A DNA stretch of 63,947 nt, counting the filler, from Folioceros fuciformis (Eukaryota), in the NCBI GenBank assembly GCA_049999805.1. It is 12 parts of 12 records of this genome, joined end to end, with 100 filler letters (N's around TTAATTAATTAA, not from the genome) between each part and the next. Parts side by side here need not be neighbours in the genome. Positions count along the whole stretch, not along the records: positions 5,161 to 18,213 come from JBNGIO010006062.1; positions 18,314 to 22,086 come from JBNGIO010006063.1; positions 22,187 to 28,972 come from JBNGIO010006065.1; 9 more parts are not named here. The stretch is one strand, 5' to 3'. Each line of letters begins with the position of its first letter. Positions within the stretch are counted from its first letter, which is position 1. This document shows, one piece after another, positions 1 through 63,947 of this stretch. A model generated the notes under the pieces. It saw only the letters and a list, made by a program, of their open reading frames with translations, searched no databases and was not told the origin of the DNA. The translations under genes were made by a program, and so were the position numbers.

Positions 1-3000
1 AGCTTGCACACATGATTTGGATGATCCAAATCCTCATATCCTGGTGGCTGGTCCATGTATACTTCTTCCAGCAATTCTCCATGTAAAAACGCATTCTTCA
101 CATCCATATGATGTAGGACCCAACCTTTCGATGCCGCTAGTGCGATCACGGTTCGAATTGTTGCCATTTTGGCAACTGGACTGAACGTCTCCTCAAAATC
201 TATTCCATATGTCTGGGCATATCCCTTGGCCACAAGCCTTGCCTTGTACCTGTTGATACTACCATCTGCGTTGTGTTTGACCTTGTACACCCATTTGCAA
301 CCTATTGGTTTCTTGCCTTCAGGTAGTTGTACTAGGTCCCATGTTGCATTCTGATTTAACGCATTCATTTCTTCATCCATAGCATGTTCCCACTTTGTGT
401 CTCCAATAGCTTCTTCAAAGCTTCTTGGTTCCACATCCTGTACAACCTTTGCCATATAGGCATGGTGCTTAGCTACATAGCTATCATAGGTCAACCGCTG
501 TATTGGAACCTTCTGCCTTCCAGATCTCCGTGGGATTGAACCACTTCCAGGGGCTGATTGAACCTCTTTTGCACCAGGTGTTTCGATTTTCGGTACACCG
601 AATTCCTCATCCAAGCTCTGCTCAGAGTCGCTTACATCATCCGCACCTGCACTTAGGTCTGGTATCTTTGAATCCTGGACTTTTTCCTTCCCTTTGCGAG
701 ACACAGCTGTGGAGCTCGTAGGACTCACACTACCTCGCAACCTGCCACTCCATGGATTCTGAACATTTGTCGAGTTTGATGACGCTTGCGGTCCACTCAA
801 CACTTGTGATTGTTGACCTGCATTGCTTGTTACCTCAGTTTCAAGCACATCAGCTACACTACTTCCTTGTACTTCAAAGTACCAGCTACCCATTTCATCA
901 AAGACTACGTCTCTGCTTACTCTCATAGTCCGTGTACTGGGATTGTAGCACCTGTATCCTTTCTGTGTAACAGAATACCCAATGAAGACACACTTTTCTG
1001 CTTTTGGATCAAGCTTAGTCCGCAACTCATCCGGAATATGGACATAAGCAATGCAACCAAATACCTTTAAGTGTGACAAGTCAGGTTTCTTCCCTGTGAA
1101 CTTCTCCTCCGGTGTTACACTGTGCACCGCTGCTGTGGGAGTTCTGTTCATGATGTACACTGCTGTGCTTACAGCTTCAGCCCAATAGTAGTGAGGCATC
1201 TTCTTCTCTGTCATCAAGGCTCTCGCCACTTCTGCTATGTGCCTGTTCTTGCGCTCTGCAACTCCATTTTGTTGTGGCGTATAACGACATGAGTACTGCC
1301 GTTGAATGCCCTGTTCTGATAAGAATTTGCTGAACTCTCTGGAGAAGTACTCTCCCCCTCCATCAGATCTTAGGCATTTGATGTGCCTACCTGTCTGCTT
1401 CTCAACCATCGCCTTGAAAGTATGAAAATGAGTGATCACTTCACTTTTTTCTTTCATGAAATAGACCCACACCTTCCTTGTGTGGTCGTCAATGAAGGTC
1501 ACATAGTACTTGCAGCCTCCGATTGATGCAGTCTGTGTAGGACCCCATACATCTGAATGCACGACATCCAACACATATCTGCTGACATGTTTGTCATGGG
1601 GGAACGCATTCCTAGGCTGTTTCCCAAGTTGACATGCTTCACATATACCTTGCAGTCCATTTTCTGTAAGCTTGGGTATGCCTGTGACAACCTTCTGATG
1701 CTGCATGGACTTCAACTTCTGCACATTTACATGTCCAATGCGTTTGTGCCACATCTCTAGGTCTGTCACTACCCTTGTACCCTTCGCAAACATGGCTGAC
1801 TTCAGCTTAGGAACCTCCACGTTCAAGGTGAACATCCGTCCAACCTTCTGTCCTTGAGCAATCAGGCGACCACCTTTCTTGCACTCTTCAACAAAGAGTC
1901 CTGCAGGTGTAAATCTAACCTGCAGTCCTTGCTCAACCATCTGCCCAACTGACACCAAGTTCTTTGTGATGTTGGGTACGTGAAGAACATCTACCAGGCA
2001 CTTCACTTTGCCATCCTGCATCTTCACAGGTACAGTTCCTGTATGCACAATTGCATGTGTTGTGTCATCTCCAGTTTCTACATATCCAGGTTTGTCAAGC
2101 ACTTGCATTTCTTTGAACCACTCCCCATGGCATGTCATGTGGTTCGAAGCTCCTGAGTCCACATACCACACAATCTCACCATTGTTGGATCCATTAGCAG
2201 ACATAGAGTTAAGCATATGCTGCATGACAAACAAGTTTTCTGAGTCATTCTGACTGCTGCTAGAGGCATAATTGTTCTGCTGCCTCCTGTTGCCTTGATT
2301 TCTCCTTGGACAGTCTCTTTCGAAGTGGTCTAACCTACCACAAGTCCAGCAACCACTATTGTCTGCATTTGCATCATTTTGTTGTTGATTTCCACGTCCT
2401 CTTTGACTCCCCTAGCCTCGAGAATTTTCTCCTCTTCCACGTGTACTCTTGTACTGGGACTCCTGATTCTGTTGTTGATTTTGGTAGGGATTCCGACCTC
2501 TACCACCTCTTTGCCCTCTGCCACCTTGGGCTCTACCTCTGCCTCTGCCAGAGTAGAAGGCCTGCTCAGAGTTTTCCTTAGGCTTAGAGGATGATTCCTC
2601 GCCTAGGTTTTTCTCCTCTATGATCAACATAGAAATCAGGTCTGAGAAATTGGGAATGTTTTCCCGAGTCTGTATGGAAGTCTTGAACTGCTTGTAGGCA
2701 GGTGTTAACCCGCGCAAGCAAACTTCGACCTTGTCATCATCTTCCACACTGACACCAATGGACGCAAGGGATTCCACTATCCCTTTGATCTTTAATGCGT
2801 ACTCATTGATTGATAAGTTCTTCTTCATAACTGTGTTGAAGTCATTCTTCAACTGCAGTTTTCTCGCCTTCGTGTTAGTCTCATAGAGTTTTACCAACTC
2901 ATCCCATGCTTCTTTGGGCGACTCTGCATCCTGTATGTGCCCAATCATGGTGTCATGAATGCTGATTGACAGCCAATACATGACCTTCCGAGATCCTTGA

Positions 3001-3197
3001 CTCCAATCCTTCAGCGCCTTAATCTGCTCCGCTGTTGCATTCCGTTCAAGTACTACAAGGGGTTTTTCATGCTCCCCCTCAATGTAGTCCCAATAACCCT
3101 TTCCCATAAGAAAGTTTGTAAAACGAAACTTCCAGGCATGGAAGTTGTTTTTGTCCAGCTTCTCCTGTACGATCTGGTTAATACTGTCACTGGCCAT
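1..3197 (-). pseudogene. copia A gag-pol with one premature stop
   Basis: ATG at 3197; TAG at 2412-2414 where the other copies read TGG; the frame continues to the window edge. Confidence 0.85.
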
Positions 3198-3748
3198 TCT
3201 TGCCACCACTCAAGGTTGACACTCAATCCTTTCTTGAGTACTCACACTTGATAAATGTCTGAAAGAACCAAACTGCTTCTGACTGGAGTTTTACTCACAA
3301 GACCTTAAGTCTCTTCTTCCTAAGAGCAATCTAGTGCGGAATCACGCTGCCTTGCGTGAACCAGATTGTCTCATGCTCCGTGTCCTTACAGACTCTTGAC
3401 TGTCTGCCCACAAAGCTCCCGCGAGATTTCCTGTCAATTCCTTCCCTGCTGCCAAGCTAGGGTTAGCACACTTTCTTGCAGCTGCTGAGGCTATTGCAGC
3501 TGTTGCCTCCACTTGTCAGCCCTTCCACAGAGCTCTGGGGATCAACAGCTAGTCCAGTAAGCTGACAGGGCCTTGTCGCCCTTCTCCTCACTTCCTGCAC
3601 ACACCGATATGAGAGTTAGCTGCCGGGACGCTTGCTGCCGATCTCCCTCCAAGCTGCTCCAACTTCTCGTAGCTGCTCTAGCTTCTGGTGTGCACTCTTG
3701 CTGCCTCTTGCAGCACCTCCTACGCCGATCTTGCACCGCCTGCACCGG

Positions 3749-3760
3749 GCTCTGATACCA
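3749..3760 (-). promoter_or_regulatory. Primer-binding site (tRNA-iMet) of copia A
   Basis: Minus strand TGGTATCAGAGC directly after the LTR. Confidence 0.92.
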
Positions 3761-4058
3761 TGTCAATAGGATCGACTCCAATCTACGTGCAAGTGTAGGA
3801 GAGGAGAGGAGAGGAGAGAAGAGAGGGTGGTATTGGTGATCACAACCATGAAAACAATACACATCACCGCTGTCTTACTATGGAGGTCCGAGGTCTCCAT
3901 TTAAGTAGTACATTTAGGGCTACACAACTTCCAGGTTCAATATGGGATAATCTACACTATCCTAAGTTCACTAATAACTAGAACTAGTCTAGTATGAACC
4001 CAACTGGGATAACTAACACCACATGAGTTTAGCTCATATAGAGCTCGATAACTCAACA
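3761..4058 (-). repeat. 5' LTR of copia A (298 bp, TGTTGA...TTGACA)
   Basis: TG...CA ends; right edge fixed by resumption of gypsy sequence (ctcttgacccaaatcc) matching the copy near 52610; left 20 bp repeated at 55470. Confidence 0.88.
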
Positions 4059-5060
4059 CTCTTGACCCAAATCCACCATCCTGACAATATGCCCTACTCC
4101 CTTGTAGGCTCTTGTACTGCTGGAAGTGCTACCTCCAGCACTACCGGATGTGTACCCGGGGGATGGTCCTGCTGTTTCTCCCCCATAGGGAGCTTTGCTC
4201 CACGAGACAAATGAAACTTCAGCAGGTCCTGTAGGTTTAGACCTAAAGGTCACACCTTTCCTGCCAAAATCAAACACACAAGCTGTCCCGTACAACCACG
4301 GTCTCCCAAGGAGCACCTTGTACCCTAGGTCAGACACTGGCCTCATGACAATGTAGGTTAGCTTGAACATGATCCCTCCCATCACCGTGGGCACATCCTT
4401 CAACACTCCTAGAGGCTTCCTCTTGGTCTGATCTGCCATCCGAAGGTACATGCGGATAGGGTCAAACTCCGTGAACCCCAAACGATGGGCTGTGTCCTCC
4501 GTCATGAGATTGACACCAGACCCCGTATCCAACGGTACATCCGGTACCAGACAACCTGCAATCTCCACCTCTATTTCAGGAGCTCCACAATCAGCCAACT
4601 CCACTGAACTCATCCAAGTAGGGACTGTCTTCCCTTCGAGTGGCTCCGGTATCCCTCGGATGGCTTCCTTGACGATCTTCCTGGCCTTGGGACTAACAGA
4701 CAAGAGCTGTCTCAAGCTCACCACAAACTCCTGGTCAAGCAACGCGTCAGCAAATCTAGCAACCTTCATGGCCAAAGCCTCCCTCGCTGTTGTTGTCTGA
4801 GGAGGATTGATCCCTCCATCCTCCTCGCTTCGATCAACCTTCTCTCCTTCCTGTTCCTTCTCCAAGGGACTTGCACTCTCCACCACCCCTGTCACAAGAG
4901 GGTCTGCAAACGTGACCTTCTTAGACCGGTGCATCAACCTAGTCAGCTCTTCCTCCAGCATTGCAGCAACCTCCTTGCTGATGTCGGGTGGGAATGCTGA
5001 TTCTTCAACCTCTCCTTCATCTAGTTCACCTTCCTCTCGATGAGGTGGATCAACCTCTTG
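4059..5060 (-). mobile_element. Ty3/gypsy gag-protease fragment, copy 1
   Basis: ORF 4053-4961 with retropepsin motifs PLDTGSGVNLM and VLLGRPWL; highly similar to about 51620-52625 on the opposite strand. Confidence 0.85.
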
Positions 5061-5160
5061 NNNNNNNNNNNNNNNNNNNNNNNNNNNNNNNNNNNNNNNN
5101 NNNNTTAATTAATTAANNNNNNNNNNNNNNNNNNNNNNNNNNNNNNNNNNNNNNNNNNNN
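5061..5160. other. Artificial contig linker (six-frame stop TTAATTAATTAA within 100 nt); also at 18214, 22087, 28973, 40634, 42474, 46473, 53376, 55490, 61459, 62742; plain 100-N gap at 5586-5685
   Basis: Identical N-padded linker repeated 11 times. Confidence 0.97.
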
Positions 5161-5772
5161 TAGAAATCATTAATTAATGTTCTTTAATATACATTTCAGA
5201 TGTAATTGATCAACATGTTGATTTAATCTGCATATTCATTTAATCAAAAAACGAGGTGCACCGAGGCATGAGGAAGGCTCTGGAGTGAAGGCAGAATCCC
5301 GGTGGCCGTTTGAGGCCACCTGCTGCCCGGAGTGCAGGAGGCTCCAGCAGTGCCTTGCTCAGGCTGTGGCAGCAATGGCGGCATCACGAGGCGCCGTGGG
5401 TGCCAGGCCGTGGGCTGTAGGCGATGTGGGCGCACCAGAGCGACGTAGCAAGCGCGGGCGGAAGGCGCCAGACCGTGGGGGCGTCGCCACGGGCACAGTG
5501 GGCTCGGACGCCGTGGGCGCCGCCGGCACCAGTCGTGAACGTGGGTGTCGAGCGCAATAGGTTAGGACGTGGGCGTGGGCGAATTNNNNNNNNNNNNNNN
5601 NNNNNNNNNNNNNNNNNNNNNNNNNNNNNNNNNNNNNNNNNNNNNNNNNNNNNNNNNNNNNNNNNNNNNNNNNNNNNNNNNNNNNGTCGTGAGGGTAACT
5701 TTCAGAGTCTATATTACATTTTCAATCGTTTTCTAACTAGCCTTTTTACTTGATGTGTATTGATTTTGAAAT

Positions 5773-6387
5773 ATGGCGTCCTCAGAAAACGTCATGTTCA
5801 ACATAGAAAAGTTAGATGGTACTAACTTCCTGTTCTGGAAATAACAAATCTACAATGTTCTAGTGCAGAAGAAGCAGATCAAGCCAATAAAGTTTCTAGG
5901 AGTGAAACCCGTTAGCATAACTCAGGATGAGTGGCAGGATGTAGATGAGCTTGCTAGGTCTACAATCATGCTAACATTGTCCACACCAGGTTACATCTTC
6001 ATGTGCACAGGAGGGGCAGTCTCATGGCGATCTCGTTTGCAATCATGCATAACGCTATCTACCACAAAGGCCGAGTATGTTGCAGCGACTGAGGCATGCA
6101 AGGAAGCCATGTGGCTTGCTCGTCTAGTGGGAGATTTAGGGATCAAGGTTGCGCTGCCAGTGTTGCATTGTGATAGCCAGAGTGCTATCCAATTGGCGAA
6201 GAATCCAGTGTTTCATGCGAAGACCAAACATGTGGAAGTGAAGTATCACTTCATTCGAGAGGTGTTGGAAGACAAGAGGGTACAGCTTGTTAAAGTTCAC
6301 ACCAGTCAGAACCCTGCAGATATTCTTACCAAGGGGCTCTCTACAGAGCAATTCGCACAAGCTCGAACACTCATGGGCATGAGGTAG
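5773..6387 (+). pseudogene. copia B: gag N-terminus fused in frame to RNase H (large internal deletion)
   Basis: MASSENVMFNIEKLDGTNFLFWK*...ARSTIMLTLS joined near 5982 to TPGYIF..GGAVSWRSRLQ..CDSQSAIQLAKNPVFHAKTKH..NPADILTK. Confidence 0.85.
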
Positions 6388-6429
6388 ACCACTCTCCTGT
6401 GAAGGTAAATTGGCCTTTAAGTGGGAGGT

Positions 6430-6725
6430 TGTAGGGTTATTAAAGCCCAATGTGCTTAGACTAATGTGATTAGTCTAAGATTAGTGTCTAATTAAGTATT
6501 ATTAGTTTAGATTAGCTTAAGCTAATCTTTAGGAAGCTTCTTGTGAAGCTTCTTGTGACCTTCTTGTGAAGCTTCATGTGAGCTTCTTGTGAAGCTTCCT
6601 TGGGAGCTTTTCTAGAGGGTATAAATACCCTCTTGAGCTCCTTTGCAATAGAGCTGTGAAAGACACTGTGAGACCTCTCTTTCTCCTCTCCTCTTCTCTT
6701 CTTCTCTCCTCTCCTTCACCATGCT
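6430..6725 (+). repeat. Partial 3' LTR of copia B with short GAAGCTTCTTGT repeats and a TATA box
   Basis: Polypurine tract AAGTGGGAGG then TGTAGGG; tandem 12-mers at about 6532-6610; TATAAATA at 6620; right end not resolved. Confidence 0.65.
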
Positions 6726-7641
6726 CCTCTATCAATCCTTTCACTCCACCTCGCTGCCATGGACCGGCCAACCAACGGGCCTAGTTGACCCCTCCATAGT
6801 AGCCCCCGATCCAGCTCCTGCCGCCTGTTTGCCTCAGCCTAGAGTGCCCTCCCTTTGACCCTGGCAGCCGCCCGCCTAGCCTACTGAATCCGGCGGCTAC
6901 TCTGAGCCACCTGCCGGCTTCCCGATCCGGCCCTGGCTGCTAGGCAACCAGGTCGCTTGCCCACCACGATCCAGGCCAGCCAGCCTGGCTGCTTGGATCT
7001 TGCCATGCCACACTGCCGACCCCTGCTCGGGCTCCTGCATCCAGGCCACCCCCCGGCTTACAAATTCGGCCCCGGCCTGCCATGCCCAGAGTGCCCTGCC
7101 GACAGCCTGCCTCCAGCATCCCGCCCGACCGACAGCGCTCGTTTGGCCGGTACCAGGCTGCCTGTCTGTAGCCGGGCCTCCTGCACTCGGGCTGGCCGAT
7201 TTGCCCAGGCAGGCCGACAGTCCGATCAACCAACCTGTTCGCCTAGATTCGACTGGCCGACAGCATGCTTGGGAGCCTGCAGCCAGGCCGTTGCCTGGCT
7301 TTTGGATCCGGCCCCGGCCGTCTAGAGCCTCTAGTCAGCCAACCTGACGGACGCGATCTAGGACAGCCGGCGATGGCTGCCTGAACCTTGCGTCGCTCGG
7401 CTACTGCTCTCAGGCTGCCCCTTGTGCCCTTAGCCAACCGGTCCAGCGGCCCAGCAAGGACCCGAGCCGGGATCTGATCCTGGCCGCCTACTTGCCATCG
7501 GCCCGGGCTGGGCTGCTTGGCTAAGCTCCTCAGTCGGCCATCACCAACCCCACTCGCCACTAGCAGATGGCGGCGCCTACTTGCAAAGCGAATCCATTCG
7601 GGACCGCCACTAGATCCGACTCCGGCCTGCTGGATCCAGCC

Positions 7642-7839
7642 TAGCGTAGGATCGATAGCACAGAGCGTAGGGAAAAGAAGATAGATTAAATTATGCAATG
7701 TGTGTGTGAGGCCTTAAAGGCCATGTCCCATGAACGAGTACGACGGTTGACGGGTAACGTAGCGCTAGGGCACCGTGCTTTAACCTAAACGATAATTAAC
7801 GCCGGGCAGCGAGCTAGTATAGCGCATCCACTTTCGTTA
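7642..7839 (-). repeat. 3' LTR of copia F
   Basis: Matches 11630-11827 with 10 substitutions by manual count; preceded on the minus strand by AAGTGGGGG. Confidence 0.93.
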
Positions 7840-8365
7840 CCCCCACTTAGGCTGCATTCCTGCCATTGTGAACTTCGCATGCGCCGTAAACTCCGGCCGT
7901 CCTTAGCTTTCACATACTCTCCATCTGCAGATTCGATTGCAGCTATGCTGAACGTGGGCGGCGTTTCTCACTTGGACGGCAGCTTCGTCCTCTTGCTCCT
8001 GAGCTTGGCAAAGAGGAGCGACTGCGCCAGAGGATGAGATTGTTGCATGCTCAGTTGCGGCGGCTCAAGGGGTTGTCTCCTGCTTCTGATGAGGAGGACT
8101 TCCGCAAACTGTCGCCATGTCAAGGCCTTGCAATGATTTTGGATACTACTAGTTGTGACGCAGAGGGTAACCTTGTCTTCAGGTACGCTCCCTTTTGGAG
8201 GTGTCCTAAGGTGACAGCGGAGATGGCAAGTTTGTAGTTTTGCTTGTAACACACAGAGAAAAGCAAGCACAGCTGTTCCATGTTGTGCCCATCTGCCCCC
8301 ACTGTTTATGAAAAACGCTAACCCTCTGTGCACGTGCGTGCATGTGCTATGCAATTGTGCACGGA

Positions 8366-9481
8366 TCAAGGGTTCGTCTTAGCGACAAGACCCAAGCCTT
8401 CGCAGTGAGTGGTATGGCGGTCCTTCGGCAGTGGCTTCATGAACAAGTCAGCTAAATTCTGGTCTGTGGGGATATAGACTAGGTTTATCTCACCTGATTC
8501 TACTATTTGTCTGATGTAATGCTGCTTGATAGCAATGTGTCTTGTCCGCGAATGATGCAAAGGGTTTCTTGACAGGGCGATGGCGGACTGATTGTCACAG
8601 TAGATAGTTGTAGCACCAGGTTGAGGGAAGCCCACAGATGTCATGAAGCGCTTGTTATATACTGTCTCCTGAGCAGCTGACGTTGCGGCTGTATACTCCG
8701 CTTCGGTGCTGGAGAGTGCCACCACAGTTTGTCTGTTTGACGTCCAGCTAACCGCACCTCCAGAAAGGATTGTACAATTGGCAGTAATAGATTGCCTGGA
8801 GTCCTCGTCACTTGCCCAGTCAAAATCAAAATAGCAGATAAGTAGAGGAAACTTTCCTTGTGACTTGTATTTGAGTCCGAGATACTGTGTGCCTTTCAGG
8901 TAACGCAAAACTCTCTTAACCCCTGTCCAGTGGGCATTGCCAGGATTGGCAAGGAATCTCGAGAAGATTCGCACAGCTGGAGACACATCAAGTCTAGTCC
9001 ACCCACTGATCCAGATGAGGCATCCAGTGAGCATGCTGTAAGGTTTCTTTTCCATTTCCCGTTTCTCAGATTCTGTCTTCGGACTTTGCTCTGTGGAGAA
9101 CTTCTCTCCCACAGCCATGGGAGTAATGTCTGGCTTGCAGTCTGTCATGATAAACCTCTCTAGCCTTTGTCTTATGTAGTGTGCTTGATGACATAATATG
9201 CTTCCCTTGTTTGGACTAATATGTATCTGTATGCCTAGGAAGAAGGTGAGCTGACCTAGATCCGTCATGGAAAACTCAGTAGTGAGAATCGACCTGACCT
9301 TCTTCATGATGTCAGGGGAGTTAGCAAATATCAATGCATCATCTACGTACAATGCTAGGATTGCAAATGTCTGCCCTTGCCTTAGGATGTATACGTTCGT
9401 ATCAGCATCACTTTGGCTGAATCCTGACTGAATTAGGTGCGCTCTTAAATTCTGAGCGACTTGGGTCCAAATAAAGCACAT
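8366..9481 (-). pseudogene. copia F reverse transcriptase (C-terminal part) and RNase H
   Basis: [54 protein letters not shown]-terminus, gag, protease and integrase absent. Confidence 0.9.
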
Positions 9482-11617
9482 TTAAAAAACCTAATCTAGC
9501 CTGCATTTACTATCGCCCTGTCCCACGCCGCTGGCGGCTTCCTCCTGGCCTCCGCACGTCACCCCTCGCTTCTCCTCCTCTCGCTCTTCTGCCTCTCCGT
9601 TGGTCCGGCAGATCCTCCCAGAGGATCTCCACATCACTGCTGCTACTGCTGGGCCTGGCTGGCGGTGCAGGTGGGTCCCGCAGCTGTGGTCCACCACCCT
9701 TCCTCCTTCTCTGGTTGCTGAGGACAGCCACAAGCCCCCGTTCTACCCAGCGCTGGGCCTCCTCTTCCGTCAGTTCCTCCAGAATTGCCTCCGCATAGCA
9801 GTGGGGCAGCCCTGTCACCCACCATTTGTAGTGGTAGAGTCCCAGGCGCGTCCTCAGTTGTAGGACGTAGCCCCGCGTCCCTCCTGTGCCCATATGTACA
9901 TACAGAAACAGCTTCAGAACTCTGGCCCCTTCTACATACAGGCCTGGCACATAGGAGGCCTCCTCCTCTCACACCCTGCGCCGTCTCTCCCTTCCTCCTG
10001 GCGCTTTCTCCTCTTTCAGCCGCTTCACGCTTCAAGTTACTCCCGCTCCCCGTATTTTTGGATGCTGGACAGAGCTCCCCTTTCTCTAGGGTTTTTATAC
10101 CCTGCCTGCTTTCTCCCCTTACGCCCGTCGGGCTACCTCCAGTCGTCCCTCTGGTAACGGTTGCCCTGCTGGCTACCGTTGCCCCGTCACCTCGGGCCCT
10201 TACTTTTGCCTACCTTAATGTTCTCAATGACCCGAGGGCCAAGGAGGCACTTGCTGCTTCCCCCTCCTTGTCCCGCTCTCCCGTACTCCCCAAACCCCGA
10301 AGCCCAAGGTGGACTTTGGGTGTAAACACCCCGGTCTCACTCGCTTACTAAGCCGATTCGCCTGTCCCTTTACAAAAGAATCACAACCTGCTCATTCCGT
10401 CGCTCAAAATGGGGGTTCTGAAAGTTTTTTTTCGTTCACAACTACATCAAAAGCTAGCGTGCCAAGGGTACTAATGGAGCTTGGTGGAGGATCTAGAAGG
10501 GCATAGACTTCCGAGTAATCAAAAGGATTTTCTCGAAAGACAAGATGTAGAGGTGCCTCTTCAGATCCAGATGCTAATGACTCTTCAGGTGTTCCTTCAG
10601 ATCCAAGAACCGGTGACGTTCTAGATGTTACTTCAGATCCGACCCTCTCAGGTGACGTTTCAGATCTCAAGCTTGAAGGTGTCGCTTCACGTCTAGCAGG
10701 AATCCGGCGAGGTGGCCTCCCTGCAGGGCTTGGATCCCAAGGTTCCGACATGCTCAAGCACCATCTTCGGCAATTCTGAAGGGAAGTTTGGCAGAATTTG
10801 CTGGAGATTGACAAGTGTGGTCTCTCCTGATTCAGCAATTACTGACGTCATGTCATGTTGCTTCTTCCTTTTGCAGTTCAGTCTCAAAGACTTCCTCCGT
10901 ACTAAGCATGTCCCTGACTACTGTCGGGATTGACTCTTGTGTGATGCTTGATCCACCATGCACTCTAGCAAGTTGTGTTGGCTTAGGGACTGGCCGAGCA
11001 GGTACCTATGAAATTAGAGTGTCTAATTTGTGGTTGATGTTACAAAATCTAGTAGTTAAGTCTGCAATGTGGTTGCGCAAGATTACGACTAATTCGTAGA
11101 CCTCGACCAGAAGCTGTGTTGCAGGTGAGGGATAGGAATTTATGTCGTTTGTGCAATCTCGACATAGTGAGGTACGACCATGTGCCAACCTTTGTGCAGC
11201 CTGAGCAGAAATGTTATGTGCCTGTGCGATTTCCTGCCGAATCTGTGTGCGTAAGAATGTAGTGGGTCAGGTTTGTGCCTAGTGGGCTGATTGACAGTGC
11301 GTCGATGCTGGTGCAGGTTCTTGCACTGTGAATTAAAGAAGTGAGTGAGCCTTCGATGCTGGAGTTCGACAGAGTCTCCTGAATGGATCGACGAACTGCT
11401 GTTTGTCTCTCCCTCTAAATCTCGGCATGGCGGCGCGCACTAGCTGTAGTAGTGCTCAACGGCGCTTGCAAGAAAGGAGTCAGCCATCTCCCCGAAGCAG
11501 CTTAGCAATTTCTTGAGTGCGGCGAATCACTGCCCTGAAATGTGAGTGGGGCAGATTTTTTATGCTGCCTATGCGTCAGCAGATCGCACAAATGCTAGGG
11601 GAGGCTAAGTCCATCCT

Positions 11618-11629
11618 GCTTTGATACCA
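11618..11629 (-). promoter_or_regulatory. PBS (tRNA-iMet) of copia F
   Basis: TGGTATCAAAGC, one mismatch to TGGTATCAGAGC, abutting the LTR. Confidence 0.85.
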
Positions 11630-11827
11630 TAGCGTAGGATCAATAGCACAGAGCGTAGGGAAAAGAAGATAGATTAAATTATGCAATGTGTGTGTGAGGC
11701 CTTAAAGGCCATGTCCCGTGAACGAGTACGACGGTTGACGGGTAATGTTGTGCTAGGGCACCGTGCTTTAACCTAAATGATAATTAACGCCGGGAAGTGA
11801 GCTAGTATAGGGCATCCACTTTCGTTT
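11630..11827 (-). repeat. 5' LTR of copia F
   Basis: Direct repeat of 7642-7839, same length. Confidence 0.93.
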
Positions 11828-12289
11828 CAGCCCGCAGCATGCGTGGATCCGCCCCTAGCAACGCCTACCTGCAACCCGGCCTGCCGATTCGGCCAGGCTC
11901 CCTACTACCAGCCATCAACCTTATTCATGCCGGCCAGGATTCGGCCCCGATCCGCTACCGTTAGCCCAGCTAGCCAATCAGCCAGGCTTCCCGGATCCGC
12001 CAGCAGCCAGTCTGCTCATCGACAAGCCAGGCCGCCTGCCATGGTTGCCTGGATCCCGCCATCTCGACCCCGTCCAATCTTAGCGATCCGGCCGGGCTTG
12101 GATTCACCTGCCAGCCTGCCAGGTCGGCCTAGCTATCTGGCTGAATTTCCCCTGAAGCTGGTCTACCTGCCGACCAACCAGGCCGCCCGCAAGCTAGCCT
12201 CCTCTGCCCGGCCTCGACCAGCCTACCTGCCTCCACCGGATCTCGCCCCCTGCCAGTATCCGACCAGCCCATCACGGCGATTCGGCGTC

Positions 12290-12579
12290 GGCCGCTTGCC
12301 AGCCAGCCTGCTGCCGTCCTGGCTTCCTGGTTCCGCCTGGCCGGCCAATGCCAGGATTTGCCTGCCTGGACTCCAGCAACTGGGCCTGCGCGCTGCTGGG
12401 GCGCATGCCCGCCCTCAGCAGTTGGGCCGCTTGCCAGCCAGCCTGCTGCTATCCTGGCTTCCTGGTTCCGCCTGCTTGGCCGGCCAATGCCAGGATTTGC
12501 CTGCCTGGACTCCAGCAACCGGGCCTGCGCGCTGCTGGGGCGCATGCCCGCCCTCAGCAGTTGGGCCGCTTGCCAGCCA
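12290..12579. repeat. Recent tandem duplication of about 135-139 bp (about 2.1 copies)
   Basis: ggccgcttgccagcca recurs at 12290, 12425 and 12564 with near-identical intervening sequence. Confidence 0.9.
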
Positions 12580-14421
12580 CTGCAAACCGCCTGGCCAGCC
12601 TGCTGGATCTCCAGCCGGGTCGCCTGCTTGACCCAGCATCGGCAAGCCCCAGCTAGCCCGCTTGCCGCTACTAGGCTGCCTACTACTGGGCCAGGCTGGC
12701 CTGCTGCTCCGGCCCTTTAGCAACCTCCCCGAGTTGTCTAGCCTCCATCTGATCGGGACTGGACAGCCACGATCAGCTGGCCTGACCGCTGCTGGTCCAG
12801 TGCCGCCTGCATGCCTCCAGCCCAACCAGCACACCCAGGTCCACCCCGACTAGCCCGGCTAGCCGACCAGCCTGCCTTCCGGATCAGCTAGCCAAGCTGG
12901 CTGCAGGCCGGCTGATCCTGCTGCGCTCTAGGCTAGCCATCGACTCCTAGGTCTGGCTAGGCAGTCAGCCCGCGGGTCGCCTGCTTCCTAGATGCCGAGT
13001 CGCCTACCACCTAGTTGCCCGCTCCAGGATCAACCAGCCAGCCTGCCGTCGGCCTGGCCTTCGAATCCGCCAGCAACCAACCAGCCCCTGCCGATCGGCC
13101 CTGCATCCGGATCTGGCCAGGCAGCCCGCCCGCCGAGCTGCCTGCTGTTGGGCCGGGCTGGCCTGCTGTCTAGGTTCCTCAGCAGCCAACAGCCTCCAAC
13201 CGGCCCTCGGCCTCCTCCTGACTGCGCAGACCAATCAGCTCGATCAACCTGGATCCACCTCCGCCAGCCAGCCTACTTCCACCCGCCTAGCTAGTCTTTT
13301 GTTGGTTGGATTCAGCCGGAACCCCAGCCTGGACCCGACCCCGTGCTCAGCCTGGCCTGGACGCTCCTTAGACACAACATCACCCCCTTGCCCATCTCGC
13401 CTGCGCCAGGCAGCTGCTGCCTAGCTGGATCTATCTGCAAGTCACCTGCCGGCTGCCTTCCCACGCTGCCGACTCCTGCTCAAGATCCTGCAACCAAGTC
13501 ACTGCCTGGCTTTCAAGTCTCGCCACATTCATCCGGAGCCCTACCCCAGCCACCTTGTTGCCTGATTGGTTTTGAACCGCCTGGATCTAGTCGCCACCCG
13601 CCTAGCTTGGATTCAGCCGCTGCTGAGCCAGCCCAACCAGGTCCACCCCTGACAGCCGCCATGCGCTCCACCAGTCTTCCCAGCCCGGGTCCACTCCTAG
13701 CCTGGGTTCGGGCCTGATTTTCTCCCACCGGCCCAACTAGCCGCTTAGCCCTCCGGCCCGCTGAACCCGGCCACCTTTGCTCTCGTGACCCTTGCCTAGC
13801 CAATGCGCCATGAGCAAGGGCCCGTCGTCCCCGTCTTTTCTTTTCCCCCTGATCCCCGACTTGCCCTTCCCACGCATAGTCCTAGGCTTCCACACACATC
13901 CAGACGCCCTAGCCAAGGGGACTAGACCCGTGGCCTACCTACCACACATCCCACCAAACCCCTATCGACTCACCGTTAATCTAACCTAATCTTCTAACCA
14001 CTCCTCAACGAATTTCAATCAGAAAACCAACCCAAAAAAACAAACTCTGCCATTTCCTAGGGGATTTGCTCGTCATGTGGACTCCATAGGGAGCCAAGAA
14101 TAGCCAGGGAAGGAAAACGTGCCATAGACACGCATGCGATGGGAGGAGGGGGGCCTTTGTCTTTATGGAGTTTGTGACTGCCACTTCATCTCTACTAATG
14201 CCTTCATCCGTTTTCATACCAGTCCTGACCTCCTGCCTTTTTACCAACTTCATAGGGGTGGCGGCTGGATTTGGCAGACGATGCACCACCATGGAAGCCA
14301 TGAAGAGAGGAAGATAAAGCAAGCTTGATAGGAATAGCTTGCATGTGTTACGATATATAATCTGGGTTCAGGGTTATATATATATATATATATTTATATA
14401 TACATAAGTAATCGTAGCTGT

Positions 14422-14573
14422 TGTTAGCAGCCTAAAGTTTAGGATTGTGAATAGTCATGACTCTTGACATTTTTGTATATAAGATATATCAGTGCTTAAT
14501 TTAAGAATCCTTTTTTTTTTGGCAATTGAGTGAGCATGCGTTGCTCTCAAAAACTTTAACATGGTATCAGAGC
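14422..14573 (+). repeat. Short 5' LTR (about 140 bp, TGTTAG...TTAACA) and PBS of copia C
   Basis: TGGTATCAGAGC at 14562-14573 directly after TTAACA; left edge inferred from the terminal inverted repeat only. Confidence 0.75.
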
Positions 14574-14879
14574 TTCTTTTCTTTTTTTTCTTTTTTTTTC
14601 TTTTTTTTTCTACCGCAGCGCGGAGGTGTGCTGGAAGCGGTGCATGTGTCTGGTGGCGTTTTATCCCTACATGCAAAGGACGCGGAGTTAGTTCTTTTTC
14701 CTTTCCCCAACCGCCATCACCTAATGTTTGCTGCCGTCTGACCCCCTGGTCTTCCTTCCATGTCGCTTTGCGCTCCTTCTACCAGCTTTCCTGCTATCCA
14801 TCTTGACGCACTTTCTGAAGAAGGTCCTGGTGCGGCTTGATCACCCGCAACCTCTATCTTCTCCAAAAAGCGAGTCAGA

Positions 14880-17800
14880 ATGGCGACAGCAGGAGGGGGA
14901 GGAGGAGCGGGCGGTGGTGGAAGTGGGGGAGCAGGTAGTGGTGGAGTGATTCCTCAGCCACTCCCGCCTGTCCCAGTGATTCCACAACCTTCTTACTCAG
15001 TTGAATTTAAGGAGCAAGATCGCTTTAATGGCATGAAGTTCGAAGGTTGGAAGGTGCGCATGACAGCTGCCCTGCAAGCGAGACACGTTTGGGGAGTTGT
15101 TAGCGGCACGCGGCATCTTGTGTGGCAGACTGTGCAGGTTCCTTAAGAACCTGCACAGTCTGCCACACAAGAAGAGAAGGACAAGTGGGCAAACCTTAAT
15201 TATGTTGCTCGTGCCATCATCATAAGCGGGCTGGACGAGACTCTCCTTGCGGATGTTGCCTTCTTAACCAAAGCTGAAGACATCTGGATCCTGCTCACAC
15301 AGGCATATGAAGCTAAGAACATTCTTACCATTTGTGCTGTGCGTGGTGAACTCTTCTCTTTGCGGCTTAAGGAAGGCGATAAGGTGTCCCCATTTGTCAT
15401 TCGTTTTCGTCAACTGCGGGCTCAACTCATCAACCTCGGCTCACAATTCCCGGAGCTTGATGCTGTTAGCCAACTTCTGACCAGCTTGCCTCCTAGCTAT
15501 CAGACTTTTGTCTCCAGCTATGGAGCAACTGTTCGCACTGCCGATGCAGCTAGAGCAGCCGGCCAGCCAACCAACATCAACCTGGCTGATGTGATTGGCG
15601 CCCTGCTACAAGAGGAACAAAGCCGCAGCCACTCTACTGTTAGTAGTGGTCGAACCAAGGCTGATAAAGTTCTCTATTCTCAAGGTAAGAATATCAGAAG
15701 GAAGCCTACCTCCGGTGCAGGTGCAGGCTCTTCTAAATCCACTTCTGTAAAGAGATCTGGCGCCTGTAACTGGTGTGGTGTACAGGGCCACTAGGAACGG
15801 GAGTGTAGAAAAAAGAAATCAGGGGAGCCATGCAAAGCTGAGAAGTCCTCCAGACAGGCTGAAGCTCATGTGGCATCCAAGGATCGACTTTCCTCGTCGA
15901 CTTCAACCAAACCGCCTGTTGTCATGACGGTTTGCCTTGCATCTTCTGCTCACCCTTCCCCACAAAGTTGGTATATCGATTCAGGGGCCACTTCTCACAT
16001 CTGTAACGATAAGTCACTGCTCAATCATTTTCGTTCTTCTCAAACTACTGACAAAGTGCTTCTGGGAGATGAGCTTACACGTACAGGTTTGAAGATAGCA
16101 GGTTCTGGCTCCTGTCGTTTCCGTCTCCGGGACGGTTCAGTCCTTCACCTGGACAATGTTCTTTACGTCCCTCATATGGCTAAGCACTTGTTGTCCGTTA
16201 GCCAGCTTATGTCCCTACGCACCTATGATTTGCTCTTCTCTTCTTTCCGCTGTGAGCTTAAGACGAGAGGGGAGGGAGGTCAGGTTGTTGCTACTGGACA
16301 TATAGTACATGACTTGTATCAACTTGATTTAATAGTCATACCTCCAAATTCTGCTCATGTTGCCCAGTCGTCGCAAGCTGCTCAGGCCAATCTTTGGCAC
16401 GCCCGCCTAGGTCATGCCAACCGTGACAAGCTGATAAAGATGTCTAATCTGACCTGCTATAGAGAGCCTCTGCCAAAATGTTTTAAGGACCTGCCTTTGT
16501 GTGATGCCTGCGTTATAGCAAAACAAAAGGAGAGACCCTTTCCAACATCCAAGGCACATCGAGCTTCACAGATTCTGGAACTGGTACATGCAGATATCTC
16601 TGGAAAGGTCCACATACCCTCTTTGGGTGGAGCTTTAAACTATTTTACACTTACCGATGATTTTAGTCGGTATTCTTGGACATACCCGATGCGGCTCAAG
16701 TCTGACACTTTTGAACTCTTCCAAGAGTGGCTGCAAATGGTCCAAAGGCAGACTGGTTGCTTGTTGAAGTGCCTACGTACCGATAATGGTACAGAATTTA
16801 CGCATGGCCACTTCAATCAGTTTCTTCTGGATCAGGGTATTGTCCGCCAATTGATTGTCCCCTATACCCAGGATCAGAACGGCGTTGCTGAACGCCGTAA
16901 CCAGATTCTGTTAGGGATGACTCGTAGTATGTTGGAATGGTCGGGTCTTAGCAAAGCATACTGGGCTGAAGCAGTGGTAACGGCAACTTACATTCTCAAT
17001 CGTCTTGTGACAAGTGCTGTGGATGGTGCAAACCCCTATGAGGTCATATGGCGAAGAAAGCCGAGTCTACTTCATCTCAGAGTGTTCGGCTCTCCAGCCT
17101 ACTCATATGTCCCTGAGGAAAAGAGACACAAGTTAGATGCCCGTGCCAAGCCACGATTGTTTGTTGGTTACGATGAAGAAGTAAAGGCGTACAAGCTTTA
17201 TGATCCCCTTACCAATTCTGCGATGTTCGCCAGGAGTGTCACTTTCCGTGAGCTAACCAGTCTTGCAAAGCCGTATTTTGATTCGGTGCCCTATACCCCT
17301 TCCAACTTTACTGTCATCGACGTTGTTGACGAGGAAGATACATCTGAGTTTCCCCAAGATGATTTTGTGGCTGCAAGCTCAGAATATCCCCTCGTGTTTG
17401 ATCCTGCTATTCAACATGCCCCACCAGGCGATCCAATTGTTCCCGACGAGGATCCTGCAGCAGATGTTCTTCCAGAATTTGCTGAGAATGCTGAAGATCA
17501 GGCCGGTGCTCCTGCACCTGTCCCAGCACCTGCAGATGATGAGCAAGCGAATCAGGACATTCTAGACGATATCTCCCAAGCTTCAGATGTTTCAGTCGAC
17601 ACCCATTTGTTACCTAATTTTGCAGTGGAGGCTGAAGATGACATCCCTATACCCGCTCCACCAGCTGAGCGCAGATATCCCGTCCGAGAGAGGTTATCAC
17701 CAACTCAGTGGAAAGAACCTCCATACCAGTCAATCGATTTTCGGCGTCCAAGGGCAGGCCTTTCTCTGAAGGGTGCCACTGAGGAACTTCTTGTTTTCAA

Positions 17801-18213
17801 GCCCGAGCCCCGTACTTATACTGAGGCTATCACTGGAGCTGATCAAGCTCATTGGATACCCTCCATCCAAGATGAATACGATTCACTTATTAAGAATGAT
17901 ACATGAGAACTTTGCCCTCTGCCTGCGGGACGCAAGGTGGTCAGCTGTAAGTGGGTATTCAAACACAAACTCAATGAGAAAGGCGAGATTGCCAGATATA
18001 AATCCCGTCTTGTCGCTCGAGGCTTCACTCAAATTCCGGGTGTTGATTTCCATGACACCTTCAGCCCTGTTGTCAAAACACAATCCATCAGAATGATACT
18101 TGCTCTTGCCGCTGCTCATGCCTGGGATTTGTAGCAGATGGACATCTGTACTGCGTTTTTGTATGATGAGCTTGAGGAGGATATCTACATGCAACAGCCC
18201 GAGGGTTTTGTTG
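14880..18213 (+). pseudogene. copia C gag-pol, single frame with four in-frame stops
   Basis: ORFs at 14880, 15339, 15870 and 17937 share one frame; zinc knuckle CNWCGVQGH*EREC, WYIDSGATSH, GAG-pre-integrase LWHARLGH, RTDNGTEF, RT CKWVFK; stops at 15144, 15792, 17904, 18132. Confidence 0.92.
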
Positions 18214-18313
18214 NNNNNNNNNNNNNNNNNNNNNNNNNNNNNNNNNNNNNNNNNNNNTTAATTAATTAANNNNNNNNNNNNNNNNNNNNNNNNNNNNNNN
18301 NNNNNNNNNNNNN

Positions 18314-20480
18314 CTTTTATTCCTTCTGAGTAGCCTAGAAACAGCATAGCCTTGGCCTTAAATTCCAGTTTGGTTCTGACTTCCTTTGGAATATGGATGA
18401 ACACTTTGCAGCCGAATATTCTAAAATGAGAAATATCTGGCTTAGAGCCTGTCTAGCGCTCAAAAGGAGTCGCCCCTGGGAAGGATGAAGTTGGGAGCCG
18501 ATTTTGGATATATGAGGCTGTATGGAAAGCCTCCGCCCAGTACCTTCTGGGAAGACTTGCTTGGAATAACATGGCCTTTGCACATTCTTGAAGATAACGA
18601 CTTTTCGATTCCGCCAAAGGATTTTGGCTTGAACTATAGGGCACTGTTAATTGCCGAACTATGCCAAGGGACTAGCAGTTTTGGTGAAATTCGAGGCTAT
18701 TAAACTAACCTCCGTTATCGCTTCTGAGAACTTTCAATTTTCAGCCTGTGTGCCTTTGTGAGTATTCAACGTACTGCATGAACTTATCCAAGGCCTCTGA
18801 CTTATGCTGCAGGAAATAGGTTACTGTAAACCTGCTAAAGTCGTCTACTATCACCATGAAGTATAAGGCACCTCCAAGTGACTTCGTGGACATCGGTCCA
18901 CATAGATCAATGTGGACCACATCTAGTAAATCTTTCGCCCGATTATGTTCAACATTTTTCTTTGGATTTTTCTTAGGCATTTTTGCATGAATGCAAGCTT
19001 CACAAATAACCTCTGTTTCATCAACCTTCCAGTTTATCTTATTCCGATACAGGTTCTGTTCTGGCATGCTCTTCATCTTAATATAATTCGGGTGCCCTAA
19101 TCTGCAGTGCCACAGCAACTGTTCACTATTAGCACCAAGCGTCTTGGCCAGCAGAGCTGTCGATATGATGCTTCTACCCTCTGGTTCTCCGAGGTGAGTT
19201 CGACAATCCAGTTTATACAAATCATTCTCTAGCATCCCCGTAGCTAAGGGCTCATGACTAAGAGAATCTATCAGCTCACATGATGCTTCATCGAACATAA
19301 TGTTCAGTCTCCACTCTCTACAAAGGTGTCTCACAGATAAGAGATTTTTGGCCATCTGCGGAACGTGGAGCACCTGGTGAAGTTCTCTAACAATTCCACC
19401 GCTCAATACTATTCTCACACTCCCTGTTCCAGCAATGTTCAGACCACTTTCATCACCCAGGAGTACGAACTGTCCTGGTGGGCGTGACTGATATTTATAA
19501 AAGCTGTCTCGGGTGTAACATATATGTGCCGAGGCACCAGAGTCAACGAACTAGGTACGTTCATATGATTTTGCATGTGCCAAATAGACTGCAAGGATAA
19601 TGTTCGCATTTGACGTCTTTTGTCTGCTTGTAACATTTGCCTCGGGTGACACTCTGCGAGGCTCAACGGCTCTTTTCTTTCTGCAGTCGGCTTCTATGTG
19701 TCCCATAAGCTTGCACCAATTACATGTCAAACGTTTGTGGTTAGGATTCGAAAAAGTTCTACCTCCCACTGGCTTGGGCCTTCCCTGCCATGACTGTCTG
19801 TTGGCGAATCGACCTCCACCTCCACCATGAACTCCTCTACCAGCATACGAAGCCCTGTTGTGTGAGCTTTGTCCTCTATTAGAGTTCATTGATGCTTCTT
19901 CCTCCAATAACGCCCCTATAGTGTTTGATAGGGAAATAGCGTTTGCTGCTGCTGTTCGAAGGTTACTATTTTGTGTACTAACAAAAACACGGTACCTGTC
20001 AGGTAGCGACATCAATAGGGCCACCGAGGCCTGCAGTTTTGAAACCTTTGTTCCTGCTGTCGCTAATTTTTGCCTCAGGTGTCTGAAATGCATAACATGT
20101 TCCTCCACACTCTCTGACTCTCTCATTTTACAGTTCCAGAAAGAACGTGTGGCATGAACCAGCGAGGACTGGTTAGTTGTGGCAAACATCTGCGATAACG
20201 CAGTCCATGCAAGATGAGCCGAGGTGGCATCTTCGATATGATGAATCATCGTGTTGTCGATGGTAAGCTCCAATATTGCTCGTGCTCTTAGATCTTTCTT
20301 AACCCACGCAGTTATGTCTGCTGCAGTTGCGTTTGCACCTGGATGTGCCACAGTACCATCAACAATGTCCCACAGTTCTTCTATTTGGAGCAACGTCTTG
20401 ACTCTGTGTGCCTAGACGTCGTAGTTGGATCCTGAGAAGCGATCCTTATCCTTACAGTCCAGTTTCATGGCGTTGGCCAT
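18314..20480 (-). pseudogene. copia D gag-protease-integrase (degenerate)
   Basis: MANAMKLDCKDKDRFSGSNYDV*, CNWCKLMGHIEADC, *FVDSGASAH, LWHCRLGH, HIDLCGP, YWAEAFHTASYIQNRLP. Confidence 0.9.
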
Positions 20481-20725
20481 TTGCGCTGGATTTCTCCTTT
20501 GATATGAAGAGGTCTGCTGCAGCCAATTCGGGACGTTGCCATGAAACCACTACCTCGAACTGCTGGAGGTCGGAGAGTCGGATCTGTGCCTCTGTCCCAG
20601 TTGATGTCCGGGTCCAGGTGAGCGACCACGTCGCCCTACGTTACTTAATTTGTCGTCAGAAGTTAATCTGTGGATAGGCATTCCTTTGTTCCCACTTCAA
20701 GCTTTTGTGATTTTACATCACCTTG

Positions 20726-20942
20726 TGTAGATGCGTCAAAATTTAGGACGGCATTGAGCAAAGGCGGAGCTTGCACGAATACTCACACACTTTATTCAGG
20801 CTTATGTTTCTTAAATACATGCGATTTATCAGTTATTCAGTTATCAACTGAATCCTATGAAAGTAACTAACTCTGCTCCTAACGAGCGACGAAACTAAAC
20901 CCGTTCATTAAATACCTGGGGGTTTCTTACGGGTTTCTTACA
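20726..20942 (-). repeat. Probable 3' LTR of copia G
   Basis: Minus-strand AAGGGAG purine tract then TGTAAGA at 20942; AATAAA inside; candidate end TCTACA at 20726 (uncertain). Confidence 0.55.
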
Positions 20943-21002
20943 CTCCCTTAGTTTCTAGCCGTTAGGTTAGATAAAATAATCTTTGATTACTACGAATTCA
21001 CT

Positions 21003-22086
21003 CTAATTAATACTCTTCAAACCGAGTGTCGCTACATGCTTCTCATGTTTCGCTTTTGCCAAGGCCTTCGTGAGGATGTCTGCAGGATTCTCCTCTGTTG
21101 GAATGTAATGTAATTCGACATCGCCTCTTTCCACCAGCTGACGTATATAATGGAATCTCAGCTCCACATGCTTCTTTCTCGAATGGAAAACCGGATTCTG
21201 GCTGAGGGCAATGGCGGACTGTGAGTCTGAATGCAACTTTGTTGCTTGATCATACTGCATCCCTAACCCCTGCGCAAATTGACGATGGCACACTACATCT
21301 TTTGCAGCTTCAGTGCACGCTGAATATTCAGCTTCTGCAGATGAAAGACAAATTGTCTGTAAGCGCTTGCTGCTCCACGAAATTGCAGCTGAGGCTGCAA
21401 CCACTGCGTAGCCAGCCGTTGAACGCCTCTTCTCCAAATCTCCAGCCCAATCACTGTCTGAATATGCTGTGAGTTGTAACTTAGGTACACTGCGTCCTGG
21501 ACTTCTGTTTGCTTTATAGATCAAGCCATATGATGCTGTGCCTTTAAGGTAGCGCAGAACTCTCTTCACAGCAGTCCAGTGCTCATTCCCGTATGCTTGA
21601 AAAAATTGGCATACTTGTGATACAGCTTTACTAATATCTGGACGAGTCGAAACTTGCAAGTGCTGCAGCGATCCGCATGCATTTCTATATGGAATTCGTT
21701 CCATGAGCTGTATATCCTCCGTTGACAGAGGTGCTGGCATTGGCACTAACCTTACTGATGTTGACATTGGTGTAGCGATAGGCTTTGCAGATTCCATGTG
21801 AAACTTCCTCAAAACTTGCTGCACATACTTCTCTTGGGACAAGGTAATTGTACCTTCTGTTCTATCTCTCGTTATTCTCATCCCTAAAAACGAATGAAGT
21901 TCACCCATATCTGTCATGGAGAACCTTGTTGACAAGATATCTTTGGCCTTCTGCAGCATATCTGGACTATTTGACACTAAAATAGTATCATCTACATATA
22001 ATGCAAGTAGTACAAATCCCTGAGAGTCTCGCAGGATAAACACATTGGTGTCTGACGGATTCTGTTCAAATCTGCATGCAATCAGG
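21003..22086 (-). CDS. copia G RT-RNase H (partial, cut by gap)
   Basis: LALYVDD, YSDSDWAGD..RRSTAGY, LSSAEAEY, NPADILTK. Confidence 0.92.
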
Positions 22087-22494
22087 NNNNNNNNNNNNNN
22101 NNNNNNNNNNNNNNNNNNNNNNNNNNNNNNTTAATTAATTAANNNNNNNNNNNNNNNNNNNNNNNNNNNNNNNNNNNNNNNNNNNNTATAATATAACCCT
22201 AATCTCATTATGCCAACATCAATACTCCTTCACTCCCACTTGTTGGATTATGACGATTCGGACGTCTCCTCTTCGCCTTCTCTAACACGGGTCGAGTGTG
22301 AGACTGTGAGCTGAGCTGAAAGCTCCGCTGTGTGCATGTACTGGGTTGCGCCGACACCTTTGCCTTTAAAGAAACGCGATGGAGCGTATCTGCACAAACT
22401 TGGGTAGCAGGTGCGTCGCGACCCTTATAGCATCCCTCCTCGCTTCAAGTCCTTTATTTGTAAGCTGTTGGAGCGTAGGATCTCTGAGCTCAAG

Positions 22495-23365
22495 ATGTCG
22501 TCTTCAGCTACTGACTCCCCTCCTGCAAAGCGCCGTGTCTGCCATCGTGACAAGCTAGGGCGGTTTGTGAGCAAGCCGACTAGAACAGCCGCCTCCTCTC
22601 AGCAGCAAGGATCGGCAAAGATGCCTGCTCCTGCTGCTCAAGGTGGCAGCGGCGGAAGGCGTTCGCGAGGGAGGCCGCGCGGCACCACCAAAGCTTTTCT
22701 TGATCAGCGGCGCTCGTCAGAGACTACAGCCTATAAGACAAAGGCTGCTGTTGCGTGTAAGGCAGCTCCCCGCAAGACGGCTACCCCTAAAGAGAAGTCT
22801 CTTTCAAGGGATCAAAGTGCCAAGTTCCGCTTCAAAGCTGGTGAGTTCGCGTATGCTGATTCTGACTATAGGCCTACTGTGCCGATAAGATTTCCAGTTC
22901 CTACACACTCTGATGAGGAAACCAAGATTGTGAGCCTTGGTTCTTTTGCTATTCCTTGTACCCCTCTGTGGTATAAGTGCCCTTACACCCATCTGAAGAT
23001 GATACGAGTGAGGATAGAGCACTGCCGCGAGTATCAGCGCCATGTGGTCAGCTTTTACAGTAAGTGTTCCCTGTCTACTTTTATGTCAGCATCCCCATTG
23101 CTTTCTTCTCACAGTTCTCTAACAAGCTCCCACTTGCCCTGCAGGATCTGAACTAAGGCTGGAGGAAGAGCACAGCCTTGAGACTGAGGAGAGGATCTCC
23201 TACGTGGAGCGTAGGAAGAGAAACTCTCCAAGATCGGATGAGAGCTTCACCACTCCTTCCGAACATGATCCTGATTCCTCTGAGCCTGATTCCTTTGGCA
23301 GTCGTGCAAGTGTGGCTGTAAATAGTGTGGAAGAAAACAGCGTAGACTGGGGATATGACTGGTAG
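22495..23365 (+). CDS. Predicted two-exon antisense accessory gene of copia E (261 aa; NLS-like, AT-hook, acidic tail); exons 22495-23059 and 23145-23365
   Basis: GTAAGT donor at 23060, CTAAC branch site at 23119, TGCAG acceptor ending 23144; the phase-1 splice keeps the frame open to TAG at 23363-23365; motifs PPAKRR and RSRGRPRG. Confidence 0.72.
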
Positions 23366-23374
23366 TTTGGGTCA

Positions 23375-26300
23375 CTAAACTGCAGGACTGAGGAAGTCAT
23401 TCGGCTTCCCCATTCCTAAACATTTCATGTGCCTCTCGTGCAGCTCCCTACCTAGGGCTTTTGTCATAATATCTGCTGGATTTTCTGCTGTTGGCACATA
23501 CTCAAGTATAACCTGTCCACTCTTAATCAAGTCTCTGATGAAATGATACTCCACCTCAACGTGTTTTGTCCGTGAGTGATGCACAGGGTTTTGTGCAAGG
23601 TTTATAGAACCCTGACTGTCTGTTTTGATCACTGTGCAGGTGGGGTGAGGTAGTCCGAGTTCATTGAAAAGCAGCTTGCACCAAGCAATTTCTTTAGAAG
23701 CGGCTGTGAGGACACGGTACTCGGCTTCTGTGCTTGAAAGAGCAACCGTTGGTTGCTTCTTGCTGGACCAACAGATTGGTCCCCCAGCAAACATGACGAT
23801 ATATCCAGAGACAGATCTTCTACTGTCTATGTCACCAGCGTAGTCTGAATCGGTATATACATCCAGTTCAAGGGAGGCATCAGGTTTGTATTTGTAAACG
23901 ATTCCATACTGTGCTGTCCCCTTTAAGTATCGAAATACCCTCTTAACACAAGTCCAGTGCTCCTGTGCAGGGTTTTCCAAGTATTGTGAGAGCACACTTG
24001 TGGAATATGCCACTTCAGGACGAGTAGTGTTTGCTGCATATATGAGCTTTCCTACTGCCTTGCGGTAAGGGATAGGAAGCATTTTGTCCTTTTCAGCTTG
24101 CGTTTGTGGGCTCATGGATTTGCTGAGCTTAAGTCCACTTGGTAGAGGTGTGACTGCAGGCTTTGCATCCTTGAGTCCAAGCTGGTCTACGCTATCAAGA
24201 AGGTATCTTGGTTGAGTGAGAGTTAAAACTCTTTTCTTTCGATCTCTCTGAATATGAATGCCAAGGCAGCTTTGTAAAGCTCCTAAGTTTGACATATCGA
24301 ACTTCTTGGATAGGAGGCCATTAATTTTTGTGATAAAGGAGGGACTGTTACATGCGAGTATCAAGTCGTCCACATACATAGCAAGGTAACATACAGTGTC
24401 TCCAGCCCTATAGACATACAGGCTACTGTCTGAAACACATTTGATGAAGCCTAAAGCTCGCAGTTCCTCATCTAAGACTGCATTCCATTCAAGAGCTGAC
24501 TGTTTTAAACCATACAGGGTCTTGATTAGGCGAAGAACATGGTCCTCTTTTCCCTTTACTACGTAGCCCATTGGTTGCTGCATATAGATTTCAGTATCCA
24601 GCTTGCCATGTAAGAAGGCTGTTTTGACGTCAAACATTTCCAACTCATAGTCATGGTGTGCTGCTACTGCGCAGAGAACACGAAACGTGGCTAGCTTCAC
24701 CACAGGAGCATAAGTTTCCAGATAATCCAGACCTGGTACTTGGGAGAAGCCACGAGCAACGAGTCTGGCTTTGTACCTATCAAAGGTACCATCTGCTTTA
24801 ACCTTGAGTTTAAATACCCATTTACAGGACACCATTTTGCGTCCAGGAGGTAATTTTGCGAGTTCCCAAGTGCCATTCTTGATGAGGCTGTCATACTCAG
24901 ACTGAACGGCCTTTTTCCACTCTGCAGCATCTGGCCTACTCATAGCTTCTTCATAGGTGCGAGGCTCTGTAGGGTCCAGACTCATAGCATTAGCACGTGC
25001 TGAACTTGACCAGAAATCATGTGATTGATAGTAATCAGGTGCACGTCTTTCTCTTGCAGGGTATCGACGTTCAGGTGGGGGTTCAGGATGTGGTAGCTGT
25101 TCAACTGCATCAGCATCATCATCACTGTCCAGAACAACGGCTGCATCGTCTGCAACGTCATCATAATCTGGATCTAGTATGTCCGGTTCTGGTTGTAGCT
25201 CAACAGCAATGGGAGGTTGCTGCTGCTGCTCATCAAGGTCAGCAAAAGCATCGTCCTCTGCTGGGTCAACTTGATTAACTTGATTATCTTGATTATCATG
25301 CTCATCCCCCCCTGCAGGAGCAATCTCCTCAGGTGTTGAGTCATCAAAGAAAGTGATATTGGGGAGAACAGACAGATCATCACTATCATCTGGAGTGGGA
25401 GGTGTTCCCACTGGCGTCCAAACACGTCCTTCGTCAAAGGTAACGCTTCGTGCATATACCACCTTGTTCTGAGGGACATCATACAGTTTATAAGCTTTTA
25501 TGCCCTCAGTGTAGCCTATCATAAGGAGTTTTCTGGCTTTTGCAGATAGCTTCTTACGCTTCTCCTTCGGGATGAAAGCATAAGCGATACAACCAAAGGT
25601 TCGAAGATGAAGGATAGACGGTTTCCTGCCAAAGAAAGCCTCATATGGCGTCTGACCGACAACTGCAGTGGTAGGTAATCTATTTCGTAAATACACAGCT
25701 GTCATTAGGGCCTCAGCCCAATAGGGCAATGGTAAGGTAGCCTGATGCAGCAAGGAGGAAACCATCTCCTGCAAAGTCAAATTCATGCGCTCTGCAACGC
25801 CATTTTGCTGTGGTGTATACACGACGGTGAGTTGGCGCCCAATACCCTCCTCTGCACAATATGTTTGAAATTCGTTAGATGTGAATTCTCCTCCGTTATC
25901 GGAGCGGAGGGTCTTGAGCTGTTGTCCTGTCCATCTCTCAACAAATTTTAAATAAGTTTTGAATTGAGAGAAGGCTTCACTTTTGGCCTTCAAGATATAA
26001 GCCATGACAAACCTTGTCTTGTCATCAGTGAAGGTTAAGAAATACTTGCCACCACCTATGGAAGGCTGTGACAGTGGCCCACAAATATCAGTGTGGACTA
26101 GCTCGAGGACATCAGAGGCTCTGTGTGGGGTCCTGTTTTTGAAGGCTGCTTGGTGACGCTTAGATAACACACAAGCTTCACACAGGGGTAAGGTAGGAAG
26201 AGTGCCAATCTTTCCATCATAGTATAGGTCACTGGTAGCCAGTTTTTGCAGCTTAGCACCATGTGGATGACCTAACCTATTGTGCCATAATATGGCTTTG

Positions 26301-27733
26301 TCTGTTTGATGTGAAGGTGAGAGGTCACCTTGTGACGTCAAGTGGGACTGCACAGGGATACTGTGCAAGTGAAGTCGGAATAGATCATGGTCAGAAGATC
26401 CATAAGCTAAAACCTTGCGATGATCAAATGCATCAAGGATCTGGCACTCTGTGGGGGTAAACAGAATGTGACTGTTGTTGTCTATGTTCAGTTGCCTGAC
26501 AGAAATGAGGTTCCTAGTCATTCCAGGCACATAGTAAACATTGGTAAGGGACAGTTTTAGCCCTGAAGGGACAGGAAGGAACACTGTGCCCTTTCCTGGA
26601 GATACCAATGCCCTGTCATCACCTAAATAGACAAACTGATCCTTTACTTGTCTGTAGGTGGAGAAGGCACTTCTATCAAAGCAAATGTGCGCTGTTGCAC
26701 CTGTGTCTAAGTACCACTCTTGAAATGGTCTAGACTCTGCTATGGCAGATAAGCATGTGGGAAAGACTAGAGGTTGAGCAAACTCCCTTACCCCTACTGT
26801 CAGGGCGGAAGGAGAGGATTGCTTCTTTACTACAACGTGTGTTTCAGCATTTGCATTGCCCTCCTTGCGAGGTATGCCAGCCTGCTTCTTACGACACTCG
26901 TTTTCCCAATGGCCGGGAATTTTGCACCAGTTGCATTTCCCGGTCTTCTTGGGTTTCTTCTGTGAGGAAGCTCCCTGTGAGCTCCCTGCAATAGGTGTAG
27001 TATTTTTGCCTCTAGGGTATGGTTTGTTTCCTCTGCCCTTCTTTGAGGTGTAGAGTGCTTGCTGTTTCCCATGCTTAGGTCCACCTCTCGTGGCTTCTTC
27101 TTGAAGAAGTGCTCCCACTAACTCAGAAAAGGTCATGGGAGGTAGCTTGATCCTGGCTGCAGATGCCAGTTTCTGAGCTTGTGCCTGTGAGGTGTTATAA
27201 GAAGTCACAAAATTCGACCAGGAGGCAGGTAAAGAAAGCATTAAATAAAGTGCTAACATATCTTCCTTGATGGCTTCCTGTGTTGTTCCTTCCAACTTAG
27301 AAACAAGATGTCTGAAAGTAGCAATGTGCTTTTCTACTGAGTCACCATCTCGCATCTTGCAGAGTTGAAGGTTTTTGAGGGCTGCCATCTGACTGGTTGA
27401 ATTTCCACCAGAGTAAAGCTCACGAAGTCTAGACCAGATATCTGATGCAGATACTGCTCCTGAAGTGTGCCTCAACATTTCAGAGGTTAGGCCACACCGT
27501 ATCATGTACATGGCTGCGTCATTTCTGACTGTCCATGCCTTGACAGTTGCTGCATCATCTGTATCTAACTTATCATCTCCGGTTGTTACATCCCAGAGTC
27601 CTCTGTTCTGAAGAGCACCCTGCATCCTCATTACCCAGATATCGTAATTCTCCCCTCCGAACCTGTCCTTTTCCTTAAACATGTCACTGCCTATGTTATA
27701 GGACAGTTTGGGTGTGGTATCTTCGTCACCCAT
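23375..27733 (-). CDS. copia E Gag-Pol polyprotein (1452 aa, uninterrupted)
   Basis: Gag, CNWCKIPGHWENEC, WYLDTGATAH, LWHNRLGH, HTDICGP/RSDNGGEF/QNGVAER, YVDD, YTDSDYAGD, NPADIMTK. Confidence 0.97.
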   Translation of the reverse strand: MGDEDTTPKLSYNIGSDMFKEKDRFGGENYDIWVMRMQGALQNRGLWDVTTGDDKLDTDDAATVKAWTVRNDAAMYMIRCGLTSEMLRHTSGAVSASDIWSRLRELYSGGNSTSQMAALKNLQLCKMRDGDSVEKHIATFRHLVSKLEGTTQEAIKEDMLALYLMLSLPASWSNFVTSYNTSQAQAQKLASAARIKLPPMTFSELVGALLQEEATRGGPKHGKQQALYTSKKGRGNKPYPRGKNTTPIAGSSQGASSQKKPKKTGKCNWCKIPGHWENECRKKQAGIPRKEGNANAETHVVVKKQSSPSALTVGVREFAQPLVFPTCLSAIAESRPFQEWYLDTGATAHICFDRSAFSTYRQVKDQFVYLGDDRALVSPGKGTVFLPVPSGLKLSLTNVYYVPGMTRNLISVRQLNIDNNSHILFTPTECQILDAFDHRKVLAYGSSDHDLFRLHLHSIPVQSHLTSQGDLSPSHQTDKAILWHNRLGHPHGAKLQKLATSDLYYDGKIGTLPTLPLCEACVLSKRHQAAFKNRTPHRASDVLELVHTDICGPLSQPSIGGGKYFLTFTDDKTRFVMAYILKAKSEAFSQFKTYLKFVERWTGQQLKTLRSDNGGEFTSNEFQTYCAEEGIGRQLTVVYTPQQNGVAERMNLTLQEMVSSLLHQATLPLPYWAEALMTAVYLRNRLPTTAVVGQTPYEAFFGRKPSILHLRTFGCIAYAFIPKEKRKKLSAKARKLLMIGYTEGIKAYKLYDVPQNKVVYARSVTFDEGRVWTPVGTPPTPDDSDDLSVLPNITFFDDSTPEEIAPAGGDEHDNQDNQVNQVDPAEDDAFADLDEQQQQPPIAVELQPEPDILDPDYDDVADDAAVVLDSDDDADAVEQLPHPEPPPERRYPARERRAPDYYQSHDFWSSSARANAMSLDPTEPRTYEEAMSRPDAAEWKKAVQSEYDSLIKNGTWELAKLPPGRKMVSCKWVFKLKVKADGTFDRYKARLVARGFSQVPGLDYLETYAPVVKLATFRVLCAVAAHHDYELEMFDVKTAFLHGKLDTEIYMQQPMGYVVKGKEDHVLRLIKTLYGLKQSALEWNAVLDEELRALGFIKCVSDSSLYVYRAGDTVCYLAMYVDDLILACNSPSFITKINGLLSKKFDMSNLGALQSCLGIHIQRDRKKRVLTLTQPRYLLDSVDQLGLKDAKPAVTPLPSGLKLSKSMSPQTQAEKDKMLPIPYRKAVGKLIYAANTTRPEVAYSTSVLSQYLENPAQEHWTCVKRVFRYLKGTAQYGIVYKYKPDASLELDVYTDSDYAGDIDSRRSVSGYIVMFAGGPICWSSKKQPTVALSSTEAEYRVLTAASKEIAWCKLLFNELGLPHPTCTVIKTDSQGSINLAQNPVHHSRTKHVEVEYHFIRDLIKSGQVILEYVPTAENPADIMTKALGRELHERHMKCLGMGKPNDFLSPAV

Positions 27734-27859
27734 GTTTGTAGGATTTAACAGACACTAATGTGTGAAGTTGTAACCTGTGCTGTGCAGGTTAATCACAACA
27801 GAGTTCTAGGAACAGATGTTAGGGGACAAATGATACCTGGTTCATGAAGACATCAGCAA

Positions 27860-28567
27860 TCACAGAACATAAACAGGGTTTGAAACTCTGCACTGTGCTG
27901 CTGTTGAACTGTTTTCTAGTTTTAAATGCCTCATCTTCCACTTATTGTTTGCGTGGGTGGAGTATGATGGGCAACAATTGGGTGCATCAAATCTGTGACT
28001 TCTGTTTGTCTTATTTGTATGCCTGCGTAATACTCCAGAATGAGGGGAATTAGCAAGCAAATGTGATCTCGACAAAGTCAACAGTTTGAAATTCAGGTGA
28101 GAGATTTGTTCTTTCAGACTTTGAATACCAGCACTAGACTCAATAAGGCGTCGAATGACACTGCCATGATTTCTTTTTATGTGGTTTTGATATGATTCAA
28201 GCCTGGTTAGTAACTGAAAAATCCCTGTGTCTGATGCAGCATGTGTTGTGAGAAGTCCCCTATGATTAGGGTTACCACCAGAAGATCGTTGCAATCGCAC
28301 CACTTGTGGAATCGACTGTCTGGGAAAGTAAGGAGCAAAAGTCAAATATCTCTGACCAGGGTAGAGAGTCTCCACTATTGTATTGAAGGCCTCCTGTAGG
28401 TTTCTGCAGAGATCAGGCAGATCTTGATTGCGCAACAGCCATGTCACAATGTGTTGATGGATGTACTCAACAAGATTGTGCCTGTTTTGATTTCCATTTT
28501 GCTGCCTCCTGTTGTTGTTTGCACGCTCAACAGGAATGCGCCAGACATTGTTTCCATTGGTAGCCAT
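27860..28567 (-). CDS. Extra upstream ORF of copia E, 235 aa, function unknown
   Basis: ATG-initiated intact ORF between PBS and gag; N/Q-rich start, heptad-like segment IQSLKEQISHLNFKLLTL. Confidence 0.6.
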   Translation of the reverse strand: MATNGNNVWRIPVERANNNRRQQNGNQNRHNLVEYIHQHIVTWLLRNQDLPDLCRNLQEAFNTIVETLYPGQRYLTFAPYFPRQSIPQVVRLQRSSGGNPNHRGLLTTHAASDTGIFQLLTRLESYQNHIKRNHGSVIRRLIESSAGIQSLKEQISHLNFKLLTLSRSHLLANSPHSGVLRRHTNKTNRSHRFDAPNCCPSYSTHANNKWKMRHLKLENSSTAAQCRVSNPVYVL

Positions 28568-28914
28568 TTACGGCTAAATTTGTAGAAGCTTGTAAAATGC
28601 AAATTATATGCATTTCTGTAAGCTATTCTCTATAATTTTCAGAAATCTGTATGCAAGATCTGCGGTTGTTCTAGTGTACCTCTACCAGAATTGCCTAAGG
28701 CAATCTGACTAGAGATGCACTGGAACAAGATCCAGGTTTAGCACATCTCCTTATAAAATATAAAGAAAATTTCTACAAGAATTTTAATATGTTCTTTTCT
28801 TTTCTCAAAAAGAAACCTAATTTCCTTTTGAAAGAAAGCAAAAGAGACATGATTGTGCATGAAATTAAATGCACAATCTAATGTACACTCATGTGAATGT
28901 AACCTACATCAGAA

Positions 28915-28926
28915 GCTCTGATACCA
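28915..28926 (-). promoter_or_regulatory. PBS (tRNA-iMet) of copia E
   Basis: TGGTATCAGAGC preceded by ...TTCTTA. Confidence 0.92.
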
Positions 28927-29072
28927 TAAGAAATTACATGCAGATGTAGATTTATTATAAAAATAACATTGTNNNNNNNNNNNNNNNNNNNNNNNNNNNN
29001 NNNNNNNNNNNNNNNNTTAATTAATTAANNNNNNNNNNNNNNNNNNNNNNNNNNNNNNNNNNNNNNNNNNNN

Positions 29073-32000
29073 AGAAAACTGCAGTTGAAGAATGACTTCA
29101 ACACAGTTATGAAGAAGAACTTATCAATCAATGAGTACGCGTTAAAGATCAAAGGGATAGTGGAATCCCTTGCGTCCATTGGTGTCAGTGTGGAAGATGA
29201 TGACAAGGTCGAAGTTTGCTTGCGCGGGTTAACACCTGCCTACAAGCAGTTCAAGACTTCCATACAGACTCGGGAAAACATTCCCAATTTCTCAGACCTG
29301 ATTTCTATGTTGATCATAGAGGAGAAAAACCTAGGCGAGGAATCATCCTCTAAGCCTAAGGAAAACTTTGAGCAGGCCTTCTACTCTGGCAGAGGCAGAG
29401 GTAGAGCCCAAGGTGGCAGAGGGCAAAGAGGTGGTAGAGGTCGGAATCCCTACCAAAATCAAAAACAGAATCAGGAGTCCCAGTACAAGAGTACACGTGG
29501 AAGAGGAGAAAATTCTCGAGGCTGGGGGAGTCAAAGAGGATGTGGAAATCAACAACAAAATGATGCAAATGCAGACAATAGTGGTTGCTGGACTTGTGGT
29601 AGGTTAGACCACTTCGAAAGAGACTGTCCAAGGAGAAATCAAGGCAACAGGAGGCAGCAGAACAATTATGCCTCTAGCAACAGTCAGAATGACTCAGAAA
29701 ACTTGTTTGTCATGCAGCATATGCTTAACTCTGTGTCTGCTAATGGATCCAACAATGGTGAGATTGTGTGGTATGTGGACTCAGGAGCTTCGAACCACAT
29801 GACATGCCATGGGGAGTGGTTCAAAGAAATGCAAGTGCTTGACAAACTTGGATATGTAGAAACTGGAGATGACACAACACATGCAATTGTGCATACAGGA
29901 ACTGTACCTCTGAAGATGCAGGATGGCAAAGTGAAGTGCCTGGTAGATGTTCTTCACGTACCCAACATCACAAAGAACTTGGTGTCAGTTGGGCAGATGG
30001 TTGAGCAAGGACTGCAGGTTAGATTTACACCTGCAGGACTCTTTGTTCAAGAGTGCAAGAAAGGCGGTCGCCTGATTGCTCAAGGACAGAAGGTTGGACG
30101 GATGTTCACCTTGAACGTGGAGGTTCCTAAGCTTCATGAAGTCAGCCATGTTTGCGAAGGGTACAAGGGTAGTGACAGACCTAGAGATGTGGCACAAACG
30201 CATTGGACATGTAAATGTGCAGAAGTTGAAGTCCATGCAGCATCAAAAGGTTGTCACAGGCGTACCCAAGCTTACAGGAAATGGACTGCAAGGTATATGT
30301 GAAGCATGTCAACTTGGGAAACAGCCTAGGAATGCGTTCCCCCATGACAAACATGTCAGCAGATATGTGTTGGATGTTGTGCATTCAGATGTATGGGGTC
30401 CTACACAGACTGCATCAATTGGAGGCTGCAAGTACTATGTGACCTTCATTGACGACCACACAAGGAAGGTGTGGGTCTATTTCATGAAAGAAAAAAGTGA
30501 AGTGATCACTCATTTTCATACTTTCAAGGCGATGGTTGAGAAGCAGACAGGTAGGCACATCAAATGCCTAAGATCTGATGGAGGGGGAGAGTACTTCTCC
30601 AGAGAGTTCAGCAAATTCTTATCAGAACAGGGCATTCAACGGCAGTACTCATGTCGTTATACGCCACAACAAAATGGAGTTGCAGAGCGCAAGAACAGGC
30701 ACATAGCAGAAGTGGCGAGAGCATTGATGACAGAGAAGAAGATGCCTCACTACTATTGGGCTGAAGCTGTAAGCACAGCAGTGTACATCATGAACAGAAC
30801 TTCCACAGCAGCGGTGCACAGTGTAACACCGGAGGAGAAGTTCACAGGGAAGAAACCTGACTTGTCACACTTAAAGGTATTTGGTTGCATTGCTTATGTC
30901 CATATTCCGGATGAGCTGCGGACTAAGCTTGATCCAAAAGCAAAAAAGTGTGTCTTCATTGGGTATTCTGTTACACAGAAAGGATACAGGTGCTACAATC
31001 CCAGTACACGGACTATGAGAGTAAGCAGAGACGTAGTCTTTGATGAAATGGGTAGCTGGTACTTTGAAGTACAAGGAAGTAGTGTAGCTGATGTGCTTGA
31101 AACTGAGGTAACAAGCAATGCAGGTCAACAATCACAAGTGTTGAGTGGACCGCAAGCGTCATCAAACTCGACAAATGTTCAGAATTCATGGAGTGGCAGG
31201 TTGCGAGGTAGTGTGAGTCTTACGAGCTCCACAGCTGTGTCTCGCAAAGGGAAGGAAAAAGTCCAGGATTCAAAGATACCAGACCTAAGTGCAGGTGCGG
31301 ATGATTCAAGCGACTCTGAGCAGAGCTTGGATGAGGAATTCGGTGTACCGAAAATCGAAACACCTGGTGCAAAAGAGGTTCAATCAGCCCCTGGAAGTGG
31401 TTCAATCCCACGGAGATCTGGAAGGCAGAAGGTTCCAATACAGCGGTTGACCTATGATAGCTATGTAGCTAGGCACCATGCCTATATGGCAAAGGTTGTA
31501 CAAGATGTGGAACCAAGAAGCTTTGAAGAAGCTATTGGAGACACAAAGTGGGAACATGCTATGGATGAAGAAATGAATGCGTTAAATTAGAATGCAACAT
31601 GGGACCTAGTACAACTACCTGAAGGCAAGAAACCAATAGGTTGCAAATGGGTGTACAAGGTCAAACACAACGTAGATGGTAGTATCAACAGGTACAAGGC
31701 AAGGCTTGTGGCCAAGGGATATGCCCAGACATATGGAATAGATTTTGAGGAGACGTTCAGTCCAGTTGCCAAAATGGCAACAATTCGAACCGTGATCGCA
31801 CTAGCGGCATCGAAAGGTTGGGTCCTACATCATATGGATGTGAAGAATGCGTTTTTACATGGAGAATTGCTGGAAGAAGTATACATGGACCAGCCACCAG
31901 GATATGAGGATTTGGATCATCCAAATCATGTGTGCAAGCTGAAAAAAACGTTGTACGGATTGAAGCAAGCCCCGAGGGCTTGGCATGAGCGTCTTGCTCA

Positions 32001-32718
32001 GCATCTGATTCACATCGGATTCAACATGGCAGATGCGGATCATTCGTTGTATGTGTGCAAAAGTACAAAACGACTGGTCTTTGTGACCATTTATGTGCAT
32101 GATCTAATCATTGGAGGTAATCAGTTGGATCAAGTGGAGCAGATCAAGGAACTTCTACAACAAGAGTTCAAGATGGCGGACCTAGGTGAACTGAGGTTCT
32201 TTTTGGGCATTGAAATTATACGAACCAACACAGGCATTTGGCTGTCACAGCGGAAGTATGCGTCGGATGTACTAACTAAGTATGGTATGGTTGAGTGCAA
32301 GCCAATCTCGATTCCTTTGGATCAAAATCTAAAGCTCAGTGCTCATGATGGTGAAGCACTTGAAGATCCAACAATGTACAGGAAGATTGTGGGTAGCTTG
32401 ATATATCTCACTCTATCCCGACCAGATTTGAACTATACAGTGGGATTGCAAAGTCAGTTTATGCAGGCGCCAAGAAAGCCACATTTGGATGCAGTAAGGC
32501 GAACGTTGTGCTATGTGAAGGCAACTATGGATCATGCTCTCTTTTATGTTGCAGATTTAGAAATAAACCTGTGTGGATACACAGATGCAGATTGGGCAGG
32601 CAGTGTTACTGATCGTAGATCTACAAGTGGATTCACTTTTTCACTTGGGAGTGCAGCAATTACATGGAGTAGCAAGAAGCAGCCTACAGTGGCTTTGTCT
32701 AGTACAGAAGCTGAATAC
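29073..32718 (+). mobile_element. copia A copy 2 (gag to mid RNase H), pseudogenised and 3' truncated
   Basis: Near-identical to 1-2860; 4-bp insertion at 30133-30136, CAG>TAG at 31588, YVDD>YVHD; homology stops after STEAEY. Confidence 0.94.
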
Positions 32719-34598
32719 AACCTATTCTCTCCTAAACAAAACCATTCACATCCTCGTGCCCGAGCCGGAATTGAAACCCGGGTTTTTGTAGGAATTGGAA
32801 CCGGGTTTTTGCGGGTTTTTGCTAAGCAGTGGCAAGTGAAGGTGGCTTCAATAGAAGAACTAGCCAGGGGAAGTCTGGTGTGGGGGACTTCGGTTGCAAT
32901 GCGCTAGAACAGTACTACCCCAGCTAATGGCCGTCATGGCAGGGTCACAAGCAGGGCGCCAATGGAATCCAGGCGGGAACCAGGGGCTCAAGCAGCCAAG
33001 CTGCAAAGGTCGGGTTCAGGTTAGAACCAAGCAGATGGTGGCTGGCTGAGGCGGAAGGACCCATCTCAACCGTCGGACCCCTAAAAAGTGGACATGGGGA
33101 GTGGAAACAACTCGAGTCTGGCTTTGGTTCGAGTCTAGCTTCGAGCAAGGGGGTTACGGTGGCCTGGACGAGGGTTGGAGGCGAAGACTGCAAGGAGAAT
33201 GCGTGCGGACGAAACTGAGGGATACCACCCCATCCAGATATATGACATAAGTGGCATTCGGCTTTCCATCCGCTGGGCGGAAGGTCTAGTACAGGTGTGC
33301 TGCTAGTGGGTGAGAAGCCCAATGATGGTTATGTTGGAAGAATGGAGGAGGAACCTGAAGATGGAGGACTCTGAAGAATGCAGGATGGTCGGAAGGCAGG
33401 AGATAATCCCATCCGGGAGAGGAGAAGGGGGAAAGAGAAGCACCCATGATTTGTGGTAGTTGTGAGGGGTTGATGATTTTTGGGTAAAGGGCAGCTAACG
33501 GTGTCAAGGGGTAACGAGCAATTAGAAGCAGGGGTAGGTTAGAGTTAGGGTTCTTGGTTGGGGTTAGGTTTAGGTCAGACCTAGGTTAGGTCTAGGTCAG
33601 ACCTAGGTTAGGTCTAGGTCAGACCTAGGTTAGAGTTAGGTCAGACCTAGGTTAGGTTTAGGTCATACCTAGGTTAGGTCTAGGTCAGGCCTGGGTTAGG
33701 GTTAGGTCAAACCTAGGTTAGATTTAGGTCATACCTAGGTTAGGTTTATGTCAGATCCAGGTTAGGACAGACCCATATTAGGTTAGGTTTAGGTCATAAC
33801 TGGATGTAGGATGGTTTAGGTCAGAGAGAGAGATGGTTAGGTAGTTGACTCAGATTAACCCTAGCAGACAGAGATGAGGGCTAGGCAATATAAGAGGGCA
33901 GACCTGCCATTGAGAGGGGGGCTGTCTATGGTGCGATTTCCCTGGACCTTGTGTGCAGAACTCCTAGCTTAGGGCATTGAGCCAGTCGAGACTGAACCGA
34001 GGTCCTGATTTCCCTTGCCACTAGGGGAACGTGGAGGATCCCAAGACTACCAAGATCCATGTGGCCGGATCCGCAAGGGCTGAATGATTCGCAGGCTGGC
34101 TAAAGTGAAGGGACAGACCGTGAGCCAAGAGGGCTATCCAGTCCTAGTATGCACACTACACTTGAAGGCTGCAAGGAGTGAGTCGTTGTGTCCCAATTTC
34201 CAGGGGATAACTGAAGCAAAGAGAGGAAGAGTTGGAGTGAAGTGCATAGAAGTGAAGAGTGAGTTGCTGAGGTGCAGGAGTGTGTGCTAAAGTGATAGGT
34301 GAAGGGCTGAAGTGAAGGAGGAAGGACTGAAGTGGGAATCATGAGGAGCTGAAAGATTGAAGATCTGAAGTGCGAGTTGTGTGAGCTAAGTTGAAGATAG
34401 GCTAGGCTTCTAGCCTCTTTGTTGTGTGTGTGTGTGTTCAAGCCTATAAACTAGCGGATAGGTAGAAGTGTGAGTAGATAGCTGTAGGTGTGCCTTGACA
34501 CTAGTTTATTTCCTTGGGAGCGAACCCTAAAGGCTGCAACTACAATAAGGGGAGGTGTGGCCCTTTGGTGGTTCTTTGGCGCAAGAAATCACTCCACA
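32719..34598 (+). repeat. 3' portion of long LTR (ends AAGAAATCACTCCACA)
   Basis: 34200-34598 aligns with 46573-47005 up to the shared CTCCACA end; TATA-like ATATAAG at about 33888; no PBS follows. Confidence 0.7.
33530..33825. repeat. 22-bp minisatellite (TAGGTCAGACCTAGGTTAGGTC), about 9 copies plus degenerate flanks
   Basis: Period 22 from 33571. Confidence 0.9.
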
Positions 34599-36263
34599 GA
34601 TATCCACATGAAGATCAAATGTCGTCGAGCGGATTCTTTTCGCATGCGCTTTTCTTCGAACAACATTAAGGTAGTCCTCATCTTGCGCAACCCTCTCCAT
34701 CCGTTCAGCGTCTGTCTCTACTGTTCGGGGCGGCTCGTCGTCGAAAGTAGGCCCTTCAGCCTGCCGCCTCTGTTTCCGCCCAGCAGAAGCCTCGTTGACA
34801 GGCCTTCCGACCTGCTCTTCCTCTTCTAGGGTGAAGCTGCCACTGGAACACATCAGCTGTTACATCCAATGTCCACGACAGGAAACCAGACCAGACCAAA
34901 TTGCAGACCGATTAGCAAGATACGCACCTGTGGCTCTTTTTCGAGACCTCATAGGAGAGGTCGTGGCTGTCTTCTTCTGGCTACGCTACTACTGGGGCAC
35001 CGGTAGGCTGGCGCACCGTCTTCTACTTCTTCCTCGATGGCGTCACCTCAACGGGCGATTCCTCTTCTTCTTCCTGTTCATCGTGTGAGCCTCTTCCAGC
35101 ATCCAGTGCCTCAGTGGGGCTATCTTCGGTGGAGGAGTAACCACCCATCTCCTTCTCTTGGTGACTGCTCAGCTCCTCCACCTCACGCAGTTTGTCTTTC
35201 GACAGCTCTGGCTGCATGCGCGGCATCTCCACCGGCCTCTCCGTCACTCTTCTTGCGCTAACACCAAAATCTGCGAAGGTCGCAATTCGTTGGCGCTCTC
35301 TGGCGATCCTGGATTGCAAGGGCTCGGTTCTTCAGGACACAATCGGCACAGAATCGCGAGACAATTCAACAGAACTGTTCGCCTCCCTGTTACACCCACA
35401 AGATGCAAGTAATTAGGGTTTATGGTTTGCCGGGTTAATAAGCCTAAATAAGTAAGCAACAACAGCTGGGATAATTAATTGCTAGGTTAATAAACTGAAA
35501 TAAATGATTAAGCTAATCATATACTAACATCTTGCACATTCAGAACAATCTTTCAAAGCCGTTTTTAGCCACATCGGTTCACAGCGCCGCGGCACAGCTT
35601 TCGCAACATTGACTACAATCAAGCTGTGGCTATTGTAGTCATCGGTGATATGGCTTGGTGGGTGCCGTGTGCAAATGAAATTGATGTGTGTTTCGTCTTC
35701 CACGCCGTCAACAGATGCATAGAGAATCTACCCAGGCCTCCCTACCTCATCGTCCAACAAGCCTTGGAAACCGTTAATCCACAAAGCCATGAGCAGCACC
35801 CACGGCAAATTGTAGTCTTCTGGCTCCTCTTCGATCACTAAAAACCACTCTTTGTATGTGTTGAACTGTTTGGCAAGTGTATCTTCAAGTTTCTTTAGCT
35901 TCAAGCGCTCAACATAGTTGTATGCATTTGGAATATTGTGGTTCTGACTACCACCAGTGCTGCCACCCTGAGTGACATTCACAGGCACATGGTTAACATG
36001 AACCTCGCTAGCTTTGCTGTTCGAGGCACAGACGCTCCCTCCTGAATTGTCTTTCCTCAATGCGAGAGCTGTTGGCTGTGGTGTAACATCTCCTACTGTG
36101 ATCGCTGGTTGCCGCTGGTTTTCTCTCTCGATGATGGGCAAGATGCAACGTGAGCTAAAGCTTTTGCCCCCTGTCGCGGTTTCTTCGGCTTTGATGGTGC
36201 CTCCAATACTTCCATATCAATGGCCGCATTCAGTTGCTTGTTGCTTCGCCGGCTAGCTGCCAT
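34599..36263 (-). pseudogene. Decayed accessory gene divergent from the Sola-like transposase
   Basis: Chain of minus-strand ORF pieces (36263, 35728-36141, 35023-35319, 34599-34853) broken by stops; AT-rich probable intron at about 35387-35528; acidic/charged product. Confidence 0.5.
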
Positions 36264-36937
36264 CTTCGCCTGCGCGTGAGAGGAAGTGAACAAGAAAACT
36301 TCAGAAGACCAAAGCTGATGCAGAAGCACTGAGGAATGACTTAAGCATTCAACGAAAAGATTTGAAGTCAACTATGAAGTTGAATGTGTGTTGCCTGAAA
36401 TAGGCAGAGTGTTTGAACAACGTCCTCTGCATTTATGCCAGAACAATGATTAAAGGTGCCGTTCCCGACAAACAACAGCTACTTGATTTGATGATCAAAC
36501 GTTCATATCGAAAAGGCGGCTTAATTATGCCAGCGTAACCTGTATTCAATGAATCGATGAGTGACGGTAGAATGCATCCTGCAAGGAAGCTCCTTTGCGG
36601 TTAATGAGTGCGACAATGGCATGGATTGGCAGGCTTCTTCCTCAGGCGACATGGTGCCTACGAAAACATCGGAGTTCAATTCTCAAGGTAGGCGACGACT
36701 ACGGTTGAAGATGGGCATTAGGTTGTTGAAGTTGAAAGTCTGATCTTCTCTGTTTGCGTCTTGTTGCTTTGTTCCCAATGATTCAGAAGGAATCGACATC
36801 GGCTTCCGACCGTCTCCTGTACGTCTGAGTCTTCTGGATGGCATCCATACTCCGGAAAGCCCATTGCGACCCAGTAGCCTTTCACGCTAGCAACTAGGAA
36901 AACAACACCTCTAAAGCGAAATGCGGATCTCACTATC

Positions 36938-39655
36938 TTGGACGGGGACTTTGATGAGTTGGATGTAGAAGGAATTGCGAGTGGACACCGGGTCAGGAGA
37001 ATCGACCAGGGAGCGCTTCCAGCCCAAAGCCGAAGGAGGGGATGTCATGGCCGTAGACGCTGTCAGGACGACGGGCACATCGTCGTGAAAAACATACAAT
37101 TTGAAACCATCATCCGAGTCCTTGATTGAAGTTCCTGGAGATCATCGACGTAGTCGGAAGAAAAAAATCTCGACTGTACCTGAGAAAAAGTGCTCTCAGA
37201 TCCGCATTTCTGCAAATTACAGCAGACTATTGCAGACTATGTTGTGCAAAGCAGTGTCTTAGATCCTTATTTAAACCAGACTTTCAGGATTTGAGATACC
37301 GATTTCTAAACCTCTGCAGGACATAGCAAGAAATGTTTTTGCAGACCCTGTTTGATGTCAAGCGTACTTCGGATGGACGCTTGACAGCGATGGCTTTTCT
37401 CATTGGATCTGTTAAGATACGCTGTTGTCAAGACGCCTTTACACGAGTTTTCTGTATCGGTGTGAACAAGTACGAGGCAGCAAAAGAAAGAGCTTTGGAT
37501 AACATTATGTGGGTGGGCTCTGTCCATGCAGAAAAAGCGCACCCGGGACCACGCTATGGTTGCATGTGTTTGGATGGATCAATTATTTTGCCTCCTTGCA
37601 GAACGCATGCCAAACATTGAAATGTACCATCTTCCCGACTCGTACACAAAAGAGGAAATTTTTATGGAGTACAAGCAGCAAATGCAACGAGCAGAACAGT
37701 ACAGTGTGTCTTACTCTTATTTCTGTCAATTGTGGGCTTCACATTTCTACAAGGTGCGAATTCTGAAGACCAACAGGTTTTCACTCTATACAACCTGCAA
37801 TTACTTGAAAAGGAACATCAGAGCCGAGTCTGATAAGAAGAAACAAGGTATGTGAGCCCGTTTTTTCAGTCACGTTTCATGTAGGCATTTGAAGTGCGCG
37901 GTCGACCAGCGCACTTCGCTCCATCCTTCCCTGATAAGTGCACCGGTTGACTGGCACACTTTTTCTTCCCATTGATGTTGAGAGAGCGCCGGTAGACCGG
38001 CGCACTCCCCCTGTTTCGCATCCTTCAGTTTTTCTTGTGACTGCGCATTGCTGGGTGTGCGCCAGTATACCGACGCACTGCTTCCACTCCTTCTCACGAA
38101 ATGTAGGGACTGACTGCTTTGTGGTAGGTGTGCGCCAGTCTACTGGCGCACACCCACCAGCTCACACACTTTTTCCTTATTCTCATGTGTAGGTTTTTAC
38201 TGTTTTTTGTAGAGGGCTTTGAATCTGACTTGAAGCTCCATCGTAATAGACTGAAGGCAAAGCGCGAGAAGAGTATCAAACATCGGGTCAAATGTTATGG
38301 TGACCCCGGAAAGTACATTGGAATATCAGTGGATGGTATGGATCAACATAAGACTCAGTTGCCCCATTTCGTACGAGTGCCCAAAGATTTGGTGGATGTT
38401 GGCCTCATTGATGTCCATGTAGTAAGGTGTATGGTATACAACAAGACTTTGACACCAAAGCTCTTCATCGAGTTCGGCAACATTTGAAACGATGAGAACT
38501 TAACAATATCAATTATTCAGCGCATGATTCACGAGTACGAAGGCTTGCTTCCCGGAGTGCTATATTTGCAGCTAGACAACACGGCACGGGAGAACAAAAA
38601 TGCGTTGTTGTTTTCTTATTTGAATATGTTAGTGGAAAAGCGGGTTTTTTTGAAGATAAAAGACGGATTCCTGCTAGTAGGGCACACGCATGTTTAGATG
38701 TTTTCCAGGTTTCCAACGGCACTCGGTCGGAAGGAAGCTTTGACTTTACCAAAACTGATTGCAGTTATGCAGAGCGCGTATGCCCCCATGCCAAACGTTC
38801 AAGAGGTGAACGAGGTTCCAGACTTTAGAAAGTTTGTTTGGCCTATACCCTATGGGAAAGCAGGATATCAGAGTGTTGCAGCGGTTAATCAGCTGCATAA
38901 CATATCGTTTCAACACCAGTTTAAGATCACAAAAGAGAGTTGCGGAGATCGTGGACCTATTACAGTTATGAGAGGAAAATAATATTCCACTGATCAATAC
39001 TGGTCACCTGATGAAGGGATAGAACTCCTGAAAGTAGTTCCAGAGAGGAATATGAAAGCCGCTCCACTAATGCATCTGCAGGTGAGCAGTAGGAAACAAA
39101 AGGCTATTACGGACAATGTGCCAGGATATAATCTGTCGCAGATTCGATCAAGATTGGAGTTCAAATTACGCCAGCACTTAGGTCTGGGCGAAGACATCTG
39201 GTGGGATTCATTTTGGGCCGAGCAAGAGGCTATCGTTCAAATTATTAATTCGGCTGTAGAGCAAGACCTTGACTGGCCATGGCGATGGTATAATCGTGAC
39301 GAGGCAGAGTTGTTAAACCCCCCGTTACTCACAGATGCTTTGGTATTGGAAAACCCACGGATACGAGAAGTTCTTAGAAGAGATATGTATGTGGGGCCAT
39401 ATAGCAGAGATGCACACGTTCGAAACGATGTTGATAGCTTCAGTGGAGATGTATCAGAGATCAAAGCAGGGCACATGATTGATGTCCCATGCAAGACAGA
39501 CGTAGACAATAGGCCTTTTTGGATGCCAAAGTGCTGGACACACAGAAGGAAAATGACACTCAAAATATCACAGTCCATTGGTGGGTCACGAAATGTTCAG
39601 ATGCATTTGAAGGCCGATATGAAGAGGAGGTGATATTGCCAAATGAAGACCCTGC
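36938..39655 (+). pseudogene. Sola-like (DUF7869-like) DDE/D transposase, degenerate, with an intron at 37848-38212
   Basis: CCAKQC, CCQDAFTRVFCIG, ERMPN..YHLP, FCQLWASHF..NRFS, ISVDGMDQHKTQLPHF, LYLQLDNTARENKN, FLLVGHTHV*MFSRF; GT..AG phase-1 intron joins exons in frame; family assignment from remembered motifs; true start uncertain. Confidence 0.78.
37891..38159. repeat. Five spaced copies of a 22-bp palindrome (GTGCGCCGGTNNACCGGCGCAC) inside the transposase intron
   Basis: Copies start at 37894, 37938, 37984, 38057, 38130; dissimilar spacers of 23, 24, 51 and 51 nt. Confidence 0.85.
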
Positions 39656-40633
39656 TGTGGAGGCAAAACCCCGGGCACTGATTGCCAACGGGTTCCACCT
39701 TTAGTGGCCACACTTATCCCACAGTCGTTGAGACATTGGGTTTCGTTCCCACGAAGGAGTGATGGGGTTCCTTGCTGCTGTGAATGGAGGGTCGGACTTG
39801 ATTGACTCGATGATGGATTCGAGGGCTCCCCTCCAACTCCGATCAGGCGTAGGGCAGGCCTCGCTGTCCGGCGGTCAGCTGCACCTCTCTCGGTGCCCAC
39901 AAACTCACTCCACTCACTACAACGACCCTAACCTTTTAGATCTGCGACTTCCCTCACTCACTTCACTCACTCTCACTCTTGCACCAACACCAGCAACTAA
40001 CAATGACACCACTACCTTCTACACTTCCCTACTGACTCCTCCTACCCGGCAAGAGTCACTAGACTAACCCCAAAGAAAAGAAAGAAGGGAACACACTCCC
40101 CTCTTGGATATCTCCCCCCCACAACCTTACCAGACGCCATAAAACATGGCCGACCTACAGCACTTGTCCAAACAGGGAACAAGAGTGGACAGGTTGAGAG
40201 AAAGACACATCCTTTACAATCAAGAGCTAGGGGCAAGCCCCTACACCCTGGTCATTACACCCTGTGATCCTACCAGACACTATACAACTGGCAACACGCT
40301 GCCTGCGATCCTACTAGACACTGTACAGCCGGCAACATGCTGCTTGCGATCCTACCAGACATTGTACAGCCGGCAACACGCGACTTGCGATCCTACCATA
40401 CGTTGCACAGTCGGTAACACGCTGCCTGCGATCCTACCAGACACTGTACAGCCGGCAACACGCGGCTTGCGATCCTGCCAGACGTTGCACAGCCGGCAAC
40501 ACACTGCAGGTCCTAAACCAAGCAGGGACAGACCACAAGAGCTCATGAAGAGAGGACCTCCAAGAGCTCACGAAGAGATAGACTGACTCCCAAAGTGAAT
40601 GACTCCCTCCTCCTACAGGCTCACCTGATCTTA
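39656..40633 (-). repeat. 3' end of a related long LTR in opposite orientation, truncating the transposase
   Basis: Starts TGTGGAG on + (CTCCACA on -), shares GGCCACAC and CTCACTTCACTC-rich tracts with the reverse complement of 34200-34598. Confidence 0.6.
40261..40505. repeat. 41-bp minisatellite, 6 copies
   Basis: Unit like CCTGCGATCCTACCAGACACTGTACAGCCGGCAACACGCTG at 40261, 40302, 40343, 40384, 40425, 40466. Confidence 0.92.
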
Positions 40634-40733
40634 NNNNNNNNNNNNNNNNNNNNNNNNNNNNNNNNNNNNNNNNNNNNTTAATTAATTAANNNNNNNNNNN
40701 NNNNNNNNNNNNNNNNNNNNNNNNNNNNNNNNN

Positions 40734-42473
40734 GCACTCAACCATACCATACTTAGTTAGTACATCCGACGCATACTTCCGCTGTGACAGCCAAATGCCT
40801 GTGTTGGTTCGTATAATTTCAATGCCCAAAAAGAACCTCAGTTCACCTAGGTCCGCCATCTTGAACTCTTGTTGTAGAAGTTCCTTGATCTGCTCCACTT
40901 GATCCAACTGATTACCTCCAATGATTAGATCATCCACATAAATGGTCACAAAGACCAGTCGTTTTGTACTTTTGCACACATACAACGAATGATCCGCATC
41001 TGCCATGTTGAATCCGATGTGAATCAGATGCTGAGCAAGACGCTCATGCCAAGCCCTCGGGGCTTGCTTCAGTCCGTACAACGTTTTTTTCAGCTTGCAC
41101 ACATGATTTGGATGATCCAAATTCTCATATCCTGGTGGCTGGTCCATGTATACTTCTTCCAGCAATTCTCCATGTAAAAATGCATTCTTCACATCCATAT
41201 GATGTAGGACCCAACCTTTCGATGCCGCTAGTGCGATCACGGTTCGAATTGTTGCCATTTTGGCAACTGGACTGAACGTCTCCTCAAAATCTATTCCATA
41301 TGTCTGGGCATATCCCTTGGCCACAAGCCTTGCCTTGTACCTGTTGATACTACCATCTGCGTTGTGTTTGACCTTGTACACCCATTTGCAACCTATTGGT
41401 TTCTTGCCTTCAGGTAGTTGTACTAGGTCCCATGTTGCATTCTGATTTAACGCATTCATTTCTTCATCCATAGCATGTTCCCACTTTGTGTCTCCAATAG
41501 CTTCTTCAAAGCTTCTTGGTTCCACATCCTGTACAACCTTTGCCATATAGGCATGGTGCCTAGCTACATAGCTATCATAGGTCAACCGCTGTATTGGAAC
41601 CTTCTGCCTTCCAGATCTCCGTGGGATTGAACCACTTCCAGGGGCTGATTGAACCTCTTTTGCACCAGGTGTTTCGATTTTCGGTACACCGAATTCCTCA
41701 TCCAAGCTCTGCTCAGAGTCGCTTGAATCATCCGCACCTGCACTTAGGTCTGGTATCTTTGAATCCTGGACTTTTTCCTTCCCTTTGCGAGACACAGCTG
41801 TGGAGTTCGTAGGACTCACACGACCTCGCAACCTGCCACTCCATGGATTCTGAACATTTGTCGAGTTTGATGACGCTTGCGGTCCACTCAACACTTGTGA
41901 TTGTTGACCTGCATTGCTTGTTACCTCAGTTTCAAGCACATCAGCTACACTACTTCCTTGTACTTCAAAGTACCAGCTACCCATTTCATCAAAGACTACG
42001 TCTCTGCTTACTCTCATAGTCCGTGTACTGGGATTGTAGCACCTGTATCCTTTCTGTGTAACAGAATACCCAATGAAGACACACTTTTCTGCTTTTGGAT
42101 CAAGCTTAGTCCGCAACTCATCCGGAATATGGACATAAGCAATGCAACCAAATACCTTTAAGTGTGACAAGTCAGGTTTCTTCCCTGTGAACTTCTCCTC
42201 CGGTGTTACACTGTGCACCACTACTGTGGAAGTTCTGTTCATGATGTACACTGCTGTGCTTACAGCTTCAGCCCAATAGTAGTGAGGCATCTTCTTCTCT
42301 GTCATCAATGCTCTCGCCACTTCTGCTATGTGCCTGTTCTTGCGCTCTGCAACTCCATTTTGTTGTAGCGTATAACGACATGAGTACTGCCGTTGAATGC
42401 CCTGTTCTGATAAGAATTTGCTGAACTCTCTGGAGAAGTACTCTCCCCCTCCATCAGATCTTAGGCATTTGAT
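40734..42473 (-). mobile_element. copia A copy 3 (integrase-RT contig, frame open)
   Basis: Near-identical to copies 1 and 2; YVDD intact. Confidence 0.95.
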
Positions 42474-43389
42474 NNNNNNNNNNNNNNNNNNNNNNNNNNN
42501 NNNNNNNNNNNNNNNNNTTAATTAATTAANNNNNNNNNNNNNNNNNNNNNNNNNNNNNNNNNNNNNNNNNNNNAAGTCAAAGGCCACAGACAAGAAGTAG
42601 GACTGAGAGGGAACGGATGAATGATGCTTCTTCTTCAGAGCATCCAATATTATTGGAATAAGATAGATTTAGGAGGTACTCATGCACGATAGACTGTGGC
42701 CAGTGATTGGAAACATTCTATGATGCACTATGAGCCTCAAAATAGTGGATTATAGTTTGTTATGTTTAGATATGGATAGGGTGTGGTTTTTATAGATTTG
42801 GAAGCTCAGAAGCGTAGTTTCTATTTTGTACATGAATGAAACAACATTTTACAACTTCTGAAATGATAGAGTCCAATGGACATTTTTTGGGATTGTGATT
42901 TTAACTTCAAATGTATCAATTATGTGGTAATGAGAACACTAGTTTGGAGCATCATGAACTCTCACAACGATAACATAATAAACTTGCGCAACAATTGTTG
43001 CAATGCATGTGGTTTATGACAATGTCGGAAGATGGCTACACCGTGAATGTGCGTAATACATGAAAACATATGACAAGGGAGCAATATTGTAACGGGTGGA
43101 GGCCTCAGAGAATCGAAATAAAATATATGCCAAAGAAGTACTTAGGGAAAATAACATTTTGTAGGTGAAGATATGAAATAGTTTTATTCATAGCTTGTGG
43201 TAACACGTATAAGCATGCAATCTGCGTACAAGGTAGCATCCTTGGTTTGTCCATACTATAAAGAATAGGGCAACATGAACTTCAAACTTAGAAGTATTAC
43301 ATCTATGAACTATCTTCTAGCTTGAACCACCTTCAATGTGAATGATGTAATTCAAAATGAAACATACGGTATATATGTTTATTGCAATC

Positions 43390-46300
43390 CTACTCGTTGA
43401 TGTCAGTGGGCAATTCGTAGTCACTATCTCCCTTGACCTCAGCCCCACTAGATCCAGAAGGCCCATCTTCATCATTCGAAGCGTCTTCTACTTTGATCCT
43501 TCGTTTGATTGTCGTAGAGTGAATGGTTTTGAACCTCTTGCAATACTCAATGGTGTCGAGGGGGTTCTTGGCATGCAAGGGGTCTTGATGTGGCGATAGT
43601 GCAAACGGCTGCATGACAGCTTTCCGTTTCAGGATTGGTTCTGTTGGACGTGTAGGTCCTACCGTACTAGGTGCATTGCCTACCGCAGTCTCTAATTTAA
43701 TGTAAAGCGCAGTTTTTGCCTTGCACGACGACAAATTATGGTGAGGAGGAATTCCAGAGTGGTTCCTGATTAGAGTGGAAAGAGGCAAATTTCCATCACT
43801 AGAAACATTGTCAGACTCGGCTTCTGCTGCTCGGGGTCGTACCTGCTTTGAAAGGGAAACCAAACCATGGGAGGATTTCAAGTTGGTTCGTGTTACATCT
43901 ACGGGAGAGCTTCCAAAGAGAGACCGCGACGCAACACCATGCAAGGGGGCTTGTTCTTTCAAAGCTGAAGAGTTTTTCCTCGGGAAGTGCAGGCCGGGTA
44001 GGGGACTTAGAGTGCCCTGAAGACCATCATCTTCTATTTTCTTCCCCTTCAGAAGTGTGCTATCCTCGTCAATTGGTACTCCTCTTGTTTCCTTCAAAGC
44101 TGTCATAGGATGAAGATTGGGGAGGTTCAATTCCGGAACATCTTCCTTTGGAAGAATGTTTTGACTATTGAGGAGGCCATCCCCATTCAAGTAGCGGGAT
44201 ATAGGTAGCGTGTCATCCGCATTTTCAGCAGCAGTATCATCATCCGAAAAGAAATCATACTCATTGCCTACGCCATGGTGGATGTTTGTGGTCCCCGTTG
44301 GCGGGCCACTATCAATGGCATCGTCTAGGAGTTCTGGATTGTAATTGGCATCCACATCCGAACTGAAACCGTTGGAGTCTTGAGAGTTATTTGATGAAGG
44401 TGCTTGCAGGTCTTCTAAATCCAAGTTCTCCGCGTACCACCTCTTTTCGTCCGTCAACTTTCCATTGGCGATCAACTTTGAATTTGTATAGACGTACACC
44501 AAGTCATTTGCTCTTTGAGGTAGTAGCCTATTTCGTACTTTGTTATGCACAAAGGAATAGCTACTCCAATTGCGTTCACAAGAAGAGGAGGATAGCGTTT
44601 GGGCTAATATTCTCTTTGCAATGGGTGCAAGGAATTTCCCACAAGCACCTTCAAAATCCCACCAAGCGTGTGGAGAACACTTTTGCTGTTTAGGATCCAA
44701 CATGTCATGAAAGGGCGGACTTCTGTGTCGAAATGCTATGAACTCGTTTACCACATCTGGGTAGTTCTCAGGCGTACATAGCTTTCTGAGTACCCGTTTG
44801 CAGGCGGTGATGGCGTCCGCATCGTCAGCCAAGTCTTTGTCATCAAGCAAATATGGATTTAGGAGTGCTCCAGCGGAATGTAAGTCCGTTGTGATCATCC
44901 TCTTGCGGGTGTAGAAGTCCCGCTCAGCAACGTCCGCTAAATCGGTAGCAAGATTGAATGGCTCATGGCGTAGCGCAAGAACATGCTTCTCAAGGTTGCG
45001 GAGGATGTGCAAACCTTTGCCCATACATGGTTCCTTGGCATCAAACTCCCGTAGAGCATACACTATAGGTGCAACCATCTCCCGAAAGTTTGTGCACCGC
45101 TCCCAGAAGTGGTCATTCTGAACGAGTCTCTTGACGTTGCGAGATAAGGTGCGTGCTTTATCTTTACGGCTATCACGAAGCTTGGTCACATATGCCAACC
45201 AATCTGGATCAACAACACTCTGCTCCAGGGCTGCTCGGACCTTAAGTAAGCGATCAACCATTATGAAATTTGATGCAAATCTAGTTTGCCCAGGCAACAG
45301 CAAATTGAACTTTGCCTCGTGTTTACGAAACACGGCGAGGGGCATTTGGCGATTCCTTACAAACTTCACCAAGTACTTAGCCTTGCGCACAGCTTCTTTT
45401 ACCCATGTTGCCTTCCCCCAGTCCTCCAACAATAAGTCCATGGCGTGTGCAGCACATCCTTGAATATATATGTGGGGATATTTCTGTGTGACAATTTGTG
45501 AGGCCTTGAGCATTGAACTTGCATTGTCAGTGCAGACTTGGACGATATTGTGAGGGCCAACTTGATCAATGAATTTGTCCATAATCGAGGCCATGTATTC
45601 AGCAGTCTTTTCTTTGCCCGTAGTATCCACAGATCCCAAGAAAAGCTCACCAGCTGGAGACACAAGCATTGCATTGCATAGAGGTCGACTACTGACGGAG
45701 GTCCATCCGTCTAGGGCTAGTGTTCCTCCAAACTTTCGAACGGTCTCGGCCGTTCTATTATTGAGGTCCGCTTCCAAATCAGTCTTCGCTTGCACGAGCA
45801 ACCTTGTGCGAACATCATGGTAAGAGGGTGGAACATATGGTTTTCCAAAGGCGGCAGTCTTCATCACTGCTTCCTTGAATGCTCCATTCCGCGCTATTGC
45901 AAATGGAACATTGGCCTCATAAAAAAACCTAGCCCAGAGTTTGTCTAGCTCGCGGCGCTCCACCTCTTGAAATCCCTCGGAGAGAATAGATTGCCTCAAC
46001 AATCGCGGACCGGTGCTACCTATACTTCCATATTCGCTCGATGGGAGAAAAGGGAGGGTCGGTTCAACCGTATCTGCTCCTGAACTTGTCCTGGGAACTT
46101 GAGTAGATCCTACACAAGAATCTCCACCTGTGGACTTGGGTGTGCTGTGTTCCGTATTAGACGGAGTTTCCAATGTTGGGGTGGTAAATCGTTGAGGAAG
46201 AAGTTCTCCGCTATGACGAGGATATCGCCCACCACAATTTCTAAACAGAGAACGTATGGGCGGTGTCAATTTGGCGCAGAGGCTGACACCACTATTGCGC

Positions 46301-46455
46301 TTGCCAAGGACTTCTTCGTAGCCAAGATGACTGAGTTGTCGTTCCAGCTTTCTGGCATAGGTCTTTAGACAAAGACTGCACTGAAGGGAATCAGTCTTTC
46401 TCCCAAGTACCTCTCTTATTTCCTTATACCAAGGGGACCAAGGTTTTGTAGCCAT
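43390..46455 (-). CDS. hAT transposase, 1021 aa (BED-like zinc finger, DUF659-type core, hAT dimerisation domain, long C-terminal extension)
   Basis: QCSLC..SHL..C, LALDGWT, VQVCTDNA, CAAHAMDL, TRFASNF, AWW..SSSSCERNWS..RNRL; uninterrupted ORF; TIRs not visible. Confidence 0.93.
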   Translation of the reverse strand: MATKPWSPWYKEIREVLGRKTDSLQCSLCLKTYARKLERQLSHLGYEEVLGKRNSGVSLCAKLTPPIRSLFRNCGGRYPRHSGELLPQRFTTPTLETPSNTEHSTPKSTGGDSCVGSTQVPRTSSGADTVEPTLPFLPSSEYGSIGSTGPRLLRQSILSEGFQEVERRELDKLWARFFYEANVPFAIARNGAFKEAVMKTAAFGKPYVPPSYHDVRTRLLVQAKTDLEADLNNRTAETVRKFGGTLALDGWTSVSSRPLCNAMLVSPAGELFLGSVDTTGKEKTAEYMASIMDKFIDQVGPHNIVQVCTDNASSMLKASQIVTQKYPHIYIQGCAAHAMDLLLEDWGKATWVKEAVRKAKYLVKFVRNRQMPLAVFRKHEAKFNLLLPGQTRFASNFIMVDRLLKVRAALEQSVVDPDWLAYVTKLRDSRKDKARTLSRNVKRLVQNDHFWERCTNFREMVAPIVYALREFDAKEPCMGKGLHILRNLEKHVLALRHEPFNLATDLADVAERDFYTRKRMITTDLHSAGALLNPYLLDDKDLADDADAITACKRVLRKLCTPENYPDVVNEFIAFRHRSPPFHDMLDPKQQKCSPHAWWDFEGACGKFLAPIAKRILAQTLSSSSCERNWSSYSFVHNKVRNRLLPQRANDLVYVYTNSKLIANGKLTDEKRWYAENLDLEDLQAPSSNNSQDSNGFSSDVDANYNPELLDDAIDSGPPTGTTNIHHGVGNEYDFFSDDDTAAENADDTLPISRYLNGDGLLNSQNILPKEDVPELNLPNLHPMTALKETRGVPIDEDSTLLKGKKIEDDGLQGTLSPLPGLHFPRKNSSALKEQAPLHGVASRSLFGSSPVDVTRTNLKSSHGLVSLSKQVRPRAAEAESDNVSSDGNLPLSTLIRNHSGIPPHHNLSSCKAKTALYIKLETAVGNAPSTVGPTRPTEPILKRKAVMQPFALSPHQDPLHAKNPLDTIEYCKRFKTIHSTTIKRRIKVEDASNDEDGPSGSSGAEVKGDSDYELPTDINE

Positions 46456-46572
46456 TTCGGTGAGTTAAGTAGNNNNNNNNNNNNNNNNNNNNNNNNNNNN
46501 NNNNNNNNNNNNNNNNTTAATTAATTAANNNNNNNNNNNNNNNNNNNNNNNNNNNNNNNNNNNNNNNNNNNN

Positions 46573-47005
46573 AGGGGGGGAAGCTGAAGAAAAGAGAGGA
46601 AGAGTTGGAGTGAAATGCATAGAAGTGAAGAGTGAGCTGCTGAAGTGCAGAAGTGTGTGTTGAAGTGGAGGGTGGAGGACTGAAATGAAGAGGAAGGGAC
46701 TGGAGTGGGAATCTTGAAGAGCTGAGGTGAAGGAGAAAGTGGCTGAAGTGGGAATCAAGAAGAGCTGAAGGACTGAAGAATAGGAGTGTGAGTTGGGCGA
46801 GCTGACTTAGGGGGTAGGCTAGGCTTCTAGCCTTTTTTTTGTGAGTGTATGGACAGACCTATAGACCGGCTGATAGGTAGAAGTGTGATAGGTAGTGTTC
46901 CTTGGCACTAGTTCACTCCCTTGGGAGCGAACCATAGGCCTGCAACGACAATAGGGGAATGTGTGGCCCCTTGGGTGGTTCTTGGGTGCAAGAAATCACT
47001 CCACA
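46573..47005 (+). repeat. 3' end of long LTR (second copy)
   Basis: Aligns with 34200-34598; ends AAGAAATCACTCCACA. Confidence 0.75.
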
Positions 47006-60415: not shown

Positions 60416-61458
60416 GTATGTATGTATGTATGTATGTATGTATGTATGTATGTATGTATGTGTGTATGTGTGTATGTGTGTATGTACCCTCCACCAACCG
60501 GATATGCTTGAAATAATCCATACTAGGGTCACTGCTATGTGCAAATCCCTTAGCAGGATGCACACCACAACACCAAGATTCTTTTGTCATGAGCATTGGG
60601 AGAAACTTATTGTGAGGGGCAAGTGAGGGAGGGAATACCACAGCTTGGGCTTGGAAGAGTGGAAACCGTTGAAGCCGAAAGCATTACGAGAATGTATTCC
60701 TTGACCACTCTAGCACTAGGGAAAAGAGCTTCGTTCTTGAACAACCTTGCTCCTTAGAAGCCATTAGCCACAAAGGTGCGGACCAACAACAAAATCTCAT
60801 GTACACCAGCCTCAGCTGTAGAACAAATATATGGCAAAGGAAAAACTTGTGAAACAATAACCTTGTATGCTTGGGAGACAAATTTGTTGGACTCCAACCT
60901 AATTCCATGGTCAGCGGCAGGGACACTTGGCGTGATAGCCATTCTTAGCAAAAAAGAAAAGAAAAAGAAACCAAAGCTGGAAAGCATTTACCAGCATGTA
61001 CATTCATATTTATTGTATATAATATAATATTTTCTATATTATAGTAATAATATGTAAAATACCACACATACCCATACATGGTATGTGTATGTATGTATGC
61101 ATGTATGAAGATTAGGGTTAAGGGCTGGCGTAAAAGAATTTGAAACCCTAATTGTAGCAAGTGCATGACTATTATAAATTAGCCTTAGCAGCTCTAGGTG
61201 AGCTAGTATGATTGAGGTACGTTTTGATTTTTGCCTCTCTTCCATTGTTCCCTTCTTGAATGAATGTCTTTTTTATTCTCCTTTCATTAGGTTCTCAATT
61301 TGTCTCTTTTTGATACGTTTCACGACCCTCGCTAGCTCTCTTCCCCATCTTGTTTGAGCTATATTGGATCTCTTATCTAAGTGTGTGTTCGTGTCTTGTC
61401 GTTGTCTTTTTTTTCTCTTGTTGTCTTGGTTTTTTCTTTCTTTCTTTCTTTCTTTCTT
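60416..61458. repeat. 1043-bp direct repeat, copy 2
   Basis: Matches 55590-56632. Confidence 0.93.
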
Positions 61459-61558
61459 NNNNNNNNNNNNNNNNNNNNNNNNNNNNNNNNNNNNNNNNNN
61501 NNTTAATTAATTAANNNNNNNNNNNNNNNNNNNNNNNNNNNNNNNNNNNNNNNNNNNN

Positions 61559-62741
61559 TGAGGCGAGAATTCGAAATGACCGAGCTTGGGGAATTGACCT
61601 GGTGCCTAGGCATAGAAATTAAACGAGACAGGAAAGCACGGAGACTGTCCATATTTCAGAGGAAGTACATTAGGGACAGCCTTAAGAAATTTAACATGAG
61701 TGAAGCAAATGGGAGTGCCACCCCTCTTGTTGCAGGACTGAGACTGCAGAAAAACATGGGTCAGCTAACCTCAGAAGAAGCAGAAGAAATGGCACGAACG
61801 CCATACAGGCATGCTGTTGGCACCTTGATTTATCTCTCAAATGTTACCAGGCCGGACATTGCTTTTCCAGTCAGTCTAGAATCCCAATTCCTGGACAGTC
61901 CACATCCAGAGCATTGGAGTCAAGTAAAAAGAACCTTTCGCTATCTGAAGAGCACTGCAAATTTCGGCATAACCTATGTGGGCACAGAGGACCAGGATCT
62001 CACCCTTGAAGGTTACTGCGATTCTGACTGGGCTTCGGACTTGGACAGCAGAAAATCACTGTCAGCCTTTGTATTTATGCTTGCTGGAGGTCCCATTTCT
62101 TGGACCAGCAAGAAGCAAGCTACTATTTCTACTTCCAGCACAGAAGCGGAATATAAGGCTTTAACAGTTGCAGCTAAAGAAGCGATTTGGGTGATAAGGA
62201 ACCTGGCAGATGTGGGGGTAACCCAGAGGGAGGCAACCATCCTTCACTGTGATAACCAAGGGGCTGTTGCATTATCAAGAAATCCGGTTTTCCACTCCAA
62301 GGTCAAACACATGGAAATACATCATCACTTCATTTGCGAAGTGGTAGGAAATGGACAAATTGCAGTCATCTACATACCTACTGCCGAAAATCCGGCTGAT
62401 TTACTCACAAAAGCCTTGTCTAAAGAACAGCATAACAAGCATGCAGCAAGACTGGGCATAGCAGTCTGCAGTGAGGAATGAAGACTACTGCCTGATAGCA
62501 CCCTGGATTATGTCGCAGCTATGTAGTAATTTCGGGAGAGGCCAGGTGCTGACACGGTCCAAGGCGGTGACGATCCAGGTGAGAACAAATGCAAGAGTCT
62601 TCAGCAGCAGCGTGCAGATTGAGAGAAAGTAGGTCAGCAGAGTCATGTCGTCGAGTGCAAAGTTTTTTTTTCAGTCATCAAACTCAAGTGGGGGTGACGG
62701 CGTAGTGTTTCGTTTCACCCTAAACCTAAAACTATATATAT
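61559..62741 (+). mobile_element. copia H 3' end: RT/RNase H (stop at 62481), PPT AAGTGGGGG, LTR starting TGACGG at 62695
   Basis: MTELGEL, YCDSDWASD, SSTEAEY, CDNQGA, NPADLLTK. Confidence 0.92.
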
Positions 62742-63621
62742 NNNNNNNNNNNNNNNNNNNNNNNNNNNNNNNNNNNNNNNNNNNNTTAATTAATTAANNN
62801 NNNNNNNNNNNNNNNNNNNNNNNNNNNNNNNNNNNNNNNNNGTAGATCTGAACATCCTTCGTTTCCGATTCTTGCAGGGCGGCTTCGGTGTTGAGCGGGG
62901 TGAAGCATCACAATATGAGAGAGAGAGCAGCCGATGACGTCCGGCGGAGAAGGCGAGCGGCCATACTCTTGCTGCCGGCCGCTGGCGGGCCAAACGGAGC
63001 ATCGGGTCTGTTGGATCGAATTGCGAGTAGGTATGTACCTTGTCTGTGAAGAGGAAAACAAGCGGTGTTCTTGGGTTCCGAGTAGAGAGGAAGAAATGGC
63101 GGGCAGGCAACATGGCGTTAACCCGAGGGACTTGTCATTGTCTGTTAAGGTCCGGGATGGAGGAGGCGTCGTCAAGAAGCCCGTGTTCATCGATGTTTGC
63201 CGCGAACTCCTCGAAACGTCCGCCGGTACTGTGCAATGGCAGCGAGTCCAAGCTATCGGAGGGAGAAACATAAAAGTCCAAGGGGCAATGCAAGTCGGAG
63301 CGCCATGCGGGAGCTCATGGTCCGGGGCGACGGAGTGGATGGCACCGCAGCGATGGTTGCGGAGAAGGGGGATGGACATTCAGACAGCATGGATGGAGAC
63401 AGTGACTTCCAGACGCCTCTTGCTTTTCCCAAGCCTTCCACGGCTGGAATGGAATGGAACTCCAGTGACTTCCAGACGCCTATCCCTTGGAAGGAGGAAG
63501 AAAAACAGCTTTATTTCACCTTGCGCAAGCAATTCTGGCAGGTTTTGAGTAAGTGGGAGCGTGATCAGAAACGTGCGCAGCATAACTGATGCTACACCAT
63601 GACAATAACTGATGCTACACC

Positions 63622-63947
63622 ATGACAAGGAATAGGAATAGAGATAGGTTCTCAAGAGATTATGATTCAGCTTCTCCTAGACAGTCTCGCACTTGCAGCC
63701 GCTATAATTGTTGCTGTGAATTGCATGTAGAAGATCGGCAAGTATCCCGCCGTCCTGCGTCCACACAGCACCTCACATCACAACCTAACAACATTGCGAT
63801 TAGGCAATTGAACATTACGGTAGGCATCCTTAAGCACCAAGCACACATAGCCCAGCAGAAATATTGGAAAGATCAGATCCAGCTACAAAAGCAAATAGGT
63901 ATTTTGACCAAGAAGTTGTCACAAGTTACCATGCAATCTGATCGTCT
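63622..63947 (+). CDS. Unknown ORF open to the window end (Cys cluster, heptad-like segment)
   Basis: MTRNRNRDRFSRDYD..CSRYNCCCELH..IQLQKQIGILTKKLSQV; no stop in 108 codons; absent from the ORF track because it is unterminated. Confidence 0.35.
   Translation, partial: MTRNRNRDRFSRDYDSASPRQSRTCSRYNCCCELHVEDRQVSRRPASTQHLTSQPNNIAIRQLNITVGILKHQAHIAQQKYWKDQIQLQKQIGILTKKLSQVTMQSDR

Follow-up and report, generated by a model that had tools for sequence, protein, structure and literature searches.

A layout of three ORFs, with one extra ORF on either side of gag-pol, is present in only one of two Ty1/copia elements, E and F, compared in the window (the 63,947-nucleotide stretch of Folioceros fuciformis DNA that was analysed), and a three-gene plan common to a lineage is unsupported. 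The initial annotation had described long, coding-looking leaders and antisense ORFs in both elements and had proposed a complex copia clade with accessory genes; the layout of E survives from this proposal, but F has no ORF that exceeds chance and no detectable similarity to E in these regions. The reading towards which we lean slightly, taken as a whole, is that E and F lack a common accessory-gene plan. E would be an intact and autonomous copia element with one orphan ORF in each of its expanded untranslated regions, these ORFs being real coding sequence, or coding sequence recently acquired by the E family, and F would be an old, non-autonomous deletion derivative from another branch than E, with nothing beyond ordinary non-coding sequence in its "leader" and "antisense ORF". 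The result is mostly corrective: the matches behind the lineage-wide plan are chance, and F is a deleted relic.

Structure of elements E and F

The window is made up of separate contigs with N44-TTAATTAATTAA-N44 linkers between them, and E and F each lie on their own contig (Table 1). The contig end cuts the LTR of E 46 nt in, the opposite contig end is near the start of the 3' LTR, and no repeat pair representing the LTRs was found within 22187-28972. The PBS of E is, judging by its motif, presumably of the tRNA-iMet type. The domains of the 1459-aa polyprotein follow the order gag, protease barrel, integrase, RT and RNase H, with Pfam matches to PF14223 (residues 44-223), PF22936 (347-423), PF13976, PF00665 (551-648), PF25597 and PF07727 (960-1204); the copia-type gag, the location of integrase upstream of RT, and RVT_2 place E in copia. 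An Rfam search of the window gave no match, and viral contigs scanned with a copia alignment of 9 rows gave none either.

Several short ATGs precede the 5' ORF of E, which shares the reading frame of gag-pol but is closed off from gag-pol by a 105-nt stretch containing four stops; a shared frame is expected by chance in one case out of three. The possibility that this ORF is a duplicate of gag or an N-terminal gag extension was rejected on the basis of those four stops and of the lack of similarity to E's own polyprotein. A short GT..AG stretch was also discarded as a link between the ORF and gag, because it sits 3' of the stop of the 5' ORF, with a length of about 31 nt, and cannot connect the two. 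On the other side of pol, the antisense frame measures 247 codons from stop to stop and is open from 22408.

Element F was assigned to copia by its LTR pair (95.4% identity), 5-bp duplication, PBS and a partial PF07727 RT/RNase H match. The remnant covers only positions 132-242 of the PF07727 profile and is 39% identical to E residues 1090-1448. When 125 copia polyproteins were used as tblastn queries for gag, protease and integrase, the best E value upstream of the RT remnant was 0.015, and the leader-like region showed no similarity to copia polyproteins. The longest frames in this leader have 144 and about 87 codons, and the length of the former was reached in 107 of 1000 dinucleotide shuffles. 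For the 3' frames of F the corresponding figures were 91 of 1000 measured stop-to-stop and 545 of 1000 measured from ATG.

Table 1. Features of elements E and F, with positions counted along the window
Feature	Position	Strand	Basis or comment
Element E	22187-28972	minus	whole single contig; structurally intact Ty1/copia
E 5' LTR, final 46 nt, end ...TTCTTA	28927..28972	(-)	sequence reading
E primer binding site TGGTATCAGAGC	28915..28926	(-)	exact motif match, adjoins 5' LTR
E leader, 1181 nt, 39% GC, PBS to gag ATG	27734..28914	(-)	
E 5' sense extra ORF, 235 codons, ATG to TGA	27860..28567	(-)	ORF reading
E gag-pol, intact	23375..27733	(-)	1459-codon frame that opens at 27754; ATG at 27733
E 3' extra ORF, antisense, ATG start, 219 codons	22492..23151	(+)	located after RNase H
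E candidate polypurine tract (runs rich in purines) and probable first 3' LTR bases	22187..22290	(-)	inferred from sequence; border approximate
Element F	7637-11832	minus	old copia with an internal deletion
F 5' LTR, 198 nt, end ...CGCTA	11630..11827	(-)	LTR alignment
F 3' LTR, 198 nt	7642..7839	(-)	LTR alignment
F target-site duplication GGCTG	11828..11832 upstream, 7637-7641 downstream	(-)	alignment of both LTR borders
F PBS TGGTATCAAAGC	11618..11629	(-)	1 mismatch vs E PBS
F leader-like region, 1.2 kb, without significant ORF	10401..11617	(-)	
F GC-rich (60%) stretch	9500..10400	(.)	at the expected place of gag, protease, integrase and RT N-half
F open remnant, 371 codons, RT C-half and RNase H	8366..9481	(-)	
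F antisense open frame, 115 codons, with SDEE and PFWRCP	7890..8237	(+)	length within chance

Coding capacity of the extra ORFs of E

The length of the 5' ORF of E was reached in none of 1000 dinucleotide shuffles and in none of 2000 block shuffles, which preserve local composition, and that of the antisense ORF in 1 of 1000 and 0-2 of 2000, respectively. A codon-usage model trained on copia genes and scored against open random frames gave z values of 3.0 for the 5' ORF and 4.0 for the antisense ORF, with 4.3-5.3 for held-out RT/RNase H ORFs and 0.8-2.3 for four negative-control ORFs; this test discriminates weakly, as the two chance-length frames of F reach 2.7 and 2.4. The antisense ORF has a basic, low-complexity, GC-rich N-half and a Cys/His-rich C-half, and the G+C content around it is 54-58% compared with about 45-47% in pol, a difference that fits a putatively acquired sequence.

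The best surviving alternative, to which we give some weight short of favouring it, is that the element does not own these long ORFs as genes: they would be inert leftovers of coding sequence that was recently captured or rearranged, or frames open by luck, and would persist only because the family is young. Several results are consistent with this account. No homologue was found for either ORF in Pfam (where Transposase_28 was also absent), in a word search of 5.8 billion proteins confined to the "near" length band (E <= 0.01), or in Atlas, where the top score of the 5' ORF was 0.79, the antisense ORF had no usable match and recognition values were low (1614 and 1500). A HMMER search over 1.84 billion representatives, carried out with the 5' ORF only, returned a single match, P0121 (E 2.2e-4), which was rejected as an artefact consisting of a translated tandem repeat. 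Metagenome scans with both extra ORFs as queries yielded nothing. Single-sequence AlphaFold models of the two products were poor (mean pLDDT 38.9 and 41.3), with the 5' product predicted to be helical, and the composition of the N-half of the antisense ORF favours open frames in itself. On the other hand, the lengths lie far above those of shuffles that retain local composition, the 5' ORF is located in 39% GC sequence, where stops abound, and both ORFs begin with ATG and have coding-like codon-usage scores.

Sequencing runs were also inspected. DNA runs X1 and X2 contain E (0.91 of sampled words), and none of the runs listed as containing E is recorded as RNA. Diverged pieces derived from the runs, roughly 84-91% identical over the E leader and ORF, have gaps, among them a 1-nt deletion at 28558, within the 5' ORF. 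Since pol is also covered by low-depth pieces with 1-nt gaps, the gaps in the leader and 5' ORF are uninformative either way, and piece depths are not readable as copy number. The changes in X3 were almost all C>T and G>A, so this run was taken as a bisulfite-type library and excluded from variants, and X4 contributed just 2 short pieces.

A stronger version of the coding interpretation, which we consider unlikely, is that the E family carries two real accessory genes, 5' sense and 3' antisense, around gag-pol, encoding proteins without relatives, with gag-pol behind a 235-codon cistron. Under the preferred reading of E as an intact element with two orphan ORFs, the 5' ORF (235 aa) would be the first long cistron of the genomic RNA, and gag-pol, which starts 1.18 kb past the PBS and many AUGs, would have to be expressed by reinitiation, by shunting, from an internal entry site or from a shorter transcript. 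The antisense ORF (219 aa) would depend on a separate antisense promoter located in the 3' LTR or close to it, as is described for the antisense ORFs of Grande, RIRE2 and Retand, which are gypsy elements. Its product would be basic, probably disordered, and would carry an RGRP stretch that we take to be AT-hook-like. In this preferred reading, translation, transcription and any function of the two ORFs are inferred, and the ORFs would probably serve to regulate or assist the cycle of the element itself.

Comparison of E and F and their position in the RT/RNase H tree

The peptides that had suggested related leaders, IQSLKEQISHLNFKLLTL in E (28126-28073, minus strand) and IADLTTRFCNINHKLDTL in F (11068-11015, minus strand), are both present and do have 7 of 18 residues identical by direct count, but at least 7 of 18 identities were found somewhere in the F leader with 191 of 200 shuffles of the E leader ORF. 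The F peptide lies in the shorter of the two longest leader frames, which has less than 100 codons, with a stop two codons after the peptide. The antisense frames were said to share SDEE followed by P[LF]W..CP. SDEE occurs in both (E 22909-22920, F 8085-8096); the second pattern fits only E (PLWYKCP), as PFWRCP in F has a single residue separating W from C, and the distance from SDEE to the P..CP motif is 14 aa in E versus 31 aa in F. Smith-Waterman scores between E and F were matched by 52 of 300 shuffles for the leader and by 242 of 300 for the antisense ORF, and at least one common 4-mer was found in 1607 of 2000 shuffles. Pairwise tblastn, blastn and tblastx comparisons detected nothing significant between E and F outside pol. 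The similarities between the extra regions exist and, judged by these shuffles, are chance.

A tree of RT/RNase H sequences placed E, F and their relatives in a single clade that holds 5 of the 38 rows in the sample (support 96/96), the references being E's own best matches (35 chosen of 120 listed, 34 used), which are unnamed or generically named database proteins. In the best trees E and F are not sisters. The sister of E is the database protein P0035, followed by the window element 61564-62463 (98/89), and F pairs with the compact window element 21006-22085 (95/83), which has only 552 nt from pol stop to gag. Sisterhood of E and F was not rejected (AU p 0.15 and 0.19), the constrained tree being 17.4 lnL units worse in the latter case.

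These results bear on the proposal that E and F represent one complex copia lineage in which an ancestral 5' gene and 3' antisense gene diverged past pairwise recognition and decayed in F. The common clade and the AU value of 0.19 agree with it, as do the distance of at least 1.2 kb from the PBS to the next recognisable domain in both elements, the TA at the end of both LTRs, which was confirmed directly before a TGG... PBS, and the fast evolution of extra ORFs documented in the REXdb survey (PMC6317226). We judge it highly improbable nonetheless, given that E-F similarity never rose above chance in any test, that no ORF in F exceeds chance, that the SDEE motif spacing differs, that the 3' region measures 527 nt in F versus 1188 nt (to the contig end) in E, that the "leader" of F is indistinguishable from sequence introduced by deletion or rearrangement, and that the plan would have to have been lost in the compact sister of F.

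Relation to other elements with extra ORFs

Extra ORFs in copia elements have been recorded by Neumann et al. (2019, PMC6317226), whose REXdb survey distinguishes the classes eORF-5'F, 5'R, 3'F and 3'R and gives a count of 582 elements with extra ORFs in 45 mutually dissimilar groups, most of them without known domains. The survey threshold was at least 250 codons, whereas the ORFs of E have 235 and 219 (247 stop-to-stop). For copia, its main text describes only the sense 3' ORF of SIRE, and its supplements may already list an E-like layout (PMC6317226). SIRE/Maximus elements resemble E in being copia with an extra ORF, env-like in their case, after pol; that ORF is in sense orientation (eORF-3'F, 74% of SIRE elements, PMC6317226), while that of E is antisense.

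The 3' ORF of E has the position and orientation of the antisense ORF found between pol and the 3' LTR in Tat-type gypsy elements (Grande gene23, RIRE2 and Retand; PMC7264820). Relatives of the Tat-type ORFs are confined to the elements, these ORFs have no known function, and that of Grande has its own upstream promoter (PMC7264820). The Tat-type elements differ in being gypsy and in having ORFs that most copies of a family conserve (PMC7264820), whereas E is a copia element and has no sequence similarity to them. The Ty3/gypsy element Ogre has, like E, a sense ORF that precedes gag on the 3' side of the 5' LTR; the PF10536 plant mobile domain is present in 57% of Ogre elements (PMC6317226), and the 5' ORF of E has no Pfam match. 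In the literature examined, a layout with a 5' sense gene and a 3' antisense gene around gag-pol is described only for the Tat and Ogre elements of Ty3/gypsy. If the ORFs of E are genes, E would be a small, intact model for the roles of orphan accessory ORFs and for the translation of gag behind a long upstream cistron, and copia elements could build the "complex" genome plan of the large gypsy elements.

Contigs of the window and anatomy of elements E and F

Runs of N occur at 23 places in the window. One is 100 N long; the other 22, each of 44 N, form 11 pairs flanking TTAATTAATTAA (the sequence was inspected at five pairs). These units are spacers between separate contigs, and therefore proximity across any of them is not genomic. 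Region 7642-28972, in which the initial annotation had proposed a copia lineage with a three-gene plan (5′ ORF, gag-pol, 3′ antisense ORF), consequently covers three unrelated contigs (5686-18213, 18314-22086 and 22187-28972), and the copia elements E and F and the element in 18314-22086 are each found on a different one.

Coordinates of the linkers and of the features of elements E and F
Feature	Position	Strand	Characteristics
Linkers, N44-TTAATTAATTAA-N44	5061-5160, 18214-18313, 22087-22186, 28973-29072 and seven more		six-frame stop spacers
E PBS	28926-28915	−	exact TGGTATCAGAGC
E leader	1181 nt after PBS	−	
E 5′ sense ORF	ATG 28567 to stop 27860	−	235 codons, inside leader
E gag-pol	open 27754 to 23375, ATG 27733	−	1459 codons
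E 3′ antisense ORF	22492-23151, open from 22408	+	219 codons from ATG
F	7637-11832	−	LTR pair and target duplication
F LTRs	7642-7839, 11630-11827	−	198 nt each, 95.4% identical
F RT C-half and RNase H remnant	9481-8366	−	open, 371 codons; sole recognisable coding part

E is an intact copia element that includes two orphan ORFs too long to be accidental. Its gag-pol frame encodes, in copia order, the Pfam domains copia gag, protease barrel, pre-integrase, integrase, SH3-like and RVT_2. Only 46 nt of the 5′ LTR, terminating in TTCTTA, lie between the contig end and the PBS, 1188 nt are left on the other side of the pol stop, and no LTR pair was found inside the contig (22187-28972). E is present in the DNA sequencing runs X1 and X2 (0.91 of sampled words), whose contigs include a near-exact match; among the runs listed as containing E, none is annotated as RNA. 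In run X3, from the same sample, nearly all of the about 594 sites differing from E are C>T (257) or G>A (317), and X3 looks like a bisulfite-type library from which E methylation could be read.

The LTR pair of F is bordered by a perfect 5-bp duplication, GGCTG, and the PBS is TGGTATCAAAGC. Despite this duplication the LTRs seem to start T/A-AACG and finish CGCTA, versus the usual TG...CA. Searches with 125 copia polyprotein queries detected no similarity in the 2.1 kb separating the PBS from the RT remnant (best E-value 0.015), and 0.9 kb of this interval has 60% GC. This stretch (9500-10400), which stands in place of gag, protease, integrase and the N-half of RT, has long frames on both strands with neither a Pfam match nor similarity to copia proteins. 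F is therefore an old, internally deleted, non-autonomous copy.

Other elements are found in the window. Contig 18314-22086 (−) includes an RT/RNase H region (22085-21006), then 552 nt without a TGGTATCAGAGC-type PBS at up to 2 mismatches, and finally the gag-to-integrase part (20453-18315); the contig represents either a compact copia assembled in permuted or tandem form, or a pair of elements with a common LTR. Another copia at 14562-18213 (+) has an exact TGGTATCAGAGC PBS and is truncated within the RT region, where the contig stops; its gag homology begins about 410 nt downstream of the PBS, and the leader is thus short. A further copia family (1-3780) has copies at 29073-32298, 40734-42473 and 53476-55489, 98-99% identical and in both orientations; this family is multi-copy and young. 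A 1024-codon open frame at 43390-46464 (−) with DUF659 (E 2.7e-37) and a hAT dimerisation domain is apparently an intact hAT transposase. Both ends of contig 55590-61458 consist of 1043 nt, 100% identical and 4826 nt apart, which resemble either a pair of LTRs or a repeat assembled as a circle; the E polyprotein had no match inside this contig. Tandem arrays at 33540-33803 and 40222-40543 are made of 11/22-nt (GGTTAGGTCTAGGTCAGACCTA-like) and 41-nt units.

Similarity and phylogeny of E and F

That both LTRs terminate in TA ahead of the PBS was borne out in the sequences of E and F. The leader peptides reported as alike were located, with 7 of 18 residues identical, but 191 of 200 shuffles of the E ORF matched this level somewhere in the F leader. 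SDEE is common to both antisense peptides, and at least one shared 4-mer occurred in 1607 of 2000 shuffles; the following pattern P[LF]W..CP fits E only (PLWYKCP in E versus PFWRCP in F), 14 amino acids from SDEE in E versus 31 in F. Smith-Waterman scores of the E ORFs against three frames of F were reached by 52/300 (leader) and 242/300 (antisense) shuffles, and tblastn (E 1e-3), blastn and tblastx detected nothing meaningful between E and F outside pol. The shared three-gene plan is not supported: it rests on chance matches and one deleted relic, F.

RT/RNase H trees were built on the about 360 residues retained by F, from E, F, the window elements 21006-22085 (21k) and 61564-62463 (61k), and 35 of 120 listed matches to E, a sampling biased towards E's own matches; the remaining fragments in the window did not contain the region used or were of insufficient length. 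Among the matches listed, none exceeded 50% identity to the RT/RNase H region of E. The careful tree, which leaves out one long-branch row (Adiantum), gave ((F, 21k) 95/83, (61k, (E, P0035)) 98/89) 96/96, P0035 being a database protein. E and F therefore share a small clade that probably represents the copia stock of the host itself, although a nearer relative exists for each. In 21k, the sister of F, only 552 nt separate the pol stop from gag, too little to accommodate extra genes. Sisterhood of E and F was 16-17 lnL units worse and not rejected by the AU test (p 0.15 and p 0.19), so the tree speaks against the lineage without excluding it.

The extra ORFs of E

Long coding-looking leaders and antisense ORFs had been noted in both elements; the ORFs exceed chance length in E but not in F. 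The length of the E leader ORF was reached by 0/1000 dinucleotide shuffles and that in the 3′ region by 1/1000 (0/2000 and 0-2/2000 when shuffled within 60- or 120-nt blocks), versus 107/1000 for the F leader and, for the F 3′ region, 91/1000 stop-to-stop and 545/1000 from ATG. A codon-usage model trained on the window's copia genes and referenced to random open frames matched for base composition gave z values of 3.0 (5′ ORF) and 4.0 (antisense ORF) for E, compared with 4.3-5.3 for three held-out RT/RNase H ORFs and 0.8-2.3 for four control ORFs; since the two short frames of F scored 2.7 and 2.4, this test discriminates weakly. The GC content around the E antisense ORF is 54-58% versus about 45-47% in pol, a contrast in composition that hints at acquired sequence.

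Low-depth read pieces, roughly 84-91% identical, cover the leader and 5′ ORF of E (27757-28282, 28041-28394 and 28329-28884). They are gapped, and at 28558 one nucleotide of the ORF is deleted; low-depth pieces over pol have 1-nt gaps too (25634, 26417), and hence the gaps do not discriminate coding from non-coding sequence.

No relatives of either ORF were found in Pfam, in the Atlas, in two metagenome scans or in a word-based search of 5.8 billion proteins (of near lengths only). When the 5′ ORF was searched with full HMMER against 1.84 billion representatives, a single match was obtained (E 2.2e-4) and rejected because it is a translated tandem repeat aligned in four stretches. Single-sequence AlphaFold models were poor: the 5′ ORF (pLDDT 38.9) was drawn as four long helices, and the antisense ORF (pLDDT 41.3) mostly as coil with a hairpin at residues 17-27. 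The odds that the two ORFs are working genes are near even.

Comparison with known elements

A limited literature search, which does not prove absence, found no description of a copia element in which a 5′ sense ORF and a 3′ antisense ORF occur together. In the survey of Neumann et al. 2019 (PMC6317226), a minimum of 250 codons was set for extra ORFs, which were classed by position (5′ or 3′) and orientation (forward or reverse) and found in 582 Ty1/copia elements as 45 mutually dissimilar groups; for copia, the main text discusses only the SIRE sense 3′ ORF. The antisense ORFs that Vicient and Casacuberta (2020, PMC7264820) describe as lying between pol and the 3′ LTR belong to the gypsy-type elements Grande, RIRE2, Retand, PvRetro13 and Boty, that of Grande having its own promoter. 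In contrast to these gypsy-type elements, E has an antisense ORF in this location in a copia element.

Follow-up and report, generated by a model that had tools for sequence, protein, structure and literature searches.

The window analysed here is a stretch of 63,947 nt, filler included, from Folioceros fuciformis (GCA_049999805.1), in which 12 small contigs stand end to end, separated by linkers of the form N44-TTAATTAATTAA-N44. One of these contigs (22187-28972) carries a copia element whose gag-pol is an intact minus-strand ORF of 1452 aa (23375..27733, pol stop at 23375-23377), with the order gag, protease region, integrase, reverse transcriptase (RVT_2) and RNase H region. Pfam placed Retrotran_gag_2 at residues 37-216, Pol_BBD at 340-416, gag_pre-integrs at 451-525, rve at 544-641, SH3_retrovirus at 701-772 and RVT_2 at 953-1197; integrase is thus upstream of reverse transcriptase, as in the Ty1/copia group (Pseudoviridae). 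The PBS, TGGTATCAGAGC, is of the tRNA-Met type and lies at 28915..28926 on the minus strand; this 12-mer, presumably complementary to the 3' end of tRNA-Met, was found four times in the window, always upstream of a copia gag-pol, against a chance expectation of 0. There are no tRNA genes within the window. A candidate PPT, GAAGCGAGGAGGGA (22433..22446, minus strand), is followed by TG at 22432-22431, with further purine-rich runs beyond it at about 22266-22284 and 22224-22236, so that the element has both a PBS, in the form of a recurring 12-mer, and a PPT, in the form of a candidate purine tract followed by TG.

The contig breaks off before either LTR is complete. It has no LTR pair (no direct repeat of at least 20 nt) and extends only ~46 nt past the PBS at one end and 245 nt past the candidate PPT at the other, as expected from an assembly break inside the LTRs. 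The presumed start of the 3' LTR (22187..22432, minus strand) is cut by the contig end; on the plus strand it lies upstream of the antisense ATG described below and would be the promoter region. Because both LTRs are incomplete, the description of the copia element as intact in the first-pass annotation holds for gag-pol and the PBS only, and because this contig does not allow the 3' LTR boundary to be fixed, the promoter of the antisense ORF cannot be placed in the 3' LTR.

The element has two extra ORFs. One is a sense-strand frame of 235 codons in the leader, between the PBS and gag (27860..28567, minus strand), a length reached in 0 of 3000 shuffles of the leader, which measures 1.18 kb; the leaders of three further copia elements within the window are about 0.4-0.5 kb long. 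The leader ORF had no Pfam match at E <=0.01 (the sole listing was PF02090, E 0.082, under its cutoff), homologue searches found none, and its AlphaFold2 single-sequence model (pLDDT 38.9) was too poor for a fold search. An ORF this improbable in a leader this long suggests that the copia family tolerates or uses extra genes.

The other extra ORF lies on the strand opposite to gag-pol, between pol and the candidate PPT, in the position and orientation of an aORF-3R (eORF-3'R). Exon 1 (22495..23059, plus strand) starts with an ATG at 22495, ~50 nt from the candidate PPT, and comprises 188 codons plus the first base of codon 189, encoding a basic Ser/Ala/Arg/Pro-rich N-terminal part and then a Cys/His/aromatic block. 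It is followed by a candidate phase 1 intron of 85 nt (23060..23144, plus strand) with a GTAAGT donor, a CTCTAAC at 23117-23123 whose branch A is 22 nt from the acceptor G, a pyrimidine tract and a CAG acceptor; the 3' end of the intron reads ...TTGCCCTGCAG. Exon 2 (23145..23365, plus strand) encodes a 72-codon acidic tail (pI 4.47) and ends with the stop TAG at 23363-23365, separated from the convergent pol stop by 9 nt. The spliced coding sequence has 786 nt and gives 261 aa; the unspliced frame ends at a stop at 23149-23151 (218 aa). The start codon, the intron with its three signals, the product length and the 9-nt gap between the stops, all reported in the first-pass annotation, can be read directly from the DNA, as can the placement between pol and the PPT, the latter being a candidate. 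An alternative acceptor at 23114 was ruled out by an in-frame TAA immediately after it, and a sense-strand reading of the spacer by its longest minus-strand open stretch, 93 codons. The start codon stands in the context AAGATGT, which has an A at -3. Four ATGs precede it on the plus strand (22210, 22250, 22336 and 22379), and would count against the gene if transcription starts far upstream.

Several features bear on whether the spacer might simply be non-coding 3' internal sequence, its frame a chance or relic one with chance splice-like signals and no product. Frame length argues against this: when the 1188-nt spacer was shuffled with its dinucleotides preserved, an open frame of 247 codons was reached in just 1 of 3000 trials (at least 188 codons in 24 of 3000), and the frame is not due to tandem repeats, the sole one being a 15-nt unit of 1.9 copies in exon 2 (23266-23294). 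The antisense ORF is also the only one among 42 open frames of at least 150 codons in the window that can be extended by at least 60 codons through a GTRAGT..CTRAY..YAG intron, and the strict pattern GTAAGT..CTAAC..YAG occurs once per strand in 64 kb, the plus-strand case being the 23060-23144 intron. The composition breaks exactly at this intron, which is 33% C, 35% T and 14% G (68% pyrimidines), compared with 26-30% G in the flanking exons. Scored with a codon-position model of pol, the proposed frame of exon 1 was the best of three (+4.2 vs -23.4 and -25.1 bits); scored with a model of exon 1, that of exon 2 was likewise best (+6.3 vs -7.6 and -22.3 bits), and it also ranked top under the pol model, so that exon 2 agrees with exon 1 in periodicity. 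Such a conjunction is hard to get randomly. On the other hand, the most striking frame was picked from 64 kb, which makes these p-values post hoc, the low-complexity sequence abounds in Ser, Arg, Ala and Pro, and neither a homologue nor a fold was found for the product. The ORF-plus-intron structure is nevertheless real and statistically unusual, with coding-type periodicity in both exons, and a frame arisen by chance seems improbable to us.

The composition of the ORF bears on a second alternative. Its third-position A is 15-18%, as against 27% in pol, and its GC content about 50-53%, as against 46%; codon usage so unlike that of pol fits a foreign origin. The spacer might thus be host or foreign DNA, captured or nested in reverse together with its intron, playing no part in the element's life and intact only through recent amplification. 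An intron opposed to the genomic RNA is never spliced from it and is copied faithfully at each retrotransposition; the statement in the first-pass annotation that such an intron survives retrotransposition follows from this splicing logic, and a reversed intron-bearing gene is exactly what passage through genomic RNA would spare. The available text of PMC7264820 describes transduced ORFs in LTR retrotransposons, as a rule sense-oriented and limited to one copy or a few.

Other copia elements offered no counterpart, which is consistent with capture. A scan with the C-terminus of pol gave 31 distant copia loci, with a best-segment identity of 26-44% in 30 of them and of 50% over 42 residues in the other (L031). 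At none of the 31 did tblastn at E<=1 find a relative of the antisense ORF, nor was a related extra ORF of any kind present there; nine loci have at least 900 nt downstream of pol, and only one of these nine has an antisense frame of at least 120 codons, which is unrelated. Frameshifts disturb some of the pol-stop positions in this comparison. The other copia families within the window are likewise without such an antisense ORF.

The abundance of the ORF within its own family can be read in two ways. In the DNA run X1, summed depth was 255-435 over the bins of the ORF and 245-480 over those of pol, which puts the ORF region on a par with pol in abundance, contrary to what would be expected of a transduced sequence present in one or few copies. 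Near-identical contigs of high depth (about 210-250) occurred in X1 alongside diverged contigs of about 10 depth, from which we infer a large number of young copies alongside older ones. In a family of young copies the intact frame would say little about selection, which would not be needed to keep it intact, and the depth pattern is to that extent also compatible with capture. Further points against capture are that the ORF fills the interval between the pol stop and the candidate PPT so neatly that it looks integrated, and that no donor gene was found among 1.84 billion representative proteins, a set that the host's own genes may lie outside. Weighing these points, we think it unlikely that the ORF is a passive capture. 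Mapping of X1 at 85% likeness also gave two joints, one at 22245-23046 that skips 800 (depth 104.8, shorter side 22 letters) and one at 22981-23382 that skips 400 (depth 10.7, side 30 letters), with microhomology at neither; as ORF-less deletion variants they were too weak to call. No joint at 23059/23145 was seen in X1, X3, X4 or X5, the last of which, presumably an RNA run, matched the window with no more than two short unrelated pieces; its absence from these runs does not bear on expression.

All the motifs named in the first-pass annotation are present in the product, namely PPAKRR, RDKLGRF, RGRPR, the Cys/His block and the acidic tail RSELRLEEEH...VDWGYDW. PPAKRRV (residues 9-15; codons at 22519..22539, plus strand) is a short basic patch that we take to be NLS-like from its likeness to the SV40-type motif. 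RGRP (residues 58-61; codons at 22666..22677, plus strand) lies within GGRRSRGRPRGTTK and forms an AT-hook-like core. An AT-hook consists of a GRP core with an R before it and basic residues on either side, and RRSRGRPRG (residues 55-63) has this form, as a motif match only, with no match to Pfam AT_hook. RGRP appeared in 1079 of 100000 shuffles of the protein (1.08%) and [RK]xRGRP[RK] in 30 of 100000 (0.03%); RGRP is unique among the 23388 residues of open frames of at least 100 codons in the window. The Cys/His block has the layout C155-x6-C162-x3-H166-x9-H176-C177-x5-H183 (codons at 22957..23043, plus strand). Measured against canonical zinc-finger Cys/His spacings, C-x6-C-x3-H-x9-H-C-x5-H is not canonical, and Pfam gave no zinc-finger match (C2H2, CCHC and similar) at E<=10. 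Charge is laid out unevenly along the chain, from a very basic N-terminal third (pI 11.65) to the acidic tail.

Protein searches were made with the exons separately. No Pfam family, Transposase_28 (PF04195) included, matched exon 1 or exon 2 at E<=10, and a word-indexed search gave 0 homologues among 95 candidates. A full HMMER scan of 1,835,955,588 representatives returned two matches, both spurious and driven by repeats: one is a bacterial repeat protein of 3464 aa, its score inflated by 14 stretches, and the other a translated tandem repeat of 398 aa, its score inflated by 4. In the PDB the best E-value was 0.044, to designed ankyrins; the ESM Atlas gave no usable match, and metagenome and viral scans with exon 1 confirmed nothing. 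Judged by these searches, the antisense product is an orphan. The AlphaFold check suggested in the first-pass annotation fared no better, the single-sequence AlphaFold2 model of exon 1 having a mean pLDDT of 44.9, which is unusable for a fold search, with low confidence also in the Cys/His block; much of the protein looks disordered. The earlier view of the product as a nuclear DNA-binding factor was consequently not borne out by any Pfam family, homologue or model, and comes down to the short motifs.

The presumed promoter region was covered by a bisulfite-like run, X4, in which the minus strand at 22242-22460 showed conversion at 0 of 13 CG, 0 of 9 CHG and 26 of 30 CHH positions. With CG and CHG unconverted and CHH converted, this region was methylated in the X4 sample, like silenced transposons. 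CG and CHG methylation fits small-RNA-directed or maintenance silencing, and is in that respect consistent with a third alternative, in which the functional product is an antisense RNA, convergent with pol, that base-pairs with the genomic RNA at its 3' end and regulates the element, either through small-RNA silencing or through interference with reverse transcription, and the ORF is incidental. The available text of PMC7264820 and PMC12786077 describes regulatory antisense transcripts in Ty1 (RTL) and micropia and proposes them for plant aORFs. An RNA-only role, however, needs no 261-codon frame, no frame-restoring intron and no codon periodicity, and we regard it as quite unlikely. RNA and protein functions are not mutually exclusive, according to the portion of PMC7264820 at hand.

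Comparison with known extra ORFs, which here and below holds for the available portions of the papers cited, places the antisense ORF, by its position and orientation, among the aORFs. In Grande, RIRE2, Retand, PvRetro13 and Boty, most copies have an antisense aORF in the interval from pol to the 3' LTR, and an aORF is counted as such when it is found in all or most copies of its family and is about as conserved as gag-pol (PMC7264820). All antisense 3' ORFs named in PMC7264820, PMC6317226 and PMC4093653 are from Ty3/gypsy elements, and the copia ORF of SIRE is a sense one, in agreement with the first-pass annotation. No antisense or spliced extra ORF of a copia element was found described in open-access full text as far as this was available, the orientation of the 45 copia groups of PMC6317226 being outside the scope of that statement.

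Like gene23 of Grande, an element of maize from the Tat/Retand group of Ty3/gypsy, the present ORF is antisense, occupies the interval between pol and the 3' LTR, is probably present in the family's copies, to judge by read depth, and is without database similarity. It differs in having a copia host and an intron, none being reported for Grande in the available text of PMC7264820, and there is no sequence similarity between the two. The protein of gene23 is nuclear, and transcription of the gene starts from a promoter of its own that lies upstream of the ORF (PMC7264820). Retand, a gypsy lineage limited to eudicots and monocots, also has an antisense coding region in this interval; its antisense ORFs (TRP28 / Transposase_28) have a domain that probably binds DNA, and they are proposed to act as DNA-binding regulators of transposition (PMC11963269). 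The present product, in contrast, has no Transposase_28, and the interval measures 0.94 kb here as against 2.9-6.6 kb in Retand. An extra reverse ORF between pol and the 3' LTR is found as well in the PvRetro13-type families (ORF2; 15 Ty3/gypsy families of common bean) and in Boty of Botrytis (PMC4093653, PMC7264820); unlike the present one, these all belong to Ty3/gypsy elements, encode 211-939 aa and include some with an SMC-like domain (PMC4093653).

Within Ty1/copia, the nearest likeness is to the env-like eORF-3'F of the SIRE clade, an extra ORF downstream of pol; the SIRE ORF, however, is sense and the present one antisense. The two copia families of the bean survey likewise carry sense env-like ORFs (PMC4093653). 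Extra ORFs of at least 250 codons were recorded in 582 copia elements, in 45 unrelated groups (PMC6317226), a threshold that the unspliced 247-codon frame would miss.

The likeness to HBZ of HTLV-1 is one of design only, that of an antisense gene, here a proposed one, in a retroelement. HBZ is a spliced gene for a bZIP protein with an activation domain. It is antisense and driven by the 3' LTR, and its product is a nuclear regulatory protein (PMC7264820, PMC11963269). HBZ comes from a vertebrate retrovirus, whereas no bZIP or other domain was detected in the present product, and there is no homology between the two.

The explanation that we favour, with a probability of roughly 45%, is that the locus holds a lineage-specific antisense accessory gene of the aORF-3R type, with an intron, in a young multi-copy Ty1/copia family. 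A broader claim is that the element has in this ORF a genuine protein-coding gene, or had one until very recently; the evidence tips slightly towards it. We infer the transcription, splicing, translation, localisation, DNA binding and target of such an antisense gene as follows. Plus-strand transcription, convergent with pol, would start from a promoter located on the 3' LTR boundary or slightly within it, and the single 85-nt intron would be removed from the transcript. The mRNA would be translated into a 261-aa protein with a basic N-terminal third bearing the NLS-like and RGRP motifs, a small Cys/His core and an acidic tail. This protein would most likely be nuclear and act on AT-rich DNA, plausibly the element's own LTR, regulating the element. 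A specific nuclear DNA-binding role, suggested by these short motifs, is nonetheless doubtful, and roles as transactivator, anti-silencing factor or targeting protein are speculation.

A more elaborate version, which we think unlikely, would make this a 'complex' Ty1/copia element in a genome with plant-type methylation, having two private accessory genes, the sense leader ORF and an HBZ-like antisense gene protected by its intron. In that version, the product of the antisense gene would be a nuclear AT-hook protein whose acidic tail serves as an effector; bound to the AT-rich LTR of its own element, it would activate transcription or counter CG/CHG silencing. If so, this would be the first case of a spliced antisense regulator to be described in a copia element.

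To our knowledge, antisense extra ORFs are widespread in LTR retrotransposons, and a function is known for none of them. If the present ORF is a passenger, it would be an ordinary example of gene capture. As a compact copia case, with one intron, 261 codons, motifs of the nuclear and DNA-binding type, an acidic tail and an apparently young multi-copy family, it would offer a tractable model. The intron serves as a built-in marker, since spliced plus-strand RNA can come from the antisense gene only. The family could therefore help to decide whether such ORFs are retrovirus-like accessory regulators, anti-silencing factors or passengers.

Every sequence detail that the first-pass annotation gave for the antisense ORF (ATG, intron signals, stops, product) was present on direct reading of the plus strand, opposite to the gag-pol of the copia element. 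The start ATG at 22495 (context AAGATGT) opens exon 1 (22495-23059), an open frame followed by an 85-nt candidate intron of phase 1 (23060-23144) with a GTAAGT start, a CTCTAAC whose branch A lies 22 nt from the acceptor G, a pyrimidine tract and a CAG end. Predicted splicing restores the frame in exon 2 (23145-23365, TAG 23363-23365), convergent with the pol stop on the minus strand (23375-23377); the predicted product has 261 aa if spliced and 218 aa if unspliced. An alternative acceptor at 23114 was discarded because TAA follows it immediately.

Tests of the antisense ORF against chance are post hoc because the site was picked as the most striking in the window. Among 3000 dinucleotide-preserving shuffles of the 1188-nt spacer that contains it, the open frame reached 247 codons once and 188 codons 24 times. 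When the 42 window open frames of at least 150 codons were tested for extension through a GTRAGT..CTRAY..YAG intron of 45-200 nt, the antisense ORF alone was extendable by at least 60 codons. The strict form GTAAGT..CTAAC..YAG occurs once per strand in the window, the plus-strand occurrence being this intron, which is 68% pyrimidine and 14% G; the exons are 26-30% G. With exon 1 as the training set, a codon-position composition model scored the proposed frame of exon 2 best (+6.3 vs -7.6 and -22.3 bits), and a pol-trained model likewise favored the proposed frames of both exons. Tandem repeats were checked as a source of the open frame, which is not their by-product. Taken together, these post hoc tests argue strongly that a real gene structure exists or recently existed here; that the frame is by now a relic is a live alternative.

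The first-pass annotation described the host as an intact copia element, which holds for its coding part and PBS. The host contig (22187-28972, 6,786 bases) carries, as read from the sequence, an uninterrupted gag-pol ORF of 1452 codons on the minus strand (27733-23375), with Pfam domains in copia order: gag, pol beta-barrel, pre-integrase, integrase core, SH3-like and RVT_2. The candidate PBS, on the minus strand at 28915-28926, is the 12-mer TGGTATCAGAGC, which we take to be the tRNA-Met-type primer binding site of copia elements; four different copia gag-pol ORFs of the window have it upstream (the other sites being 3749-3760, 14562-14573 and 55458-55469), against 0 expected by chance. A good candidate for the PPT is a purine tract with TG directly after it (22431-22446, minus strand). 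The contig ends ~46 nt past the PBS and 245 nt past the PPT candidate, so that both LTRs are truncated; no direct repeats of at least 20 nt were found within the contig. In a search of 5.8 billion proteins, the nearest pol relatives came from plants, oomycetes, a green alga and metagenomes and did not exceed 50% identity across the RT-RNase H half, so this copia family is without a close described relative.

The PBS-gag leader of the element is 1.18 kb long, where three other copia elements in the window have ~0.4-0.5 kb, and contains a second extra ORF of 235 codons, sense to gag-pol (28567-27860, minus strand), a length attained in 0 of 3000 leader shuffles. This leader ORF matched no Pfam family at E<=0.01, homologue searches found none, and its structural model was mostly helical with low confidence. 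It is possibly a further accessory gene, of the eORF-5'F type.

The window is not one locus but 12 small contigs with 100-base linkers between them (N44-TTAATTAATTAA-N44, at 5061-5160, 18214-18313, 22087-22186, 28973-29072 and seven more places) and one plain 100-N gap (5586-5685), so features on different contigs have no physical linkage. Most contigs bear pol fragments of the copia type; these represent several unrelated families and are 23-48% identical to the pol of the studied element. Some contig pairs are 98-100% identical across 1-2.9 kb (1-2864 with 29073-31940, 1767-3780 with 53476-55489, 30559-32298 with 40734-42473, and 55590-56632 with 60416-61458) and probably represent copies or haplotypes, assembled separately, of the same copia families. 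A hAT-type transposase, apparently intact, is suggested by a 1024-codon minus-strand frame at 43393-46464 that contains DUF659 and the hAT C-terminal dimerisation domain. The sole non-transposable-element Pfam family matched, among 10 long window ORFs scanned, was DnaJ, in a plus-strand frame at 57481-58065 (E 1.2e-15).

The antisense ORF was absent from the other copia families of the window. The pol C-terminus is encoded by 31 metagenome loci, with best-segment identity of 26-44% in 30 and of 50% over 42 residues in the other (L031); tblastn of exon 1, exon 2 and the leader ORF against these loci gave no match at E<=1. At least 900 nt lie downstream of pol in 9 of the 31; in one of these, a 141-codon antisense frame is present but unrelated. 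From its absence in both sets, the antisense gene appears private to the studied family. A foreign gene, captured and carried passively in the element, is a live alternative here.

The predicted protein is very basic over residues 1-110 (pI 11.65, 26 K+R vs 6 D+E), has a Cys/His/aromatic block within residues 111-188 and is acidic over residues 189-261 (pI 4.47). Its RGRP, within RRSRGRPRG, matches the AT-hook core; the motif occurs nowhere else in the window's long open frames (23,388 residues) and arose in 1.08% of product shuffles, its flanked form in 0.03%. Pfam gave no family even at E<=10, the PDB at E<=1 just three designed ankyrins (best E-value 0.044), and the ESM Atlas no usable match; a word-indexed protein search scored 0 homologues among 95 candidates, and metagenome and viral scans yielded nothing confirmed. 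A full scan of 1.84 billion representatives gave two matches, both due to repeats inside the target proteins. A single-sequence AlphaFold2 model of exon 1 had a mean pLDDT of 44.9 and was set aside.

Two runs from one sample cover the stretch almost completely. In the DNA run X1, at 85% likeness, near-identical contigs had a depth of ~210-250 and diverged contigs (87-91% identical) ~8-14; by identity, the 243 matching contigs numbered 47 at >=99%, 25 at 95-99%, 56 at 90-95% and 115 below 90%. We infer a young, collapsed family of many copies alongside older ones, contig depth being a poor measure. Summed X1 depth over the antisense ORF (255-435) equaled that over pol (245-480), so the region is not a one-copy insertion. 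The DNA reads compared contained no spliced DNA form of the ORF. Two X1 joints were seen, 22245/23046, skipping 800 bases and most of exon 1 (depth 104.8, shorter side 22 letters), and 22981/23382, skipping 400 bases from the end of exon 1 through exon 2 (depth 10.7, shorter side 30 letters). Neither has microhomology; deletion variants lacking the ORF and mapping noise are both possible origins.

The changes in run X4, made from the X1 sample, resemble those of a bisulfite library: C>T or G>A accounts for 541 of 551 changed places. Among the rows listed for 22242-22460, minus-strand CHH cytosines were converted at 26 of 30 places, CG at 0 of 13 and CHG at 0 of 9; among places listed elsewhere in the element (24256-26917) there were seven more G>A, all CHH, making all 33 listed G>A places CHH on the minus strand. 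Although seen among the rows listed, the pattern is too clean to be an artefact of which rows those were. It indicates methylation at CG and CHG, the mark that silenced transposons carry in plants, across the 3' end of the element, where the antisense promoter is expected. Function carried by the antisense RNA alone is a further live alternative.

In Grande, RIRE2, Retand, PvRetro13 and Boty, according to the available part of a 2020 review, most copies carry an antisense ORF in the interval from pol to the 3' LTR, without database similarity; Grande gene23 has a nuclear product and its own promoter. That part gives the origin of such aORFs as unknown, proposes a regulatory role and urges attention to antisense and spliced transcripts. 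In the accessible portion of the PvRetro13 survey, PvRetro13 and its 14 sister families are Ty3/gypsy, and the two copia families have sense env-like ORFs. Retand antisense ORFs, in the text available, bear Transposase_28, unlike the one studied here. The parts seen of a 2019 survey count 582 copia elements with extra ORFs of at least 250 codons, which fall into 45 unrelated groups, and single out the SIRE ORF alone, in sense orientation; a 2025 review, likewise seen in part, places extra ORFs in most LTR retrotransposon lineages. No antisense or spliced extra ORF in copia was found described in the open-access literature. The likeliest of the readings is that the antisense ORF is a family-specific accessory gene of the known aORF-3R kind (an additional ORF in reverse orientation between pol and the 3' LTR, named so far for Ty3/gypsy); it would be unusual for that kind in its copia host, its one predicted intron and its basic/acidic protein with an AT-hook-like motif.

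Follow-up and report, generated by a model that had tools for sequence, protein, structure and literature searches.

A palindromic repeat array in an intron of a DUF7869 transposase-like pseudogene of Folioceros fuciformis, and its probable origin

Introduction

An intron of a transposase-like gene in Folioceros fuciformis (NCBI GenBank assembly GCA_049999805.1) contains a short, regularly spaced series of palindromes. What is such an array doing in an intron, and how did it come to be there? A first-pass annotation of this DNA saw conserved palindromes separated by unrelated spacers, and suggested that they are either binding sites for a dimeric protein encoded by the element, or RNA hairpins that control splicing. 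Here the array is considered together with the gene and element that carry it. All positions refer to the window, which is the whole stretch of DNA analysed (63,947 nt).

The intron and its host element

The features that surround the array are as follows.

34663..39655, plus strand: copy of a multi-copy DUF7869 element; extent approximate, truncated at the 3' end, no terminal inverted repeats found
37126..37847, plus strand: upstream coding portion of the transposase-like pseudogene; the frame shifts near 37461-37511, and farther upstream there are several stops
37848..38212, plus strand: GT..AG intron, phase 1, 365 nt, which holds the array; identified from the sequence and from collinearity with homologues
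38213..39633, plus strand: downstream coding part of the pseudogene, with the DUF7869 domain; identified from Pfam, translation and tblastn

The intron has the borders CAAG/GTATGT and TTTTTTGTAG/AG (the slash marks the splice site). It shows the usual signs of a spliceosomal intron, namely GT..AG ends, a pyrimidine tract, and restoration of both the reading frame and the collinearity with homologues when it is removed. Once the 365 nt are excised, frame 2 continues into frame 1, and all six of the homologous proteins that were tested align collinearly across the intron; residues 326 and 328 of P0002, for example, fall at 37852 and 38221 respectively. The annotation of a 365-nt intron in a transposase gene is borne out. 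Sequencing run X4, which is presumed to be RNA, gave no cover over 34663-39524. The 5' splice site is complementary over 13 nt to 38160-38172; this was dropped because by our own estimate it is close to the chance expectation in 365 nt.

Matches of the six homologues in tblastn cover 37159-37852 in the upstream coding part, in frames 1 then 2, and 38215-39635 downstream. The downstream part contains two Pfam matches to PF25273 (DUF7869), with E values of 1.4e-23 and 1.5e-09, and its translation is interrupted by in-frame stops ending at 38487, 38697 and 38982. With three in-frame stops, a frame change and a 3' truncation, this copy of the transposase gene is dead.

DUF7869 is a family on which no paper was found in the literature, under that name or as PF25273. 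It is widespread in animals as well as in ferns and liverworts. At E<=0.001 the protein has 177 relatives, and dozens of paralogues come from one liverwort genome. Two invariant aspartates (D326 and D404) and a GHTH..D446 motif are seen in 35 sequences. A PDB sequence search produced one weak and irrelevant match. The AlphaFold model of a fern homologue, P0013 (pLDDT 73.9), was compared with the PDB using Foldseek, which gave no match at E<=0.001; the weak top matches are all RNase-H-like, being IstA (7.2e-3), RNase HI, TnsB and Mos1. The host gene is a member of a transposase-like family that is multi-copy in genomes and probably RNase-H-like.

The element is likewise present in many copies, as there are many distinct contigs at each position, for example 18 at 37431. 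Of six sequencing runs, two contain part of the stretch (0.34 and 0.30 of 212 words); both are from one sample in one study, which may be the sample from which the window was assembled. The summed contig depth per 220-nt bin is 60-890 in the element, compared to 1,200-5,500 in the left flank and 4,000-255,000 in the right flank. Loose contig ends accumulate at 39656, the right edge of this copy. Between 33800 and 40300 there are 14 inverted-repeat pairs, not one of them terminal, although this is a weak test because the copy is truncated at 39656.

The palindromes and their spacing

Five copies of the palindrome are found in the intron and one upstream of it. They are listed here without strand.

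37891..37917: copy 1; outer stem of 9 bp, bulge of 1 nt and inner GGTCGACC palindrome, with one base deleted relative to the consensus
37938..37959: copy 2; three CpG transitions, pairing mostly lost
37984..38005: copy 3; nearest to the consensus, one transversion
38057..38078: copy 4; two transitions, both unpaired
38122..38159: copy 5; 18-2-18 palindrome with one mismatch, and a paired CCAGT/ACTGG change
34995..35016: probable copy 6; dispersed and decayed, in non-coding DNA 2.9 kb upstream, followed by a pyrimidine motif like that after copy 4

The five intron copies share a 10-2-10 palindrome in the same register, at 37894-37914, 37938-37959, 37984-38005, 38057-38078 and 38130-38151 for copies 1 to 5. 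All are in one orientation. The start-to-start periods are 45, 46, 73 and 73 nt and the spacers are 23, 24, 51 and 51 nt long, in agreement with the initial description. A scan of both strands of the 63,947-nt window at up to three mismatches returned four matches, every one of them in the intron, and none of 100 dinucleotide shuffles gave any match. The set of palindromes is therefore far above chance. Copy 1 is missed at this threshold because it fits only with a 1-nt deletion. The copies are degenerate, with one to three mismatches each, and the repeats are 67-79% identical to copy 3.

Some of the stems extend into copy-specific flanks. The extensions that had been reported are present, both in copy 1 (GAAGTGCGC/GCGCACTTC) and in copy 5 (TGGTAGGT.../...ACCCACCA), where the arms are 18 nt long, 94% complementary and separated by 2 nt. 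The paired CCAGT/ACTGG change reported in copy 5 is also seen. Derived states are shared according to position: copies 4 and 5 have CCAGT and an NT centre, and copies 1-3 have an NG centre.

A sixth copy had been placed within a divergent accessory gene. The site itself, at 34995-35016, exists and is probably a real copy. It matches 16 of the 20 specified bases (four mismatches), whereas block shuffles predict about 0.03 matches of this quality per window. Unit 4 can be aligned with it (34992-35032 against 38051-38093; p = 0.017 for the flanks only, this being the best of five flank tests). The accessory gene finds no support: none of its three minus-strand ORFs belongs to a Pfam family, a comparison with 203 candidates of 127-405 aa gave no homologue, and the ORFs contain in-frame stops. 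Five sites lie in one intron and one upstream, and the rest of the element and of the window has none; outside the intron and copy 6, no other site was found in the 63,947 nt at up to five mismatches.

Relationship between the spacers

The proposal of a function drew on the view that the spacers are unrelated, and that such divergent spacers do not fit plain tandem duplication. On gapped alignment, the joint similarity of the six segments between palindromes exceeds that of 1000 shuffles with each of three scoring schemes (p = 0.013, <0.001 and <0.001), and spacer s45 resembles the 3' tail (p = 0.002 against shuffles). Spacer s12 resembles the first part of s34, and s23 the second part, with the order kept. 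Units 4 and 5 have 41 nt in common at 78% identity, including 19 nt upstream of the core, and ATGTAGG-like motifs are repeated at 37879-37885, 38101-38107 and 38185-38193. The spacers therefore have ordered motifs in common and align to each other, statistically, as decayed tandem units, so that the premise of the argument fails. The exclusion of tandem units is further undercut by the 45/46/73/73 periods and by the match between units 4 and 5.

In register, identity outside the cores is near random: units 4 and 5 agree at 19 of 22 positions in the core and at about one third of the first 32 nt of the spacer, and all 12 invariant columns in an alignment of the five units lie inside the palindrome. 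TRF did not call the array as a tandem repeat, and the tandem-unit reading thus rests on weak gapped similarity. After its core, copy 5 has around 20 extra nt with no counterpart in unit 4, and the first eight of these are the complement of its left flank.

The array in other copies of the family

Another copy of the family is represented by a 296-nt contig that covers 37922-38216; it differs at 31 positions and has one gap (approximately 89% identity). The contig includes copies 2-5 in the same architecture, and the array is hence a feature of the family, shared beyond this copy. As to whether unit number varies between family copies, four contig joints run between palindromes (38007>38130, 38079>38248, 38152>37988 and 38019>37986); their short sides are 21-22 nt, and they may be mis-laid diverged spacers.

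Substitutions and folding

Copies 2-5 carry eight substitutions, of which seven are transitions and six fall at CpG, where 8 of the 20 specified positions are CpG positions (binomial p about 0.05, by our own arithmetic). The element as a whole has a CpG observed/expected ratio of 0.78 and a TpG+CpA ratio of 1.23, and the differences among family contigs are mostly C>T and G>A. The central dinucleotide has varied more (3 changes in 10 cells) than have the arms (8 in 80). A variable centre with steadier arms is what would be expected of either a dimer site or a hairpin loop, but the difference is not significant (Fisher p = 0.10).

As DNA, copies 1, 3 and 5 form hairpins of -11.8, -11.8 and -18.8 kcal/mol (z -3.7, -6.0 and -6.0 respectively). 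Copies 2, 4 and 6 fold no better than shuffled sequence; copy 2 gives -3.2 kcal/mol, equalled by 36 of 200 shuffles, and copy 4 gives -4.6 kcal/mol, equalled by 107 of 200. Stable DNA hairpins are therefore left in only three of the five intron copies.

A proposed origin as a decaying intronic minisatellite

On balance, and by a modest degree, we favour the explanation that the array is an old minisatellite, built on a palindromic core, that lies in an intron of a DNA-transposon gene and is decaying under CpG methylation. It would then be a by-product of mutation, and not a selected binding site or RNA element. The ancestral unit would have been a long CpG-rich palindrome (core GTGCGCCGGT-NN-ACCGGCGCAC) followed by a pyrimidine-rich tail and an ending similar to a 3' splice site, ATGTAGG. 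Head-to-tail copying of this unit, by replication slippage or unequal exchange, would give the periods of around 45 and 73 nt. The copies would subsequently have drifted, the T/C-rich tails by indels and substitutions, and the cores by deamination of methyl-CpG (C>T and G>A). In the dead copy studied here, the array would do nothing.

The extended stem of copy 5, together with its one 'compensating' change, may be due to template switching or to a local inverted duplication. Published work on template switching describes stem extensions complementary to the flank, like that of copy 5, and apparent compensatory changes that arise without selection (PMC8794818). The study dealt with RNA genes whose ancestors had been reconstructed, whereas here the copy-specific, perfect extension is read from one copy.

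There is also a resemblance to the Tetris foldback element of Drosophila virilis, in which head-to-tail repeats are described as arising in non-coding transposon DNA and travelling with the family (PMC4079207). The present array differs in being short (five units), old, heavily decayed and intronic, as opposed to lying beside terminal repeats; it also has a palindromic core, and shows no sign of seeding a satellite.

If this explanation is correct, the array is an ordinary transposon-internal minisatellite, in which CpG decay and mutation specific to palindromes mimic both 'conserved repeats with unrelated spacers' and 'compensatory changes'.

Several further points stand against a minisatellite. 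Firstly, the cores are better conserved than the tails. Secondly, the spacers are equal in length (51/51 and 23/24) despite an in-register sequence that is nearly randomised, and the spacing could perhaps be constrained. Thirdly, copy 6 lies elsewhere in the element's non-coding DNA, at a distance of 2.9 kb, and plain local tandem duplication leaves it unexplained. Fourthly, the divergence of the cores from the consensus (approximately 10%) is similar to that of this copy from the family contigs, which implies that the cores may have been nearly identical when this copy inserted, while the tails already differed.

A possible platform for a dimeric protein

The conserved cores, the equal spacer lengths and the sites in two non-coding parts of the element would fit if the palindromes were sites for a dimeric protein in the active ancestor, either the N-terminal domain of the transposase, another product of the element or a host factor, that had been tandem-amplified in non-coding DNA. 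We consider this possible, although distinctly less probable than the minisatellite. By analogy, the platform might regulate transcription, silencing or transposition, in the way that VANC21 motifs do in VANDAL21. The 10-2-10 architecture with its variable centre and conserved arms fits such a role, as does the restriction of the motif to this element within 64 kb, and a second copy of the family also carries the array.

[quoted passage not shown] In both cases short, family-specific motifs are tandem-amplified in non-coding transposon DNA, including the transposon's own introns. As the VANC21 targets within VANDAL21 introns are themselves tandem repeats (PMC5735166), a tandem origin is compatible with binding. 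The VANC motif is described as a 9-nt non-palindromic sequence, YAGTATTAY, present in one orientation and at high density, to which binding of VANC21 was demonstrated by ChIP-seq and EMSA (PMC5735166; PMC10398659). The present motif is quite different from this: a CpG-rich palindrome of 22 nt at five or six sites, in a DUF7869 element and not a MULE.

Further observations weigh against binding. No candidate accessory protein and no VANC-like gene were found, as the ORFs of the element other than the transposase lack a Pfam family and a homologue and carry in-frame stops. No DNA-binding domain besides DUF7869 was identified in any of the six transposase homologues scanned. There are no sites close to the right end, which is the sole visible boundary of the element. 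All of the substitutions fit neutral CpG decay, although this would be expected in any case in a dead copy.

The subterminal TnpA-binding repeats of En/Spm (CACTA) elements offer a second comparison. These too are repeated element-specific motifs, some in inverted pairs, in GC-rich, methylated non-coding DNA. They are motifs of 12 nt clustered at the element ends, whereas the present sites are internal and intronic.

In a more specific version, the dimeric protein would belong to the uncharacterised DUF7869 superfamily, and the CpG-containing sites in the intron and 5' non-coding DNA would form a methylation-sensitive platform that senses or counters silencing, and would thus be a palindromic counterpart of VANC/VANDAL in an early-diverging land-plant lineage. 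We regard this version as a little more doubtful again. If binding were correct, the array would be the first cis element for DUF7869 transposons, and sequence-specific regulation via intronic repeat arrays would reach beyond Arabidopsis Mutator-like elements.

A possible role as RNA hairpins

Alternatively, the array might act in the pre-mRNA, with hairpins that shorten or mask the intron and so modulate splicing or intron retention, or it might supply double-stranded RNA to small-RNA silencing. The intron folds as RNA far better than shuffled sequence on both strands (-136.4 kcal/mol, z -6.8 on the plus strand; -152.1 kcal/mol, z -9.5 on the minus strand), copy 5 forms a stem of 16-17 bp, and the ATGTAGG motifs repeated in the units resemble a splice site. 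Folding on both strands is inherent in a palindrome, and the z scores therefore do not point to RNA; folding is in fact better on the antisense than on the sense strand. Pairing is lost in two of the five hairpins. The sole compensating change is a single CpG transition, which by our own reasoning has an approximately even chance of restoring a pair. The stems are short for Dicer-type processing. The array has no match to an Rfam family, the single one returned being at 23.6 bits against a threshold of 80 bits (E = 0.4). Overall, a role as RNA seems improbable.

Possible insertion of a mobile palindrome

A third alternative, which we consider very improbable, is that a tiny mobile palindrome, a nested foldback element or MITE, inserted repeatedly, and that the spacers are original intron sequence. 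This would explain why the cores are far more alike than the in-register spacers, why one copy is dispersed, and why s34 reads as s12 plus s23 with no palindrome between, as if copy 2 were an insertion or had been deleted. The regular periods and common flanks fit unit duplication better. No target-site duplications were seen around the core borders, and there is no further site at up to five mismatches in the other 59 kb or so of the window. The depth over the array is around half that of neighbouring bins, and not raised as for an independent high-copy element. The array is accordingly not an unrelated high-copy MITE. A metagenome scan for the palindrome found 31 loci with a single site each, none of which has a tblastn match to DUF7869 or homology to the element beyond the 22-mer; the 13 that were inspected have AT-rich or T-run flanks and look like unrelated bacterial terminator hairpins.

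The flanking signatures expected of Helitron-end hairpins, geminivirus-like origins or excision footprints are missing from the intron sequence, and these readings were set aside. Finally, palindromic repeats of about 22 nt with near-constant spacer lengths bear a superficial resemblance to CRISPR, but as the initial annotation had held, this is not a true CRISPR: there are no cas genes, and the array lies in a eukaryotic nuclear intron, with degenerate repeats, two periods and related spacers.

The palindrome array and its host gene

The window has the character of eukaryotic nuclear DNA. At 37891-38159 it contains five copies of a CpG-rich 10-2-10 palindrome, all in one register, with the consensus GTGCGCCGGT-NN-ACCGGCGCAC and start-to-start periods of 45, 46, 73 and 73 nt:

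c1, 37894-37914, fits the consensus given a 1-nt deletion
c2, 37938-37959, palindrome copy
c3, 37984-38005, palindrome copy
c4, 38057-38078, palindrome copy
c5, 38130-38151, palindrome copy

At up to 3 mismatches the motif has four matches in the 63,947-nt window, every one within the array, and none in 100 shuffles. Allowing 5 mismatches adds a single site, c6, at 34995-35016 (4 of 20 positions mismatched), against an expectation of 0.03 per window from composition-preserving block shuffles with a limit of 4 mismatches. These low counts demonstrate that the array is real and non-random, and both the five palindromes and the sixth site of the first-pass annotation are confirmed.

The array lies in a 365-nt segment, 37848-38212, with borders CAAG/GTATGT and TTTTTTGTAG/AG. 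The reading frames on either side belong to one protein, whose part downstream matches DUF7869 (PF25273) in Pfam (E=1.4e-23 and 1.5e-09). At E≤0.001 a protein search recovered 177 relatives, with 36–40% identity in the best of them; the named sources among these best matches are a fern and a liverwort, and the remoter relatives come from many marine animals. All six homologues tested by tblastn are collinear over the segment (in homologue P0002, residues 326 and 328 fall at 37852 and 38221, respectively), and deleting the 365 nt fuses frame 2 to frame 1. On this evidence the segment would appear to be an intron, or an insertion that is exactly intron-like, in agreement with the earlier placement of the array in an intron of a transposase-like gene.

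The gene copy is dead. In-frame stops of the downstream coding part end at 38487, 38697 and 38982, the frame changes near 37461-37511 with stops upstream of the change, and the final 100–150 residues are missing, the truncated gene adjoining a very abundant repeat that starts at 39656.

The fern homologue, modelled with AlphaFold (pLDDT 73.9), had no PDB match at E≤0.001, only weak ones, the best of which are all RNase-H-like (IstA, RNase HI, TnsB and Mos1). The motifs D...D and GHTH..D are invariant in 35 aligned sequences. Together these fit assignment of the DUF7869 protein as a DDE-type transposase, which may lie outside any described superfamily. No paper was found under the names 'DUF7869' and 'PF25273', and a search of the DUF7869 element (the transposon copy at about 34663-39655) for terminal inverted repeats found none. 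In three proteins of other organisms (P0022, P0051 and P0101) DUF7869 is fused with a zf-RVT, a Ulp1 peptidase C48 fragment or an OTU domain. Captured domains of such kinds are typical of eukaryotic DNA transposons.

The divergent accessory gene that had been proposed around c6 finds no support: three minus-strand ORFs match no Pfam family, a 231-residue read-through has no homologue among 203 candidates of 127–405 aa, and the strand has stops throughout.

Origin of the spacers

The spacers had been described as unrelated. Compared ungapped and in register, their identity outside the cores is near random, save in the 19 nt preceding c4 and c5, and TRF makes no call for the array. With gaps allowed, the six inter-palindrome segments together reach a higher summed local-alignment score than 1000 shuffles (p=0.013, <0.001 and <0.001 under three scoring schemes), and the c4–c5 spacer (s45) resembles the 3' tail after c5 (p=0.002), so that the description fails and the spacers appear to align as decayed tandem units, the very outcome that the first-pass annotation had named as refuting its reading. 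The c1–c2 spacer (TTCG..CATCCTTC) aligns with the first part of the c3–c4 spacer, and the c2–c3 spacer (TTTTTCTT..CATTGMTG) with its second part; the 73-nt unit is therefore approximately two 45-nt units less one palindrome. A splice-site-like ATGTAGG occurs before c1, within s45 and after c5. Derived states track position, with CCAGT and an NT centre in c4 and c5 and an NG centre in c1–c3. Spacer similarity and positional states together provide what we read as the signature of an old head-to-tail duplication followed by decay.

The array is a feature of the family, beyond this single copy. Contigs of three DNA runs from one sample, placed at ≥80% likeness, cover 34663-39524 many-fold (summed depth about 60–890 per bin), with many distinct contigs over each position (18 at 37431, for example) and C>T and G>A as the commonest differences. 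A 296-nt contig over 37922-38216 has 31 differences and one gap, and thus c2–c5 recur with unchanged architecture in at least one other copy, which is about 89% identical. Several contig joints connect palindrome to palindrome; their sides are just 21–22 nt, they are not counted as variation in unit number, and they may be diverged spacers placed on the wrong copy.

Substitutions and pairing

Relative to the consensus, c2–c5 carry eight substitutions, of which seven are transitions and six fall at CpG positions (8 of the 20 specified; p ~0.05 by our own binomial arithmetic). The whole element is poor in CpG (o/e 0.78) and rich in TpG/CpA (1.23). Three copies, c1, c3 and c5, form stable DNA hairpins (-11.8, -11.8 and -18.8 kcal/mol; equalled in 0 of 200 shuffles), and the other three, c2, c4 and c6, do not fold better than shuffled sequence. 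Palindrome pairing is unprotected. The paired change reported for c5 is present and resolves into two parts: c5 has the left-arm G>A in common with c4, by descent, and the right-arm C>T alone is private; a CpG transition in the right arm would restore the pair with about an even chance. Some 20 extra nt 3' of the c5 core have no counterpart in the c4 unit and coincide with the outer stem of this copy, the first 8 of them being the complement of the c5 left flank. Replication template switching, as described in PMC8794818, yields exactly such stem extensions without selection.

Possible function

The array is real, belongs to the element family and constitutes a decayed minisatellite built on a palindromic core, carried by the intron of a dead copy of the DUF7869 transposon. 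We hold with moderate confidence that it is a mutational by-product, the most likely reading. Its main rival, a former protein-binding platform, is possible but rather doubtful. Several features point beyond a by-product. When the five units are aligned, the 12 invariant columns all fall in the cores, which are the best kept parts; the spacers have drifted in sequence yet match in length (51/51 and 23/24); the centre is more variable than the arms, not significantly (Fisher p=0.10); and c6 occupies a different non-coding part of the element, 2.9 kb upstream. A pyrimidine motif after c6 resembles one after c4, and the flank-only test of c6 (p=0.017) is the best of five and would fail correction. 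The intron motifs bound by protein in VANDAL21 are themselves tandem repeats, according to parts of PMC5735166 and PMC10398659, and tandem origin is therefore compatible with binding. Against such a platform, a scan of ORFs and homologues identified no partner protein or DNA-binding domain.

A role at the RNA level is improbable. Folding of the intron is much more stable than that of shuffled sequence (z -6.8 sense, -9.5 antisense), but any palindrome behaves so on both strands, and the scores are thus uninformative on RNA function; Rfam gave nothing above threshold. Serial insertion of a mobile palindrome is more improbable still, since depth over most of the array (bin 37978-38198) is roughly half that of adjacent bins, contrary to an independent high-copy element. 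A metagenome scan for the palindrome gave 31 loci, all single unrelated sites and none with DUF7869; the 13 examined look like bacterial terminator hairpins. A CRISPR-like mechanism is rejected, as the first-pass annotation had held.

Surrounding sequence

Segments 40734-41000 and 32032-32298 (267 nt, inverted) are 99.6% identical, and the DUF7869 element is therefore flanked on its two sides by inverted pieces of a single retroelement. A 611-aa open frame at 40686-42521 (minus strand), interrupted by masked N runs, is presumably a Ty1-copia-type integrase/reverse-transcriptase polyprotein, recognised by eye. The repeat at 39656-40600, which cuts the transposase gene short at its 3' end, has a summed contig depth 100–1000 times that of the element, with many loose ends at 39656 and a 41/82-nt tandem repeat at 40261-40507. 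Another tandem repeat, of 22/44 nt, lies at 33562-33796 (5–9 copies, 84–86% matches); its unit is partly palindromic, and it also appears in self-BLAST. Blocks of 65–67% GC occur at 12001-14000 and 48001-50000, against a background of about 46%, the former with a 139-nt tandem repeat at 12290-12579 (2.1 copies, 95%). A further repeat has two copies with 74% identity, left of the element (34203-34598) and 12 kb downstream (46577-47005); the left copy has a depth of 1,200–5,500 and is matched by contigs of a presumed RNA run, X4.
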